A stretch of 64,000 nucleotides of DNA from an uncultured delta proteobacterium (GCA_963769935.1 CAVYNY010000007.1:96001-160000); one strand, 5' to 3'; numbered from the stretch's first letter, positions 1 to 64,000 are shown. The notes: generated by a model not told the origin, from the letters alone. Made by a program: numbers and translations.

Positions 1-1090
1 GAGAGCACCACCACCAGGATGGCAAACCCCGGAATAAAGGTCAGCCAGGGGGCGTCGAAGATAAAACGCTTGCCGTCCGATAGGATATTCCCCCAGGTGG
101 CGTGAGGCGGCGGCACCCCGAACCCCAGAAAACTTAAACCGGCTTCGGTCAGGATTGCCGTCGCGATTCCGATGGTGGCGGACACCAGCACCGGTGCGAT
201 GGCATTGGGCATCATGTGGCGAAAAATTATTCGAAAATTGCTGAGCCCCAGGGCTCTGGCGGCGGAGACGAAATCCTGTTCCCTTAAAGAAAGAAATTCG
301 GCCCGCACAAAACGGGTGGCACCCATCCAGCTGGTAAGACCGATGATGATCATGATGTTATAGATGCTCGCCGGCAGCAGGGCAACCACCGTAAGGATCA
401 AAAAGAAGCTGGGGAAGCACAACATGATATCCACAAACCGCATGATCAATGTATCCACCGAAATGGTTCTTTTTTTCAGAATGCCGGCGCCGGGAAGTTT
501 TTCCACTGAACCGAATAAGAACGGGCCTGCAGCAACACCGGCCAAAATGATGAGGCCGGCAACGGGGTGACCGGCGGCCAGCAGTCCGATGCCTGCCGCC
601 AGAAATGCCGTCCACAGCAAATGGCCTATGTGGATGAATTGCTGTCCGAAATAACCCGCCAGACCACCCATGAATATTCCGACCAAAACCGAAATGCCTA
701 CGGCAACAAAGCCGACGGTCAGAGATACCCAGGCACCCTGGAGCATGCGGGCGAAGACATCGCGGCCCAGATCATCGGTTCCTAAAAGATAAATGCCTAA
801 AGGCGGCATTTCATTCGGCTGCAGGCTTGCCGGGTTGGGCTTGGTCAGCGGCGGCAGCAGTTTTTCCTCCAGTCTGACCAGGGCGGGATCGAAAATCGGC
901 TTGCTGCCTGAGGTTAAAACAAGCCCGGTCAGGGCGCAGCAGAAAAAGAGAATAAATATGATCAGTCCCAGAATGGCCAGGCGGTTCCTTTTGAACAGAC
1001 GCCAGAATTCCTGCCATCTGGTGCGCTTCGGCGCTGCCGGTTCTTCCAGGGCAAAATCCTGGTAATTAACAGTTTCCGGGTGTTGTTCAC
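1..1090 (-). CDS. Peptide/nickel ABC transporter permease, DppC/OppC family (runs off left edge; apparent 1-nt frameshift just after the GTG start)
   Basis: Manual minus-strand translation gives RWQEFWRLFKRNRLAILG...YLLGTDDLGRDVFARMLQGAWVSL...MRFVDIMLCFPSFFLIL...VRAEFLSLREQDF. The GTG at 1090 overlaps the stop of the upstream permease but is out of frame by one base. Confidence 0.85.
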
Positions 1091-2048
1091 AGTCTTATCC
1101 TCGGGTCCACCACCATGTACAGCAAATCGGAGATAAAGGTGCCGGCCAAAACCAGAACCGCTGAAACAAAATTAACGGTCAGAATCACGGGGTAGTCGCG
1201 GGCCAGAATGGCCTCGTAAGCCATGCGTCCCATTCCCGGCCAGGAAAAAATGGATTCGATAATGACCGAGCCGCCGATCAAGCCCGGCAGGATCATTCCG
1301 AACATGGTGACAAACGGCAAAAGCGCGTTGCGCAGGGCGTGTTTGTAATGCACCTGCTCCGACGGCAACCCCTTGGCCTTGGCGGTGCGCACATAATCCT
1401 GCCCCTCGACCTCAAGCATCTGGCTGCGAACATAGCGCGAGAGAATGGCAATGCCGCCGGTTGCGCCTAAAATCGACGGCAGCAGCAGGTGCCAGGTCCG
1501 ATCCATCATCATCTGGATCCACGACGCAGCCGCCGGCCCCAAAGGTCTGCATGCCGATGACCGGAACATGGAAATGGTCTACCACGAAGATAATTAAAAT
1601 ATAGGCAAAAAAGAATCCGGGAATGGAGATCAGCAAATAGGAAATAAAACGTTGCGCTGCGATCGTAAAAGCCGCCCCTTCCAATGGACGAACGGATGCC
1701 GACGGGAAAAGAAATGGTCCAGGTCAGGATCGTGCCCACAATGAACAGCGGCAAACTGTTTAGAAAACGATCCCAGATCTTTTTGAGGGCCGGCTGATTG
1801 TCTTTCCAGGAAATTGTTCGGCCGGTGAAAAGATCCCGATAAAAATATAGATACTGGATGTAAAGGGGTTGGTCCAGATGAAATGCCTGGCGAAAGCGTT
1901 CCACCATCTCGGGGGTAAATTTCGGGTTCAGCGGGTTCACCTGACTGGGTTCGCCGGGGGCCAGGTGAATGATCAAAAATGATACAATGGAGACAAAAAA
2001 CAGGGTCACCAATTTTTGAACCGTGCTGCGTCCGATAAATGAAAGCAT
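1087..2048 (-). CDS. Peptide ABC transporter permease, DppB/OppB family, split by two frameshifts (~1650 and ~1540)
   Basis: N-terminal part in ORF 1509..2048 (IIHLAPG...LDQPLYIQY). Middle part in ORF 1412..1684 (ISYLLISIPGFF). C-terminal part in ORF 1087..1569 (YVRTAKAKGL...HALRNA...ESIFSWPGMG...DPRIRL). Confidence 0.88.
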
Positions 2049-2057
2049 ATGACTTCC

Positions 2058-4187
2058 TTAAGATGCCAACTCGGGCATCTTGGGCAGTTTGATCCACCGG
2101 TTGAAGTAGTATTGGAAATTGCCGGTCTTGGTGGGGGTAATTTTTTTGTAAACAATTTGACCGGCGGCATCGACTTCTTTTATGACGATGCGCTTGTCCA
2201 GTATGGCGGTCCATTTGCCGACATACAAGAAGGTGTAGGGCTGTTCACGCGCAATAAGTGCGTGCAGCCGGTGGCAATATTCGACCTGGGTCCGGTGGTC
2301 GTAATCCTGCCTGATTTTGACGATGAGCTCGTCGGCTTCATGATTTTTGAAGCCCACAAAATTAAGCTGCTGGGGACCCGTCTGGCTGGAGTGCCAGATC
2401 TGGTAGAGGTCGGGTTCAATTCCCATGGACCAGCCCAACACCAGGGCATCAAAGTCCAGCTTGTTGACCCGTTCCTGGATAAACACCGACCATTCGAGCA
2501 GGTCCGTCTGCACATTGATGCCGATCTGTTTCCAGGCATCCTGCGCGATGGCCAGTATCGCTTTGCGGATGTCGTTGCCGCTGTTGGTGATGAGGGTAAA
2601 CTGCAACGGCCGGCCGTCCTTTTCGAGCCAGCCCTGCGAGTTGGGCTTCCAGCCGGCCTCGGCCAGCAACTTTAAGGCTCCCTGGGGATCATAGGGCAGC
2701 GGTTTGACGGCATGATTGTAGTAGTCGGTTTGCTTGGCAAACGGGCCGGTGATTCTTTCGGCCTGGTTGTCCAGCACATAGCGGATGATTTTATTTACAT
2801 CGATGGCCATGCCCAACGCCCGGCGCACCCGCACATCGTTGAAAGGCTCGCGCCGCATATTGTAGCCGATGTACGTATAGCCGAAGGAAGTCCCGGAAAA
2901 GCTCTGGAAGCGGGGATCGTTTTTAAATCGATCTACCTGATAGGGCTGCACATCGTAGCTGTCGAGGGTTCCGGCATAAAATTCCATTTCCTGAGTCAAC
3001 AGATCGGGGATGACCCGGAACGCATACTTGCGATAGTCGGGCGGCCCCTCCCAGTAATCGTTGAAACGGTCCAGTATAATATACTGGTCCGATTTCCACT
3101 CATTGAATTTGAATGGTCCGCAGCCGATGGGGTGTCGATTAAATAAGCTTTGACGCATCGAAAAAGTTGCCGGGTCCAGGCCGCGGGCACGGGCTTCTTT
3201 TTCAAGCGCCGCGTCGTTGAGCAGATGTTCGGGAAGGATTCCCATCGCCCAGGTGCCGATGGCCGGCGAGTAAAGCCGCTTGTATACGATGCGCACGGTG
3301 AGCGGGTTGATGACTTCCACTGATTTTACCGGTTCATAATCGGCAATGCGGGGCGAGAGGTTTTTGGGATTCAATATCGCTTCATAGGTGAATTTTACGT
3401 CCCGGGCATCAAATATGTAGCCGTCGTGAAAGGCGACGTCGGGCCGCAGATTAAATTCGATCACGGGGTTATGCTCGACGGCGGGCAGCACTTCCGCCGC
3501 CAGCGCCAGCAGCTGAGGTTGCGGCAGTTCAGGATGGGTGGTCAGGAATTTTTCGGGGCTGAAGGAATGAAAATAATCTTGGCCCAGCAAACCGGTGAGG
3601 TTTTCAAAGAGATCCTGGTCCACCTGCGCCAGGTGTAATTTTATGCGGGCCGGAGCGGCTGCACCGATTTTGACCTCGATTTTTTTCCGGTTGTCGTTGG
3701 GATCCCTGATCTGTCTTGTGATTGACAAATCCTGGGGACCGATCAGGGAAATTTTTTTAATGTTGGCCAGGGAGCTTTTTAATTTCTTATCGGACAGATT
3801 TTTGTTTTGGCGCGCTTCCTCGAGCAGCGTTACAATGTTGCGGGCATCCGGACGAATCCCGCCCGGTATCGCTGCCGAACCATTGACGTAGAAGTAGGCT
3901 TCTTCGGATATTTGCCAGGACTCGGCCAGGCGACCCCTGAATTGCAGGTTTTTATCCCGGTCGATAAGGCCTTCGAATACCTTGGATTCAATTTCACTGC
4001 TGGCGGAATCGGCCGAAAGGATCGGATTTATAATTGCGGCATCTCCGATGGATCCGGTGATGTATTCATTGTAACGTTCGGGATTGCCCCGGGCCTGCTG
4101 CTGGTAGGTGGGCACCCAAAAATATGATTGGAGCAGGAACAGGGTCATGATCAGAGGGGCAAATATGAGGACCCGTTTGGTTGACAT
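2058..4187 (-). CDS. Peptide ABC transporter substrate-binding protein (SBP family 5), extended form
   Basis: 709-aa ORF with motifs INPILSADSAS, FHDG..FDARDVKFT, PIGCGPFKF, GYNMRREPFNDVRVRRAL. Lies directly upstream of the two permeases. Confidence 0.92.
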   Translation of the reverse strand: MSTKRVLIFAPLIMTLFLLQSYFWVPTYQQQARGNPERYNEYITGSIGDAAIINPILSADSASSEIESKVFEGLIDRDKNLQFRGRLAESWQISEEAYFYVNGSAAIPGGIRPDARNIVTLLEEARQNKNLSDKKLKSSLANIKKISLIGPQDLSITRQIRDPNDNRKKIEVKIGAAAPARIKLHLAQVDQDLFENLTGLLGQDYFHSFSPEKFLTTHPELPQPQLLALAAEVLPAVEHNPVIEFNLRPDVAFHDGYIFDARDVKFTYEAILNPKNLSPRIADYEPVKSVEVINPLTVRIVYKRLYSPAIGTWAMGILPEHLLNDAALEKEARARGLDPATFSMRQSLFNRHPIGCGPFKFNEWKSDQYIILDRFNDYWEGPPDYRKYAFRVIPDLLTQEMEFYAGTLDSYDVQPYQVDRFKNDPRFQSFSGTSFGYTYIGYNMRREPFNDVRVRRALGMAIDVNKIIRYVLDNQAERITGPFAKQTDYYNHAVKPLPYDPQGALKLLAEAGWKPNSQGWLEKDGRPLQFTLITNSGNDIRKAILAIAQDAWKQIGINVQTDLLEWSVFIQERVNKLDFDALVLGWSMGIEPDLYQIWHSSQTGPQQLNFVGFKNHEADELIVKIRQDYDHRTQVEYCHRLHALIAREQPYTFLYVGKWTAILDKRIVIKEVDAAGQIVYKKITPTKTGNFQYYFNRWIKLPKMPELAS

Positions 4188-4617
4188 TTTTGTCCTAATC
4201 TATTGAAGCGCTCGGGAAGCGCTCGAATTCAGCCCATTGGCGGTTGATCTGAAAAAACTCCTTTGAATACCGCGTCATATGACCTATAATAAATCTGATC
4301 TTTGCCCAGCGGCGCCTTCATTTTTGTACAGGGAATCGGCGTCGCTTTGTAAATACAGTTTTGGCATAATTCCGGCCGCGGGAGCGGCCCCGAAGGCGTG
4401 CGAAACTGTCAATCAAATGAAGGCCTTATTTATGACATCCAAACGCATTATAAGAGAAAAATCTTAAACTGGCAAGAGTCTATAACAGGATCCGGCAACG
4501 ACGGCCGACTTGCAGGCCGAGGCCGCCGGGAACGGAAAAATACACGGAAGGTCGAAAAGCCTGCCGATCAACTTTTGGCCGGCCTAAAAAATAATTAAAT
4601 TTTTGATTCAAGAAACA

Positions 4618-5445
4618 ATGGATAACAGGCTGAAATTATTTTTTATATTTAGTTTAATATTGGGTTGGTGGTTGTATCCGCCGATGAATCTGCAGGCGGA
4701 ATTCTACAAGTATGTCGACAAGGACGGTCGAGTTTTTTATGTCGATGATCTCAGCAAAGTACCCGAGGCGTATCAGGAGCAAGTCAAGGTTTATCGGGAG
4801 AAGTTTGATTATCTAACCGATGAGGAGCGATCCAGGGCCCAGGAAAGAGAACGCGTGCGAATACAGCAGTCTGAACGGGAACAGCAGCTTCAGACAAATG
4901 CCCAACTAAAGGAAATACAACAGGCCGAAGAAGAAGAAAGTAAAAGACAGGCGGAGGCGGCCAAACAAAAATTGATGGAAAAGATGCAGACCCACGTGAT
5001 CGTGGAAGGCAACCGCATCCTGGTTCCGGTGACCCTGGTCAATAACGGTATCGAAGTGGCGGTGAATTTACTGCTGGATACCGGCGCATCACAGATCGTT
5101 TTGCATCGTAACGTGGCCACGAAGCTAAACATCATTGCCCTGACAAAGGGGTTTGCCCAAGTCGCCGGCGGCCAGAATATCTATGTTGAAACCGGCGAGA
5201 TCAGCTCTTTTAAAGTCGGCCCGTTTGACATGCAAAAAGCGGCCGTGGTGATTATCAACCATGAGGGTGAGGCCGTATCCTACGGCGGCCTTTTAGGAAT
5301 GAATTTTTTAAAAAACGTGCCGTACACCATTGATTACAAGAACCAGGTCATTCGCTGGCGGCCGCCGGTTGAGGAGACCCCGGCCGCTGGGGAGGACTCT
5401 GCAGCCGGGGAGGCTCCTGCAGCCGGGGAGGCCTCTGATAATTGA
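4618..5445 (+). CDS. DUF4124-like N-terminus plus retropepsin-type (clan AA) aspartyl protease
   Basis: Signal-like N-terminus, FYKYVDKDGRVFYVD motif, coiled-coil linker, then LLDTGAS and GLLGMNFL. Confidence 0.85.
   Translation: MDNRLKLFFIFSLILGWWLYPPMNLQAEFYKYVDKDGRVFYVDDLSKVPEAYQEQVKVYREKFDYLTDEERSRAQERERVRIQQSEREQQLQTNAQLKEIQQAEEEESKRQAEAAKQKLMEKMQTHVIVEGNRILVPVTLVNNGIEVAVNLLLDTGASQIVLHRNVATKLNIIALTKGFAQVAGGQNIYVETGEISSFKVGPFDMQKAAVVIINHEGEAVSYGGLLGMNFLKNVPYTIDYKNQVIRWRPPVEETPAAGEDSAAGEAPAAGEASDN
5374..5439 (+). repeat. Three to four imperfect in-frame 18-nt tandem repeats encoding E-x-[P/S]-A-A-G
   Basis: gagaccccggccgctggg / gaggactctgcagccggg / gaggctcctgcagccggg / gaggcctct. Confidence 0.8.
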
Positions 5446-5615
5446 AGGGGAGATGCGCTGTATTTTAATTGAATATTGAAGATTGCAGATTGAATATTTG
5501 TGGAATCCTGTCGTTCCAACTCACTCACTGACATACGGCGGATCAGTTTTTATAAAGATAAGTTTCCTCAACTATTTAGATCACGACCTGCGGCAAGGAA
5601 TCAGGAGGACCATCC

Positions 5616-6015
5616 ATGAGCAACGGCAACGACACGCACAGTAAAACCATCGGCTATATTCTATGGATATTCGGCTTTACGGGTTCCCATCGATTTTATT
5701 ACGGATATCCCATATCGGGGACCATATATTTTTTTACACTGGGACTTTTTTTTATCGGCTGGATCATCGATCTCTTTCTGATACCCCGTATGGACCGTCG
5801 CGCGGATTTAAGATTCAGGGGCAGGCCGGATCGATTACAATCTTGCGTGGATTCTGCTGACCTTTCTGGGGATATTCGGCATTCACCGGATGTATGTTGG
5901 GAAATGGTTGACCGGAATCCTGTATCTTCTAACCGGCGGGCTCCTGGGAATCGGAATTATTTACGACTTCTGGACGCTGAATGATCAGATCACCATCATC
6001 AACAGCAGCAGTTGA
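5616..6015 (+). CDS. TM2-domain membrane protein with two TM2 repeats, frameshift near 5820
   Basis: First repeat GYILWIFGFTGSHRFYYG. A second frame continues IDYNLAWILLTFLGIFGIHRMYVGKWLTG...to TGA at 6013-6015. AGGAGG RBS upstream. Confidence 0.85.
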
Positions 6016-6030
6016 GCTGGTCGATGTCCT

Positions 6031-6375
6031 TCAAGGTGCTGGTGATATCGTTTCCGGCAGATAGTCTTCGCGGACCGGGGAAAAAACCTCCACGACGACG
6101 GAATCCTCCAGGGCCTCGGCCGAGTGCTCGACACCGCCGGGCAGGCACCAGCTGTCCCCGGGTTCCACGTCCATGATCTTCCCGTCGACATTGAATCGGA
6201 GCTTGCCGGAAATCATGATTCCGGTCTGTTCGTGGAGATGAGAGTGAGCAGGGATTGCAGACCCTTTTGCGATTTTAAATTGGCCCATCAGGGTCTTCTC
6301 ACCGTGAACCAGGGTCGTTAAATCAACACCCTCCAAAAGTTGTCGCGACTTTCCGGTATCTTTTTTGCGAAACAT
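6031..6375 (-). CDS. Cupin-domain protein
   Basis: IPAHSHLHEQTG and PGGVEHS metal-binding cupin motifs. Confidence 0.88.
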   Translation of the reverse strand: MFRKKDTGKSRQLLEGVDLTTLVHGEKTLMGQFKIAKGSAIPAHSHLHEQTGIMISGKLRFNVDGKIMDVEPGDSWCLPGGVEHSAEALEDSVVVEVFSPVREDYLPETISPAP

Positions 6376-6444
6376 ATTGTTTATTCCTTGTTGGGGATGA
6401 ACATCACCTGCGGTGGTCTTTTCCGGGGCATTGCGAATCGCTGA

Positions 6445-7236
6445 TCAAAGCAGTCCGCTATAGCTGCCGCCGTCCACCAACAGGTTCTGGCCGGTAATGT
6501 ATCGGGCCGGCACACTGGCCAGGAAAGCTGCCGCGGCTCCGAAATCAAATGGGTCGCCGATGGTTTTGCCGGGAATTGCCGTCATCATCTCCTGATACAG
6601 TTCATCTTCGGATTTGCCCTCCAGACCGGCGCGATGCTTTACCATCTGATCGATGCGGGCTGTTTTGTGGGTGCCCGGCAGCAAGGCATTCACGGTGATG
6701 CCGTACGGAGCCAATTCGGTTGCAATGGTTTTCAAAAAACCGGTCAGTCCGGCCCGCGCCATATTGGATAAAATCAGATTGCCGATGGGCTGCTTGACTG
6801 AAATAGAGGTAATGGCGATAATGCGGCCCCAGCCTTTGGTCTTCATCGCCGGGACAACACCATGAATTAGATGGACGGCACTCATCAGGTTGAGGTTGAG
6901 AGCCTTTTCATATTCCTCCAGGGCGGTGCTGGCAAAGGTTCCCGGCGGCGGGCCACCGGCGTTGGTCACCAGAATATCCGGATCGCCCAGGGCCTGCCTG
7001 ACGTCTGCCAGCAGCCGGCTGGTATCTTCCCGTCTGCTCACATCGGCGCCGAAACCCAGCACTTCAGCACCGGTTTGGGCTGCAATTTCTTCGGCGGTCT
7101 GTTTGGCTGAGACAACATCCCGCGAACAGAGCGCCACCCGGCAGTTCTCAGCGGCCAGTCGTTCTGCGCAGCCCCGACCTAATCCCCGGCTTGCGGCAGC
7201 CGTCAGCGCAATTTTTCCTTTTATGCCAAAGTCCAT
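6445..7236 (-). CDS. Short-chain dehydrogenase/reductase (FabG-like)
   Basis: TAASRGLG nucleotide-binding variant, LVTNAGGPPPG, and C-terminal YITGQNLLVDGG. Start placed at the ATG of MDFGIKGK. Confidence 0.9.
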   Translation of the reverse strand: MDFGIKGKIALTAAASRGLGRGCAERLAAENCRVALCSRDVVSAKQTAEEIAAQTGAEVLGFGADVSRREDTSRLLADVRQALGDPDILVTNAGGPPPGTFASTALEEYEKALNLNLMSAVHLIHGVVPAMKTKGWGRIIAITSISVKQPIGNLILSNMARAGLTGFLKTIATELAPYGITVNALLPGTHKTARIDQMVKHRAGLEGKSEDELYQEMMTAIPGKTIGDPFDFGAAAAFLASVPARYITGQNLLVDGGSYSGLL

Positions 7237-7500
7237 TTTTGAACCCCCATAGTTGTTCAAGATAAACATGAAATCAATCGTGTCCAACCGATTTAATATG
7301 TTTTTCTAATCGTTTTCTTATTGAATGTCTACAGTCAAGAAGAATTTTTGGCAGAATGATGTGATAAACGCTGAAAAGAACCCCATAAACCGAATTTCAA
7401 AGCGCTAATTCGGTGCGCAATGCCAACCTCTGAGCCCTGAACCCCGACCCTGAACCTTTGCACTCTGAATTTCTGAACCGTGAACCCGGAACGGCTATTT

Positions 7501-7929
7501 TTACTTCATGCGCTTCAGAAGAATACCGATCATTTCTTCGATATAGGGACTGATTTCTTTAAACTCGACTCCCACACCTAGGCGGGTTGCATGGGCGATC
7601 TCTCCCTTGATCCTCAGCGGCTTGTTGAAACCTTCCAGGCGGAATGTCATTAGAATTTCGTCCCCCACGATTAGCGGTCTCTGGGTTTCGATGAACAGCC
7701 CGCTGCGGCTGATATTTTTAATGTGATTGGTATATACGCGATAGTCAGTTGCATAATTTACCGGAATATCACATGATTTTCTTAGATTCAGTCTTTTTTC
7801 CTTGGCAAAAAGATCTTCGGCGTGGCGCAGCAATGCCAATTGCTGCTCCTCGGTCAAGTCGATTACAATCTGGAACAATTTTGAAATAACAATATTGTAC
7901 TTTTTATTTGTCTGGGTTTGAGAGCTCAT
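7501..7929 (-). CDS. PilZ-domain protein (c-di-GMP receptor candidate)
   Basis: RxxxR (RLNLR) and NxSxxG (NISRSG) motifs, plus GVGVEF. Confidence 0.85.
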   Translation of the reverse strand: MSSQTQTNKKYNIVISKLFQIVIDLTEEQQLALLRHAEDLFAKEKRLNLRKSCDIPVNYATDYRVYTNHIKNISRSGLFIETQRPLIVGDEILMTFRLEGFNKPLRIKGEIAHATRLGVGVEFKEISPYIEEMIGILLKRMK

Positions 7930-8097
7930 ATTGAGGGTCTGGGGTTGTTTACCATTGCAAGCTGTTTGATGATTAACTTATCGGGCTTTTAGACAAAAAA
8001 CTTTAATTTTTTGCACCATCTGATCATCTTAAATTGCCGCTACTGACATTGTCGGACAAATTTAAACCACAAAGCCCTCGATGATCCAACAAAAGGC

Positions 8098-8151
8098 TTG
8101 ACAACCTGCAGGCTTGAATATAATTTTTGATTTTTGAGAATAATCTCATAA
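8098..8151 (+). promoter_or_regulatory. Sigma70-like promoter with downstream palindrome (TGAG-N6-CTCA)
   Basis: TTGACA at 8098, TATAAT/TAATTT at 8119-8126, and tttgagaataatctcataa at 8133-8151 just before the AAGGAG RBS. Confidence 0.6.
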
Positions 8152-8161
8152 AGGAGCTTGC

Positions 8162-8623
8162 ATGGTCAGACCGCTAAAAGAACGCAGGGTGGCATTTAAC
8201 CCGGAAATTAGTTATTTCAAGCCTAGAGGCATTCCCATGTTTGATCTGGAGGAGGTTTGTCTTACCGTTGATCAGCGTGAGGCCATCCGTTTGTCGGATC
8301 TGCTGGGAATGTCCCATGAGGAGGCCGGCCGGCACATGGGGGTTTCCCGGGCAACCTTCGGCCGAATCATACAGCGTGCGCGGCAAACTGTCGCGGATGC
8401 CCTGATCAACGGCAAAGCCATCAATGTCGAAGGCGGTAATTACCAGCTGATCGATTTGGTGCGGATTTTTTATTGCCAGGACTGCCGGCACGAATGGCAT
8501 GAACCTATGGGCACGGGAAGGCCGGAGCAATGCCCCGTCTGCCAAAGCAGCGACTTTTACCGCGTCGGCCAAAAGAAAGCTCAAACGGACCACAAGCCGG
8601 TTAATACGGCTTCTAACCCTTGA
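8162..8623 (+). CDS. DUF134 (UPF0251) HTH protein with C-terminal zinc ribbon
   Basis: MVRP...YFKPRGIP...EAIRLSD...MGVSRATFGRI...ARQTVADALINGKAI; CQDC...CPVC. Confidence 0.9.
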   Translation: MVRPLKERRVAFNPEISYFKPRGIPMFDLEEVCLTVDQREAIRLSDLLGMSHEEAGRHMGVSRATFGRIIQRARQTVADALINGKAINVEGGNYQLIDLVRIFYCQDCRHEWHEPMGTGRPEQCPVCQSSDFYRVGQKKAQTDHKPVNTASNP

Positions 8624-8726
8624 AATCACAGTCGTTCATCACCATTATGAGGGTGATGATTTCAGCTACGGATATATTAAACAAGATTGCCTTAACACCC
8701 TAACCCGGACAAGCCGGAACTAAAAA

Positions 8727-8900
8727 GGACAAATTAATCACGAAAGCACGAAAGGACCCCGGTTAAACAGAGAAAAAAGGTTTAACGGGGCAGGCGAAAA
8801 CACGAAAAGAGAATAAGATAAATTTCGTGCTTTCAAAATTTCGTGTTTTCGTGATGAAAAAAGTTTTTGCATAAAATGCAAAGAATTCACAATTAAGACT
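8727..8900 (+). repeat. Dispersed ~150-bp imperfect palindromic repeat, copy 1 (with nested hairpin insert)
   Basis: aatcacgaaagcacgaaa...aaaacacgaaa...atttcgtgctttc...tttcgtgttttcgtgat...gcataaaatgcaaagaa. Confidence 0.85.
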
Positions 8901-8937
8901 AATGGTTGGGCTGTCACAAAAAAAAGGAGCGAAAAAA

Positions 8938-9774
8938 ATGGCGGATATTCAGAGCGAAATGCCTAAAAACCCCAAGCAAATTCAGGACGCACAGGAGGCG
9001 GCGGTTAAGGAATCTCTGGGGAAAATTAAAAACAAAATTCTGGTGATGAGCGGCAAAGGCGGGGTGGGTAAAACCAGTACTTCAGTCAATCTCGCCATTG
9101 CCCTGGCCAACAGGGGGTATCAGGTCGGTATCATGGATGTCGATCTTCACGGTCCGGACGTGCCCCGGATGTTGGGACTAACAGGGATTCCGGAGGTCAA
9201 TCAAAATAAAAAACTCAATCCCATAAGTTATTCGAAAAATTTGAAGGTCATCTCCATCGAATCTTTGACACCGAACAAGGATGATGCCATCATTTGGCGG
9301 GGACCGTTAAAATTTTCGGCCATCCGGCAGTTTATCGGAGATGTTGAGTGGGGTAATCTGGATTTTCTGGTTATCGATTCTCCGCCGGGAACCGGGGATG
9401 AACCTTTAACAGTCGCCCAGACCATTACCGACGCCCGGGCGGTCATCGTTACGACGCCTCAGGAGTTGGCCCTGGCGGATGTCAGAAAATCGATCAATTT
9501 CTGCAAAACCGTCAAAATGGAGATTTTCGGTTTAATTGAAAATATGAGCGGTTTTTCCTGTCCGCACTGCGGTGAAATGATAACGCTTTTCGGTTCCGGC
9601 GGTGGTGAAAAAACGGCCAGACAGATGAACATCAAATTCCTGGGTAGCATTCCATTTGATCCCCGAATGGTGACCTGCGGTGATTCGGGTGCGTGCTATC
9701 AGGAAACCCACAGCAATTCAGTCGTGACCAAAGCTTTTGAGGCGGTGGCGGATCGGATGGCCAAACTGTTGTGA
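8938..9774 (+). CDS. mrp: Mrp/NBP35 (ApbC) Fe-S cluster carrier ATPase
   Basis: SGKGGVGKT, DVDLHGPD, WRGP, DSPPGTGDE, ENMS and CPHC motifs. AGGAG RBS. Confidence 0.93.
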   Translation: MADIQSEMPKNPKQIQDAQEAAVKESLGKIKNKILVMSGKGGVGKTSTSVNLAIALANRGYQVGIMDVDLHGPDVPRMLGLTGIPEVNQNKKLNPISYSKNLKVISIESLTPNKDDAIIWRGPLKFSAIRQFIGDVEWGNLDFLVIDSPPGTGDEPLTVAQTITDARAVIVTTPQELALADVRKSINFCKTVKMEIFGLIENMSGFSCPHCGEMITLFGSGGGEKTARQMNIKFLGSIPFDPRMVTCGDSGACYQETHSNSVVTKAFEAVADRMAKLL

Positions 9775-9787
9775 AGTGAGGACTTTT

Positions 9788-10291
9788 ATGCAATTTACCG
9801 TCACCACCCTGGTGGAAAATACGGTTGCGCAGGGTGGCAAATCACTGCTGGCAGAGCACGGTCTGTCGTTTTACATTGAGGCCGGTGAGCGCAGAATATT
9901 ATTCGACACCGGTCAGAATCTCGCCCTTACCAACAATGCCCGTCAACTGGGTATCGAGCTCAATAAAATCGATACCGCGATTTTAAGCCACGGCCATTAT
10001 GATCACACGGGCGGGCTGCAGAGTCTGCTCGAATGCAACTCAAATTTTACCCTGCATGCGCATCCGGATGTTTTCAGTCATAAAGTGAAGCAACAAAATG
10101 ACAGCTACAAATATATCGGCATTCCCCTTGATAAAGGTGCCATCGAAAAACGGGGGGCGGCGGTTAAGCTGGAAAAAAATCCCGTCGAAATCGCTCCCGG
10201 CATCATGACCTCCGGAGAAATTCCTCTGATCAATGAATTTGGAGACCGCGTTTTTCTCAACACCGTGGGCAATCAAATGGAGTTTTTTTAA
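9788..10291 (+). pseudogene. MBL-fold metallo-hydrolase, C-terminally truncated
   Basis: AEHGLS, ILFDTG and LSHGHYDHTGG motifs are present. Family-like sequence stops after GEIP and the ORF ends at about 167 aa, without the usual C-terminal GCxH/HC metal ligands. Confidence 0.7.
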
Positions 10292-10561
10292 ACGGCGCCA
10301 AAATCACCCATTTTATTCCAACACTGAAAACCTGGTCCTGTGGGCCAGGTCAGAGGAGATTGGCTTTGCCGTGAATCCCGCTCGCAGCGGGATGGAGTGA
10401 TGGCCCGCCCTGGCGCGACTCTTTTCTAAGTTGTTGGTATCTGAGTGAAATGATTAAATATTTTAGCCGGGCAGACTTTCTATGAAATCGGTCTGGGCCA
10501 GGGAATACTGGGTTGGGCGGAATTAGATCTGTTTTTATACTGTACCCTTTCCGGATGGATG

Positions 10562-11044
10562 CTAACTGAACCGCCCGTCATCCACCGCCCCCTCAATTTT
10601 CCTGGTCTTCTGGCCGATCCAGCCGACCCGCTCGACTTTACGGACGTCAAACTCCGGAACATACGGTTTGACATCCAGCAGCGGTGTGCCGTCCACCACA
10701 TCGATATCCCTGACCGTCAGGATGCCGTTTGTTAGGCCGACCAGCCGCACTACCGACAGTCCGATGGGGTTCGGTCGTGACGGGGCCCGGGTGGCGAAAA
10801 GGCCCCGCCGGCGGTCATCCAGAAACGGCGTTACTTTCAAAGAGAATTTTTTAGACAGGTGAAAATGATAGATCAGATAAATGTGGGAAAACCCCGCCAA
10901 ATCATCCAGGCCTGCGGTATATTCCGCAAATAACTCAATGCTGCCTTCAACGTCCGTGGCGGCCGTCGGCTGGATGGGTGTGCCTTCAGGAGTTTTGAAC
11001 GGTGAATGAATTATTCCGATGGGGCGGTACATGATCAGGTTCAT
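10562..11044 (-). CDS. trmO: tRNA t6A37 N6-methyltransferase TrmO (TsaA/YaeB)
   Basis: PIGIIHSPF, GLFATRAPSRPNPIGLS, DGTPLLDVKPY. Confidence 0.92.
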   Translation of the reverse strand: MNLIMYRPIGIIHSPFKTPEGTPIQPTAATDVEGSIELFAEYTAGLDDLAGFSHIYLIYHFHLSKKFSLKVTPFLDDRRRGLFATRAPSRPNPIGLSVVRLVGLTNGILTVRDIDVVDGTPLLDVKPYVPEFDVRKVERVGWIGQKTRKIEGAVDDGRFS

Positions 11045-11053
11045 CTTGATATC

Positions 11054-11254
11054 CTAACCGGCAGCGGCCCTTGTCTTCTCATCTTCATCCAGATTGCCTT
11101 TGCGTTTGGTTAAAAAGTGAATGGGGCAAGCTGACCGATATTTACAGTATAATCCCGGGTCGCGGCATACCAGGCAATCCTCGCACATGTAAAGATTGTG
11201 TTTCAGGCAAGCATAACTGGTTTCTTTTTCAGGGTGATTCACGCAACTTCCCAA
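11054..11254 (-). CDS. Small Cys/His-rich putative zinc-binding protein
   Basis: 66 aa with CxxH...CxxH...CxxC..C...C....C pattern. AGGAG RBS before the TTG start; 9 nt upstream of trmO. Confidence 0.7.
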   Translation of the reverse strand: MGSCVNHPEKETSYACLKHNLYMCEDCLVCRDPGLYCKYRSACPIHFLTKRKGNLDEDEKTRAAAG

Positions 11255-11544
11255 ATTGGTTTTCTCCTCTTTGCCCGGAAGCTCAATTCCGGATCATAAC
11301 TCAATCGGCTTTTAAGATAATCTTAATTTGCAAATTTTTCAAGCCGCCAATCTATTTCTGCAATTGGCGGACCACCAATTTCAAACCGCCTGCGAACCGC
11401 CCCTTACCCTGCCTGAGACAACCGCTTCCTATCATTCAACTGATTCCGGAGCCATATCGGAATTGAAGAAAAAAAGTTAAAGCTTTTGAAATTACTGACG
11501 ATACAAGTTAACAGCGTGCAGTCCGAACCTGCCCCTAAGGTGGG

Positions 11545-12318
11545 TTGACAAAAGAAAGGAAACCACAAACGGTGAACCCTGACCCCCTGAACGCCGCTAA
11601 AAAAAATATTTGCATCACCTTATTGATATTGCTCGGTTCCATATGCTCGACCGCCATGGCCGGTAATATCCCTTCTGAAATCATTATGGCCAGCGAAGAG
11701 TGGACCAACGCCACCAACCGCGACGGCACCGGGCTATACTGGGATATATTTAGAGCCGTCTATGAACCGGTGGGCATCAAGACCAGATTTATCATTCAAT
11801 CGTTTAATGGGTCGGTGAGCCTGGTTAAAAAAAACAGGGTCGATGCCGCCGTCGGAATCTATCCGGAAATGATCGAGGGCGCCCTGTTTTCCCAGTATCC
11901 TTTCATTAAAGATTATGTGCTGGCATTATTCAAAAAGAACAGGGTATCGCAGTGGAACGGCCAGAAAACGCTTCAGGATAAAAAGGTTGCCTGGCTTAAA
12001 GGGTACGCTTACGACAAATATCTGGAAGTGCCGGTGGTTAAAGAAGAATTCGACCGGAGGGAGAATATTCTGCGCCGGCTCGATCAAAACAACATCGACT
12101 TCTTCATTGATTCCCGCAACGACATGGAATCAGTCCTAAATCAAGGCATTATCGAAGTCAGCCGCTACACCGTAGAAACAGTTCTGGAGCTCGATCGGTA
12201 CCTGGTGTTTGCGAACAATCCCAAGGGCAAGACACTCAAAGAGATATTTGACCATCGATTCCCGAGCTTGGTCCAATCCGGTGAAATCGAGAAATTATCT
12301 GCCAAATGGAACTGGTGA
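11545..12318 (+). CDS. Periplasmic substrate-binding protein, family 3-like (orphan)
   Basis: Signal peptide followed by an SBP_bac_3-like pattern (GLYWDIFRAV...RVDAAVG...VQSGEIEKL). The true start may be downstream. Confidence 0.75.
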   Translation: MTKERKPQTVNPDPLNAAKKNICITLLILLGSICSTAMAGNIPSEIIMASEEWTNATNRDGTGLYWDIFRAVYEPVGIKTRFIIQSFNGSVSLVKKNRVDAAVGIYPEMIEGALFSQYPFIKDYVLALFKKNRVSQWNGQKTLQDKKVAWLKGYAYDKYLEVPVVKEEFDRRENILRRLDQNNIDFFIDSRNDMESVLNQGIIEVSRYTVETVLELDRYLVFANNPKGKTLKEIFDHRFPSLVQSGEIEKLSAKWNW

Positions 12319-12702
12319 TCCGATAGCGACAATCGGATTCCGGATTGCAGATTTCAGCCCCTTTTATCATTCAATATTCGATGTTGGACGTTTCACGCCG
12401 TGGCGTGATGCGACGTTCAATTTGTTAACCGGCCCCCTACCACGGAAAGTTTCATATGACGCAAACCGCCGGTATCTGAACCTCTGAATCCCTGAACGGG
12501 AGCCAAACCCTTCGACTTTCAACTATTCAAAAAATTGCATTGCCATCGAATCATAATTAACTTAATCTAATTAATCCGCTGCAGTTTCGATCAAGCAAGT
12601 TTTTCTATTTTTCAAAGATTCACATTCAACCCGAGCATGCTTTTTTTCAAGGCGGATTAATTCGCCCGAAACGTGTTAACCCGAGCAGAAAGTCAAAAAA
12701 AG

Positions 12703-14307
12703 ATGGCCAAAAATAAGACCTACGCCAACGACCTATCCGGGGCGGAAGAAAAAATATTACTGGTGGACGACAATACCACCAATCTCCAATTGCTGCATGG
12801 AACCCTGGATGGTCTGGGCTATAAGCTTCTCATTGCCAAAAATGGGAAAGCCGCCCTGGCAATTGCCGGCAAAGCCAAACCCTCGCTCATTCTGCTGGAT
12901 ATTATGATGCCGGAGATGGATGGTTATGAGGTGTGCCGCCGGTTGAAATCGGAAGAAAGTACATCTCAGATTCCCGTAATATTCATTAGCGCACTGGCGG
13001 ATGAAGAGGATGAAGCCAAGGGGCTTGGGATGGGCGCGGTGGATTATATCACCAAGCCGATTAAACCGGAACTGGTCCGGGCGCGGGTGCGCAATCATCT
13101 GGAACTGAAACGGTACCAGGACCATTTGGAAAAGCTGGTAGAGGAGCGCACACGGCGGCTGGCGTTGACCCAGGCGGTGACCATTGAAAGCCTGGCAACC
13201 CTGGCCGAATACCGGGACCCCGAGACCGGCGGCCACATCAAGCGGACGCAAAATTATCTGAAAGCGCTGGCTGTAAAACTTAAGGATCATCCCCGATTCC
13301 GTGATGAGCTGCGGGATGATATCATCGAGCTGCTCTATCTGTCCGCCCCGCTGCATGATTTAGGGAAGGTGGGCGTGCGGGACAATGTGCTGCTCAAAGC
13401 CGATCAACTGACAGACGAAGAATTTGAGGAGATGAAAAAACACACGATTTACGGCGAAGAAGCCTTGCGCATTACGGAACAGAAATTGGGCGGCGATTCC
13501 TTCCTGCATTATGCCAGAGAAATAGCTTATACCCATCAGGAAAAATGGAACGGGACCGGATACCCGCGGGGCTTGAAAGGTGATGAAATCCCGCTTTCCG
13601 GGCGTTTAATGGCCCTGGCGGACGTATATGATGCGCTGATCAGCAAACGCATATACAAACCGCCGTTTCCCCATGAAAAGGCTGTAAAGATCATTGGTGA
13701 GGGCAAGGGCCAACATTTTGATCCCGATATGGTAGATGCTTTCCTTGAACTGGAAGACACCTTCCGCAACATCGCGCTGACCTTTGCCGATTTCGAGGAG
13801 GAGCGGCAGATGCTCCGCGGCGCGAATGCACTCCGCTCCAGGGACTGCGGGCAGATTGAGAATATCCTGCTGGCTGAAGACAATGAAATCAATCTGGAAA
13901 TTATGCGCAGCCAGCTGACTTCATTGGGTTACAAGGTAGACACGGCGCTGAACGGAAAAGAAGCGCTGGAAAAGTTTAAAAAAAATAAATATGACGTGGT
14001 TTTGACGGATATTGAAATGCCGGAAATGAACGGCTATGAATTGGCGGCGGCGATTCGCCGCCTGAAAGAGAATGCGGGGTATGCTGCCCCGGTGCTTGCC
14101 ATCACCGCCAGTGAATTCGATTTAAATGAGGAGCGGGCCGTATCCATGGGATTTACCGGCTACATGCTCAAGCCGCTCGACCTCGAATTGCTCAAATCCA
14201 AATTTGCCGATATCGTTTGTAATCCCTGCCCCGAACCGGCCGGAGCTAAAAAAGAGATTAATCACGAAAGCACGAAAGAACGAAAACACGAAAAAGAGAG
14301 TAGATAA
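12703..14307 (+). CDS. Response regulator REC-HD-GYP-REC, c-di-GMP phosphodiesterase candidate
   Basis: First REC: ILLVDD/LLDIMMP. HD-GYP: LHDLGK and HQEKWNGTGYP. Second REC: LLAEDN/LTDIEMP/KP. Confidence 0.93.
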   Translation: MAKNKTYANDLSGAEEKILLVDDNTTNLQLLHGTLDGLGYKLLIAKNGKAALAIAGKAKPSLILLDIMMPEMDGYEVCRRLKSEESTSQIPVIFISALADEEDEAKGLGMGAVDYITKPIKPELVRARVRNHLELKRYQDHLEKLVEERTRRLALTQAVTIESLATLAEYRDPETGGHIKRTQNYLKALAVKLKDHPRFRDELRDDIIELLYLSAPLHDLGKVGVRDNVLLKADQLTDEEFEEMKKHTIYGEEALRITEQKLGGDSFLHYAREIAYTHQEKWNGTGYPRGLKGDEIPLSGRLMALADVYDALISKRIYKPPFPHEKAVKIIGEGKGQHFDPDMVDAFLELEDTFRNIALTFADFEEERQMLRGANALRSRDCGQIENILLAEDNEINLEIMRSQLTSLGYKVDTALNGKEALEKFKKNKYDVVLTDIEMPEMNGYELAAAIRRLKENAGYAAPVLAITASEFDLNEERAVSMGFTGYMLKPLDLELLKSKFADIVCNPCPEPAGAKKEINHESTKERKHEKESR

Positions 14308-14384
14308 ATTTCGTGCTTTCTATATTTCGTGTTTTTGTGATAAAAAAGTTTCTTCATAAAATGTAAGGAAATAGCAATTAAGAC
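14256..14384 (+). repeat. Dispersed palindromic repeat, copy 2 (overlaps the 3' end of the HD-GYP gene)
   Basis: attaatcacgaaagcacgaaag...gataaatttcgtgctttc...cataaaatgtaaggaa...caattaagac. Confidence 0.85.
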
Positions 14385-14490
14385 GAACCCTTAAAAACCT
14401 TAATCTGCTAAAACAGTTTGACTTTCGATTAGCCCCTGATGTAAGAGACAAAAACTTTTGTCGTCACTAACATCCCAAAGGAGAAAACAA

Positions 14491-15288
14491 ATGAAAAAAG
14501 CGTTCGCTCTAACACTTGCGGCGGTGATGCTACTGGTGGTGGTCAATATCGCCGCAGCGGGCAAAGCATTGGATAAGGTCCTCAAAAAAGGGGAGCTGGT
14601 GGTGGCCATCACCGGTTCACAGCCGCCGCTGAATGCAACCGATAAAACGGGTAAGATCATCGGTTATGATGCCGATATTGCTCAATTGATCGCCAGAAAT
14701 ATGGGCGTGAAATTAAAATTTGCCACCATGCCTTTTCCTGATTTGCTGACGGCTTTAAAAGCAGGTAAAGTGGATATGGTGCTGTCCGGCATGACCATGA
14801 CTCTGGAACGCAACCTGAGTGTGGCTTTTGTCGGACCGTATTATGTCTCCGGCAAGGGAATTTTGACCAAAGCTCAAAGCATCGGCGCCATACAGCAGGC
14901 TGAAGGACTGAATAACCCGGATTTTAAAGTGGCCGTGCTGCAAAATTCGACCAGTCAAACATTCGTTGAGCAAGCTGCACCAAAGGCCAAGCTGGTGCCG
15001 ACCAAATCCTATGACGAAGCCATCGAGCTGCTCTTTAAGGACAAAGTCGATGCACTTGTGGCCGATTATCCCTTCTGTGCTTTTTCTGCTTTCCGCTACC
15101 AGGACAAAGGCCTGGTTGCCGGCCAATCAAAGTTTACCGTTGAACCGTTGGGAATTGCCGTGCCCGAGGACACGCTGCTGATCAACTGGCTGGGCAATTT
15201 TTTAAGCATGCTTGAAGCCAGCGGTCAAATGAAGGCGCTGAATAAACGCTGGTTTCAAGACGGTTCCTGGATAAAGCAACTTCCTTAA
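14491..15288 (+). CDS. Amino-acid ABC transporter substrate-binding protein (family 3)
   Basis: Signal peptide; GELVVA...PPLN...IGYDADIA...GKVDMVLSGMTMTLER; AGGAG RBS. Confidence 0.9.
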   Translation: MKKAFALTLAAVMLLVVVNIAAAGKALDKVLKKGELVVAITGSQPPLNATDKTGKIIGYDADIAQLIARNMGVKLKFATMPFPDLLTALKAGKVDMVLSGMTMTLERNLSVAFVGPYYVSGKGILTKAQSIGAIQQAEGLNNPDFKVAVLQNSTSQTFVEQAAPKAKLVPTKSYDEAIELLFKDKVDALVADYPFCAFSAFRYQDKGLVAGQSKFTVEPLGIAVPEDTLLINWLGNFLSMLEASGQMKALNKRWFQDGSWIKQLP

Positions 15289-15300
15289 AAAAAGGAGGTC

Positions 15301-15531
15301 GTGAAGATGAGATTAATAAGAGTGGGGGCGCTGATCCTTATGGTTCTTGTGAGCGTAGGGCTGACGGCCTGCGGCGGGAAGAGAACTAAATCCGATGTCA
15401 AAACTGAGACGATTACTACCACCCTGGGACAGGAACTGCTGGACTTGCATAAAGCTTACAAGGACGGAATTATTACCCAGAAAGAATATGAAAAAGCCAG
15501 ACAGGCCCTCATAGATAAAAGAACCGAATAG
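15301..15531 (+). CDS. Small lipoprotein with SHOCT domain
   Basis: Lipobox LTAC; TLGQELLDLHKAYKDGIITQKEYEKAR; AGGAGG RBS. Confidence 0.85.
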   Translation: MKMRLIRVGALILMVLVSVGLTACGGKRTKSDVKTETITTTLGQELLDLHKAYKDGIITQKEYEKARQALIDKRTE

Positions 15532-15535
15532 AAAT

Positions 15536-15577
15536 AAATCCGGCGGATCGCCAAAAATACGGCGATCCGCCGGATTT
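15536..15577. terminator. Bidirectional intrinsic terminator hairpin between convergent genes
   Basis: Perfect 17-bp stem aaatccggcggatcgcc / ggcgatccgccggattt. Confidence 0.85.
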
Positions 15578-18401
15578 ATATTGACTTCCCTCTTTCATAG
15601 GAAGAAGCCGACCGCTCGAGGCCTTCATCCAGTACCCGCCGGATAATTCCGGCGAGATCCTTTATCACCACGGGTTTCATAAGCAATTCCCGGATGCCGA
15701 TTTCATTGGCGACATCCGGGTTGATTCTGGCGCTGTATCCGGTACAAACGATTATCGGTATGGCCGGGCGGATGGCGATGAGTTCCCTCGCCAGAACATC
15801 GCCGGGCATGTGCGGCATGGTCATGTCGGTAATAACCAAATCGAATTTATCCGGTGCCTGCCGGAATGCGTCAAGGGCTTCGATACTGCTGCCGCAGGTG
15901 GTCAGCCGATATCCCAGGCGGGTCAACATCTTTTTGGCGATATCCGTCTGAAACGGCTCATCGTCTACAAACAGGATATGCTCCATTCCGGTGAGCATAA
16001 GGTTGGCGGATTCGTTTTGCGGACTCAATTCGGACTCATTCGCCGGGAAATATAGCTTGAAAACGGATCCCTGTCCCGGTGTGCTGTCGACCGTTATCGC
16101 CCCGCCATGGCTCTTGACAATGCCGTGAACCACGGAGAGCCCCATGCCGGTGCCTTCCCCCTTTTTTTTGGTGGAAAAAAAGGGGTCAAAGATGCGTTCC
16201 ATTACCTCCGGTGACATTCCATGTCCCGTGTCACTCACCGTCAGTCGTACAAATTTTCCCGGTTTCAGATCAGGATGCTGTTTGATGAAGTCCTCATCCA
16301 GGTCAACATCTTCAAGGTTCACCTGGAGGATGCCGCCATTCGCCTGCATTGCATAGCCGGCATTGGTGCACAGATTCATTATAACCTGGTGAATATTGGT
16401 GGCATCCGAAATGACTGCCAGATTGGACTTTATGCTGTTTCGAATCTCTATCGTCGACGGCAGGGATGCCCGGAGCAATTTGAGCGCCTCATTGACGATC
16501 AGGTTGATCCTGACCGGTTGCATCTCGTGCTCGCGCTGGCGGCTGTATGTAAGAATATGCTGCACCAGCTCTCGGGCGCGACCGCCGGCCATCAATACCT
16601 GTTTTAAATTGCCGCGAATCGCAGAATCCTGGGGTAGATCGATCAGGGACAGCTCCGTATATCCCAGAATGGCGGATAATATATTGTTAAAATCATGGGC
16701 GATACCGCCGGCCAATGTGCCGATGGCTTCCATTTTCTGAGCCTGAGCCAGTCGCTTTTCAAGCTGCCATTTTTCAGTAACATCAATGCCGACGCACAAT
16801 ATTTCTTTGACCCGGTTTTCGGCATCATAAATTGCCTTGTTCATCCAAGCTATCCGCACCCGTTCACCGTTGCGTCGCAGATTCTCGTTTTCGTTGGAAG
16901 TAAAGCGTTCAGGCTGGGTGCCCATGTCCTTGATCATGGCTTCCAGATCGAAGCCGTTTCGGTCGACTTGCGGTACGATGGTGCCGATCACATTCTTGCC
17001 GAGGATCTCTTCCTCACTGTATCCGAAAAAGGTCTGGGCGTATTTATTAAAAAAAATTATGTTGCCGGCGGTGTCCATGCGCAGGATAATGCTGTTGACG
17101 CTTTGAACGAGCTCACGATGTTTACGCTCACTATCGCGCAAAGCGGCCTCGGCCTTGTTTCTTTCCGTAATCATGCGGTTGGCCGCGCGTGCCAGGGTTT
17201 CAAATTCCTTAAAATGCAGATTTTCGGAGTCGATTTTAGCTGATTCAGTGGCGGCCGTTGACAAAAATGCGGAAAATTGGTTGAAACTCCTGCTTATTCT
17301 GTCGGTAACAAGCTTGGCGGTGATAAAAATGAACAACACAACGGCCGCCAGAATGATAATGATTTTGAAAAGGTTGCTTCTGATTCTTTTCTGCAAGGCA
17401 TCTCTTTTGTGTTGAATGATGGTTTCGATTTTATCCACATTGACCCCGGCCCCCACATACCACTTCCATTCCGGGATACCGGTGGTGTAGCTCAGCTTGT
17501 TGTAGGTGACATCGCTGTTGAATTTCGGCATAACATAACTGACGAATCCACCCCCCGACCTGGCAGCCTTGATCAATTCGCGGACAATCTTAACGCCGTT
17601 CGCATCGGTGACGTCTGCCATATTCCGGCCTTTGGCCGGGTTTACCAGACTTAAGCCGTCCCATTGACCTGCAAATATATAGCCGTCATCGCCAAAGGTT
17701 ATATTTTCCAATCGCGCCAGAACTTCCTGCTGGATATCGTTGACCACATCATCCGGATATTCGCCGGTTCCGATCAACCAATCAAACGGTTCAAAATGCT
17801 TTATGTATGCAATTTTGGGAAAATCTTTTCCGATACTCTGCGGCTTGGTCCATGCATAGCGGTAAAATCCTTGACCGGATTTTTTGACCAAATCGATCAT
17901 ATCCCGGATCACAGATTTGCCCTGCGTATCCTGCATACCGATAAGATTCAGGCCTTCCATTTCAGGCCTGTCGGCAGACAGGATTTCGACGCCGTCCAAA
18001 CGGGTTATAAAATAATACCCGCGCTGATTGTTATAGCGAATGGGCCGTAACGCATCTATAATGATCTGTTTTATTTCGGCAGGACTTTTACTCGTCTTGT
18101 TCCGGTTGTATAAATTCAGGGCAATGTCATAAGCTTCATTTGTTCGATCTTTTATTATCTGTTTTAACCTTTCTTCGGCCTGGGATCTTTTGTATTCAAT
18201 ATAGTCGATGACTTTGTCCGTCTCTGCTTTGATGAGGCTCTTTTGGGTGTCTAAATAGTCTTCTCGCAAGGTAACCGCTTCCTTCTTAAACCGCGCATAC
18301 TCATTTAATATCCACAGCGATCCGACCAGGCACACGGAAATAAAAGCCGGAATTACCATACTGTAAAGGAATATCTTTGTGACGTTGTATTTTGTTTTCA
18401 T
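15576..18401 (-). CDS. Hybrid sensor histidine kinase (TM, two Cache_2, TM, PAS, HisKA, HATPase, REC)
   Basis: GGIAHDFNN H-box, NLCTNA, DTGHG, GTGMGL, C-terminal REC. Two Cache repeats (DTQGKSVI and DANGVKIV). Confidence 0.94.
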   Translation of the reverse strand: MKTKYNVTKIFLYSMVIPAFISVCLVGSLWILNEYARFKKEAVTLREDYLDTQKSLIKAETDKVIDYIEYKRSQAEERLKQIIKDRTNEAYDIALNLYNRNKTSKSPAEIKQIIIDALRPIRYNNQRGYYFITRLDGVEILSADRPEMEGLNLIGMQDTQGKSVIRDMIDLVKKSGQGFYRYAWTKPQSIGKDFPKIAYIKHFEPFDWLIGTGEYPDDVVNDIQQEVLARLENITFGDDGYIFAGQWDGLSLVNPAKGRNMADVTDANGVKIVRELIKAARSGGGFVSYVMPKFNSDVTYNKLSYTTGIPEWKWYVGAGVNVDKIETIIQHKRDALQKRIRSNLFKIIIILAAVVLFIFITAKLVTDRISRSFNQFSAFLSTAATESAKIDSENLHFKEFETLARAANRMITERNKAEAALRDSERKHRELVQSVNSIILRMDTAGNIIFFNKYAQTFFGYSEEEILGKNVIGTIVPQVDRNGFDLEAMIKDMGTQPERFTSNENENLRRNGERVRIAWMNKAIYDAENRVKEILCVGIDVTEKWQLEKRLAQAQKMEAIGTLAGGIAHDFNNILSAILGYTELSLIDLPQDSAIRGNLKQVLMAGGRARELVQHILTYSRQREHEMQPVRINLIVNEALKLLRASLPSTIEIRNSIKSNLAVISDATNIHQVIMNLCTNAGYAMQANGGILQVNLEDVDLDEDFIKQHPDLKPGKFVRLTVSDTGHGMSPEVMERIFDPFFSTKKKGEGTGMGLSVVHGIVKSHGGAITVDSTPGQGSVFKLYFPANESELSPQNESANLMLTGMEHILFVDDEPFQTDIAKKMLTRLGYRLTTCGSSIEALDAFRQAPDKFDLVITDMTMPHMPGDVLARELIAIRPAIPIIVCTGYSARINPDVANEIGIRELLMKPVVIKDLAGIIRRVLDEGLERSASSYERGKSI

Positions 18402-18597
18402 TAGCTCACTCTAAAATAAACCCCGGGCTCCCGGTGTTGCCGAAAGCCGGTTCGCCAAGACGGATTGCCTGCAAGTTGAAGCAATAATCCTTAAAACTAA
18501 CACCTGCTATCCATTATTTCAAGAAATGGAAGCGAAAGGCGAAAAATGAGTAAAGTTAGGCCTTTTCCCGGTTTGCCCGTGCCGGAGAGGGCAGCTC

Positions 18598-18647
18598 AAA
18601 AAAAAACTGGAAGCGGCTGCTTTTCCAGGCCCGGCAGCGCTTCCAGA
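18598..18647 (-). terminator. Intrinsic terminator of the 3-hydroxyacyl-CoA dehydrogenase gene
   Basis: Stem ctggaagcggctgc...gcagcgcttccag followed by a T9 run on the minus strand. Confidence 0.7.
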
Positions 18648-18671
18648 AAGTTGGGATAGGACAAGGATTCT

Positions 18672-19610
18672 TTACTTCAATTGATCCGTCATATCTTCAG
18701 CCGATCCGATAATATAATGGGATAAATCCCGGGCTTTGGGTTTACGCGGATCGCTCCAGTCATAGAAACCTGTTCCGCTGCTGGCGCCGTACTCTCCGTT
18801 TTTCACCATGCGCATGAGAGTTAAGGGCGGATACATGCGGGGATCATTGGAGGCCTGATACATCTGGAGCGCAACGCGCAGCATTGTGGGGGATGTGACA
18901 AAATCATGGAGCTTAAATGTTCCCTGGGGATGTCCCAGACTGGTGTTCAAACCGATGTCGCCGTCTGCTACTTTTATTTTGCCCTGCTCCAGCAGGCGCA
19001 CGGCATCCAGCATCTGGGGAACAAGCAGCCGGTTGACCCAGAAGCCGGGAATGTTGGGTGCCAGGAAGGGGGCCTTTTTCATTTCAAGCAGGGTTTGGCG
19101 GGTGAATTCGACGGTTTCGCCGGTGGTCCTGTCTCCCGGCACCACCTCAACGCCGGGCATCAGAGGCACCGGGTTCATCCCATGGGTAATGATCGAACGC
19201 GCGGGCCGGCCGCCGGCCGCGGCCATTGGATTAATATCCAGACTGCTGGTGTTTGACCAGAACACCACATTTTCGGGCAGCTGGGGCAAATAATCTGAAA
19301 GGACCGAGCATTTGAGTTTCAGATCTTCAAAGATGACTTCCAGAAAAACGTCACAGCTTTGGGCAGCATCGATGAAGCCCTTTTTGTTTTCGTGGGCGGT
19401 AATTTTTTGGGCGGCATTCGATACAAAATCAGGATCATCGATTTTAAATTTTTTGGCTACCGTCGCGGCCAGTTTCTCGCATCCGGCTGCAACCCCGGCA
19501 AGAATATCCGAGTTTGCATCAAAACAGTGCACATCGTGTCCGGTCATTGCACATTGCGTAATCCAGCCGCGTCCCATAATTCCCGTACCAAGAATTGCGA
19601 ATTTCATCAT
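18672..19610 (-). CDS. 3-hydroxyacyl-CoA (3-hydroxybutyryl-CoA) dehydrogenase family
   Basis: GTGIMG, SNTSS, HGMNP..M..VE, PGFWVNR, GTGFYDW. Confidence 0.88.
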   Translation of the reverse strand: MMKFAILGTGIMGRGWITQCAMTGHDVHCFDANSDILAGVAAGCEKLAATVAKKFKIDDPDFVSNAAQKITAHENKKGFIDAAQSCDVFLEVIFEDLKLKCSVLSDYLPQLPENVVFWSNTSSLDINPMAAAGGRPARSIITHGMNPVPLMPGVEVVPGDRTTGETVEFTRQTLLEMKKAPFLAPNIPGFWVNRLLVPQMLDAVRLLEQGKIKVADGDIGLNTSLGHPQGTFKLHDFVTSPTMLRVALQMYQASNDPRMYPPLTLMRMVKNGEYGASSGTGFYDWSDPRKPKARDLSHYIIGSAEDMTDQLK

Positions 19611-19654
19611 TTTCCTCCCTGTTTTTTAGTCTTTCTTGTTTTTTTTTAGCCATT

Positions 19655-19724
19655 AATGCAGAAACTTTTTTGTCACGAAATCACGAAATGGAAAAAACAC
19701 GAAAGAAAAGAGAGATTTCGTGCT
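19655..19724 (-). repeat. Dispersed palindromic repeat, partial copy 3
   Basis: Reverse complement reads gcacgaaa...tttcgtg...atttcgtgatttcgtgacaaaaaagtttctgcat. Confidence 0.7.
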
Positions 19725-20132
19725 CACGCCGGCGCTGCGCATCCCAATATTCTTATTATTTTGGTGATTGATTCTATAGGGTTTCCTGATACAGCAGGAT
19801 TTCCGATTCACTGCGAATCCGGCAGCGGGATCTCCGTTGCGCTGCGACCGCCTTTTCCGGGTTAGGCTGCTAAAGTGAATAAAGAGTATAGAAAATTGAT
19901 GTTTCATGTGTCAAATAAAAATTTTCCAATTTTGACCCGCTATCCCGGTATTCCAATATTCCCGTCCCGCTAAACCGTGATGAAGGCGCGTAAACACAAG
20001 GTATTAAATCGCCTGGCTAATAGGTTGTGGTTTATCCGGGTCAAGGGTTGACATAATGTATTTGATTTTTAGATTCTTTCATACGATAAAGAAATGTAAT
20101 CTTACGATGGATCGAATAAACGGTAACAGGCA

Positions 20133-21182
20133 ATGGGCTTCTTGAAAAAAAAGACGTTGATGGGAATGTCGCGAACCTGCGGCTGAGCGGCCAAAATAGG
20201 TCCGGCGGATCTGTCGGAAGCGTTGAAAGATTTGGAACCATCGGGTGATGAGAATTTGCTTGTCGGGTATGAGACCAGCGACGATGCAGCCGTGTATCGC
20301 CTGACATCCGAAATCGCCCTGATCAGCACAGTGGATTACATTACACCACCGGTTGATGATCCTTACTGGTTTGGGCAGATTGCAGCCGCAAATTCGCTGT
20401 CCGATGTGTATGCCATGGGCGGAAAGCCGTTGACGGCTCTAAACCTGGTGATGTTTCCATCCAAGAAACTGGACCTGGGTTTGCTGAAAGACATCCTGCG
20501 CGGCGGCAACGATAAAATTAAGGAGGCCGATGCATCCATGGCGGGCGGTCATTCGGTGGATGATAATGAACCGAAATACGGGTTGGCGGTGACCGGGAAA
20601 ATCCATCCGGATCGAATACTGACCAATCGGGGCAGCCGGGCAGGCGATGCGCTTATTTTGACCAAACCGCTGGGAACGGGGGTGCTTTTCAACGCCAATC
20701 GTTCCGGCAAACTGCCTTACGCTGAGCTGGAAGTCATTTTACCCCGCATCGCCGCGCTGAACCGCAAGGCCCTGGAGACCGCTTTAAATTTTAAGGTCCA
20801 TGCCTGCACCGATATCACCGGATTCGGTATCCTGGGCCATAGTTTTGAAATGGCCCGGGGCAGCGGCGTGCAAATTGAACTGGATTACGACCGGCTGCCC
20901 TTTTATCCCCATGCCCGGTCGATGTACCAGAAGGGTGAAACCACCGGCAGCAACAAGGCCAACCGGCAACTGGTCGGCGGGCACTGGGAGGCGGTCAAAT
21001 CCATGGCTTTTGATGAAGAGGAACTTCTCTTTGATCCTCAGACGTCCGGCGGACTACTGCTGTCCGTGCCGGAAACCGAGGCGAATAAACTGTTAGAAGC
21101 ATTGCATGCGGCCGGTGTCGATACTGCAGTTCGCGTGGGTAAGGTCGCCGGCGGGGATCGGCCGTTGGTAAGGGTGGTTTAG
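20133..21182 (+). CDS. selD: Selenide, water dikinase SelD, selenocysteine-containing (Sec at codon 18)
   Basis: ATG 20133 reads MGFLKKKTLMGMSRTCG-UGA-AAKIGP in frame with ORF 20223..21182 (DDAAVY, ANSLSDVYAMGG, GGHS, DITGFG, FDPQTSGGLL). Confidence 0.95.
20184..20214 (+). promoter_or_regulatory. Sec UGA codon and candidate bacterial SECIS hairpin
   Basis: TGA at 20184-20186, then stem ataggtcc / ggatctgt with a G-containing apical loop about 18 nt downstream. Confidence 0.7.
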
Positions 21183-21368
21183 AATTGAATATGGAAAATT
21201 GAAGATTGAATATTTTCGGTATTCTATCTTTTTATACTAAAATAATTTTAAAAAATATCTACGGGAAGACTGACAATGTATTGCTGCTGCGGTAAGCTGC
21301 TTCGCTTCGTTTTCCATATTTCAGATCAGACAGTATTCATCAAATATTCAATATTCAATTTTCAATAT

Positions 21369-22772
21369 TCATTTCCTAATGATCGCTTTGGCAGGTATCA
21401 ACCCCGTTGCGCTTGCCGACACGATGTTGCCGGCGACCCCCGGGCCATCGCCGGCTACGTACATTCCGCTCATCTTCGTTTCCAGGTCGTCACTGGTGTC
21501 CACCTGGGTGGCAAAAAATTTAATCTCCGGTGCGTAAAGCAGGGTCTCGTCATTGGCCACGCCCGGAACGACACAGTTTAACTTTTCCAGCCCCTCAATG
21601 ATGTTGGCCAGGATTCTTTCCGGCAAGGCCATGGCAATGTCGCCGCAGACAACATCTTTCATCGTCGGCTCGATATATCCCTTGTGGATCCGATGCCACG
21701 TGCTGCGGCGCCCCCGCTTGAGATCGCCAAAACGCTGCAAAATAGGCTTGCCGCCGCCGATCAGGGTGGCCAGGCTGCCGATGCGTTCCCCGTAGGCCTG
21801 GTTGTCCGTGACCGGTTCTGTGAGAATCACTTTGGAAAGAAAAGCAAAATTGGTGTTCGCTGATTTCTTATCCATGTAAGCATGGCCGTTGACGCAGACA
21901 AAGTCGCTGTATCTTTCCAATGAAACGAAGCCGCCTTTATTGGTGCAGAAGGTGCGCGTCTGATCGTCGTACTTTCCGGTCTGAATGAAAAATGTGGGGT
22001 CATAGATGATATCACACAGATCCTGCATGATGTCATTGTGAACTTCGACCCTGACACCCACCTCGATGCCGCGCTGTTTAAGCCCGATACCATGTTTTTG
22101 CGCCTGTTGCCCGACCCAGTCGGCACCCGCCCGGCCGGGAGCGAGAACTATATTGGGGGCAAAATAATTTTTACGGTTGGTTGCGACACCGACGGCGCGA
22201 CTGTTTTCGATTAAGACCTCTTTAACCTCTTCGGAGGTGTGGATCACCACCCCTTGGGATTTGATGTAATCTGCCATACCGGCAATGTAATCAGGCAGAC
22301 GGTCGCTGCCCAAATGCTTCTGCTTTATGATCAGCAGATCGATGCCGTAGCGCTTGGCCCGTTTGCGGATTTCTCTCGCCTGATCCATGTCGGTGGGAAA
22401 GGAAGGTCCGTCCATGCCGAATTTGTTGAAAATTTGCTCGGTTTCGTTAATCAGTTCTTCAGCCTTGTGAATCGGCATGAATTGGGATAGATCGGTTTTC
22501 CCCAATTTATAGATGTAGTTTAATTTGCCGTCCGAAAACAGTCCGGCTCCCCCGATGCCGCTCAGAATATTGCAGGGCTTGCATTTGATGCATTCTTGAT
22601 AGGAATTGATCGGACAATTGCGTCTCTTAGGACCTTTGCCTTTTTCAATAAGCAGTATCTTTTTGGAGGAATGCTCGCTTAAATGATAGGCCGCAAACAA
22701 CCCGGCCGGTCCCCCGCCGACGATGATGACATCATAGTTGAAAGTTTTATCCGTTGCTTTGGTATCCGTCAT
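21369..22772 (-). CDS. FAD-dependent oxidoreductase of uncharacterised function (COG2509-like)
   Basis: IVGGGPAG, GGAGLFSDGKL, RTFC, VNGH, YAPEIKF, AGDG.G motifs. Confidence 0.85.
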   Translation of the reverse strand: MTDTKATDKTFNYDVIIVGGGPAGLFAAYHLSEHSSKKILLIEKGKGPKRRNCPINSYQECIKCKPCNILSGIGGAGLFSDGKLNYIYKLGKTDLSQFMPIHKAEELINETEQIFNKFGMDGPSFPTDMDQAREIRKRAKRYGIDLLIIKQKHLGSDRLPDYIAGMADYIKSQGVVIHTSEEVKEVLIENSRAVGVATNRKNYFAPNIVLAPGRAGADWVGQQAQKHGIGLKQRGIEVGVRVEVHNDIMQDLCDIIYDPTFFIQTGKYDDQTRTFCTNKGGFVSLERYSDFVCVNGHAYMDKKSANTNFAFLSKVILTEPVTDNQAYGERIGSLATLIGGGKPILQRFGDLKRGRRSTWHRIHKGYIEPTMKDVVCGDIAMALPERILANIIEGLEKLNCVVPGVANDETLLYAPEIKFFATQVDTSDDLETKMSGMYVAGDGPGVAGNIVSASATGLIPAKAIIRK

Positions 22773-22896
22773 AGATCCTCATTTTGATCCAGCATTCCAA
22801 TATACCCGTATGCCGGCATCCCGGTAGGTTTTTGGCGATCTATCAACAAGTTTTGCAACTATGCCTGTTTGGTTCCGGCTTGTCCGGGTTATAAAT

Positions 22897-23532
22897 TCAG
22901 GTTTTTAAAACGGCACCTTCCTTGAATTCGGCTAAATCCTGTTTGTAGGCAAATCGGATTCTCTGCAGGGCGGTAAAATTGGCCAGAACGGCAACCAGCC
23001 AGATGGCGAATTCAAAAGCAGCCGGGTGAATCAGGGCGCCCAAACCGATCAACACAAGTCGTTCGGGTCGCTGCATGATACCCACTTTGGCTTCGAAACC
23101 CAGACTTTCAGCGCGCGACCGGGTATAGCTGACCATAAACGATCCGCATAGGGCCAGGAAAACGGCCGCCGATGTGCCGAAATCCTCCGTGTAGAAAAAA
23201 TGAGCAGCAATACCGAGAAACATGATAAATTCCGAATAACGATCGACGGTGGAATCCAACAAAGCGCCGAAACGCGACGCTTTGCCGGTGGTGCGTGCCA
23301 ATAATCCGTCAATGGTGTCGCAGAATCCGCCAAGCAGAATCATGGCGCCAGCCAGGCGGATATAACCCGTCAAGAAAGCGGCCGCCCCCAGGGAGGTGAC
23401 AACTACCCCCGCAATGGTAAAGGAGTTTGGATTCAATCCCCATTTTGAAAACAGCGTTATAAGCGGTGACAGCAGTTTTTTGAAACTGTCTTGCAATCGC
23501 TGCGGAATTAAACGCCTACTCGAATTAGCCAT
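22897..23532 (-). CDS. CDP-alcohol phosphatidyltransferase (PIP/archaetidylinositol-phosphate synthase-like)
   Basis: PNSFT, D-x-x-DG-x-x-AR...G-x-x-x-D-x-x-x-D signature, SYTRSRAESLG, RPER. Confidence 0.9.
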   Translation of the reverse strand: MANSSRRLIPQRLQDSFKKLLSPLITLFSKWGLNPNSFTIAGVVVTSLGAAAFLTGYIRLAGAMILLGGFCDTIDGLLARTTGKASRFGALLDSTVDRYSEFIMFLGIAAHFFYTEDFGTSAAVFLALCGSFMVSYTRSRAESLGFEAKVGIMQRPERLVLIGLGALIHPAAFEFAIWLVAVLANFTALQRIRFAYKQDLAEFKEGAVLKT

Positions 23533-23689
23533 GTGATTGCCCTCTGGTCCGGTTTTTTCTTGTTTGCTTTTCAAATTCCACTCTCAGGCCTGAGGCATAG
23601 TATCACATTTTCAACAGGGAAATAAAGCCCGCATTCTAAAACCTCTATCGTCTGCCCTCTGTTCTCTGCTTTCTGTCCTCTATCCTCTG

Positions 23690-24562
23690 TCATCCGTCCA
23701 GGCTAAGCATATCGGCGGCAATGTATTTTCCCTCTACCTGCCGGGCCGCAATTTGAGCTGCATACCGGCAGGCGTCAGGGATTTCTTTTCCAGCTGAAAA
23801 CCGGCTCACAAGGTAGGCGGCAAAGAAAACATCACCGGCGCCTGTTGGATCTACCGGAACTTCAATGCTCTCGGCCAGATAATGAAAGGCAGCGCCGTTT
23901 TGGATTTGAACAAATCCGCCTTCTTTCCCTAAGGTAACCAGCAGTTCCCTGATATTAAACTTACGCAGCAGTTCCGCCGGACCCATGCGGTAAAAATCGA
24001 GAACGGCACTAAATTCCACCCCATTTGCCTTGACTATGTGGGCGATGTTTAAAGCGCGTTCCAGATGCTCCGAAATCGATGTATATACCTGTTTGTTTTT
24101 CAGTTTACGGGTGAGCCCCTGAACATCCAGAAATATCATCCGGTTTGAATTGTGCAGTAAACCTGCGGCTTCCCATTCAATATCCAGAGGGTGCAGGGGG
24201 CCCAGGTGCAGTCCGTCCACCTGGTCTAGGACTGCCTGAATCTGGGCCGCTTGAATCGATCCGGCCTGCTGCGGCAATTCTTGGCTGCGGCCGTCCCCTT
24301 TGATATAGTTGATAAAGCGCGTGGTGTGCGTCGATTCTCCCCGGCAGACGGTGATGTTCTCCGCCGATAACTTATCCAGGATTGCCAGATCCTGCTGCGC
24401 CAGGTTGCTGACAATCAAGGTGTGGATGCCGTGTCTGCGGTAGGTCAGGCCTGAATAGGTGGTGACACCGCCCAATTTAAAAATGCCGCGATCATTTTCG
24501 ACGATCTTATCGATGGTCGTCGATCCGACAACGGCGATGCCATTTTTGAATGTTTTAATCAT
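23690..24562 (-). CDS. PfkB/ribokinase-family carbohydrate kinase
   Basis: N-terminal G....D...GG motif and C-terminal DPTGAGDVF. Confidence 0.9.
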   Translation of the reverse strand: MIKTFKNGIAVVGSTTIDKIVENDRGIFKLGGVTTYSGLTYRRHGIHTLIVSNLAQQDLAILDKLSAENITVCRGESTHTTRFINYIKGDGRSQELPQQAGSIQAAQIQAVLDQVDGLHLGPLHPLDIEWEAAGLLHNSNRMIFLDVQGLTRKLKNKQVYTSISEHLERALNIAHIVKANGVEFSAVLDFYRMGPAELLRKFNIRELLVTLGKEGGFVQIQNGAAFHYLAESIEVPVDPTGAGDVFFAAYLVSRFSAGKEIPDACRYAAQIAARQVEGKYIAADMLSLDG

Positions 24563-24587
24563 GCTTCAAATCTGCTAAGCTCTAACC

Positions 24588-25610
24588 ATGATCTATAACC
24601 TTGCCCAACATCTGCGTCAACCAATTAATATAGGAAGTAAATCCATTAACAGCCGGCTGGTCCTGGCGCCCATGACATTCCTGGGTCATATTGCTTTCCG
24701 TGAACTTGTGTCGCAATACGGCGGCTATGGCCTGCTGTTTTCAGAGATGTGCAGCGCCCGGGCCATCCCGGCAGAAAACCGGTATGTTTCAGCTTATTTC
24801 AGGTGGCGGGATTCAGAGCGCTCCAGACTGGTCTGCCAGATATTTGGTGCCAATCCGCAGGTTATGGCTCAAGCCGCCCGCCGGATCGAACAGGAAGCAA
24901 TGTTCGGTGTGGACATCAATTTCGGATGCGCCAACGGCAGTATCTGCCGCAGGAATTGCGGCGCCGCAATATTGAAAGATCCCGATCTGGCCGTCAAAAT
25001 TGTGGCCAAGGTGCGCCAGGCTGTATCGATTCCGGTGTCCGTTAAATTTCGCACAGGATGGAAAGATGAACCCGGGGAGGCTGCGAAACTTGCCGCAGGA
25101 TTTGAAAGTGCCGGCGCCGATGCCTTGATTTTCCATCCAAGGGTGGCGCCGGACCGCCGCTCCCGGCCGCCCAAGTGGGAGTATATCGGTATGGTTAAAA
25201 ATGCCGTCGCGATACCGGTGTTCGGCAACGGCGATGTGTTTGACCGCAGCGACTGCAGCAGGATTTTAGAGGAGACCGGTTGTGATGGTGTCGCCTTAGG
25301 AAGAATGGCCATCGCAAGACCCTGGATATTTGCGGAGTGGACCAATGATTTTAAGCCCGGTCCTGATATTTTTCGTGACACTGCGCTTCAACTGGCCGGG
25401 TTGCTTGCAAAGCATTACGGTCCCCGGATGGCCATCAGACGCTACAAGCGATTTGCCTATTATTTTTGCGCCAACTTTCGATACGGTCACACCTTGTATT
25501 CACAGGTATTGAACGCACCCGATATGTCCCGGCTCACTCAAATTATTCATCGATTTTTCGATCAAGCCCCTGATCTGGTTTCAAGGCCCAACTTGAATTT
25601 TTTTCAATAA
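24588..25610 (+). CDS. tRNA-dihydrouridine synthase (DusB-like)
   Basis: LAPM, DINFGC, VKFRTG, H.R, GNGDV, GR.AIARPWIF. Confidence 0.9.
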   Translation: MIYNLAQHLRQPINIGSKSINSRLVLAPMTFLGHIAFRELVSQYGGYGLLFSEMCSARAIPAENRYVSAYFRWRDSERSRLVCQIFGANPQVMAQAARRIEQEAMFGVDINFGCANGSICRRNCGAAILKDPDLAVKIVAKVRQAVSIPVSVKFRTGWKDEPGEAAKLAAGFESAGADALIFHPRVAPDRRSRPPKWEYIGMVKNAVAIPVFGNGDVFDRSDCSRILEETGCDGVALGRMAIARPWIFAEWTNDFKPGPDIFRDTALQLAGLLAKHYGPRMAIRRYKRFAYYFCANFRYGHTLYSQVLNAPDMSRLTQIIHRFFDQAPDLVSRPNLNFFQ

Positions 25611-25732
25611 CCGGATCAAAACCCTGACAGATTAGCTAGTTTAATGTCAGCTTTTGATTCATTTTTTTTCAATTTAAGGTTGGAAATATCTAAATATATT
25701 GATATTAAATTATAATTTTTAAAAGTCTAGAT

Positions 25733-25748
25733 TGGCATGTTTCATGCT
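25733..25748 (+). promoter_or_regulatory. Sigma54 -24/-12 promoter candidate
   Basis: TGGCATG-N4-ATGC with exact GG-N10-GC spacing, preceded by a very AT-rich tract, upstream of the kinase gene. Confidence 0.6.
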
Positions 25749-25918
25749 CGCAAAAGGAAGCGATGAGGTATTTTTCTGATTAGAACATTTTTTGGGTTTT
25801 CCGCTCAATTGGGATTTTCCAGAGGCGGATATATTTTCGCCTTGATCCAAGTGCCTTGTACGGTTTGATATTTTGACGCAGGGCATCCACCGGGTTTTCC
25901 GGGTTGGGGTTACAGTTG

Positions 25919-27646
25919 ATGAGTATTGCATTGACCTATGAAGAATTGAGAACGAAACTCGCCGAATTAGAACAAAAATCCGCGGTCCGGGAGCAAGCTG
26001 CGGCGAAGGCTGCAAATCTCAATAATGAACTCGAACAACGGGTGGCCGAGCGTACGTCCGATTTGCACGAGATAATAAAACTGCTCAAGTTAGAAATAAC
26101 AGAGCGTAAGCGGATTGAGGATCAGTTGAGAGATTCGGAAAATAAATTCCGAATTCTGACCGAACTCTCACCCCTGGGTGTTTCACTGATTGGCAGTGAT
26201 GGTCGCTATAAATATGTTAACCCCCGGTTTGTTGAGATTTTCGGCTACGCGCCGGCAGAAATCCCTACCGGGCGGGACTGGTTTCTCAAAGCCTTCCCTG
26301 AAATCAGTAATCGCCGGCAGGCTATGGCAGCGTGGATGCATGATCTCAAGGAGGCCGAAGTCGGCGAGGTACGCCCGCGTATTTACGAGGTGCGATGCAG
26401 CGACGGTTCCGATAAAACGATCAATTTCCGACCCGTAACGATGGAAGGGGGCGATCAATTCGTAATTTATGAAGACGTCACGGAACGCAGGCGCTTGGAG
26501 GCTCACCTGCAGCAGGCCCAGAAAATGGAAGCTATCGGTACACTGGCCGGCGGGATTGCTCATGACTTTAATAATATCCTCGCGGCCATACTGGGCTACG
26601 GTGAATTGCTGGCCTTTGACATGCCCAAAGATACTCCTGCCTGGCAGAACCTGCAGGCGGTGCTCAAATCCTGTCATCGGGCCAAGGATCTTATCGGCCA
26701 AATCCTGGCCTTCAGCCGCCAGAACGAACGGAATTCAATGCCGGTTCGAGTCAGCGCCATCGTTAAAGAGGCCCTGAAAATGTTGAGAGCCTCTCTGCCC
26801 GCCACGATTGAGATTCGCCGGCATATCGAAACTCCGGACGGCATCGTCAATGTCAATGCCACTCACATACATCAGGTTTTGATGAATCTGTGCACCAATG
26901 CCAGCCATGCGATGCGTGAGAAAGGAGGGGTGCTCGGGGTAAAATTGAGCCGATGGCACGCCGAAATGGCAGAACAACTGCCCCATCCCGATCTGACGCC
27001 CGGGACTTTTTTGAGACTCAGTGTGAGTGATACCGGCCATGGTATGACAGCCGAGCAGATGCAGCGAATATTTGATCCGTATTATACCACCAAAGATGCC
27101 GGTGAAGGGACCGGTCTGGGACTGGCGGTCGTTCAGGGAATCGTCAGGGCCCACGGCGGTGCCATCAAAGTTAAGAGTTCACCTGAAAAGGGATCGGTCT
27201 TTGATGTATACCTGCCCGAAATGCAAAAAGAAATCATCACCCAAGAGGAACCTATCCAACCTTATCTTACCGGCCATGAGACCATTCTATTTGTGGATGA
27301 CGAACAGGCCCTGGTGGCCATGAGCAAACAAATGCTCGAATTATTGGGCTATAAAGCGGTCACCCGAACCAGCAGCCTCGAAGCGTATGACCTGTTTCGG
27401 CATGATCCGGGTAGTTTCGACCTGGTAATTACCGATATGACCATGCCGAATATGACCGGCGAAAAGCTGGCCGGCAAGATTTTGGCGATCCGGCCGGATA
27501 TCCCTGTGATTCTGTGCACCGGCTACAGCGATCAAATTACGGAACAGCGTGCCAAGGATATGGGAATCCAGGCCTTTGTCATGAAGCCGCTGATCATGAG
27601 GGATTTAGCCGGCACGATTCGAGAGGTGTTGGATAAAACCGGATAG
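25919..27646 (+). CDS. Cytoplasmic hybrid histidine kinase (PAS, HisKA, HATPase, REC)
   Basis: GGIAHDFNN, NLCTNA, GTGLGL, C-terminal REC. No transmembrane segment seen. Confidence 0.93.
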   Translation: MSIALTYEELRTKLAELEQKSAVREQAAAKAANLNNELEQRVAERTSDLHEIIKLLKLEITERKRIEDQLRDSENKFRILTELSPLGVSLIGSDGRYKYVNPRFVEIFGYAPAEIPTGRDWFLKAFPEISNRRQAMAAWMHDLKEAEVGEVRPRIYEVRCSDGSDKTINFRPVTMEGGDQFVIYEDVTERRRLEAHLQQAQKMEAIGTLAGGIAHDFNNILAAILGYGELLAFDMPKDTPAWQNLQAVLKSCHRAKDLIGQILAFSRQNERNSMPVRVSAIVKEALKMLRASLPATIEIRRHIETPDGIVNVNATHIHQVLMNLCTNASHAMREKGGVLGVKLSRWHAEMAEQLPHPDLTPGTFLRLSVSDTGHGMTAEQMQRIFDPYYTTKDAGEGTGLGLAVVQGIVRAHGGAIKVKSSPEKGSVFDVYLPEMQKEIITQEEPIQPYLTGHETILFVDDEQALVAMSKQMLELLGYKAVTRTSSLEAYDLFRHDPGSFDLVITDMTMPNMTGEKLAGKILAIRPDIPVILCTGYSDQITEQRAKDMGIQAFVMKPLIMRDLAGTIREVLDKTG

Positions 27647-27837
27647 GTTTCATTGTAAACATTTCATCTCAAGGTTCCCATCAATTTAAGGCGACTGTTG
27701 TAAGTTATTGTCTTTTTTTTCTTCACCTTACTTTAATCAATACTTGAATATAAAAAGTAGAACAAGAATTGAAATTTAGGATTTTTTAAACTATGATCCC
27801 CTTTTAATCTCTACAATTTACCCAATGGAGGTCAAGA

Positions 27838-28257
27838 ATGAAATTTGTTCGTCAGACGTTGAAACCTGTCAGCTTTTTCCTGGCTATTTTTGTGCTGATG
27901 ATCTCAGGTCCATTTCAATCCGCCCACGCGGCCATGATCGGAACGGAATCCGTGCTGGACACATCCAGAGGCCAGCAGGCCCGGGTCTATCTCAAGTCAC
28001 TGCTGGCGCGCGAGGATGTGCGGGCAGCCCTGGTTGCTCGCGGCCTGGATCCGTTGGAGGCCAAGTCTCGCATCGACAGCCTTTCGGATGCCGAGGCCGT
28101 CAATGCAGCCGGCAGGTTCGATCAACTGCCGGCCGGCAGCGGGATTCTGGAAGCAATACTCATTATTTCATTTCTGGTCTTTCTCATACTGCTGATTACG
28201 GATATTGCCGGGTACACGAATGTTTTTCCGTTTGTTCATCACCACATAAAGAAGTAG
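27838..28257 (+). CDS. PA2779-like exported protein
   Basis: Signal peptide ending AHA-AMIGT, LLAREDV...G.DP.EA..RI..LSD.E...DQLPAG, and C-terminal TM with ITDI.G. Confidence 0.8.
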   Translation: MKFVRQTLKPVSFFLAIFVLMISGPFQSAHAAMIGTESVLDTSRGQQARVYLKSLLAREDVRAALVARGLDPLEAKSRIDSLSDAEAVNAAGRFDQLPAGSGILEAILIISFLVFLILLITDIAGYTNVFPFVHHHIKK

Positions 28258-28309
28258 GGCGTGTCACAGCGCCTGCGCAAAGACTTGACAACAGAAGAGG
28301 ACTCCGAAT

Positions 28310-29362
28310 ATGGCGCACAATATTGCCTTGATTCCAGGCGACGGCATCGGTAAGGAAGTAATACCGGCAGCAGTCCGGGTTCTGGATAGCCTGTCAAAGC
28401 GGCATGGCTTTGAAATGACCTATACCGAATTTCCTTTTTCCTGTGAGTATTATTTAAAGACCGGCAAAATGATGCCGGAGGATGGCATCGATAAACTTCG
28501 CAATTTCGATGCCATTTTCCTGGGCGCCGTTGGGGACCCCGAGGTTTCCGACCATGTTTCCTTATGGGGTCTGCTGCTCCCGATCCGGCGCCGGATGCAG
28601 CAGTATGTCAATGTCCGGCCCGTCAGGCTGCTGCCCGGCATATCCTCACCGCTCGCCAACCGCACCTCGGAAGATATCGACTTTATCGTGGTGCGCGAAA
28701 ATAATGAAGGCGAATACTCGGAAATCGGCGGCCGTCTTTACAGCGGTACAGATTCGGAGATGGTTGTCCAGGAAACCGTTTTCACCCGCAAGGGGGTGGA
28801 TCGCATTTTGCGGTACGCCTTCGAACTGGCCCGCAGTCGTCCGGAAAAGCATCTGACATCCGCCACCAAATCAAACGGCATCATCCACACCATGCCTTAC
28901 TGGGATGAGCGTTTCCGGGCCATATCCAAGGAATACCCGGAGGTTGCAGTCGATCAGTTCCATATCGATATTCTGACGGCCCACTTCGTGCAGCACCCCG
29001 ATTGGTTTGACGTCGTTGTCGGCAGCAACCTGTTTGGCGATATCCTGTCCGACCTTGGCCCCGCGATTGCCGGCAGTATTGGGATTGCCGCTTCTGCCAA
29101 TCTGAATCCCACCAAAGAATTTCCTTCCATGTTTGAGCCCGTCCACGGCTCAGCGCCTGATATCGCCGGCAAGGGCATTGCCAATCCCATCGGCGCCCTG
29201 TGGTCGGCCCAGATGATGCTGGAGTTTTTAGGAGAAGAAACGGCGGCGCGGGCCCTGATGAGTGCCATCGAAACCGCTACGGCCTCGAAAATTCTGACGC
29301 GGGACTTAGGCGGAGAGGCGACCACAAAATCGTTTACCGATGCCGTCATCCAAAACTTATAA
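28310..29362 (+). CDS. Tartrate dehydrogenase / D-malate dehydrogenase (decarboxylating), TtuC/DmlA family
   Basis: IPGDGIG, DHVSLWGLL, RENNEGEYS, SATKSNG, MPYWD, NLFGDILSD, FEPVHGSAPDI. Confidence 0.92.
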   Translation: MAHNIALIPGDGIGKEVIPAAVRVLDSLSKRHGFEMTYTEFPFSCEYYLKTGKMMPEDGIDKLRNFDAIFLGAVGDPEVSDHVSLWGLLLPIRRRMQQYVNVRPVRLLPGISSPLANRTSEDIDFIVVRENNEGEYSEIGGRLYSGTDSEMVVQETVFTRKGVDRILRYAFELARSRPEKHLTSATKSNGIIHTMPYWDERFRAISKEYPEVAVDQFHIDILTAHFVQHPDWFDVVVGSNLFGDILSDLGPAIAGSIGIAASANLNPTKEFPSMFEPVHGSAPDIAGKGIANPIGALWSAQMMLEFLGEETAARALMSAIETATASKILTRDLGGEATTKSFTDAVIQNL

Positions 29363-29373
29363 AGGGTGGACAA

Positions 29374-31602
29374 ATGAAATCAAAACGCTTCGAAAATCTG
29401 GCCAAGCGCCCCGTCAACCAGGAAACATTTATTAAACCCTGGCCGGAAACCGGACTGGCGGCCATGGAAAGCCCCCTTGATCCGGCCCCCGGTCTTAAGC
29501 TAGTCAATGGTCGGGTTGTAGAGATGGACGGCGTTGCCCGTGAAAATTTCGATATCATCGATCATTTCATCGTCGATCATGCGCTTGACCTGGCGATGGC
29601 GGAAAAGGCCCTGGCCACACCGTCGCTTGAAATCGCCCATATGCTGGCGGACATCAATGTTTCGCGGGCCGAGGTTCTTGGACTTGTCGGCGGCTGTACG
29701 CCCGCCAAACTGGTCGACATCGTCCAGCAGATGAATGTGCTGGAAATGATGATGGGGCTTGCCAAAATGCGGGCGCGCCGGACACCGGCCAATCAAGCCC
29801 ATGTGACCAATCGCAAAGAGCACCCGGCGCTGCTGGCGGCGGACGCTGCCGAAGCGGCCCTGCGCGGCTTTCATGAAATTGAGACAACCATCGGCGTTAC
29901 ACGCTATGCGCCGCTCAATGCCCTGTCCATCCTGGTCGGATCCCAGACCGGGCGGGGAGGGACGCTGACCCAGTGTGCGGTGGAAGAAGCCACCAATTTA
30001 AGGCTTGGATTCAAAGGTCTGACCACCTATTCCGAGACACTTTCGGTTTACGGCACGGAAAGAACTTTTATCGACGGCGATGATACCCCTTGGTCCAAGG
30101 CCTTTTTAGCGGCCGCCTACGCCAGTCGGGGTGTTAAAATCCGCTTTACTTCCGGTACGGGTGCCGCCGCTTTGATGGGACATTCCGAAGGCAAGTCCAT
30201 GCTGTTTTTAGAGGCGCGTTGCCTGCTGACCACCAAGGGCGCCGGCAGCCAGGGAACCCAGAACGGTTCGATCAGCTGTATCGCACTGCCCGAGTCCCTT
30301 CCGGGCGGGGTGCGTACGGTTCTGGCCGAAAATCTGATTGCAGCCATGCTGGGTCTGGAGGTGGCATCGGGCAACGATGCCCTGGCCTCCCAATCGGAAA
30401 TGCGCAAGAGCGCCAAACTCATGCTGCAATTTATTCCCGGCACCGACTTTATCACTTCCGGCTACGGGGCGATCCCGCGCTATGACAACATGTTCGGCGG
30501 CGGCAACTTCGACGTCAGTGAAATGGATGACTGGCTGGTGCTGCAGCGCGATATGCAGGTTGACGGCGGTATGGTGCCGGTGAAAGAGTCCGACGCTTTG
30601 CAGGTGCGTGAACGCGCCGCCCGGGCCATCCAGGCGGTCTTTGCCGCCTTTGGTTTTCCCGCCATCAGCGAGACCGAGGTTGCAGCCGCCGTCGAGGCCT
30701 ACAACAGTGAAGACATGCCCGACCGCGATAAGGTGGCTGATATTGAAGCCGCCGCCAGACTGCTGCACGGGCCGCTGACCGTCGTCGATGTCATCGCGGC
30801 CCTGGAAAAGGCCGGATTTCATGATGTTGCCGCCCCGGTTTTGGAGCTGCAGCGGCAGCGGGTCGTCGGCGACTACCTGCAGCCGTCGGCTGTTTTCGAC
30901 AAGAATTTTCAGGTGGTCAGCGCCCTGACCGATCCCAATGACTATCGGGGGCCGGGCACAGGCTACCGGGTTGAGGGGGATCGCTGGTCGGTTCTGCAAA
31001 ACCTGCCCCAGGCTTGGGACCCGCGTGCTTATCTGGACAGAATCAGCTCGGCCGGAGTTGAAAGCTGGCTGGAAGAAGGGCTGGCCGCCGCCGAAACCGG
31101 CGATCGTCCCGAGGTGGTTGTCGCGCTGGATCCGGCCTTTGGGGTTAAGATTCATCAAACCATCGGCGGGCTGGATCTGCGGGATGTGATCAGGGCCATT
31201 CTCGCGGGCATCGCTGAAGAGGGGCTGCCGGCAAGACTGGTGCGGGTGTATCACACGGCAGACTGTGCATTCATCGGCCATGCCGGCGCAAAATTGAGCG
31301 GATCCGGTGTTGCCATCGGCATTCAATCCAAGGGAACCACCGTCATTCATCAACGGGATTTGGCGCCTTTGGAGAATCTGGAGCTTTTTCCCCAGGCTCC
31401 CAACATGGAGCTGGAAACCTATCGCAGCATTGGCCGCAACGCCGCCCGTTATGCCGGCGGCAAACCGGCCTCACCGGTAGCTGTTAAAATCGACAACACG
31501 GCACGGTTGCGCTTGATCGTTCAGACCACCCTGCTGCAGCTGCTGGCCACCCGGCAGATTCAAAGCGGCCGGGCCCCGTGCGAGTTGCATGCCCGCTTAT
31601 AA
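29374..31602 (+). CDS. Adenosylcobalamin-dependent diol/glycerol dehydratase, fused large + medium subunits
   Basis: Residues 1-~555 are colinear with PduC/DhaB1 (SKRFE.LAKRPVNQ, QAHVTN, GDDTPWSK, YDNMF). The C-terminal ~180 aa are PduD-like (PAFG, SGSG..IGIQSKGTTVIHQ, LELFPQAP). Confidence 0.95.
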   Translation: MKSKRFENLAKRPVNQETFIKPWPETGLAAMESPLDPAPGLKLVNGRVVEMDGVARENFDIIDHFIVDHALDLAMAEKALATPSLEIAHMLADINVSRAEVLGLVGGCTPAKLVDIVQQMNVLEMMMGLAKMRARRTPANQAHVTNRKEHPALLAADAAEAALRGFHEIETTIGVTRYAPLNALSILVGSQTGRGGTLTQCAVEEATNLRLGFKGLTTYSETLSVYGTERTFIDGDDTPWSKAFLAAAYASRGVKIRFTSGTGAAALMGHSEGKSMLFLEARCLLTTKGAGSQGTQNGSISCIALPESLPGGVRTVLAENLIAAMLGLEVASGNDALASQSEMRKSAKLMLQFIPGTDFITSGYGAIPRYDNMFGGGNFDVSEMDDWLVLQRDMQVDGGMVPVKESDALQVRERAARAIQAVFAAFGFPAISETEVAAAVEAYNSEDMPDRDKVADIEAAARLLHGPLTVVDVIAALEKAGFHDVAAPVLELQRQRVVGDYLQPSAVFDKNFQVVSALTDPNDYRGPGTGYRVEGDRWSVLQNLPQAWDPRAYLDRISSAGVESWLEEGLAAAETGDRPEVVVALDPAFGVKIHQTIGGLDLRDVIRAILAGIAEEGLPARLVRVYHTADCAFIGHAGAKLSGSGVAIGIQSKGTTVIHQRDLAPLENLELFPQAPNMELETYRSIGRNAARYAGGKPASPVAVKIDNTARLRLIVQTTLLQLLATRQIQSGRAPCELHARL

Positions 31603-31641
31603 AGCCAAAATAAATTGGAAGTAATACAAAGGAGTGTAAAT

Positions 31642-32013
31642 ATGGTCCAGGATAATGTGACGACTTTCACCGGACGTGCTTTGCAGGAGCTGTCGATAGA
31701 GAAGGTGCTCAGCGGTGAATTGACTGCCGAAGATTTTCGCATCAGTGCCGACACGTTGCGAAAACAGGCGGATGCTGCCGCATCCGGCGGATATCGGCAG
31801 CTGGCTGAAAACCTGCGCCGGGCGGCGGAGCTGACCTGCATATCCAACGAAGAGGTGCTGGACATTTACAACCAATTGCGTCCGGGACGTTCGAATTACA
31901 AAGCGCTGATTGCTTTGAGCGAGCGCCTCGAAAATGAATATCGGGCGTATCTGACGGCTGCGATGGTGCGAGAAGCGGCCGAAGTGTATCTGGAGCGTGG
32001 AATCGTTCAGTAG
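31642..32013 (+). CDS. Diol dehydratase small subunit (PduE-like)
   Basis: T.TGR.L.ELS.E.VLSG..TAEDFRI, NLRRAAELT, IYN.LRP.RS, EAAEVY..RG; AAGGAG RBS. Confidence 0.93.
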   Translation: MVQDNVTTFTGRALQELSIEKVLSGELTAEDFRISADTLRKQADAAASGGYRQLAENLRRAAELTCISNEEVLDIYNQLRPGRSNYKALIALSERLENEYRAYLTAAMVREAAEVYLERGIVQ

Positions 32014-32132
32014 GCGGTGATTTAGATCTCGTTCAGTTTTCAGCAAGTTTCCTCTTCATTCAAACTGGTCGTCTCGGCGCTTAACTGCTTGGGCTGACAC
32101 TGAAACCTTTCATCGGGATAAGGAGACAGAAT

Positions 32133-33119
32133 ATGAAATACCACTATTTAGGCAACACCGGCATCCGGGTATCCGGTCTGTGCATGGGAACCATGACGTT
32201 CGGCCGGGAGGCGGATAAAGATGCTGCGCGGGCCATCTTCAATCAATGCCGGGATGCGGGCATCAATTTTTTTGACTGCGCCAATGTTTACAGCCACGGC
32301 AAGGCGGAGACTATTCTGGGTGAGCTGATTTCCGACTGCCGGGAGGATCTGGTCGTCACCTCTAAGTTCGCGGGCTCCATGGGCTCCGGGCCGAATACCG
32401 ACGGCGCTTCCCGGCGCCATTTGATGGGCTCGCTGGAGGCCAGTTTAAAGCGCCTGAAAACCGATTATATTGACATCTATTTTCTGCACCGGTTTGACGA
32501 GCACACCCCGCTGGAGGAAACCCTGCGGGCGCTGGACGATGTCGTGGCCCAGGGCAAGGTTCGCTACACGGGGGTCAGCAACTTTGCGGCCTGGCAGATC
32601 GCCAAGGCGCTGGGCGTGTCCGCGCGCAACGGCTGGACATCGTTTCACTGCGTGCAGCCCATGTACAACCTGGTAAAACGCCAGGCGGAAGTTGAAATTC
32701 TGCCCCTGGCCGAATCCGAGAATCTCGCGGTGATCAGCTACAATCCCCTGGGAGGGGGAATCCTGAGCGGAAAATACGGCCCGGACCGCACGACCGGGCA
32801 GGGACGTCTGACCGGAGACGACATGTATCGGAGGCGCTACGGCGAGCAGTGGATGTACGCCGCCGCCGTGAAGTTTACGCAATTTGCGCGGGACAAAGGG
32901 TATCATCCGGTTTCTCTGGCAGTGGCCTGGGTGGCCCATCACCCGGCGGTGACCGCCCCGATCATCGGCGCCCGCAATGTCGAGCAGTTAAAAGACTCGC
33001 TGCAAGCCGCCGATATTCAAATGAGTCCGGATCTTTATGCCGAGATCTGCCGGCTGACGCCCGCACCGCCTCCAGCCACCGATCGGTCCGAAGACCGATT
33101 TGACCCGGAAAAAACTTAG
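32133..33119 (+). CDS. Aldo/keto reductase
   Basis: LCMGTMTFG, D.ANVY, SLKRLKTDYIDIY, GKVRYTGVSN, PIIGARN. Confidence 0.93.
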   Translation: MKYHYLGNTGIRVSGLCMGTMTFGREADKDAARAIFNQCRDAGINFFDCANVYSHGKAETILGELISDCREDLVVTSKFAGSMGSGPNTDGASRRHLMGSLEASLKRLKTDYIDIYFLHRFDEHTPLEETLRALDDVVAQGKVRYTGVSNFAAWQIAKALGVSARNGWTSFHCVQPMYNLVKRQAEVEILPLAESENLAVISYNPLGGGILSGKYGPDRTTGQGRLTGDDMYRRRYGEQWMYAAAVKFTQFARDKGYHPVSLAVAWVAHHPAVTAPIIGARNVEQLKDSLQAADIQMSPDLYAEICRLTPAPPPATDRSEDRFDPEKT

Positions 33120-33204
33120 AAATGGTTTTGAAACCCGAGATCGCCTCCAAACAGGCGTTGGCAGCTTAAGGTTTCAGGTGTCGGGAGCAGCCTTGCCGGA
33201 ATTT

Positions 33205-34213
33205 TTAACTGTACAGCGACGCACTGCGTCCTTTGCCGGCCGACTCCGGATTGACGCAGCTGATCATGGGCCGGCCGTTTAAGGCGTTAATCAGATTACG
33301 GGCAGCCCGTTCCGCCATTTTTGCGCGGGTTTTACTTGTGGCGCTGCCGATGTGAGGAAGGACCGTTACCTGGGGTAAAGCCAGCAGCGGATGGTCACCC
33401 CGCATGGGCTCCGGATCGGTTACATCCAGCCCGGCGCCTGCAATCTGCCCGTCTTTTAATGCGTCCAGCAAAGCCGCCTGGTCGACGGTCTGACCCCTGG
33501 CCGAATTTATCAGCATTGCCGACGGTTTCATCAGCCTCAACTCATTTGCCCCGATATAATGATAAGTTTCGGCAGATAGGGGCAAATGCAAGCTGATAAA
33601 ATCGCTCTGGCCCAACAGCGTTTCTTTATCGACATAGCGGGCACCGAACTCCTGTTCGGCCGGCGTGTTGCGGGTGAAATCATGGTACAAAATAGTCATG
33701 TTGAAGCCTATCGCCCGCCGGGCCACCTCCCGGCCGATACGACCCAGGCCGATAATCCCCAGCGTCGCATGATGAACGTCCGTGCCGAGATTTTCAAGCA
33801 TCCCTCTTTCAGGCGTCCAGCGATCCTGTTTGACCCACTCCACCATCTCCGCCAATCGGCGGGCGGAGGCCAGGATTAAGGCAAACGCCAGGTCGGCTGT
33901 TGTTTCAGTCAGCACATCCGGTGTGTTTCCAACCGGAATACCGGCCGCGGTGCAGGCAGCAATGTCAATATTGTCATAACCGACCGCCTGGTTGCTGACG
34001 GCTTTAACGGCCGGGCAGGCTTCCAGCAGCCGGGCATCGACTTTAATGTCAGTGGTTGTCAGCAACCCGGTACAATCCGCAAACAGATTCAACTGTACAT
34101 CTCTGGGCATCAATATTTTTTCCTGCCAGACATGCAGCTCGCAAACATTCCCGCAATAAGTTCAATCCTTCATCCGCGATGATGCGGGATACGTAGACTT
34201 TTGGTTTGGTCAT
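33205..34213 (-). CDS. D-2-hydroxyacid dehydrogenase (glyoxylate/hydroxypyruvate reductase-like), frameshift near 34148
   Basis: 5' part MTKPKVYVSRII from ATG 34213 lies in another frame. Main ORF has AVGYDNID, NTPDVLTETTAD, GLGRIG, INSARG, LDVTDPEP, PHIGSA. Confidence 0.88.
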
Positions 34214-34240
34214 TTTCGTCAGATCTCTGAGCGTAGAGTT

Positions 34241-34371
34241 TTAGTTGTGTTTTCTTTGCATTTTATGCAAAAATATTTTCGTCACGAAAACACGAAATCT
34301 TGAAATCACGAAATTATTCATCTCTACTTTTAGTGTTTTCGTCTCTTCGTGCTTTCGTGATTAATTTGTCC
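34241..34371 (-). repeat. Dispersed palindromic repeat, copy 4
   Basis: Reverse complement reads ggacaaattaatcacgaaagcacgaag...tttcgtgttttcgtgac...gcataaaatgcaaagaaaacacaa, closely matching copy 1. Confidence 0.85.
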
Positions 34372-34373
34372 AT

Positions 34374-35465
34374 TTATCTTATCGCCTTTCCGTTTTCAAC
34401 GTCGAAAAGATGCAGATTATCGATGCTCGGTTCGACCACGAGGTTGCTGTGCGCTTTGATTTGGCTCTTGCGGCCCACCGCGGCAATTAAACTGAAACTG
34501 CCGGCGTTGAAATCCACGTAGGTTTCATTGCCGATGGGCTCAACCACTTCGACGGTGCCCTGAATGGTTTTACCCGGGCTGTGCTCGCCGGAGACTTTGA
34601 GGTCTTCCGGCCGAACGCCGACAACGATCTGTTTGTGTTTGTAGTCGGCAAGCTGCTTGGATTTTTCCGGCGGCAGATCGATGCGAACCTCGCCCGCCTG
34701 CAGGCAGGCGCTATCTGCCCGGCCGTTGAGTTCGGCATCGAAGAAGTTCATGGCCGGGCTGCCGATAAATCCACCGACGAACTTGTTGGCGGGGGTGTCG
34801 TAGAGTTCAAGGGGGGAGCCGATTTGTTGGATCAGGCCGTCGCGCATGACCACAATCCGATCGCCCATGGTCATGGCTTCAATCTGGTCGTGGGTCACAT
34901 ACACGGCGGTGGTGGCCAGGCGTTCATGCAGTTTTTTCAACTCCAGCCGGGTCTGAACCCGGAGCTTGGCATCCAGATTGGACAGCGGTTCATCGAACAA
35001 AAAAACCTCGGGTTTTCTCACGATGGCGCGGCCTACCGCCACCCGTTGGCGTTGACCTCCTGAAAGCTGTTTGGGTTTGCGGGATAAAAGCGGCTGGATG
35101 CCGAGTATCTCGGCTGCTTCCTGGACGCGCTTTTTGACTTCGTCCTTGGGCCGTTTGCGCATCTCCAGCGAAAACGCCATGTTGTCGAACACGGTCATGT
35201 GGGGATAGAGTGCATAATTCTGAAATACCATGGCGATGTTGCGGTCCTTGGCCGGCAATCGGTTGATGAGGTTGTCTCCAATGTAAACATCTCCGCTGGT
35301 AATGCTTTCGAGACCTGCGATCATTCGCAGCGTGGTGGTTTTGCCGCAGCCGCTGGGCCCTACCAGAACCACAAACTCCTTGTCCTTAATGGACATATTA
35401 AAGTTGTCGACCGCAACGACTTCGTCAAAATGCTTGCAAACGTTTTCTAACCGTACTTCTGCCAT
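34374..35465 (-). CDS. CUT1 sugar ABC transporter ATP-binding protein (MalK/UgpC-like)
   Basis: GPSGCGKT, VFQNYALYPHM, LSGGQRQR, DEPLSNLDAKLR. Confidence 0.95.
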   Translation of the reverse strand: MAEVRLENVCKHFDEVVAVDNFNMSIKDKEFVVLVGPSGCGKTTTLRMIAGLESITSGDVYIGDNLINRLPAKDRNIAMVFQNYALYPHMTVFDNMAFSLEMRKRPKDEVKKRVQEAAEILGIQPLLSRKPKQLSGGQRQRVAVGRAIVRKPEVFLFDEPLSNLDAKLRVQTRLELKKLHERLATTAVYVTHDQIEAMTMGDRIVVMRDGLIQQIGSPLELYDTPANKFVGGFIGSPAMNFFDAELNGRADSACLQAGEVRIDLPPEKSKQLADYKHKQIVVGVRPEDLKVSGEHSPGKTIQGTVEVVEPIGNETYVDFNAGSFSLIAAVGRKSQIKAHSNLVVEPSIDNLHLFDVENGKAIR

Positions 35466-35472
35466 ATTGGGT

Positions 35473-36312
35473 TCACTCCTTTAACGCGCCCGTCATGCCG
35501 GCGACGTAATGTTCTACAAAAAAGGAATACACCAGAGCTACCGGTACCGAGGCGCACAGGGCGCCGGCCATCAGAGAGCCCCAGGAGTAAATATCCCCCC
35601 TGACCAGTTCGGTGACCAGCCCGATTGCAACCGTCTTCTTGGCCGTACTGGAGATAAAAACCAGGGCGTAAAGATACTCATTCCACGAGAGCGTGAAGCA
35701 GAAAATCCCGGCTGAAAGAACCCCGGGCAGGCACAGGGGCAGAATGATTTTGCGAAAGATCTTGATTCGGCTGGCGCCGTCGATCATGGCGCATTCCTCC
35801 ATCTCCTTGGGAATGGATTTAAAGTATCCCATCAGTAGCCAGGTACAGAACGGAATCAGAAACGTCGGATAGGTCAACACCAGGGCCCAGAGTGAGTCCC
35901 ACAGATGCAACTTGAAAATAATATGGGCCAGCGGGATGAACAAAATTGTCTGGGGGACGAGGTATCCCAGAAAGATGGCCACACCGGTGGGGCCCGAGGT
36001 TTTGAACCGCAGCCGTTGAATGGCATAGGCAGCCAGCAGACTAGCCGCCAATGAGATCACTGTGGCGGCAATGGCCACGAAAAATGTATTGGCCATCCAG
36101 CGCAGAAAGATGGTCTCCGTGAAGAGCTTGACGATATTGCTGAGGGTCCAGGTGTGGATGTAAAACGGGTTGAGGCTGAGATTGTAAAGCTCGTTGTCGG
36201 ATTTGAAGACCGTGTTGAACATCCAGTAAAAGGGAAACAGAAGGAAGATCAGGTACAGCACCAGCGGCACATAAAACTTCAACAGCTTTGATCCGGCACG
36301 TTCGATTGCCAT
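35473..36312 (-). CDS. CUT1 ABC transporter permease (MalG-like)
   Basis: Hydrophobic ORF with EECAMIDGAS (EAA loop) and SWNEYLYA. Confidence 0.93.
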   Translation of the reverse strand: MAIERAGSKLLKFYVPLVLYLIFLLFPFYWMFNTVFKSDNELYNLSLNPFYIHTWTLSNIVKLFTETIFLRWMANTFFVAIAATVISLAASLLAAYAIQRLRFKTSGPTGVAIFLGYLVPQTILFIPLAHIIFKLHLWDSLWALVLTYPTFLIPFCTWLLMGYFKSIPKEMEECAMIDGASRIKIFRKIILPLCLPGVLSAGIFCFTLSWNEYLYALVFISSTAKKTVAIGLVTELVRGDIYSWGSLMAGALCASVPVALVYSFFVEHYVAGMTGALKE

Positions 36313-36315
36313 TGC

Positions 36316-37236
36316 TCAATCCTCTTTTTTCAAAAAAACGAAGGCGATAAATACACAGGCGACCAGGATGGGCAGCATAAAATTGGAGATGGCCGCGCCT
36401 TCGCCGAAATGGCCTCCCTGCATGGCCCGCTGATAGGAAAGCGTTCCGAAGATATGAGTGGCGCCGGCCGGCCCGCCTTTGGTAATGATCCAGACCAACT
36501 GGAAATCCGCAAAGGTCCAGATGGTTGAAAAAACCGTTACCACCGTGAGCAGCGGCGTGAGCAGCGGCAGCGTGATGCGCCGGAATTTTTTCCAGGCGCC
36601 GGCACCGTCGATATCTGCAGCTTCGTAAAGTTCGGGACTGATCGTCTGCAGTCCCGCCAGCAACCCGATGGTAAAAAAGGGGATGCCGCGCCAGACATTG
36701 GCTGCGATCAGAGACCAGCGAGCGTTCCAGGGATCGCCCAGAAAATCGATATAGTGTTCGATGATACCCAGCTTAATCAAAAGCCAGGAAATCCCGCTGA
36801 AGGTGGAGTCATAAAGCCACCAGAAACAGATGGCGCTCAGGGCCGTGGGAATGATCCAGGGCAGCAGAATGATCGCCCGCATAAACCCTTTGCCTCTGAA
36901 GTCGCGGTTGAGGATCACGGCCAGTCCAATACCCAGGATGGCTTTCAATATTACCGCGACGATGGTATAGAGGAACGTATTGAATACGGTCAACCAAAAA
37001 CTGGGATCCCGCAGCAGCCAAGCGTAATTTTCGAAGCCGACAAATTTACCTTCACGTCCCACGATGGTATCGGTAAAACCGAGCCACAGGCCCAGCAGGA
37101 AGGGATAGGCCAGGAAGACCAAAAGCAGCAACTCGGCCGGTGCGACAAATATAAATCCCAGGACAGTGGGGTTCTCCAAGGCCCGCGACAGCCAGGTGGT
37201 CTTTAGCTCTTGCTCCCTTACGGCAACTGCGTCCAC
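36316..37236 (-). CDS. CUT1 ABC transporter permease (MalF-like)
   Basis: FVGFENY, LYEAADIDGA, FRRITLPLL. Confidence 0.93.
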   Translation of the reverse strand: MDAVAVREQELKTTWLSRALENPTVLGFIFVAPAELLLLVFLAYPFLLGLWLGFTDTIVGREGKFVGFENYAWLLRDPSFWLTVFNTFLYTIVAVILKAILGIGLAVILNRDFRGKGFMRAIILLPWIIPTALSAICFWWLYDSTFSGISWLLIKLGIIEHYIDFLGDPWNARWSLIAANVWRGIPFFTIGLLAGLQTISPELYEAADIDGAGAWKKFRRITLPLLTPLLTVVTVFSTIWTFADFQLVWIITKGGPAGATHIFGTLSYQRAMQGGHFGEGAAISNFMLPILVACVFIAFVFLKKED

Positions 37237-37401
37237 GTTTTCACCTCCCGGTCAGCCGTATGATAAAAAATTAATGCCATATTCTCTTCCGTTCCAGAGC
37301 GCTGTCTTTGCGTGCCCTGTGATGGCAGCGGGAGGGGCGCTGCCGGCTATTCGCCGGGCAGCCGCAGCCCCTACCCGCTGATTTCTGCGACCGTTGTATT
37401 A

Positions 37402-38748
37402 TTACCTGTAAGCCCTGACAATGGCTTTTTCGGCGTTGTCGATGGCCCGATCTGCCGAAACTCCGCGCGCGCAGTAATTGGCAAACAGATCGACCACCAC
37501 ATACTCGGCCATTACCGCGGCGGAGGCCGGTCCGATCGGCCCTTCGTAGCCGTTGGGCAGCATGTTTTTGATGCAGTCGCGATAGACCGTGTGTTTGGGA
37601 TCTTCGGTCCAGACCGGCAGGTTGCGATAGGCCTTCAGCGACGGGGTGACATAGCCGCGCATGGCGTTGATCCAGGGTCCGGCCTGTGGTTCTTCCATCA
37701 TGAACATCAGAAAATGCTTGGCGGCATTGGGATAACTGGTGTGCTTGAAGATGAAGGCCGGATCGAATAGATGCAGCTCGGTCGGATGGCCGACCGGCCC
37801 CACCGGCGGATGTTGATGATAGGTATCGGTGGCAATATCCGCCCATTTGGGATTATTCTTGGCGGCGTAATAAATGCTGATTCCGTTGTTGGTGGCGGAG
37901 ATCTGGTTTGCGAGATAGACTTTGTTGTTGTTCGGATCCTGCCAGGAAGCGACCCCGTCAACCATGGCGTTGTCGTAAAGGTCCTTCATGGCATCCAGCG
38001 CCATGCGGGTCTCTTTGCTGTTGATCGCCGGGGACCCGTCCTTGTTGACCGTCTTGGCGCCGAAAGCCCACAGAAAACCGTGGGCCCAGTTGTTGCCGTC
38101 TCCAACGGAATGGCCCAGCGCAAAACCGACCGGGTGTCCTATGCTCTTGAGCTTTTTGCAGCAACTGATGAAATCATCCATGTTTACCGGCATCTCCTGA
38201 TAACCGGCATCGTTGACCCAACTCTTGCGGTAGACAATGGCCTGTCCGGGTCCGCCGATGGGAATATCAATCCAGCGTTTGGTGGCCGGATTAATGCCAT
38301 ACTTCAAACACACATCTTCCCATCCACCGTACTTTTGGCCCAGATATTCGGCGATGTCGGTGACATCCACCAGCTTATCCGGATAGAGGAAGGGGTCGTC
38401 ATGCCATCCCAGGACAATATCGGGACCGGCGCCGACGGCAGCCGACATGGCGGCCTTGGGCCGGACGTCTTCCCAGGCCAGATATTCATTGATTACTTTG
38501 CCGCCGGTAGCCTCTTCCCATTTGGCGCAATTGGCTTCCCATAGATCCTTGTCGGCGCCGACAAATACGCTCCACCGCAGTACGTTCAAAGTTGGAGCTT
38601 TTTCGACGGCCAGTTTCGGCGGAGTGGCTGCCAAAGCCTTCTTGGCCAGCGGACCCAAGGGGCCGGCAAGCACTGCGGCACCGGCCAGGCCGGCGCCCGT
38701 TGTTTTGATGAAATCCCTGCGCGTCATGTTGTTATCCTGTTTTTTCAT
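37402..38748 (-). CDS. CUT1 ABC substrate-binding protein with Tat signal
   Basis: TRRDFIK twin-arginine motif, SBP_bac_1/8-like body, GAAAGGAGA RBS before ATG 38748. Confidence 0.9.
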   Translation of the reverse strand: MKKQDNNMTRRDFIKTTGAGLAGAAVLAGPLGPLAKKALAATPPKLAVEKAPTLNVLRWSVFVGADKDLWEANCAKWEEATGGKVINEYLAWEDVRPKAAMSAAVGAGPDIVLGWHDDPFLYPDKLVDVTDIAEYLGQKYGGWEDVCLKYGINPATKRWIDIPIGGPGQAIVYRKSWVNDAGYQEMPVNMDDFISCCKKLKSIGHPVGFALGHSVGDGNNWAHGFLWAFGAKTVNKDGSPAINSKETRMALDAMKDLYDNAMVDGVASWQDPNNNKVYLANQISATNNGISIYYAAKNNPKWADIATDTYHQHPPVGPVGHPTELHLFDPAFIFKHTSYPNAAKHFLMFMMEEPQAGPWINAMRGYVTPSLKAYRNLPVWTEDPKHTVYRDCIKNMLPNGYEGPIGPASAAVMAEYVVVDLFANYCARGVSADRAIDNAEKAIVRAYR

Positions 38749-39373
38749 GGCCACTTTCTCCTTTCCCAAGTTGGTTCATCGTTATTTTTTGCATTCCCTT
38801 GTCACTGAAAATGGTTTTACCATCTAATCAAGAGGGCACCGACTCGCTTTTTCAAAGTCGGCAGACGAATCATTGCCTAGGGTCCTTGCCGGGGACAACC
38901 TCACCTCCTTTCACGCAGCATGCCGGCGAAGCCTTTTACCATTTTTTCAACGATTTGTTTCCTATTTGGAATTGAATTAATTATCAAAAAACGGCTCAAT
39001 TCTAATCAGTGTTCAAACCAATGGGTCTTCAAAATTTTTCCCGCATGTGGCTTTATTGGACTACGTCACGTATCCCAAGTCAGGTGGTCAGTATCTTCTT
39101 TGAGCACAAGGCGGGAAAATGAGCAGGGTTTATTTTATTCTCGGTTCTCCACTACCTGGTTTGACTTAAACCGTTAAATTGTATTTATGTCAACAGAAAA
39201 GTTGTTGCAGGCCACCAACCGTGTTTCAGAATGTGCGAATGCAGCCGGAATAATAGACGGCATTCCGGCGGATATGTTTCTATCAGGTTTCATCTTTGTT
39301 GACAGTTATACCCTGTGTTGATACTGAATAATGGATGCTGGATGCTGAATGCTTGAAAAAGAAAGGAGAAGCC

Positions 39374-41047
39374 ATGACCTGGCGCAGCAGACAAATACTT
39401 GAACGACCGGAGTGGTCCATGAACCGCGGTCTTTTTAAGGCCATGGGATACAGCGATTACGATCTGGACCGTCCCCTGATCGGCATTGCCAACTCCTGGA
39501 ACCGGGTGGTTCCGGGACATTACAACCTGAATCAGGTTTCGGAGTTCGTCAAACAGGGAATCCGCCAGGCCGGTGGGACCCCGGTGGAATTCGGGGTGAT
39601 CGCGGCCTGTGACGGCATCGCCCAGGGCCATGCCGGCATGCATTACATCCTGCCGACCCGCGATTTGATTGCCAATGATATCGAAATGATGGTGGAAGCC
39701 CACCGGCTGGATGCCGTCGTGATGCTGGGTTCCTGCGACAAAATCGTCCCCGCCATGCTGATGGCGGCTGCCAGACTGGATCTGCCCGCCATTATCGTGG
39801 TGGGGGGACCGATGGAAGGCGGCTGCCAGTTTGACGGTCGTTCCGCCGATATCACCTCTCTGACGGAAGGGCTGGGAATGTTGAAAGCCGGCAAAATCGA
39901 TGATCAGAATTACCACAATCTGGAAGACTGCGCCGGGCCGACCTGTGGGTCATGCTCTTTTCTCGGAACGGCCAACACCATGTGTTGTGTGGCTGAAGCC
40001 ATGGGACTTTCGCTTCCCGGAAGTGCTACCATTCCGGCAACTTATGCCGATCGCTGGCGGGCTGCCCAGGAATCCGGGCGCCAGATCATGGCGTTGGTAA
40101 AGCAGGGAATCACGGCGCGCCGGATCATCAATCAAAAAGGCATCGAAAACGGGATTCGCCTCAGCACCGCCATCGGCGGTTCGACCAATGTTGCGCTGCA
40201 CATCCCGGCTATCGGATATGAGGCCGACTGCGAAATCACGATGGATCTCTTTGAGGAATTATGCCGCAGCACGCCGCACATTGCCAAAATGAACCCGGCC
40301 GCTGCCCCCAATGTTCCGGATTTTCACCACGCGGGCGGCGTACCGGCGGTTATGAAAGAATTGCTTCCCATTCTGCATGCCGATGCCTTGACTGTTACCG
40401 GCCGGAGTGTGGCCGAAAACCTTGCCGCTGCAGGCACCCCCGACCGCAGGATAATAAAGACGATGGCGGATCCATGGAGCAGGGAAGGCGGACTTGCCGT
40501 ACTGCGCGGCAATCTGGCGCCCAATACGGCGGTCACCAAACCCGCGGCCATTCATCCGGACATGCGTGCCTTTACCGGCAAAGCCCATTGTTTTAACTCC
40601 GAGGAAGATGCCAATCAGGCGATTCTGGCCGGCAAGGTGACGGAAGGCGAGGTCATCGTGATTCGATATGAGGGACCCAAAGGGGGACCCGGTATGCGGG
40701 AAATGTACAAAGCCATGAAACTGCTCTATGGCCGGGGGTTGGCCCTGAAGACGGCCCTGGTCACCGACGGCCGGTTTTCCGGCACGAACAACGGCTGCTT
40801 CGTTGGGCACGTGTCGCCCGAAGCGGCCGAAGGCGGGCCGTTGGCCATTGTCGAAAACGGCGATGAAATCAGCATCGATATCCCCGATCGCAAATTGCAC
40901 CTGAACCTTTCCGACCGGCAAATCCAGGAGCGGCTGGCCCGCTGGCGGCGGCCGGAACCCAAATTCAAGCGCGGCTATCTGGCGTTGTACTCGCGATTGG
41001 CGGAGTCGGCGGATAAAGGCGCCATCATTCGACATAAAATTGAGTAA
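39374..41047 (+). CDS. IlvD/Edd-family Fe-S dehydratase (dihydroxy-acid or sugar-acid dehydratase)
   Basis: [17 protein letters not shown]...[34 protein letters not shown]. Confidence 0.93.
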
Positions 41048-41139
41048 AAAATCCCGGTCTGGAGGACCATGTTTTCAATGTTCGAATAAACTGATCAATA
41101 TCCATAATTTTAGGCATTTTAGGCATTTGATAATTTGCC

Positions 41140-42444
41140 ATGGACAACATTGTCGTCATCGCAGATGATTTAACAGGAGCCGCTGACACGGGTGTTCAGT
41201 TCTGTCCCTTTTTTGAAGATACAACCCTGGTTTCTTATCGACAATTGCGGCGTGTCCTGGGACCGTCTCCGGCCTCTGCTTCACGGGCGGCTGCGATCTA
41301 CACGAACAGCCGCGCTTTGGCAGCCGAAGCAGCCAGACATCGCCTGGTCTCCGTGGCGCATGAGCTTGCCGGGGAACCGCCGATTTGGATTTACAAAAAA
41401 ATCGATTCCTGTATGCGCGGCAATGTGGGACCGGAGGCCGACGCGCTGCTGGATGCACTTGGCTACGAGGTGAGCTTCATCACGCCGGCGTTTCCTGAAA
41501 TGGGACGAACTACCGAAAATGATATTCACCGGGTTCACGGCATCCCGCTGGATCAAACTGAAATTGCGCGGGATCCGATCACCCCCGTAAAAGATTCCCA
41601 TCTGTCCCGGATCGTGCAATCCGAGAGCAAGTACCCCGTCGGTCATGTGGCGGCAGCTTATCTGAACGGGACTGAAAAAGAACTGCAGGCGGAAGTCGAT
41701 CGGCAGGTTCGGCGCGGTTTCAGGCACCTGGTATTTGATGCCGCCAACCGGTATCATCTGGACCGGATTGCCGGACTGGTTTATTCCTTTCCCGGCAGGG
41801 TGCTGCCGGTGGGATCTGCGGGACTGGCGGGCAGCCTCACCGAACCGTTATGCCCCGGCAGGAAGGCCGTGAAGGCGGGTCTAAAAATCGATGGAGCCGG
41901 CTGCAATTTGCTGGTTTGCGGCACAACATCGGAAGTAACCGCCCGGCAAATTGACAATCTGCTGCCGAGACATTCCTATGAATTAATTCAGTTGAGCTGC
42001 GGCATGCTGGCTGATCCGAATCGCAGGGATGACTTTTCGAAAACCGTGTCTGCGACGCACTCGATTTTATTTAAAAAAAATGTGGTCCTGACCATCGCGC
42101 CGCAGCAATTCACTCCAGCCGCTGACCAGCAGGCAGCTTTTCACCCGGAGGCCGCATCGATCGTCAGAGGGTTGGGTCTTTTCACGGCTGAAGTCATTGC
42201 GTTTTTCAAACCGCGCAATCTTTTTCTTACCGGAGGCGACACGGCTGATGCGGTTTTGACAGCGGTTGAAGCCGGCGGCATACGGATTCTGGGAGAAGTC
42301 GTGGCCGGTGTGGTGCAGGGTGAGCTATTCGGCGGGCCGCTGGCGGGATTGCCGGTTGTCACCAAAGCCGGCGCATTCGGACACGCAGACACGCTGGTTG
42401 CCCTTCATGAATATTGGCAAAACACATATGGAGTTGGCTTATGA
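41140..42444 (+). CDS. Four-carbon acid-sugar kinase, DUF1537 family (DtnK/DenK-like)
   Basis: IADDLTGAAD, YKKIDS.MRGN, PAFPEMGRT, LTGGDTA, VTKAGAFG. Confidence 0.92.
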   Translation: MDNIVVIADDLTGAADTGVQFCPFFEDTTLVSYRQLRRVLGPSPASASRAAAIYTNSRALAAEAARHRLVSVAHELAGEPPIWIYKKIDSCMRGNVGPEADALLDALGYEVSFITPAFPEMGRTTENDIHRVHGIPLDQTEIARDPITPVKDSHLSRIVQSESKYPVGHVAAAYLNGTEKELQAEVDRQVRRGFRHLVFDAANRYHLDRIAGLVYSFPGRVLPVGSAGLAGSLTEPLCPGRKAVKAGLKIDGAGCNLLVCGTTSEVTARQIDNLLPRHSYELIQLSCGMLADPNRRDDFSKTVSATHSILFKKNVVLTIAPQQFTPAADQQAAFHPEAASIVRGLGLFTAEVIAFFKPRNLFLTGGDTADAVLTAVEAGGIRILGEVVAGVVQGELFGGPLAGLPVVTKAGAFGHADTLVALHEYWQNTYGVGL

Positions 42445-43484
42445 GCGATGATAAACGACCTATACTAGGAATTTCGGTCGGCGACCCGGGGGGGATCGGT
42501 CCGGAGATAACTGCCAAGGCTTTAGCCGCAGAAGATATTTATGACCTGTGCCGGCCGGTGGCCGTGGCGGATTCACGGTTTATGGCGGATGTCCTGCGCT
42601 TTACCGGACTGAAGTTAAACCTTAATCCGGTGCAGCACGTTGATGATGCCCGTTTTTTGAACGGTACCCTGGATGTTCTGGACATGCACAATATGCCGCC
42701 TGAAAAACTAAGGTACAAGGAAGTCACAGCCGAACAGGGCCGGGCATCTTTTGAATATGTCGCCAAGGTTATCGAACTGGCCATGAATCAAACTGTCGAC
42801 GGCACCGTGACCGGACCGATCAATAAAGCCGCCATCAATGCCGCAGGGCATCATTATGCCGGACACACTGAAATTTATGCCGCTTTAACCGGCACCCGGG
42901 ATTATTCCATGATGCTCTCTCACGGCAATTTTCGTGTAACTCATATATCTACCCACGTCAGCTTGAGACAGGCCTGTGATTTGGTTAAGAAAGACCGGGT
43001 TGTCAGGGTCATCAATCTGACCTATGATGCATTAAAAAATTTCGGCCTGTCCGTGCCCCGGATCGGTGTTGCGGGATTAAATCCGCACTGCGGTGAGGAC
43101 GGCATGTTCGGTCGTGAGGATGATGAAGAAATCAAACCGGCAGTGGAACGATGCCGGCAGAGGGGCTATGCGGTTGAAGGACCGATTCCGGCGGACACGG
43201 TATTTTCGAAAATGAAGGGCGGCATGTATGATGCCGTGGTGGTCATGTATCACGATCAGGGGCACATCCCCATGAAATTTCTAGGTTTTCAGTACGATCA
43301 AAATACGGGTCAATGGGGTGAGATGTCCGGTGTCAACGTTACGCTGGGTCTTCCCATCGTGAGGACTTCAGTAGATCACGGTACCGCCTTCGGCAAGGCC
43401 GGGGAGGGCCGAGCCAATCCTCAATCCATGATTGAAGCGATAAAGCTGGGGGCGATGCTTTCCGGAAAGGAGGAGAAGGAGTAA
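42441..43484 (+). CDS. pdxA: PdxA-family dehydrogenase, PdxA2-type by context (4-phospho-tetronate dehydrogenase)
   Basis: GDPGGIGPE, GHTE, GLNPH.GE, MYHDQGHIP, RTSVDHGTAF. Overlaps the DUF1537 kinase stop (ATGA). Confidence 0.92.
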   Translation: MSDDKRPILGISVGDPGGIGPEITAKALAAEDIYDLCRPVAVADSRFMADVLRFTGLKLNLNPVQHVDDARFLNGTLDVLDMHNMPPEKLRYKEVTAEQGRASFEYVAKVIELAMNQTVDGTVTGPINKAAINAAGHHYAGHTEIYAALTGTRDYSMMLSHGNFRVTHISTHVSLRQACDLVKKDRVVRVINLTYDALKNFGLSVPRIGVAGLNPHCGEDGMFGREDDEEIKPAVERCRQRGYAVEGPIPADTVFSKMKGGMYDAVVVMYHDQGHIPMKFLGFQYDQNTGQWGEMSGVNVTLGLPIVRTSVDHGTAFGKAGEGRANPQSMIEAIKLGAMLSGKEEKE

Positions 43485-43819
43485 AGGTTAAAGGTAAGGA
43501 TGAAGGAGAAAGGTTGGAAGATAGAAATTGATAAGATCAGAAGATAAGTAAATCAGAAGGTAGGAGGGTAAGAGGGTGCGAGGGTAAGAGATTGGAAAGC
43601 TGATCAGCTTGTGAGCGCTTAAGTTCGTAAGCTCTTAAGATCGTTAGCATCCAAGATTATTATAGATTTTTTCCCTATCAACTATGAGTAGCTACGAGCA
43701 GAGCTATGACCAATCAACTTAACCAGTCACCCCTTAAATTGACTCACCGATCGGGCAATCAACTTCAACAAACACAATAAACTAACAATAAACCAATAAC
43801 TCAACTACGGGAGGTTAAA

Positions 43820-44698
43820 ATGGAACGAATCGGATTCGTCGGACTGGGGATTATGGGCAAACCCATGGCCCGCAACCTGCTAAAGGCCGGTTATGATCTG
43901 GTGGTGCACAATCGCAGCCGGGCAGCGGTGGAAGAACTTGCCGCCGAAGGGGCGCAGGCGGCTTCGTCACCCAAAGAGGTTGCCGGGCAAAGCGATGTGG
44001 TCATTACGATGCTGCCGGACTCGCCTGACGTCGAACAGGTGGTGTTGGGACCGAACGGCGTCGTCGAAGGGATCCGATCGGGGAGCCTGTTTGTTGATAT
44101 GTCCACCATCGCACCCGGCACGGCCCGCACCGTTTACGACGCACTGAAAGCAAAAGGCGTGGAGGCTTTAGATGCGCCTGTTTCCGGCGGTGAAGTGGGC
44201 GCCAAAGAGGGTACCCTTTCCATCATGGTGGGCGGCACCCAAGCCGCTTTTCAGAGAGCCATGCCTGTCTTTGAAGTGATGGGGAAAAATATCGTCCTTA
44301 TCGGTGAGCCGGGCGCCGGACAGGTGACCAAAGCCTGCAATCAGATCGTGGTGGGTGTGACCATCCAAGCGGTTTCCGAAGCCCTGATCCTGGCTCGCAA
44401 GTCCGGGGTGGATCCCGCCAAAGTTCGCGAAGCGCTGCTGGGCGGGTTTGCCCAGAGCCGTATTCTCGACCTGCACGGTCAAAGAATTATTAATCGCACC
44501 TTTCAACCCGGATTCCGGGTGCGGCTGCACCGCAAGGATCTTGCCATCGCCCTGCAAACCGGACGTGAGGTTTCGCTGCCGCTGATGCTGACATCCCAGG
44601 TGGCGGAGCTGATGAATGCGCTGATTGCCAGAGGTGACGGTGATTTGGATCATTCAGGCTTGGCGCATCTGCTCGAGCAGATGGGAGGCGCGGAATAA
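43820..44698 (+). CDS. 2-hydroxy-3-oxopropionate (tartronate semialdehyde) reductase, GlxR/GarR-like
   Basis: GFVGLGIMG, DAPVSGG, GQVTKACNQI, LLGGFAQSRIL.LHG, F.PGFR..LH.KDL. Confidence 0.88.
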   Translation: MERIGFVGLGIMGKPMARNLLKAGYDLVVHNRSRAAVEELAAEGAQAASSPKEVAGQSDVVITMLPDSPDVEQVVLGPNGVVEGIRSGSLFVDMSTIAPGTARTVYDALKAKGVEALDAPVSGGEVGAKEGTLSIMVGGTQAAFQRAMPVFEVMGKNIVLIGEPGAGQVTKACNQIVVGVTIQAVSEALILARKSGVDPAKVREALLGGFAQSRILDLHGQRIINRTFQPGFRVRLHRKDLAIALQTGREVSLPLMLTSQVAELMNALIARGDGDLDHSGLAHLLEQMGGAE

Positions 44699-44804
44699 GA
44701 TTGAAAATTGAATATTTAAGGAATTCTATCATTTTTTTAATGAATATCGGGTGGCAATTCCTAAAAACTGAAAATATGAGCGGTTAAAGCGATTCAACGT
44801 TTGA

Positions 44805-44930
44805 AACGATCCTAACAACTACAACGATCCAAATTTATCCCATGAAATATACGCAGTATCAGCGAAGCGAATTTCATTAGGACGATCCAAACGATCTCAA
44901 CGATCTCAACGATCCAAACGAACTAAACCA
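44805..44930 (+). repeat. Short ~9-nt imperfect tandem repeats (AACGATCY core)
   Basis: aacgatcct, aacgatcca, gacgatcca-aacgatctc-aacgatctc-aacgatcca. Confidence 0.75.
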
Positions 44931-44954
44931 ATATCATCTATGAGGAGAGCCGAT

Positions 44955-45287
44955 ATGATTGTTGTTGCGAAACTGAAAGCCAAGGCCGGTGAAGAAGCCA
45001 AAATGGAAGCCGCCCTGCGGGGCATGGTTGTCAAGGTGGCTCAAGAGCAGGGAACACTGACCTATACCCTGCACCGAGACCGGCAGAATCCGTGCGTATT
45101 TATGTTTTACGAAAAGTACAAGGATGCCGCAGCGCTTAAAGCCCATAGCTCAACGCCCTATTTCAAGGAATTGTTCAAGTTCCTGGAACCCCTGCTGGAT
45201 GAAGCACCGGAAATCGGAATGTACGATGAGCTTACCCGGCTAAGAGACAATGTTTCTGGAAAGAGTGCGCCTGGAACCAGTTTGTAG
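44955..45287 (+). CDS. ABM (antibiotic biosynthesis monooxygenase)-fold protein
   Basis: MIVVAKLKAKAG...E.GTL.Y.LH...FMFYEKY.D..AL.AH..TPYF. Confidence 0.85.
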   Translation: MIVVAKLKAKAGEEAKMEAALRGMVVKVAQEQGTLTYTLHRDRQNPCVFMFYEKYKDAAALKAHSSTPYFKELFKFLEPLLDEAPEIGMYDELTRLRDNVSGKSAPGTSL

Positions 45288-45323
45288 CTGACACATGACA
45301 CCACCAAACAAGGAAATACCGCC

Positions 45324-46763
45324 ATGGGAAAACTCCCCTTGCATTATCAAACCATCACGGAGCTTGCCGACGGCATCCGCAACGGAGAAATTACTTCTGC
45401 TCAACTGGTACAAAATCTTCTGGAACGCATCGAATCACTTGATGGTCGGCTGAATGCCTTCCGGTTGACGTGTCCGGAAAAGGCCCTGGAACAGGCACAG
45501 GCGGCGGACCGCCAAATGAAAAATGGAAAGAATTCAGGGATCCTGCACGGGATTCCATACGCCGTCAAGGACCTGTTTGATGTCAAGGGACAGCCGACTG
45601 CGGCCGGCTCCAAACTGCTCGAAAAAAATATTGCCGCCCAAGATGCGCAGGCTGTCGGCAGGCTTTCACGGGCCGGAATGATTTTGGCGGGCAAAACCAA
45701 CACGGTGCAGTTTGCTTTCAGCGGGGTCGGCATCAATCACGATCACGGCACGCCTCACAATCCCTGGAGTCAAACCCATCATATTCCCGGCGGCTCCAGC
45801 AGCGGATCGGCGGTTGCGGTGGCGGCCGGGCTGGTTCCCATGGCCCTGGGAACGGATACCGGCGGCTCGGTGCGGGTGCCTGCCGCCCTATGCGGCACGG
45901 TTGGTCTAAAAACCACCGTAGGTCGCATCAGCCGGGCCGGCGTCTATCCGTTAAGCTGGACGCTGGATTCGATCGGTGTCTTTGCGCGCTCGGTGGAAGA
46001 TGCCGCCCTGGTTTATCAGTGCCTACAGGGCTCCGATGTCAACGATGAAATAACCCTGGGCCTAGCACCTCATGATGTCCTCAAGGATCTGAAAAAAGGT
46101 GTCAAAGGCCTTCGGCTGGCCTTCGCCGAATCGGTATTCTGGGAGGATGTCCACCCGGAAGTTGCCGGAGCCGTGCGAGCCTGCGGCCAAATATTTGAAG
46201 AGTTGGGGGCCACCGTCGGCAGCCTGGATTTCACCGAAGCTCAGGCAGCGCGCGAATTGAACCCGGGCGGTGTGATCATTGCCAGTGAAGGCTACACGCT
46301 GAACAAAAACTGGCTGGAGGAGCACTTCGATGAGCTGGATCCGGTCGTGGCCCACCGCATGATCAAAGGCCGCGACATTACCGCCGGCCAATACCTGCAA
46401 ACCAACTACCTTGCCCGACAACTGCGCGCCAAAGCCGGCAACACATTAAAAGAAGTGGATGCGCTGCTGGTACCTGCGACGCCTGTGCCCGCCCGTCCTG
46501 TGGCGGAGGTGGACACCGACATGGACAATTATCTGGCGCAGAACATCCGCTATCTGCGCAACACTTCCATCGGAAATATCCTGAATTTCTGCGGCTTGAG
46601 TCTGCCGTGCGGATTTACCGCCAGCGGTCTGCCCATCGGGCTTTTGATCTACGGTAAACCCTTCCGGGAAGATATTTTGCTTCGAGCCGGATATGCATTT
46701 CAGCAAGGCACCGATTGGCACAGGCACCTGCCGGATCTGTCGTGGGTTGATACAGGGCGGTAA
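45324..46763 (+). CDS. Amidase-signature family amidohydrolase
   Basis: AVKDL, PGGSSSGS, GTDTGGSVRVPA (Lys-cisSer-Ser triad motifs). Confidence 0.92.
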   Translation: MGKLPLHYQTITELADGIRNGEITSAQLVQNLLERIESLDGRLNAFRLTCPEKALEQAQAADRQMKNGKNSGILHGIPYAVKDLFDVKGQPTAAGSKLLEKNIAAQDAQAVGRLSRAGMILAGKTNTVQFAFSGVGINHDHGTPHNPWSQTHHIPGGSSSGSAVAVAAGLVPMALGTDTGGSVRVPAALCGTVGLKTTVGRISRAGVYPLSWTLDSIGVFARSVEDAALVYQCLQGSDVNDEITLGLAPHDVLKDLKKGVKGLRLAFAESVFWEDVHPEVAGAVRACGQIFEELGATVGSLDFTEAQAARELNPGGVIIASEGYTLNKNWLEEHFDELDPVVAHRMIKGRDITAGQYLQTNYLARQLRAKAGNTLKEVDALLVPATPVPARPVAEVDTDMDNYLAQNIRYLRNTSIGNILNFCGLSLPCGFTASGLPIGLLIYGKPFREDILLRAGYAFQQGTDWHRHLPDLSWVDTGR

Positions 46764-46788
46764 TCCTCTAAATGGAAAGGAGACCAGT

Positions 46789-47148
46789 ATGCCGCAAGTC
46801 GTCATTCATATGTCGGAGACCCGGGATCAGGGGGCAAAATCCCTTCTGGTAAAAGAAATTCGGCGGGCCATCTCAAAAACACTGGAGCTGGACACTATTA
46901 TCGGGCAGGTCATACTTTATGAAAGCCCGGTGGCCAATCGAGAAACGCATGCCGATCGCGATCCCAATTTCGTGTTTGTAGAAGTGTTCATGTATCCCGG
47001 GCGCGATCCGGCGCTGAAGCAAGAACTGATGGAGCGGTTCTTCATGTTGATCAACCGGCACATGGACGTTGATCCGAAAGACATCAATGCCGTCATTCAC
47101 GAAATTCCGAAGGAAGACTATTTTGGCGGGTTGATGAAACAGCATTGA
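46789..47148 (+). CDS. Tautomerase superfamily protein (two beta-alpha-beta units)
   Basis: Starts M-P (catalytic Pro1 after Met removal); GRDPALKQEL...DINAVIHE; AAGGAG RBS. Confidence 0.8.
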   Translation: MPQVVIHMSETRDQGAKSLLVKEIRRAISKTLELDTIIGQVILYESPVANRETHADRDPNFVFVEVFMYPGRDPALKQELMERFFMLINRHMDVDPKDINAVIHEIPKEDYFGGLMKQH

Positions 47149-47544
47149 ACCGCCCACCATACCATTCAAAAGATTGCACCATTTACAGGGAGATCCTGCT
47201 GACAGCCGATCACAATGCCTATCACACCGGTGAATTCGCTTTCATGAGACAGGTGATGAATACCTGGCCGACTGCCAAGGTGCTCTACGATGCCCAATGA
47301 TATGCGATTGCGAAATGAAAATGAAATGTTTTAATTGAATTTTTAATAAAGAGGGTTGATGTTTAATACAAAGAAGTACCTTGACAAAGTGGCGACAACT
47401 CATTAAAGTGGATTGATCATCTGACAAAGTAATATTCAATCAATTTAGTAATTTAATCAATCCAAATCCGGCCGAATATTATGTATAGCCCCTCTCTCTA
47501 ATCGCTGATATTTGCCGGGCACCCTAATATTTTGCGATGCCTTC

Positions 47545-47590
47545 AACGACTAATATTCTACAAGGATAACGACTAATATTTTACAAGGAT
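47545..47590 (+). repeat. 23-bp tandem direct repeat (two copies) upstream of the T6SS operon
   Basis: aacgactaatattctacaaggat / aacgactaatattttacaaggat, one mismatch. Confidence 0.85.
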
Positions 47591-47839
47591 AAATTGCAAC
47601 GGGAGGCATAATTTGCTGCGGGAATGCGACGACCCCTAGTGGAAAAGCAATTCCCGCAAAACCATGAAATGACATAAACTGTGACTTAATCCTTAACCCC
47701 GGCGATAATGTGGCCGGCAGATGTCATCTAAATTTGCGACGCTTTGTCGCACGACCGTATATTTTAATTTCATACTCAGTTCGCGTGCCAAGTTGAAGAT
47801 GAGGTTTAATTTCCTTTCATCCCAAAGGGGTTCTGATCG

Positions 47840-50084
47840 GTGGGAAGGGTATCATCTGTAATGAAAGCCATATTGCCGCCATCGTTGTTGCCGTATCTTC
47901 AGTCTGACAAAAATCACTTTCGACTGGAGATATCCCTAATCTCACGGGAGACTTCATTTCTCGAAAAATCCCCTTTTCCCTTTTTAACGATTAATGAATC
48001 TACCCCTTTTGAACGTCTGTTGGAGGCAAAAATTCTAACAGATGCTGATAACGAAATCAGACGGGTATTTCTTCTGCAGCAATCGGATGACTATCGTCAT
48101 GTACCCGATGAGGTGTGGCCGCTCACCAATGCGGATATCGATCAACGCTGGATAAATGCAGTTAAATTCTATGCTGAAAAATCCAGGGCCGGTGGGTCGA
48201 GTCCGATCCTGCTGGCCGGACAAATCCCCCCAAATGGGGTGCACGCTCCGTTTCAACCCCTGTTATATTGTGCATTCAAAGATGTCTATTTTCATCCGCC
48301 GTGTCCGCAATGCGGCGATTTTCTGCGACTGTGCTGCGATGACATGCTGCTGGCAGAATCTAATCTCACCGCGTACACGACCTCTTTGAGAAGATATCTC
48401 TATTGCCCTAGATGTTTGCAAGAATCGGGCAACACACAGTTTTACACCTATTCCCGCGAAGGAAACGATCCGCCTGCTTTAAAAGATCGACGGGATCTTT
48501 TAAATGACTTTGGAAATCTGATCTTGAAATCCGATTCTTTGGACAATTTCCCGTGTCTCAAATGCCCGGAACTGACCACCTGTTATGGGACCGATAATCG
48601 GGTAATGACCAGGATCGTGCCCTTTTCATTTTACCCATTCCATTTGCTTATTTTCGAGGCGGATACCCTGAGTGCTTCCGATTTTTTAGCGCTTATTTCC
48701 GGTGCCTCATTCGAAACCCTGAAAGCCAATCTGTCCGGCAGACAAACCCGCGGCAGACTCCACTGTTTGCAGGCGTATGAGGACGAGCGATCAACCCATT
48801 CAGGCTATATGTTCGGCTGCGACAGCGAAAAAGGCTTTTTAGAAATTTTATTTCTTAAGCTTTCGTTTCTGGGGGAACTTATTGGAGAATTTTTTTCCGA
48901 TTAGTTCCAATCGCGCCGTTTATTGCGATGCTTCCCTTTCTCTTGATCGCGTGTGGGTCAGATTGGCGGATCAGGCCGGCCTGCTGCCTCAATTTTGGAA
49001 TTTCAACATATCTATCTTGGATATTTGGTCAGATTTGACCCGGCAGCCTCACCTGTCAAAATATCCGCCGGCTTATGGTCAACATTTTTTGGGCATCATT
49101 TGGTTCTATGCCCTATTGGTCAACGATCGCCAATCCGTTGAGAAAGTCCGAGCCGAACTGGATAAATATATACCGGCGCTCGGCGCTCAGGACAGCGTAT
49201 TTTCGGAAATCATCCAGACGCAAGGACCTGGGACGGTTTTTGCGCCGGAAAACATATTTTGGTATCCGGAACCACAACATGTCGCCGAAAATTGGCACAC
49301 CTTGTGGAATAAATCACTTGATACCGGCGCTGCCATTCTGGCCGGCAGTTTCCATTCGGAGCGCAAATGGTCTCCGGAAGCGTTCTGGTTGGATTATAAA
49401 ACGCTCAGAACGGATATCAAAACAGCGTTATTCGGACAGGCGCTTCCCGCGATTCCCACTCAATCTCCGTCGGAGGATCCCCAGATTGCCCAAATTTTAA
49501 ACCGATTGCTTGTTATATGGCGCCGGGAGATGCGGCCACCGGAAACACCGCTCACGGAAGAGGAAACCGACACGGTCATTTTGCCCGGACCGCAAGAGAC
49601 GCCAAACCTGGCCGCAACGGTGATACTCTCGCCGAGCAGCCCGCCGGAGGCACCCGTATCATCCGGCCGTCCGCCGGAAGAAGAAGAAACGCTGATTCTG
49701 CCGTCCGGAACCCGAAATAATGCGCCAACGCCAAAGGCTCCCTTACCGGATGAAGAACTCATTCAGGAAACCGTGATCCTGTCACCGGGAAAAATTGCCG
49801 GGGCACCGGCCCGCGTCGATTCGATAACTCCCGCAACGGGCAGGGAATCTCTTCCGGAAACGATCGTGCTGTCACCGGGCGGACGCCCTAAGGGTCGTCC
49901 TGACTTTGGAGCACCGGCAAACCGGCACGCCAACCGGACGAACCCACGCCGGCAGCCGGACCGGGAGAATAGCCGACCCAATATGGGTGAAGAGAGGAAA
50001 GAAGACGCTTCGGAGGATGACGATATTTTAACTGAAACTATTATATTGCGACCGCAGAAACCCAAAGGCTCCCGAGATGAGTAG
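47840..50084 (+). CDS. T6SS-associated hypothetical protein (Cys-rich N-terminus, Pro-rich tail with six T-x-x-L repeats), split at a T7 run at 48890-48896
   Basis: ORFs 47840..48904 and 48882..50084 fuse if one T is removed. CPQC, CPRC and CLKC motifs. First gene of the operon, overlapping the next gene. Confidence 0.7.
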
Positions 50085-50808
50085 TCCCATTTCCCTTGAT
50101 AGTCTGGCCCATGAAATCCGGCAAATATATTCAACGGATTCCCGGCAGGGGGAAGAAAGGATCGCCGCCTACCTGCAAGCGCAGTTGGGATCGCTTCCCA
50201 CCGCCGAGAAGGTCGGCTTGTTGGAGAAATTGACCGCGCAATTCGATGCGCCGGTGCCGGGTTCAGCCGACCGGGCGTACCCGGAGGATGAAGTTCTGGC
50301 ACGCCTGTTTTCACTGGTGCTGGGAGACCGGGTTACCGCGGCCGATTTGTCATCCGCTGATTTGCTGCAGCGGTTGGCCGAATCTTTAAATACGATTTTT
50401 GATGCCCTGAACAGACTCGTTGCCGTCATCAATTCCACTTTGTTGGGTAAACAGCAAGGGGATGAAACCATCCGGCAGGTCATTGGCTTTCACCTGGAAG
50501 GTCAGGATCAAACCCAATCTCTCGAGAGCTATCTGGGACAGATCAGCAAAGCCTTTTTGCTGACCCAGCAGGCGTCCAAAAAAGCTGCTGACCAGATAGT
50601 GGGCAAAATTTTGCAGGAGTTGGATCCGGAAAAAATAAAACAGCAGGCCGGGAGCGGAATCAAATTCGGTCCCCTGCGCAAAGCAGAATTTTTTGATGTA
50701 TTTGTGCAGGAAATGAAAAAATGCCGCCAATGGTACGAGTCGGGTCGCTTTATGCAGGATCTGCAAAGAGAGTTTGAAAAAAAATGCGGGCCGAAACTTA
50801 TACAGTAA
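50077..50808 (+). CDS. T6SS-associated protein resembling the TagH/Fha C-terminal domain, without an FHA domain
   Basis: Helical C-terminus ILQELDPEKI...RKAEFFDVF...FMQDLQREFE recalls the TagH C-terminal pattern. Operon position supports T6SS association. Confidence 0.5.
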   Translation: MSSPISLDSLAHEIRQIYSTDSRQGEERIAAYLQAQLGSLPTAEKVGLLEKLTAQFDAPVPGSADRAYPEDEVLARLFSLVLGDRVTAADLSSADLLQRLAESLNTIFDALNRLVAVINSTLLGKQQGDETIRQVIGFHLEGQDQTQSLESYLGQISKAFLLTQQASKKAADQIVGKILQELDPEKIKQQAGSGIKFGPLRKAEFFDVFVQEMKKCRQWYESGRFMQDLQREFEKKCGPKLIQ

Positions 50809-50864
50809 AACGGAAAGATCAGGCCGGCAAGAATAATCAATAATTTGCCCAAAGGAGGTGCTCA

Positions 50865-51428
50865 TTGAAAACGTTTGGGAAACTGGTGGTTGTGATTTTA
50901 GTCGCCGTATTCATCTTCGCATGCAGCTCTACAAAAGGAGCAGCTCCGACAAGTACTTCGGAGATTGAACCCGAATCATGGGGTTATCAAAGAGATGCCA
51001 TTCGATTGGTACTGAATGCCGACCCTCAACTCAATGCGTACGACGGCTTGCCTCACACGCTGTATCTTTGCTTATATCAGCTCAAAGATCCCAACGCTTT
51101 CAACCAGCTGTCCGGTGATAAGGATGGGCTTTATCTTTTGCTCAGCTGCAGTGTTTTCGACCCCAGTGTCACCAGTTTTCAACGGTTGACGGTTCAACCC
51201 GGCCAGCAACTTTCCCAGTCTTTCGATCGGGCCGAAGGAACGCGATATGTCGGTATCGCTGCCGGATACTTTAAGCTTGAAAAAGAGAGAATTACCCGCT
51301 TTTTGAAAATTCCGGTGGAAGTCAAACACCGCGGATGGTTATTTGAGAAATATGGTGTTCCAGGGGAGTTAGACCTCAAGGTTACTTTGGGTCCGCAACA
51401 GATTGAAAATGTAGAGACAGTCCAATGA
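50865..51428 (+). CDS. tssJ: T6SS outer-membrane lipoprotein TssJ
   Basis: Lipobox IFAC; ADPQLN...LYQLKD...VQPG...YVGIAAGY; precedes tssK. Confidence 0.85.
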   Translation: MKTFGKLVVVILVAVFIFACSSTKGAAPTSTSEIEPESWGYQRDAIRLVLNADPQLNAYDGLPHTLYLCLYQLKDPNAFNQLSGDKDGLYLLLSCSVFDPSVTSFQRLTVQPGQQLSQSFDRAEGTRYVGIAAGYFKLEKERITRFLKIPVEVKHRGWLFEKYGVPGELDLKVTLGPQQIENVETVQ

Positions 51429-52816
51429 ATATGAACCGACCCCTCTTTTGGAATCAGGGCCTCCTGCTGCAGCCGCATCACTTTCAGCAGCAGGATCTGT
51501 ATTTTCAATCTCTGCTGGATCCCTATCAGCGTTTTGTGCAGCCTTTTCTTTGGGGGGTTGGCCGATTGGAAATCCGGGAATCCGCGCTCGGGAACCGGAC
51601 GTTCAGTCTGGCCGGCGGTGAATTTTTAATGCCGGATCGAACCCACGTGACGATACCCGGCAACGCTCTGGTCGAAGCCCGCTCGTTCGAAGAAGACTGG
51701 GCCGAAGGGGAAAAGCCGCTGACGGTTTTTCTGGGCCTGCGCAAGTTCAGCGAAACCGGCGAAAATGTCAAGGTATTGCCGGATCTTGAAAACTTAACGG
51801 AAATAACCACCCGGTTCGTCACGACCTCCGACAGCGAAGAAATTCCGGATGTGCACCAGGAAGGTCCTACCGGCCGGGTCCGGCGCATGTATTATCTGCT
51901 GAAGCTGTTTTGGGAATCGGAAATCGATCAGCTGGGTGATTTCCTTCTGATACCGCTCGCTCAGCTCACCCGATCCGGTGAAGACATCACCGTTGCCGAT
52001 CAATTCATTCCCCCCAGTCTGACGCTTTCCGCTTCCGGCCAGCTGATGAAAGTTGTTAAGGAAATCAGGGATCAGATTGCGGCACGGGGCGCGCAGCTCG
52101 AAGACTACAAACGGACAAGAGGAATCCATACCGCCGAATTCGGTGCACGGGATATGGTTTACCTGCTGGCGCTGAGATCTTTAAACCGCTATATTCCTGC
52201 GCTGCACCATATGACGGACAGCGGCCATATCCACCCCTGGTGGGTTTATGGAATGCTGCGGCAGATGATCGGGGAGCTGTCCTCGTTTTCGGATGAGGTC
52301 AATGTGATGGGGGGAACCGAAAAAGAAAGCCGGCAGCTTCCCAAATATAAACACCGCAATTTGTGGCAGTGCTTCCACCAGGCCCAGTTAATGATCACGC
52401 GCCTGTTGGATGAAATTACCGCCGGCCCGGAATACATGATTCAGCTGGTTTACGACGGCACCTATTTTGCCACGGAGATGACGCCGCAGATGTTCGAAGG
52501 CCGCAATCGATTTTACCTGGTATTTGAAACCGAGGCAGAACCGCAAACGGTCATTACCTCGCTGGAGACCATCGCCAAATTAAGTTCACGGGAGACACTG
52601 CCGATCCTGATCGCCCGCGCCCTGCCGGGAATCAAGCTTGAGCATCTGCCCCAGCCCCCGCAGGAACTGCCGCGGCGGGCCAATGCCGCCTATTTTAAAA
52701 TCGATCATCATTCCGATCAATGGTCCCAGCTTCAAAAGGCCAAAAACATAGCCCTTTACTGGGACACGGCGCCTGAAGATTTAAAGGTTGAATTAATGAT
52801 TGTCGGGAGAAACTGA
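51425..52816 (+). CDS. tssK: T6SS baseplate subunit TssK
   Basis: WNQGLLLQPHHFQQQD; ALPGI.LEHL..PP.ELP. Confidence 0.93.
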   Translation: MNMNRPLFWNQGLLLQPHHFQQQDLYFQSLLDPYQRFVQPFLWGVGRLEIRESALGNRTFSLAGGEFLMPDRTHVTIPGNALVEARSFEEDWAEGEKPLTVFLGLRKFSETGENVKVLPDLENLTEITTRFVTTSDSEEIPDVHQEGPTGRVRRMYYLLKLFWESEIDQLGDFLLIPLAQLTRSGEDITVADQFIPPSLTLSASGQLMKVVKEIRDQIAARGAQLEDYKRTRGIHTAEFGARDMVYLLALRSLNRYIPALHHMTDSGHIHPWWVYGMLRQMIGELSSFSDEVNVMGGTEKESRQLPKYKHRNLWQCFHQAQLMITRLLDEITAGPEYMIQLVYDGTYFATEMTPQMFEGRNRFYLVFETEAEPQTVITSLETIAKLSSRETLPILIARALPGIKLEHLPQPPQELPRRANAAYFKIDHHSDQWSQLQKAKNIALYWDTAPEDLKVELMIVGRN

Positions 52817-52818
52817 GC

Positions 52819-53484
52819 ATGCGTCTGACGGATCTTTTCATGGAGCTGATCGCTTATGTCGCTTACTTCAACAGAAGTGTCGCAGCCCGGCAGCCTGCTT
52901 TTGACCAGATCAAGGCCGATATCAGGCGGCTGATGGCGGATATTGAAAACCGGCTGGGACGCACGGATATTGCGCCGGATGAATTTGATCTCGCCCGGTT
53001 TGCCGTGGTCGCCTGGGTGGATGAAACCATCTTAAGCAGCGACTGGCAGCACAGAGAGGTCTGGCAGAAAGAGTCTTTACAGCGCCTTTACTATCAGACG
53101 GCCGATGCCGGCGAACTGTTTTTCGAACGTCTGAATATGATCGGTCCTCATCAAAGAGACGTGCGCGAAGTCTACTACCTGTGTCTGGCCATGGGGTTTA
53201 AAGGCCGGTATATTCACCAGGGCGATGATTTTCTGCTGGATCAACTTAAAACCTCAAACCTGAAAGTGCTGACGGGAACCTCCGTCGGCATCCCGAGTCT
53301 TGAAAAAGGAGGTTTTTTTCCGGAAGCCTATCCGCTGGAATCGGAAACGCCCGGCACGCGGAAGGCGGGACGACGCTTTTCGACAGCCACCCTGATCGGT
53401 TTCAGCATTCCGGTGGCGCTTTTTGCAGGCTTGTTTGTTATCTACACGTTTATCCTCAGCCATATTGGAGAAAGCCTGTTTTAG
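52819..53484 (+). CDS. tssL: T6SS membrane subunit TssL (DotU), no OmpA domain
   Basis: ARFAVVAWVDETIL, W...SLQ, AGELFFERL, EVYYLCLAMGFKGRY, C-terminal TM. Confidence 0.93.
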   Translation: MRLTDLFMELIAYVAYFNRSVAARQPAFDQIKADIRRLMADIENRLGRTDIAPDEFDLARFAVVAWVDETILSSDWQHREVWQKESLQRLYYQTADAGELFFERLNMIGPHQRDVREVYYLCLAMGFKGRYIHQGDDFLLDQLKTSNLKVLTGTSVGIPSLEKGGFFPEAYPLESETPGTRKAGRRFSTATLIGFSIPVALFAGLFVIYTFILSHIGESLF

Positions 53485-53488
53485 ACCG

Positions 53489-56400
53489 ATGAAACAACTT
53501 TTGATCAAAATATTAAAACTGATTCTCATCCTGACAGGGATCGTGTTGGGGCTGCTGCTGATTTTCGGTCTGACCCTGGGCCTCGGCTGGCCGTGGTGGG
53601 TGGGCCTTTTTATCCTGGCGGGTATTCTGGGCCTGGGGCTGGGGGTTTTTTTCTTTAAAAAGCTCTGGCAACGGCGCCAGGAGCAGCACTTTGTCAACCA
53701 GGTGATCGATCAGGACGACTATTATCTCAGTCAAATGGGAGCTCGGGAAAAAGAGCAGCATCAGGAGCTCCAGCTCCGCTGGAAAGAGGCCATGACCGCC
53801 CTGAAGCAATCCCATTTGAAAAAATACGGCAATCCGCTTTATGTCCTACCCTGGTATATGGTGATCGGGGAGAGTGGTTCCGGCAAAACGACTGCCATTC
53901 AAAGTGCGCACCTGTCTTCCCCCTTTGCCGAGGTCAGCCGGACATCCGGAATTTCCGGAACGCGAAATTGCGACTGGTGGTTCTTCGAGCAGGCCATTTT
54001 GATCGACACCGCCGGACGCTATGCCATCCCGGTGGATGAAGGCCGCGACAAAGAAGAATGGCAGAAATTTTTAGCCCTCCTGGTTAAATTTCGCAGGCAG
54101 GAGCCCCTCAACGGCCTGGTGGTTACGGTTCCGGCCGATAAATTACTGGAATCGGGGCCGGAAGCGTTGGAAGAGGACGGCAAAAATATCCGGCGGCGGA
54201 TGGATGAATTGATGCGGGTGCTGGGAGCAAAATTTCCCATTTACGTCCTGGTGACCAAATGCGACCTGATCCAGGGCATGGATCCATTTTGCGGCCGGCT
54301 CACCGACGAGACCCTGGACCAACCCATGGGGCTGGTTAACCACCAGCTCTCGAATGATGTCGCCGCCTTCCTGGATCGCACCGTCGACTATATCGGAGAA
54401 AGGCTGCGCGATCTCAGACTGTTGATTTTTCACCGGCCCGCATCCGGCCCCGATGCCCTCCGGAGCAACGATGCGTCATTGCTGCTATTCCCGGAGGAAT
54501 TTGAACGCCTGAAGCCGGGGCTGGCCGCATTTTTCAGAGGTGCGTTTCAGGAAAATCCGTATCAGGAAACGCCCATTTTACGCGGCTTGTATTTCAGCAG
54601 CGGGCGGCAGGAGGGCAGTCCCTACTCGCACTTTCTTAAAGAACTTGGGTTGATTGCCGAAAGAGATGTTCTGCCCGGCACCAGCAAGGGCCTCTTCCTG
54701 CACGACTTCTTTGCCCGCATATTGCCGCAGGACCGCCGTTTGTTCGTTCCGACGCAGCGGGCTTTGGATTGGAGCCGGCTCACCAAGAATATCGGTCTGA
54801 CGGCCTGGTTGGCAGTCGGTATCGCGGTGTGCGGGCTGTTGAGCTATTCATTTGTCAAAAATCTCTGGACGTTGCGGGATGTTTCCACGGAGTTTAAAAC
54901 CGCTCCCATTTTTCAGGGCGAAGTCGTCACCGACGTATCCATTATGGATCGTTACCGCGAGGCCATTCTAAGCGTCAGCCGCAAAAATCGCAACTGGTGG
55001 ATTCCCCGTTTCGGCCTCAACCAGAGCCTTCAGGCAGAGCAGCAACTCAAAACCAGATTCTGCCAACGCTTCGACGAGCTGTTTCAAACCGACCTTGACA
55101 AGCAGCTGTCTTACCGTATCGGCGACTTTTCCGCCGCTACGCCGATGGATGCCCTTGCCCGGTACGTGCCGCATCTCGTGCGGCGGATCAACCTGATACA
55201 GGCCCGGCTGAAGGGGGCGGACCTGCAAGAGCTGGCTGCCATGCCCCGGCCGGGTTTTGAAGCAGTTGCCATGACAGCCGGCAATCAGAATATATCGGAT
55301 AAAATCGCCGAACGCTACCGGGCGCTCTATTTGCAAAACCTCGTTTGGCAGTCCGACGAAATCCGGCTCAACCGCGAACTCAACACCCTGCGTGACTGGT
55401 TAAATCATGCGCTTTCCCTGGAGAATACCACTCTCAATTGGCTGACCCTGTGGGTTAATCAGTACACTTCCGTGAAAACCGTTCGCCTGGAAGATTTCTG
55501 GGGCAGCGATTTCAGCACGCCTTCCGAAATTTCTGTGGCGCCTGCGTTTACCCTTGACGGTAAAAAACAAATGGATGCCTTGCTGCAGGAAACGGAAGGC
55601 GCCCTCGTCGATCCGCTGATATTATCGAGCAAAAAACTGAAATTTGAAGGTTGGTATCAGGAAGAATACATTCAGGCCTGGGAGAGTTTTGCAGCACGGT
55701 TTCCGAAGGGTGCCGAGCTTCTTAAGGACCGCACCGCCTGGCAGCAGGTGGCCGCCCGCATGCCGACCCGCGAGGGACCGTATTTTGCTTTGCTGGATAA
55801 AATGGCAGAGGAAATGCGACCTTACGCATCGGCGGCCGTGGGGGGTGCCGAGCGTCCGGCCTGGCTGAAGCTGGTGTATGCCCTGGAAGGTGCCGAATTG
55901 CAGGCCGCCGGCGAAGAAGCGGCGGAGAAGAAAGGCATATTGGGCAAGACGGCCCAAAAGGGCAAAACCCTGATCGGCGAGATCGAAAAAAAAGCGGGTT
56001 TTGCTGAAGAAGGCACCGGTTTAGCCGGCCGGATGGCGACCGGCAAAGCCCTGTATGACTATCAGACCGCTTTGCGTCAATTTGAACCGGCAGCCGCTTC
56101 GCGGGAGCTTTCCTTTAAAATGGCCGGCCAGCTGTTCAACGAGGATGACGCAGCTGAAGGCTCGCCCGTCTACGTGGCCCATAATGCACTCAACCGGCTC
56201 AAAGCCGGCCTGGCTTCAGCGGGAACAGGGCAGGATCTTTTCTGGCCGCTGCTGGCCGGGCCGCTGGATTATCTCGGCACATTTATTTGCCGTGAGGCGG
56301 CTTGTCAGCTGCAGACGCTGTGGGAAAATCAAGTGCTGGTTGAAATCCAGGGAGTTTCCGACCAGATGAATTTGAGCGAACTCCTCTTTGGTCCGGACGG

Positions 56401-57004
56401 CTATACCGGCAAATTTCTCAAGGGACCCGCGCAGCCGTTTATCGGACGCAGTCTGAGCAAGGGCTATTTCGCCAAACAGGTCCAGGGACTGAGTATCCCG
56501 TTTGATCCGGCGTTCCTTTCGTTTTTAAGCCGAGGTTCACAGAGTGCCAGGCCCGTGAAGGCTAATTATGCCGTTACCCTCGAAGGACTGCCCACCGACG
56601 CCAACCCGGAAGCCCGCATTCAACCCCACGCCACTCGCTTGGAACTGCAATGTGCCGATCAAACCCAGACGCTGATCAATCGCAACTACCCGATTCGCAA
56701 AGTCTTTAATTGGTCCCCGCAAAATTGCGGGGAGGTGCGCTTCCAGATTGAAGTCGGCAGTTTGGTTCTGACCCGCAGATACGCGGGTGCGCTGGCCTTT
56801 GCCAGCTTTTTGCAGGATTTTTCAACCGGTTCACATAAATTTTATCCCAACGATTTTCCGGACATGGCCGGTGCCTTGAAGCGACTCGGCATCAAATACA
56901 TCAACGTCAAATACGAGCTGTCGGGTCAGCGGGCTGCCATCGCCACATTGCGGGCCGCACCGGGGAGAGCGCCGCTCAAGATCGCACAATGCTGGGCAAA
57001 ATGA
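53489..57004 (+). CDS. tssM: T6SS membrane subunit TssM (IcmF)
   Basis: N-terminal TMs; LPWYMVIGESGSGKTT, CDWWF, IDTAGRY, PLNG, TKCDLI, RGLYFSSG.Q. Confidence 0.94.
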   Translation: MKQLLIKILKLILILTGIVLGLLLIFGLTLGLGWPWWVGLFILAGILGLGLGVFFFKKLWQRRQEQHFVNQVIDQDDYYLSQMGAREKEQHQELQLRWKEAMTALKQSHLKKYGNPLYVLPWYMVIGESGSGKTTAIQSAHLSSPFAEVSRTSGISGTRNCDWWFFEQAILIDTAGRYAIPVDEGRDKEEWQKFLALLVKFRRQEPLNGLVVTVPADKLLESGPEALEEDGKNIRRRMDELMRVLGAKFPIYVLVTKCDLIQGMDPFCGRLTDETLDQPMGLVNHQLSNDVAAFLDRTVDYIGERLRDLRLLIFHRPASGPDALRSNDASLLLFPEEFERLKPGLAAFFRGAFQENPYQETPILRGLYFSSGRQEGSPYSHFLKELGLIAERDVLPGTSKGLFLHDFFARILPQDRRLFVPTQRALDWSRLTKNIGLTAWLAVGIAVCGLLSYSFVKNLWTLRDVSTEFKTAPIFQGEVVTDVSIMDRYREAILSVSRKNRNWWIPRFGLNQSLQAEQQLKTRFCQRFDELFQTDLDKQLSYRIGDFSAATPMDALARYVPHLVRRINLIQARLKGADLQELAAMPRPGFEAVAMTAGNQNISDKIAERYRALYLQNLVWQSDEIRLNRELNTLRDWLNHALSLENTTLNWLTLWVNQYTSVKTVRLEDFWGSDFSTPSEISVAPAFTLDGKKQMDALLQETEGALVDPLILSSKKLKFEGWYQEEYIQAWESFAARFPKGAELLKDRTAWQQVAARMPTREGPYFALLDKMAEEMRPYASAAVGGAERPAWLKLVYALEGAELQAAGEEAAEKKGILGKTAQKGKTLIGEIEKKAGFAEEGTGLAGRMATGKALYDYQTALRQFEPAAASRELSFKMAGQLFNEDDAAEGSPVYVAHNALNRLKAGLASAGTGQDLFWPLLAGPLDYLGTFICREAACQLQTLWENQVLVEIQGVSDQMNLSELLFGPDGYTGKFLKGPAQPFIGRSLSKGYFAKQVQGLSIPFDPAFLSFLSRGSQSARPVKANYAVTLEGLPTDANPEARIQPHATRLELQCADQTQTLINRNYPIRKVFNWSPQNCGEVRFQIEVGSLVLTRRYAGALAFASFLQDFSTGSHKFYPNDFPDMAGALKRLGIKYINVKYELSGQRAAIATLRAAPGRAPLKIAQCWAK

Positions 57005-57789
57005 AACCAAAAGCCGGCTGGATCTGGTATGCCGACGGCAAGCATCCGGCCGCTAAAGACTTCCTGACAATCGGCCTCCGGGAGCCGCTGCTGCGGGCGC
57101 TGATCGACTGGGCGGCAGCCGGCTTCCAGCAAATGTCGGCCGGCAGGAAGCCTGCATTTGCCGGCAATTCATGGCGCTTCTGGACCGCGGGGAACCATCG
57201 CAGCCATATCATCTGCGGCGTGATGCGGGACAGCTGTGACAGTTTCGGCCGATCATTCCCGCTGACCGTTTTGGGGACCGGTCCACTGAAAGGCTGGGAG
57301 ACTCACTGGGAGCTGTTGCCGCTGGTGCTGGATAAGACCTGGCAGCAGATCGAATATCTGGCCACCAAACGCCATCTGGATTTCAACCAGCTGGAGAATG
57401 AGGTTCACATGCTGCCCGTTCCGATAAACAATTGGGTTGAAATGGATCTGGATCCTGCCGGACGGCTGCCGGGACAGGATGCCGCCGCGTTGGGCATGTC
57501 ACCGGAGGCGGATCGGGCCAAGGTGCCCCATGTCACGCCCGACGGGCCGGATGCCCTGCTGGATATAATTCCATTGACAAATTTTTCCCAGGCCGATCCG
57601 CCGGCACATATCGCCGGGCTGCAGGCGGTGTTGAAAAAACGCGCGCCGCATGCGCCGAACGCGGTCTTTATGGGCGGTATTCCTGAAAAAAGCTGTCTGG
57701 TACTGTTTAAAAGGCCGCTGCGGCCGAACGATTTTGCCAAACTGTGGTCGTTGTGTTCGGAGGCGATCACCGCTCCGACGCATGCGTGA
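57001..57789 (+). CDS. tagF: T6SS-associated negative regulator TagF
   Basis: GKHP...DF, WRFW and S.D..GR.FPL motifs; follows tssM. Confidence 0.82.
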   Translation: MKPKAGWIWYADGKHPAAKDFLTIGLREPLLRALIDWAAAGFQQMSAGRKPAFAGNSWRFWTAGNHRSHIICGVMRDSCDSFGRSFPLTVLGTGPLKGWETHWELLPLVLDKTWQQIEYLATKRHLDFNQLENEVHMLPVPINNWVEMDLDPAGRLPGQDAAALGMSPEADRAKVPHVTPDGPDALLDIIPLTNFSQADPPAHIAGLQAVLKKRAPHAPNAVFMGGIPEKSCLVLFKRPLRPNDFAKLWSLCSEAITAPTHA

Positions 57790-57819
57790 CGCGAAACCTA
57801 CAACCGATGGACGGATAAC

Positions 57820-58641
57820 ATGGACGCCAAACAACTCATCCAAGAGGGTCGGCTGACGGAGGCCCGCAGTCTTTTGATAAAGGCGGTGAAGTCTTTCCCG
57901 GCTGATACAAACAGTCGCACCCTGCTGTTCCAGGTGCAGGCCTATTCCGGCGAATGGGAAAAGGCTCGGCGCCAGCTGGAAGCCATCAGTACGCAGGATG
58001 CCGAACGAGAAACGGGTATCCAGGTTTACCTGAACCTGATTCAGGCCGAAACCGAACGCAGCAAGGTTTTTGAACGCCGGGCCAACCCCTCGTTTCTGCC
58101 GGAAGCCCCCGGCTATGCCCAACGCCACGCATCCGCCTGGCAAAAGATCCTGGATCAGGAATTCGAGGAGGCCGAAAGCCTCTTCGCGGAGCTGGAAACC
58201 AGGTGCGCTGGAATCTCCGGCACCCTCAACGGCAAAAATTTTGCCGGGTTCAAGGAGACGGATACATGCCTGACCTGTTTTCTGGAAGCTTTTGTCCACG
58301 AACGCTATGTCTGGCTTCCTTTTGAGGCGCTGCGAGAGCTCTCCCTGCCGGCGCCGCAAACGCTGCTGGATCTTCTGTGGGCGCCGGCGCAGGTGACGAC
58401 CCGGCAAGGATTGACGCTCAACTGTTTTCTGCCGGTGCTCTATCCGGCTTCCTCCGGGCAGGCCGACGAGCGTCTGAAGCTCGGCCGCATGACCGATTGG
58501 ACAGACCTGGGTTCAGGCTATTGCAGGGGGGTTGGGCAGCATGTTTTTCAGGTGGGGGATGAAGATATCGGTCTTTTAGAAATTCGTGAAGCGATTTTTA
58601 ATGTCCTTGATGCGGAGAAAAATGATGAAAGCGGACATTGA
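57820..58641 (+). CDS. tagJ: T6SS accessory TagJ (ImpE/SciE)
   Basis: R.LLFQ....GEWEKA..QL, YVWLPF, P..LLDLLW.P, LP.LYP, LGRMTDW, GVGQH. Confidence 0.88.
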   Translation: MDAKQLIQEGRLTEARSLLIKAVKSFPADTNSRTLLFQVQAYSGEWEKARRQLEAISTQDAERETGIQVYLNLIQAETERSKVFERRANPSFLPEAPGYAQRHASAWQKILDQEFEEAESLFAELETRCAGISGTLNGKNFAGFKETDTCLTCFLEAFVHERYVWLPFEALRELSLPAPQTLLDLLWAPAQVTTRQGLTLNCFLPVLYPASSGQADERLKLGRMTDWTDLGSGYCRGVGQHVFQVGDEDIGLLEIREAIFNVLDAEKNDESGH

Positions 58642-59932
58642 TCTGGTTGGCATCCTGAAGCCCATCGAGGGCGCCAATCCGGCCGGGGAAGATCTGCGCT
58701 ACGTCCTGTATGATCAGATTTCCGAGGCCCGCCGCGCAGATGATGCGCTGGATCGCGGCGATTGGCAGCGTGAAACGAAAAGTGCCGATTGGACAACCGT
58801 CATGTCTATGTGTGTGGATGCGCTGCTGAATCGGACCAAGGATCTGCAGATCGCCGGCTGGCTGACGGAGGCCTTGACCGTCATGCAAGGGTTTGCCGGA
58901 TTGGCAACCGGTCTGATGATCATGCGCGGGTATCTGGAAAATTTCTGGGAATCGGTTTATCCGGAAATCGAAGATGATGATCTGGAATTCAGGGTCGGGC
59001 GGCTTGAATTTCTAAATAATTCTCTATGGTCCCGGGTTAAACAGATCCCGCTCACCGACGGCAGCGCCAAAGCAGGCTACTCGTGGCTGCAATGGGAAGA
59101 ATCGCGCCAGGTCGGCTACGAAGGCGACGCCGCCAAAGCCGGACAACGGCAGGAACTCGTGGCGGAGGGCAAATTGACGGCCGAAGAATTTGACGGCGCG
59201 GTGGCAGCATCTTCCAGAACTTTTTATGAAGCCCTCGCTGCGGATGTCGAAAAATGCAGCGAAGAGTTTCAAAACCTCGAACGGCTGGCCGATGAAAAAT
59301 TCGGCAATGATGCACCCCGCTTGGCGGAACTGCGGGAATCGCTTGAAGCCTGCAAGCAGCTGGTTGCAAGAATTTTAAAGGAAAAGCGAGCCCTCGAACC
59401 CGATAAGGAAGAACCGGCCGGCAGTGAGGATGCCGCCCCGGCTGAAAATTCGGCGTCACCGGAGGGCGAATCGGCGCCGGCGGGTGTGGTTGCCGACCAT
59501 CGAATGGAGGCCCCGATCATACCGACCGAAATGATTGCGGATGCGGCGGCTCAAGAAGACCATCTGTGGCAGAGGGCCGGTGAACTGCTGAAAACCTCCG
59601 GCATAAGGGCCGGACTGCAGCAACTTCAGGTGGCCTCCGCAACGGCGTCGTCGGTTCGGCAGCGCAACCGGTACCGGCTGCTGATGGCCAAAGTGTGCCT
59701 CAAGGCCGATCGACCCGATCTTGCCAAGCCGATTCTGGAAGAGCTCCATGCGCTGATTGAAGAACTGAAACTTGAACGCTGGGAGTCACCCAACTGGATC
59801 GCGGATGTGCTCGAGGCCTTGTATCTATGCCTGACGGCGGGAGATGCCAACGATGATCCCGGCCGGGCCGGGGAGCTTTTCCGCAGGATGTGCACGCTGG
59901 ATGTCACCAAGGCGATGATTTATAAACAGTAA
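58622..59932 (+). CDS. tssA: T6SS TssA (ImpA N-terminal domain)
   Basis: LKPI.G.NPAGEDLRY, ADW, TKDLQIAGWLTEA, W..VYP; C-terminal L..WE motif. Confidence 0.9.
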   Translation: MMKADIDLVGILKPIEGANPAGEDLRYVLYDQISEARRADDALDRGDWQRETKSADWTTVMSMCVDALLNRTKDLQIAGWLTEALTVMQGFAGLATGLMIMRGYLENFWESVYPEIEDDDLEFRVGRLEFLNNSLWSRVKQIPLTDGSAKAGYSWLQWEESRQVGYEGDAAKAGQRQELVAEGKLTAEEFDGAVAASSRTFYEALAADVEKCSEEFQNLERLADEKFGNDAPRLAELRESLEACKQLVARILKEKRALEPDKEEPAGSEDAAPAENSASPEGESAPAGVVADHRMEAPIIPTEMIADAAAQEDHLWQRAGELLKTSGIRAGLQQLQVASATASSVRQRNRYRLLMAKVCLKADRPDLAKPILEELHALIEELKLERWESPNWIADVLEALYLCLTAGDANDDPGRAGELFRRMCTLDVTKAMIYKQ

Positions 59933-59955
59933 TTTTTTCAGAAAGGAGTCAAAAA

Positions 59956-60495
59956 ATGCCTGAAAGTATACAACACAAGATTGATAGAGTCAGAGCACCG
60001 AGAGTTCACATCACCTATGACGTGGAAATCGGTGACGCCATCGAAATGAAAGAGATTCCTTTTGTCGTCGGCGTGCTGGCCGATTTGTCCGGCAAACCCG
60101 AGCAACCCCTGCCGAAGATGAAAGATCGTAAATTCATTGAAATCGACCGGGATAATTTCGACAAGGTCCTGGCAGGCATGAATCCCCGACTGGCCTTCCG
60201 CGTGGATAACAAACTGACGGGCGACGATACTAAAATGGCGGTCGAGCTGCGCTTTAAATCCATGGACGACTTTCACCCCGAACGTGTTGCCGACCAGGTA
60301 GCGCCGCTGCGCAAACTGGTTGAAACCCGCCAACGCCTTTCCGATCTGCTCAGCAAAATGGACGGCAATGACCGGCTGGATGAACTGCTGCAGGAAGTAA
60401 TGTCCAGCACGGAAAAGGTCGAACAGCTGGCCAAGGAAGCCGGTGTGGAAAAATCCGCTCCAGCGGAAGGTGAAGAACCAAAAAAAGAAGAATAG
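59956..60495 (+). CDS. tssB: T6SS sheath small subunit TssB
   Basis: RVRAPRVHITYDVE, EIPFVVGVLADLSG, IDRDNFD, DDFHPE. Confidence 0.96.
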   Translation: MPESIQHKIDRVRAPRVHITYDVEIGDAIEMKEIPFVVGVLADLSGKPEQPLPKMKDRKFIEIDRDNFDKVLAGMNPRLAFRVDNKLTGDDTKMAVELRFKSMDDFHPERVADQVAPLRKLVETRQRLSDLLSKMDGNDRLDELLQEVMSSTEKVEQLAKEAGVEKSAPAEGEEPKKEE

Positions 60496-60512
60496 CATAA
60501 AGGAGAACGACG

Positions 60513-62006
60513 ATGGCCGAAAACGAACAAGAGCAAAAACCTGAAACCGCTCAGGCGGAAGAGGTCCAGCAGGAATTGAGCCTTCTGGATCAGATTATCG
60601 ATGACGGCAAAATGGCGCTCGACGAGAGCCACCGGGGACTTGCGAAAGATCTTATCGGTGAGTTTGTCGGCCAGATCATGGAAGGCGTCATGGTGGTGTC
60701 GAAGGATACGGAAGCCATGATCAACAGCCGCATCAGCCAGATCGACAAACTCATTTCCGACCAGCTCAACGAAATCATGCACCATTCCGATTTTCAGAAG
60801 CTGGAAGGCTCCTGGCGGGGGCTGAACTACCTGGTGATGCACAGTGAAACCGGTGAGCATATGAAAATCCGGGTCATGAATGCTACCAAAAAAGATCTGC
60901 TGAAGGACCTGGAGAAGGCTGCCGAGTTCGATCAATCGGTCCTTTTCAAAAAGATCTATGAAGCCGAATTCGGCACCTTCGGCGGTTCCGCCTACGGTGC
61001 CCTGATTGGTGACTTCGAGATCAGCAATCATCCCCAGGACATGTCCTTTATCGAGAAAATGTCCCAGGTCGCCGCGGCGGCCCATGCGCCTTTCATTGCC
61101 GCGGCCGGATCCGAGCTGTTCGGTTTTGAAAGCTACACCCAGCTTGGCGAACCCCGGGATCTGGCCAAGATCTTCCAGCGCACCGAGTTCGCCAAATGGC
61201 GATCTTTTCGCGAATCGGAAGATTCCCGTTACGTGGGCCTGGCGCTGCCGCACATCCTGATGCGCCTGCCCTACGGCAGTGCCAACGTTCCGGTAGAAGC
61301 GTTTAATTTCGAAGAAGAAGTGGACGGCGTCGATCACAGCAAATACCTGTGGGGCAATGCGGCCTTCGCTCTGGGTGCCCGGCTCACCGATGCCTTTGCC
61401 AAATATCACTGGTGTGCGGCAATCCGGGGTGTGGAGGGCGGCGGTCTGGTGGAAGGGTTGCCGGTCCACACTTTCAAGACCGACGAAGGTGATGTGGCAC
61501 TCAAGTGTCCGACCGAAATTGCGATCACCGACCGGCGGGAGAAAGAACTGGCCGATCTGGGATTTATTCCGCTGGTTCACTGCAAGGACACGGATTATGC
61601 GGCATTTTTCAGCACCCAGACCGCCAACAAACCAAAAGTATACGATACGGATTCCGCCAATGCCAACGCGCGGCTGTCTTCGCAGCTGCAGTACATTCTG
61701 GCCGTTTCCCGGTTTGCCCATTACCTGAAATCCATCATGCGGGACAAAATCGGCAGTTTCATGACCCGCAAAAACGCGGAAGATTTTCTCAACCGCTGGA
61801 TCAACAATTATACCCTTGGCGATGATGACGCCGGCCAGGAGATGAAAGCCAAATATCCCCTGCGCGAAGCGCGGGTGGATGTCACCGAAGTTGCCGGGAA
61901 ACCGGGCGTCTATCGGGCGGTGGCCTTTTTAAAGCCGCATTACCAACTGGACGAACTGACCATCTCCCTGCGGCTGGTTGCCGATCTGCCGCCGCCTGCG
62001 GCCTAA
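60513..62006 (+). CDS. tssC: T6SS sheath large subunit TssC
   Basis: FQKLEGSWRGL, AHAPFI, LWGNAA, IRGVEGGG.VEGLP, SRFAHYLK, PLREA. Confidence 0.97.
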   Translation: MAENEQEQKPETAQAEEVQQELSLLDQIIDDGKMALDESHRGLAKDLIGEFVGQIMEGVMVVSKDTEAMINSRISQIDKLISDQLNEIMHHSDFQKLEGSWRGLNYLVMHSETGEHMKIRVMNATKKDLLKDLEKAAEFDQSVLFKKIYEAEFGTFGGSAYGALIGDFEISNHPQDMSFIEKMSQVAAAAHAPFIAAAGSELFGFESYTQLGEPRDLAKIFQRTEFAKWRSFRESEDSRYVGLALPHILMRLPYGSANVPVEAFNFEEEVDGVDHSKYLWGNAAFALGARLTDAFAKYHWCAAIRGVEGGGLVEGLPVHTFKTDEGDVALKCPTEIAITDRREKELADLGFIPLVHCKDTDYAAFFSTQTANKPKVYDTDSANANARLSSQLQYILAVSRFAHYLKSIMRDKIGSFMTRKNAEDFLNRWINNYTLGDDDAGQEMKAKYPLREARVDVTEVAGKPGVYRAVAFLKPHYQLDELTISLRLVADLPPPAA

Positions 62007-62187
62007 AGCGCTCCATTAACGTTGCATAAATATTTTATGCAACTTAAGGGTTTACAGCGGATTTGGAAAGGAGGTGAAAGCGCGTTAAAAAGTGGTGCAA
62101 AAGGATGGCAAGACAATAAACTAAATAAAAGCACGAGACAATTGAACCGGGACTCAGCCGGGTCCCATTGGGAAAGGAGATTCTACC

Positions 62188-62670
62188 ATGGCAGTCGACA
62201 TGTTTTTAAAAATTGAGGGCATAAAAGGGGAGTCCGCCGACGACAAGCACAAGGATGAAATTGATGTGCTTGCCTGGAGTTGGGGGGCTTCACAGAGCGG
62301 CACCATGCACACCGGCGGCGGGGGTGGGGCCGGCAAGGCCAGCTTCCAGGATGTCAGCGTCACCAAATGGGTCGACAAAAGTTCACACGCGCTGCTCAAG
62401 GCGGTTGCTGTGGGCCAGCATGTCAAATCCGCCCTGCTGACGGTCCGCAAAGCCGGTGAAAAGCCGCTGGAATACATCAAGCTTACCATGAAGGATTGCC
62501 TGATTTCCTCGGTTTCCTCCGGGGGATCGGGCGGCGAGGACCGTTTGACGGAAAATATCACCATCAACTTCGCTAATTTCGCCTATGAGTATACACCGCA
62601 AAAGTCGGACGGCAGCGGAGACGCTGTGTTGCCTTTCGGCTTTGACATTAAGGCGAATAAACCGACATGA
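62188..62670 (+). CDS. hcp: T6SS tube protein Hcp (TssD)
   Basis: MAVDMFLKIEGIKGES.D..HKDEIDVLAWSWG.SQSG..H.GGGGGAGK. Confidence 0.97.
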   Translation: MAVDMFLKIEGIKGESADDKHKDEIDVLAWSWGASQSGTMHTGGGGGAGKASFQDVSVTKWVDKSSHALLKAVAVGQHVKSALLTVRKAGEKPLEYIKLTMKDCLISSVSSGGSGGEDRLTENITINFANFAYEYTPQKSDGSGDAVLPFGFDIKANKPT

Positions 62671-63140
62671 TGGAAAAAAATCTTAACGCACAGGCATCCA
62701 TCCTGGACAGGCTCCTGGATCACGATCCCAAGGTCGCCAGCGAGCCTGTGCGGGATCGCCTTTCGGTCCGGCAAATCAAGAATGCCGTAATCAGGGACCT
62801 GGAGAATCTCCTCAACACCCGGCGTCAAATCCTGGTACCGTCGCCGGAATATCATGAGGTTCATAACTCCCTGTATATGTACGGCTTACAGGACTTCACG
62901 ATGAAGAACCCGGGCAGCCCGATGGTTAAACAGAAATTGCGCCAGGTCATTGAACGGACCATCTCCCGTTTTGAACCGCGTTTGAAGAACGTCACCGTAC
63001 AGATTGAAGCACCGGGTCAGAATGCGCGGGATCTGCGGTTTAGAATCACCGCGATGCTGGTTTTAGAACCCATCACCGAACCAGTAATTTTCGATACCTA
63101 TTTCGATGTCGGCCGGGGGGAATATAAGATCCAGCAATAG
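62667..63140 (+). CDS. tssE: T6SS baseplate subunit TssE (gp25-like)
   Basis: SILDRL, RDLENLLNTR, YGL.D, I.RFEPRL. Confidence 0.93.
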   Translation: MMEKNLNAQASILDRLLDHDPKVASEPVRDRLSVRQIKNAVIRDLENLLNTRRQILVPSPEYHEVHNSLYMYGLQDFTMKNPGSPMVKQKLRQVIERTISRFEPRLKNVTVQIEAPGQNARDLRFRITAMLVLEPITEPVIFDTYFDVGRGEYKIQQ

Positions 63141-63170
63141 ATTGAAGCTGTTAGGAGAGCTATTATTATT

Positions 63171-64000
63171 ATGGATGAACAACTACTGCAATACTATGAA
63201 CGCGAACTGACGTACATTCGCGCGATGGCGGCGGAATTCGCCCGAACTTACCCCAAGATCGCCGGCCGACTCCTCCTCGAACCCGACCGCTGTGAAGACC
63301 CGCATACCGAGCGGCTCATCGAAGCCTTTGCCTTTATCAGCGGCCGGATCCATAAAAAAATCGATGATGATTTTCCGCAAATTACCGAGTCGTTGTTCAA
63401 CATTCTCTATCCGCATTACATCAATCCGATTCCGTCCATGTCGATCGTCAAGTTCGAACCGGTCCGGCAGAATGTGCCTGAAAACGGCTATCGAATTGAC
63501 AGCCGCACCAAACTTTACTCCAAACCGGTTCAGGGTGCCCCCTGTCAGTTTTTCACCACCCAACCGGTGATGCTGTGGCCGATCGAGGTGGTTTCCGCCG
63601 GACTGCGTGATCCGCTGGATGTCACCAGCGGAGCGCCGCAGGCGATTTTTATCGAGTTAAAAACCTTCAACAAATTAAAATTTTCGCAGCTGGGATGGGA
63701 CTCCCTGCGTTTTTTTCTCAACGGCCCTTCCCAGCATGTCTTTCATCTTTATGAGCTCCTGCTGAACAATGCCATTGAGATTATCTACGAATCAATGGAC
63801 AGCCGGGGAAAAGGTCAGACGGTCGCGACCGGGCCGGATACCATCAAAGCGGTGGGATTCGAGCCGCATGAACGCATGCTGCCGTATCCGCAGCGGTCGT
63901 TTCCGGGCTACAGCCTGCTATTCGAATATTTCTGCTTTCCGGAAAAGTTTCTGTTTTTCGATCTCGGTGGATTGCAGAAAATCCGCCAACTGGCTGCCAC
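63171..64000 (+). CDS. tssF: T6SS baseplate subunit TssF (partial, runs off right edge)
   Basis: Manual translation: MDEQLLQYYERELTYIR..AAEFARTYPKIAGRL...DPHTERLIEAFAF...GYSLLFEYFCFPEKF. Confidence 0.93.
   Translation, partial: MDEQLLQYYERELTYIRAMAAEFARTYPKIAGRLLLEPDRCEDPHTERLIEAFAFISGRIHKKIDDDFPQITESLFNILYPHYINPIPSMSIVKFEPVRQNVPENGYRIDSRTKLYSKPVQGAPCQFFTTQPVMLWPIEVVSAGLRDPLDVTSGAPQAIFIELKTFNKLKFSQLGWDSLRFFLNGPSQHVFHLYELLLNNAIEIIYESMDSRGKGQTVATGPDTIKAVGFEPHERMLPYPQRSFPGYSLLFEYFCFPEKFLFFDLGGLQKIRQLAA

Follow-up and report, generated by a model that had tools for sequence, protein, structure and literature searches.

A B12-dependent diol dehydratase-family fusion forms an optional cassette in a probable sugar-acid cluster of a sulfate reducer

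Textbook knowledge of B12-dependent diol dehydratases comes from a few gut and enteric loci. According to the available parts of a review (PMC7674605), their inactivation is a known limit in 1,3-propanediol, 3-hydroxypropionate and 1,4-butanediol engineering, and k_inact with glycerol is 1.15 per min for the wild type and 0.081 for a Q336A mutant. The same source describes natural fused dehydratases in Mesorhizobium loti and Mycobacterium smegmatis (Liu et al. 2010). In the part available of PMC9850924, an enzyme with only Q336A prefers 1,2-propanediol to longer diols, which need S301A too, and engineered S301A/Q336A enzymes accept 1,2,4-butanetriol. Sugar acids are known to be degraded by the D-threonate/D-erythronate pathway of DtnK/DenK (DUF1537) plus PdxA2 (Zhang et al. 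2016, as outlined in PMC10971088) and, in the accessible sections of PMC10107998 and PMC10079672, by the promiscuous IlvD/Edd sugar-acid dehydratases SsDHAD and PuDHT of non- and semi-phosphorylative Entner-Doudoroff routes.

The locus described here (Table 1) lies in a 64-kb stretch of DNA from an uncultured delta proteobacterium (GCA_963769935.1 CAVYNY010000007.1:96001-160000; the window). Profile searches bore out the first-pass annotation, as all genes that it named were found in place and matched their families. Its 11-nt gap between the tartrate/D-malate dehydrogenase gene (TDH) and the fused dehydratase gene was confirmed, as was its divergent layout: TDH, the dehydratase genes and the aldo-keto reductase gene (AKR) are in tandem on one strand, the importer and a 2-hydroxyacid dehydrogenase are on the minus strand, and the genes from IlvD onward diverge from these. 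There is no regulator in the block.

Table 1. Features of the block (positions counted from the first base of the window)
Feature	Position	Strand	Basis and remarks
TDH, tartrate/D-malate dehydrogenase (decarboxylating) family	28310..29362	+	TIGR02089, 575.8 bits (cut-off 470.4); closest PDB 3flk
B12-dependent diol-dehydratase-family alpha-beta fusion, 742 aa, NDALA clade	29374..31602	+	PF02286 + PF02288, residues, tree
Dehydratase small (gamma) subunit, 123 aa	31642..32013	+	PF02287; ribosome-binding site at start
AKR, aldo-keto reductase, core cluster member	32133..33119	+	PF00248
D-2-hydroxyacid dehydrogenase (glyoxylate/hydroxypyruvate reductase-like), 5'-proximal frameshift in this strain	33205..34213	-	
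CUT1-type ABC ATPase	34374..35465	-	UgpC/MalK models
ABC permease, MalG-like	35473..36312	-	PF00528
ABC permease, MalF-like	36316..37236	-	PF00528
Solute-binding protein with Tat signal	37402..38748	-	PF01547/PF13416 + TIGR01409
IlvD/Edd dehydratase, likely sugar-acid dehydratase	39374..41047	+	TIGR00110, over cut-off
DUF1537 acid-sugar kinase, both domains	41140..42444	+	PF07005 + PF17042; PDB 4xfr/4xfm
PdxA2-like dehydrogenase, second PdxA of the genome	42441..43484	+	PF04166; PDB 4jqp/2hi1/6e85
2-Hydroxy-3-oxopropionate (tartronate semialdehyde) reductase family	43820..44698	+	TIGR01505, over cut-off
ABM-family small protein	44955..45287	+	PF03992; recurs in related loci
Amidase-signature hydrolase, putative	45324..46763	+	PF01425; recurs in cluster
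Pro-1 tautomerase-superfamily protein	46789..47148	+	PF14552; not conserved in cluster

The host is a dsrA-bearing sulfate reducer whose genome also encodes CobS, CobA and a PduO-like adenosyltransferase. Microcompartment shell genes are present on another contig only. Elsewhere in the genome are a MOFRL glycerate kinase and, on C22, a housekeeping-like PdxA and a DapA-like aldolase beside an aldehyde:ferredoxin oxidoreductase. The last two show 86% and 83% identity to the proteins of relatives' loci, where the aldolase is next to the cluster.

No Rfam match to a cobalamin riboswitch or other RNA was found across the 64-kb window, and scans for promoters (18, with 14.5 expected) and terminators (24, with 23.9 expected) were uninformative. 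Contigs of two sediment RNA libraries from one study, which are no proof of transcription, covered 30 of 30 bins and bridged TDH to the dehydratase and the dehydratase through gamma to AKR; at stricter likeness they covered 22 and 17 of the 30 bins of a neighbouring stretch. PDB matches of the solute-binding protein were weak (E about 1e-4 to 5e-5). The tautomerase was present in one of 23 genus genomes, namely the window's own. It is only a weak candidate for a malonate semialdehyde decarboxylase since, although Pro-1 is present, the corresponding entry 7tvk matches weakly (E 0.0055) and the protein was not found in the 22 other genomes.

The 2-hydroxyacid dehydrogenase is on the opposite strand as first annotated, but its frame is not intact: from the ATG at 34213 it stops after 54 codons, whereas the orthologue in a related genome (G008) reads through with no break. 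The frameshift looks like a strain allele, since one base at 34146 is missing from contigs of runs X2, X3 and X5 and kept in those of X1, which may be the source sample.

The block is likely to be a conserved cluster for sugar-acid uptake and breakdown. The gene order from PA2779 through PdxA2 is repeated in G008, save for one extra SDR there, indicating more than a chance arrangement. G008 is the one other genome in which the block including the dehydratase was found; thus, the adjacency of its dehydratase and kinase/PdxA2 halves is not peculiar to the window. Six related loci (L105, L108, L110, L177, L206 and L217) lack the dehydratase in the slot by AKR, and in G018 TDH is joined straight to AKR while the dehydratase is elsewhere in the genome. 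It is clear from these loci that the alpha-beta and gamma genes are an optional two-gene cassette between TDH and AKR. The near-identical block with the cassette (G000 and G008) and without it (G018) makes a good test case.

TDH is likewise a variable member of the cluster, and its usual neighbours in the genus are dusB and Tct transporter genes. AKR is retained in dehydratase-free loci beside KdgK, aldehyde:ferredoxin oxidoreductase or the DapA-like aldolase (L105, L108, L177 and L208). Cluster genes occur in 6 of 7 dehydratase carriers of the genus and 5 of 16 non-carriers (Fisher P 0.027, with kin not independent and large genomes favouring both). Among 80 IlvD metagenome loci, DUF1537 was found in 13, the dehydratase in seven and both in none, most DUF1537 contigs ending before the slot. 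This IlvD subfamily occurs in only 3 of the 46 dehydratase-carrying genomes searched; its adjacency to the dehydratase is seen on separate branches of both the dehydratase and the IlvD tree.

The dehydratase has all three domains of the AdoCbl diol/glycerol dehydratase family and falls in a separate clade (88 rows, 99% support). The catalytic and metal residues, taken from the list in the available text of PMC7674605 (Q141, H143, E170, E221, Q296, D335 and S362), and the pocket residues T222, S301 and F374 are unchanged in 36/36 near-clade and 51/51 sister-clade rows. The pocket loop is remodelled from the canonical Q336-T337-F338 to A336-L337-A338 (NDALA rather than NDQTF), with A336 in 87/87 clade rows and Q336 in 3/3 canonical rows. 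Further changes in the clade are F361T, N369R, A375G and S377G, with S264A/E265A in the sub-branch of the window's enzyme. Basic residues are gained at 369 (R/K, 87/87 rows), 147 (R, 36/36 near rows) and 174 (R, 38/51 sister rows). The case for Arg369 as a sign of an anionic substrate is weakened, because it also occurs in Asp301 'acid-pocket' rows. In 63 of 118 scorable family representatives Ala336 is accompanied by a basic residue at position 369, and no biochemical test of this branch was found in the open-access literature searched. The 92 records of a plasmid search were all below 60% over the whole protein, and none was an annotated clade member.

The reactivase (PF08841) was not found in the host genome, which is 96.7% complete, nor over the cut-off in 54 of 55 genomes that carry the clade; the positives, 3 of 57 genomes, each adjoin dehydratases of other clades. 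Q336A would lower suicide inactivation, so a reactivase would be dispensable. The block has no shell or dhaT/pduQ neighbours, and there was no Fe-ADH near the clade at any of 83 loci. As first proposed, the enzyme is set apart from the pdu/dha type, since a search of the host genome yielded no reactivase, the pocket is remodelled, and sugar-acid genes, those of this IlvD subfamily among them, recur near the clade.

These 83 loci were found with the dehydratase as query, six IlvD-found loci having been removed. Sugar-acid genes lie within 10 kb of the dehydratase at 43; the other 40 have no recognised sugar-acid neighbour, in part owing to short contigs. TDH is near at one locus, and DUF1537/PdxA2 within 10 kb at none (the DUF1537 gene of G008 is 10.6 kb off). 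The expected co-occurrence was thus upheld for sugar-acid catabolism in general, to which the dehydratase is tied, and not for the C4 branch. Three other dehydratase folds are found next to the clade member: IlvD comes immediately after the alpha-beta gene (6 of 80 loci), an enolase-type dehydratase is present at 24 of 51 sister loci, and UxuA is present at L043. The dehydratase is flanked by lactonases or Tct carboxylate transporters at L003, L005, L035, L098, L061 and L100, and belongs to KdgK + Eda operons at L002, L004, L005, L031, L034, L035, L040, L061, L075 and L100. L061, L100, L004 and L005 each have KdgK and an aldolase, with no further gene there recognised as a sugar-acid dehydratase. 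Nine Pseudomonadota rows (branch L014-L026) have no sugar-acid neighbour.

Different contexts are also found. A near-clade member is directly 3' of glpR-glpD-glpK (L029), DhaK is upstream of the dehydratase at L002-L004, and same-genus dehydratases lie between OYE and nitroreductase genes (L009, L098 and L099). Aldehyde-handling genes occur within 6 kb at 11 of the 83 loci (ALDH at one, Fe-ADH at none), compared with one of five non-clade loci, a weak control. Two IlvD loci (L133 and L190) carry a PF11794/PF03241 protein, a member of the family to which 4-hydroxybutyryl-CoA dehydratase belongs. A glycyl-radical enzyme replacing the dehydratase beside IlvD was discounted, the candidate at L146 being a helicase-domain protein. 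DHPS was likewise dropped as a substrate, as the neighbourhoods of the clade contained no recognised sulfonate genes; HpfXYZ is an aldehyde dehydrogenase plus CoA ligase, not a B12 enzyme (PMC11489063, in the part available).

The IlvD paralogue stands apart in the tree from the four other IlvD-like proteins of the genome (33-49% identical). It scores best against DHAD structures, not against solved sugar-acid dehydratases, yet has sugar-acid neighbours and is likely to be a sugar-acid dehydratase. The two-domain DUF1537 kinase gene overlaps the PdxA2-like gene, as in the tetronate pathway. The first-pass annotation of a tetronate pair stands for families and adjacency; specificity for tetronate is suggested less firmly, as DUF1537 (240.8 bits, cut-off 450) and PdxA2 (298.9 bits, cut-off 583) both fall below the D-threonate kinase and D-threonate-4-phosphate dehydrogenase equivalogs, lineage-narrow models for which a sub-cut-off score lowers but does not exclude tetronate function.

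Gene content, synteny, the optional status of the cassette, the residues and the unsuccessful reactivase search are observations; every substrate that follows is inferred. The dehydratase could well act on glycerol or another C2-C3 diol made by AKR from aldol-cleavage aldehydes, a reading that we prefer tentatively. The ABC system would import aldonic acids, which the IlvD paralogue would convert to 2-keto-3-deoxy acids and the DapA-like aldolase would split to pyruvate and a C2-C3 aldehyde. This may be oxidised by aldehyde:ferredoxin oxidoreductase or reduced by AKR to a diol. Through the usual radical 1,2-shift, the B12 enzyme would then turn glycerol into 3-hydroxypropanal, ethylene glycol into acetaldehyde or 1,2-propanediol into propanal. 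DUF1537/PdxA2 may be a parallel tetronate branch and TDH a tartrate/D-malate branch, neither of which would need the B12 enzyme. AKR had been assigned the aldehyde product of the dehydratase; its retention in dehydratase-free loci makes it more likely that it acts upstream. The conserved catalytic and pocket residues, the Q336A data, the failure to find a reactivase, and the glp and DhaK neighbours are in favour of a C2-C3 diol. So are the KdgK, aldolase or oxidoreductase genes beside AKR in dehydratase-free loci, the aldolase and oxidoreductase genes on C22, and the cobalamin genes of this sulfate reducer. However, the block itself lacks an aldolase, aldehyde-handling genes are rare near the clade, and no free diol is expected in KdgK + Eda operons. 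Changes besides Q336A (T337L, F338A, F361T, N369R, A375G and S377G) could admit larger or anionic substrates. An aldehyde reduced, dehydrated and re-oxidised would also be a detour for a sulfate respirer, which counts against this reading.

Alternatively, the clade may consist of radical sugar-acid dehydratases, converting an aldonate C2/C3 diol to a 2-keto-3-deoxy acid for KdgK/Eda (from epimers that IlvD cannot take) or glycerate to malonate semialdehyde. TDH, the semialdehyde reductase and the 2-hydroxyacid dehydrogenase converge on glycerate. Together with the frequent sugar-acid genes, the neighbouring dehydratases of three other folds, the flanking lactonases and Tct transporters, the four loci with no other recognised dehydratase and the new basic residues, this speaks for such an activity. 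We nevertheless regard it as unlikely: the open-access literature searched yielded no characterised member of the family with a carboxylate substrate, the pocket keeps S301, T222 and F374, R369 does not necessarily bind an anion, the L014-L026 rows lack sugar-acid neighbours, and glycerate kinase is encoded elsewhere in the host. The predicted structure (mean pLDDT 52.9, barrel < 50) is too poor to place the arginines. It is somewhat doubtful that the clade is a reactivase-free B12 glycerate/aldonate dehydratase, substituting for or complementing IlvD, enolase-type and UxuA enzymes in the Entner-Doudoroff-type routes of sediment Desulfobacterales, Chloroflexota and Burkholderiales. If a sugar acid were the substrate, this would be new chemistry for the dehydratase family, and at this locus a kinase-bypassing route from tetronate or glycerate.

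The C4 substrate first proposed is very improbable. D-Erythronate or L-threonate would give (R)-malate semialdehyde, D-malate and, by TDH, pyruvate and CO2; otherwise the enzyme would dehydrate a tetritol, butanetriol or 3,4-dihydroxybutyrate, and AKR would reduce the product. TDH directly upstream in the window and G008, DUF1537/PdxA2 in the same block, the smaller 336-338 loop, the butanetriol activity of S301A/Q336A enzymes and the link of the L133 and L190 protein to the 4-hydroxybutyryl-CoA dehydratase family fit this scheme. TDH and DUF1537/PdxA2 are, however, almost never near the clade, none of the 80 IlvD metagenome loci combined DUF1537 with the dehydratase, the cluster dispenses with the cassette at six loci and at the TDH-AKR junction of G018, TDH keeps other company in the genus, and S301 is retained, Q336A by itself giving a preference for 1,2-propanediol. 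A passenger role, in which a stand-alone glycerol/diol enzyme occupies the variable slot close to dusB and is metabolically uncoupled from the cluster, is also decidedly unlikely for the dehydratase. The variability of the slot, the unrelated contexts of same-genus dehydratases, the few carriers with this IlvD subfamily and the many loci with no recognised sugar-acid neighbour would suit a passenger. IlvD adjacency on separate branches of both trees, the excess of cluster genes among genus carriers and the tandem with TDH and AKR on one strand argue against one.

The locus suggests that a sulfate reducer from salt marsh or soil uses sugar acids. A natural fused dehydratase with no reactivase bears directly on efforts to engineer 1,3-propanediol, 3-hydroxypropionate and 1,4-butanediol production.

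Compared with Klebsiella oxytoca PddABC (1DIO) and K. pneumoniae glycerol dehydratase (1IWP; fused 9VI2), the window's enzyme has the same three domains and the same catalytic and metal residues, with alpha about 58% identical. It differs in its natural alpha-beta fusion, the NDALA loop and the substitutions at 369, 361, 375, 377 and 264/265, and in belonging to a separate, well-supported clade with no reactivase found and no pdu/dha neighbours. With the M. loti and M. smegmatis enzymes, compared by description only, it shares an alpha-beta chain plus gamma subunit; that description, in the available text of PMC7674605, mentions neither a sugar-acid context nor substrate tests. Like the D-threonate/D-erythronate pathway, the block has overlapping DUF1537 and PdxA2-like genes (closest structures 4xfr/4xfm and 2hi1/6e85), but with scores under the cut-offs, IlvD, an ABC importer, an amidase and no regulator. 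The IlvD paralogue is shared with non- and semi-phosphorylative Entner-Doudoroff routes, as are the KdgK, DapA-like aldolase, aldehyde:ferredoxin oxidoreductase and KduD-like genes of related loci. By score, the window's IlvD is nearer DHAD than solved sugar-acid dehydratases, and it is accompanied by a B12 dehydratase, a coupling that the available sections of PMC10107998 and PMC10079672 do not mention.

All sixteen genes listed in the first-pass annotation of the block at 28310..47148 were found where it had placed them and in the families it had named. They combine a tartrate/D-malate dehydrogenase (TDH), a B12-dependent dehydratase (alpha-beta fusion plus gamma subunit) and an aldo-keto reductase (AKR) with an IlvD, DUF1537 and PdxA2 half. 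These halves are adjacent beyond the window too: the compared genome G008 has the order PA2779-TDH-dehydratase-gamma-AKR-(SDR)-2HAD-ABC-IlvD-DUF1537-PdxA2, where 2HAD is a 2-hydroxyacid dehydrogenase.

Positions of features in the window and of related loci in its own genome (G000) and in G008
Feature	Sequence	Position	Detail
Fused dehydratase	Window	start 29374	11 nt past TDH stop; PF02286 + PF02288
Gamma subunit	Window	start 31642	
ABC binding protein and permeases	Window	34374-38748	compared with G008 (L096)
Presumed type VI secretion-type cluster	Window	47840-57004	lipoprotein, TssK/TssL/TssM-like (labels assumed)
Genes aligning in two frames	G000	C10 192200-193900, C22 508700-509600, C7 245600-247200	IlvD, PdxA, UxaA/GarD
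Second sugar-acid locus (L223)	G000	C7 ~236400-247200	~100 kb downstream; nickel-pincer isomerase-like, KdgK, Eda, Zn-ADH, SDR, Tct transporter, split UxaA/GarD-like
Shell-gene locus (L222)	G000	C35 ~197100-200450	2-3 microcompartment shell genes adjoining ketopantoate hydroxymethyltransferase-like gene; IclR regulator, AKR, sugar ABC system; no known signature enzyme recognised
Second, more distant B12 dehydratase (L104, L202)	G008	C14 69000-74230	Asp at 300 (GGIDC); reactivase fragmented

The same block also occurs without the dehydratase. In G018, TDH is joined directly to AKR and the dehydratase lies on a separate contig. The dehydratase-free AKR slot recurs in G015, G013, G001, G010 and metagenome locus L177, and in four of these KdgK, a DapA-like aldolase or aldehyde:ferredoxin oxidoreductase is encoded close by. 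Across 23 genomes of the genus, the dehydratase was present in 7, TDH in 13, the binding protein in 7, DUF1537 in 9 and the tautomerase in 1. At 80 metagenome IlvD loci, DUF1537 was found in 13, the dehydratase in 7 and both in none, most DUF1537 contigs ending before the slot. The B12 enzyme is therefore accessory to a core of ABC-IlvD-DUF1537-PdxA2 with AKR, 2HAD, tartronate-semialdehyde reductase and amidase. The binding protein and permeases are 98 to 100% identical between the window and G008 and the flanking enzymes 59 to 89%, a contrast suggesting that the transporter genes were exchanged recently.

The 2HAD gene is frameshifted close to its start in the window. As the G008 orthologue reads through, and one base at 34146 is missing from contigs of three sequencing runs (two studies) and kept in run X1, this is probably a strain allele. 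Several other G000 genes align in two frames, so the assembly may contain indel errors. The host genome carries dsrA, as a sulfate reducer, and encodes CobS, two CobA and a PduO-like adenosyltransferase.

The dehydratase is ~58% identical to canonical alpha subunits. In a quick tree of 92 rows (duplicate loci and matches with < 430 aligned residues left out) it falls in an 88-row clade separate from canonical enzymes (99% support), within a 37-row sub-clade. All 36 near rows (the window's group) and all 51 sister rows keep Q141, H143, E170, E221, Q296, D335, S362, T222, S301 and F374. The clade differs from three canonical rows by the fixed changes Q336A, A375G, S377G and N369R/K, and T337 and F338 are replaced in every row. 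F361T and R147 mark the near group; R174 occurs in 38 of 51 sister rows. The window's enzyme has S264A/E265A, at positions we take to be K+ ligands near adenine. No reactivase was found in the window's own genome. It exceeded the cut-off in 3 of 57 genomes searched, each time adjoining a dehydratase of another clade, and none did so in 54 of 55 clade-carrying genomes, many of them incomplete MAGs. G008 has a second, more distant B12 dehydratase, and G024 an intact-looking relative, with reactivase.

Neighbours of the clade were scored at 89 loci, reduced to 83 by removing six found with IlvD as query. A sugar-acid gene lay within 10 kb of the dehydratase at 43 (16/32 near, 27/51 sister). Within the same distance, DUF1537, PdxA2, reactivase and a DhaT-like gene were found at none of the 83. 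Contexts include lactonase-GntK-aldolase-DhaK-KdgK-dehydratase-Eda (L003-L005), IclR-KdgK-aldolase-Tct-DGOK (L100), UxuA (L043), inositol genes (L039), glpR-glpD-glpK (L029) and, at 24/51 sister loci, enolase-type dehydratases; at nine Pseudomonadota loci no such context was recognised. The theme common to clade loci is sugar-acid catabolism, not C4 chemistry.

At 6 of 80 genome loci an IlvD of the window's subfamily (73 to 81% identical) directly follows the alpha-beta gene, and in five of these cases gamma comes next. Dehydratase genes adjoin IlvD at 7 of 80 IlvD loci. These pairs occupy branches other than the window's in both trees, suggesting that the two genes were joined more than once. 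Among the other clade carriers, 46 were searched for the subfamily and only 3 had it. Five Anaerolineae loci (L012, L019, L021, L025, L158) have a levoglucosan-dehydrogenase-like gene before dehydratase-ilvD-gamma, with IolE-like and ThuA genes. IlvD/Edd enzymes are reported to use gluconate, xylonate, L-threonate and glycerate (PMC10107998, PMC10079672). The window's IlvD scores nearer DHAD, so its putative sugar-acid role rests on paralogy and context. At L133 and L190, IlvD-subfamily loci, there are a DapA-like aldolase and a PF11794/PF03241 flavoenzyme (HpaB/4-hydroxybutyryl-CoA dehydratase family), with an acyl-CoA dehydrogenase at L190.

Tentatively, we favour action of the dehydratase on a small diol in sugar-acid breakdown. 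IlvD would form keto-deoxy acids, from which the DapA-like aldolase on G000 contig C22 (86% identical to a cluster-linked aldolase and adjoining the aldehyde:ferredoxin oxidoreductase gene) would release C2-C3 aldehydes; AKR would reduce these to the diol that the B12 enzyme dehydrates. Support for this role comes from the conserved pocket, from the glp and DhaK contexts and from AKR's partners. Against it, the dehydratase sits in KdgK/Eda operons at several loci and aldehyde-redox genes are scarce (within 6 kb at only 11/83 clade loci versus 1/5 non-clade controls), both of which argue for glycerate or an aldonate as its direct substrate, a somewhat unlikely alternative to the small diol. That the dehydratase is a passenger of the block is unlikely.

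Action on a C4 polyol or hydroxy-acid, the original proposal, is very doubtful. Its basis is two genomes, the block occurs without the dehydratase, and with TDH near the dehydratase at a single one of the 83 clade loci and the DUF1537/PdxA2 pair at none within 10 kb, the C4-specific idea largely fails. Nor is the pocket by itself an argument for it, since Q336A alone favours 1,2-propanediol and longer diols and butanetriol need Q336A with S301A (PMC9850924), a double mutant also applied to pentanediol (bioRxiv 10.64898/2026.06.05.730297). Q336A is reported to lower the glycerol inactivation rate 14-fold (PMC7674605).

In the open-access literature searched we found no paper on the clade's substrate or on the window's gene combination. 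The enzyme family, the natural alpha-beta fusion (in M. loti and M. smegmatis; PMC7674605) and the DUF1537/PdxA2 pair (PMC10971088) are already known. To these the locus adds the comparison of blocks with and without the dehydratase, and it puts the C4 idea to the test.
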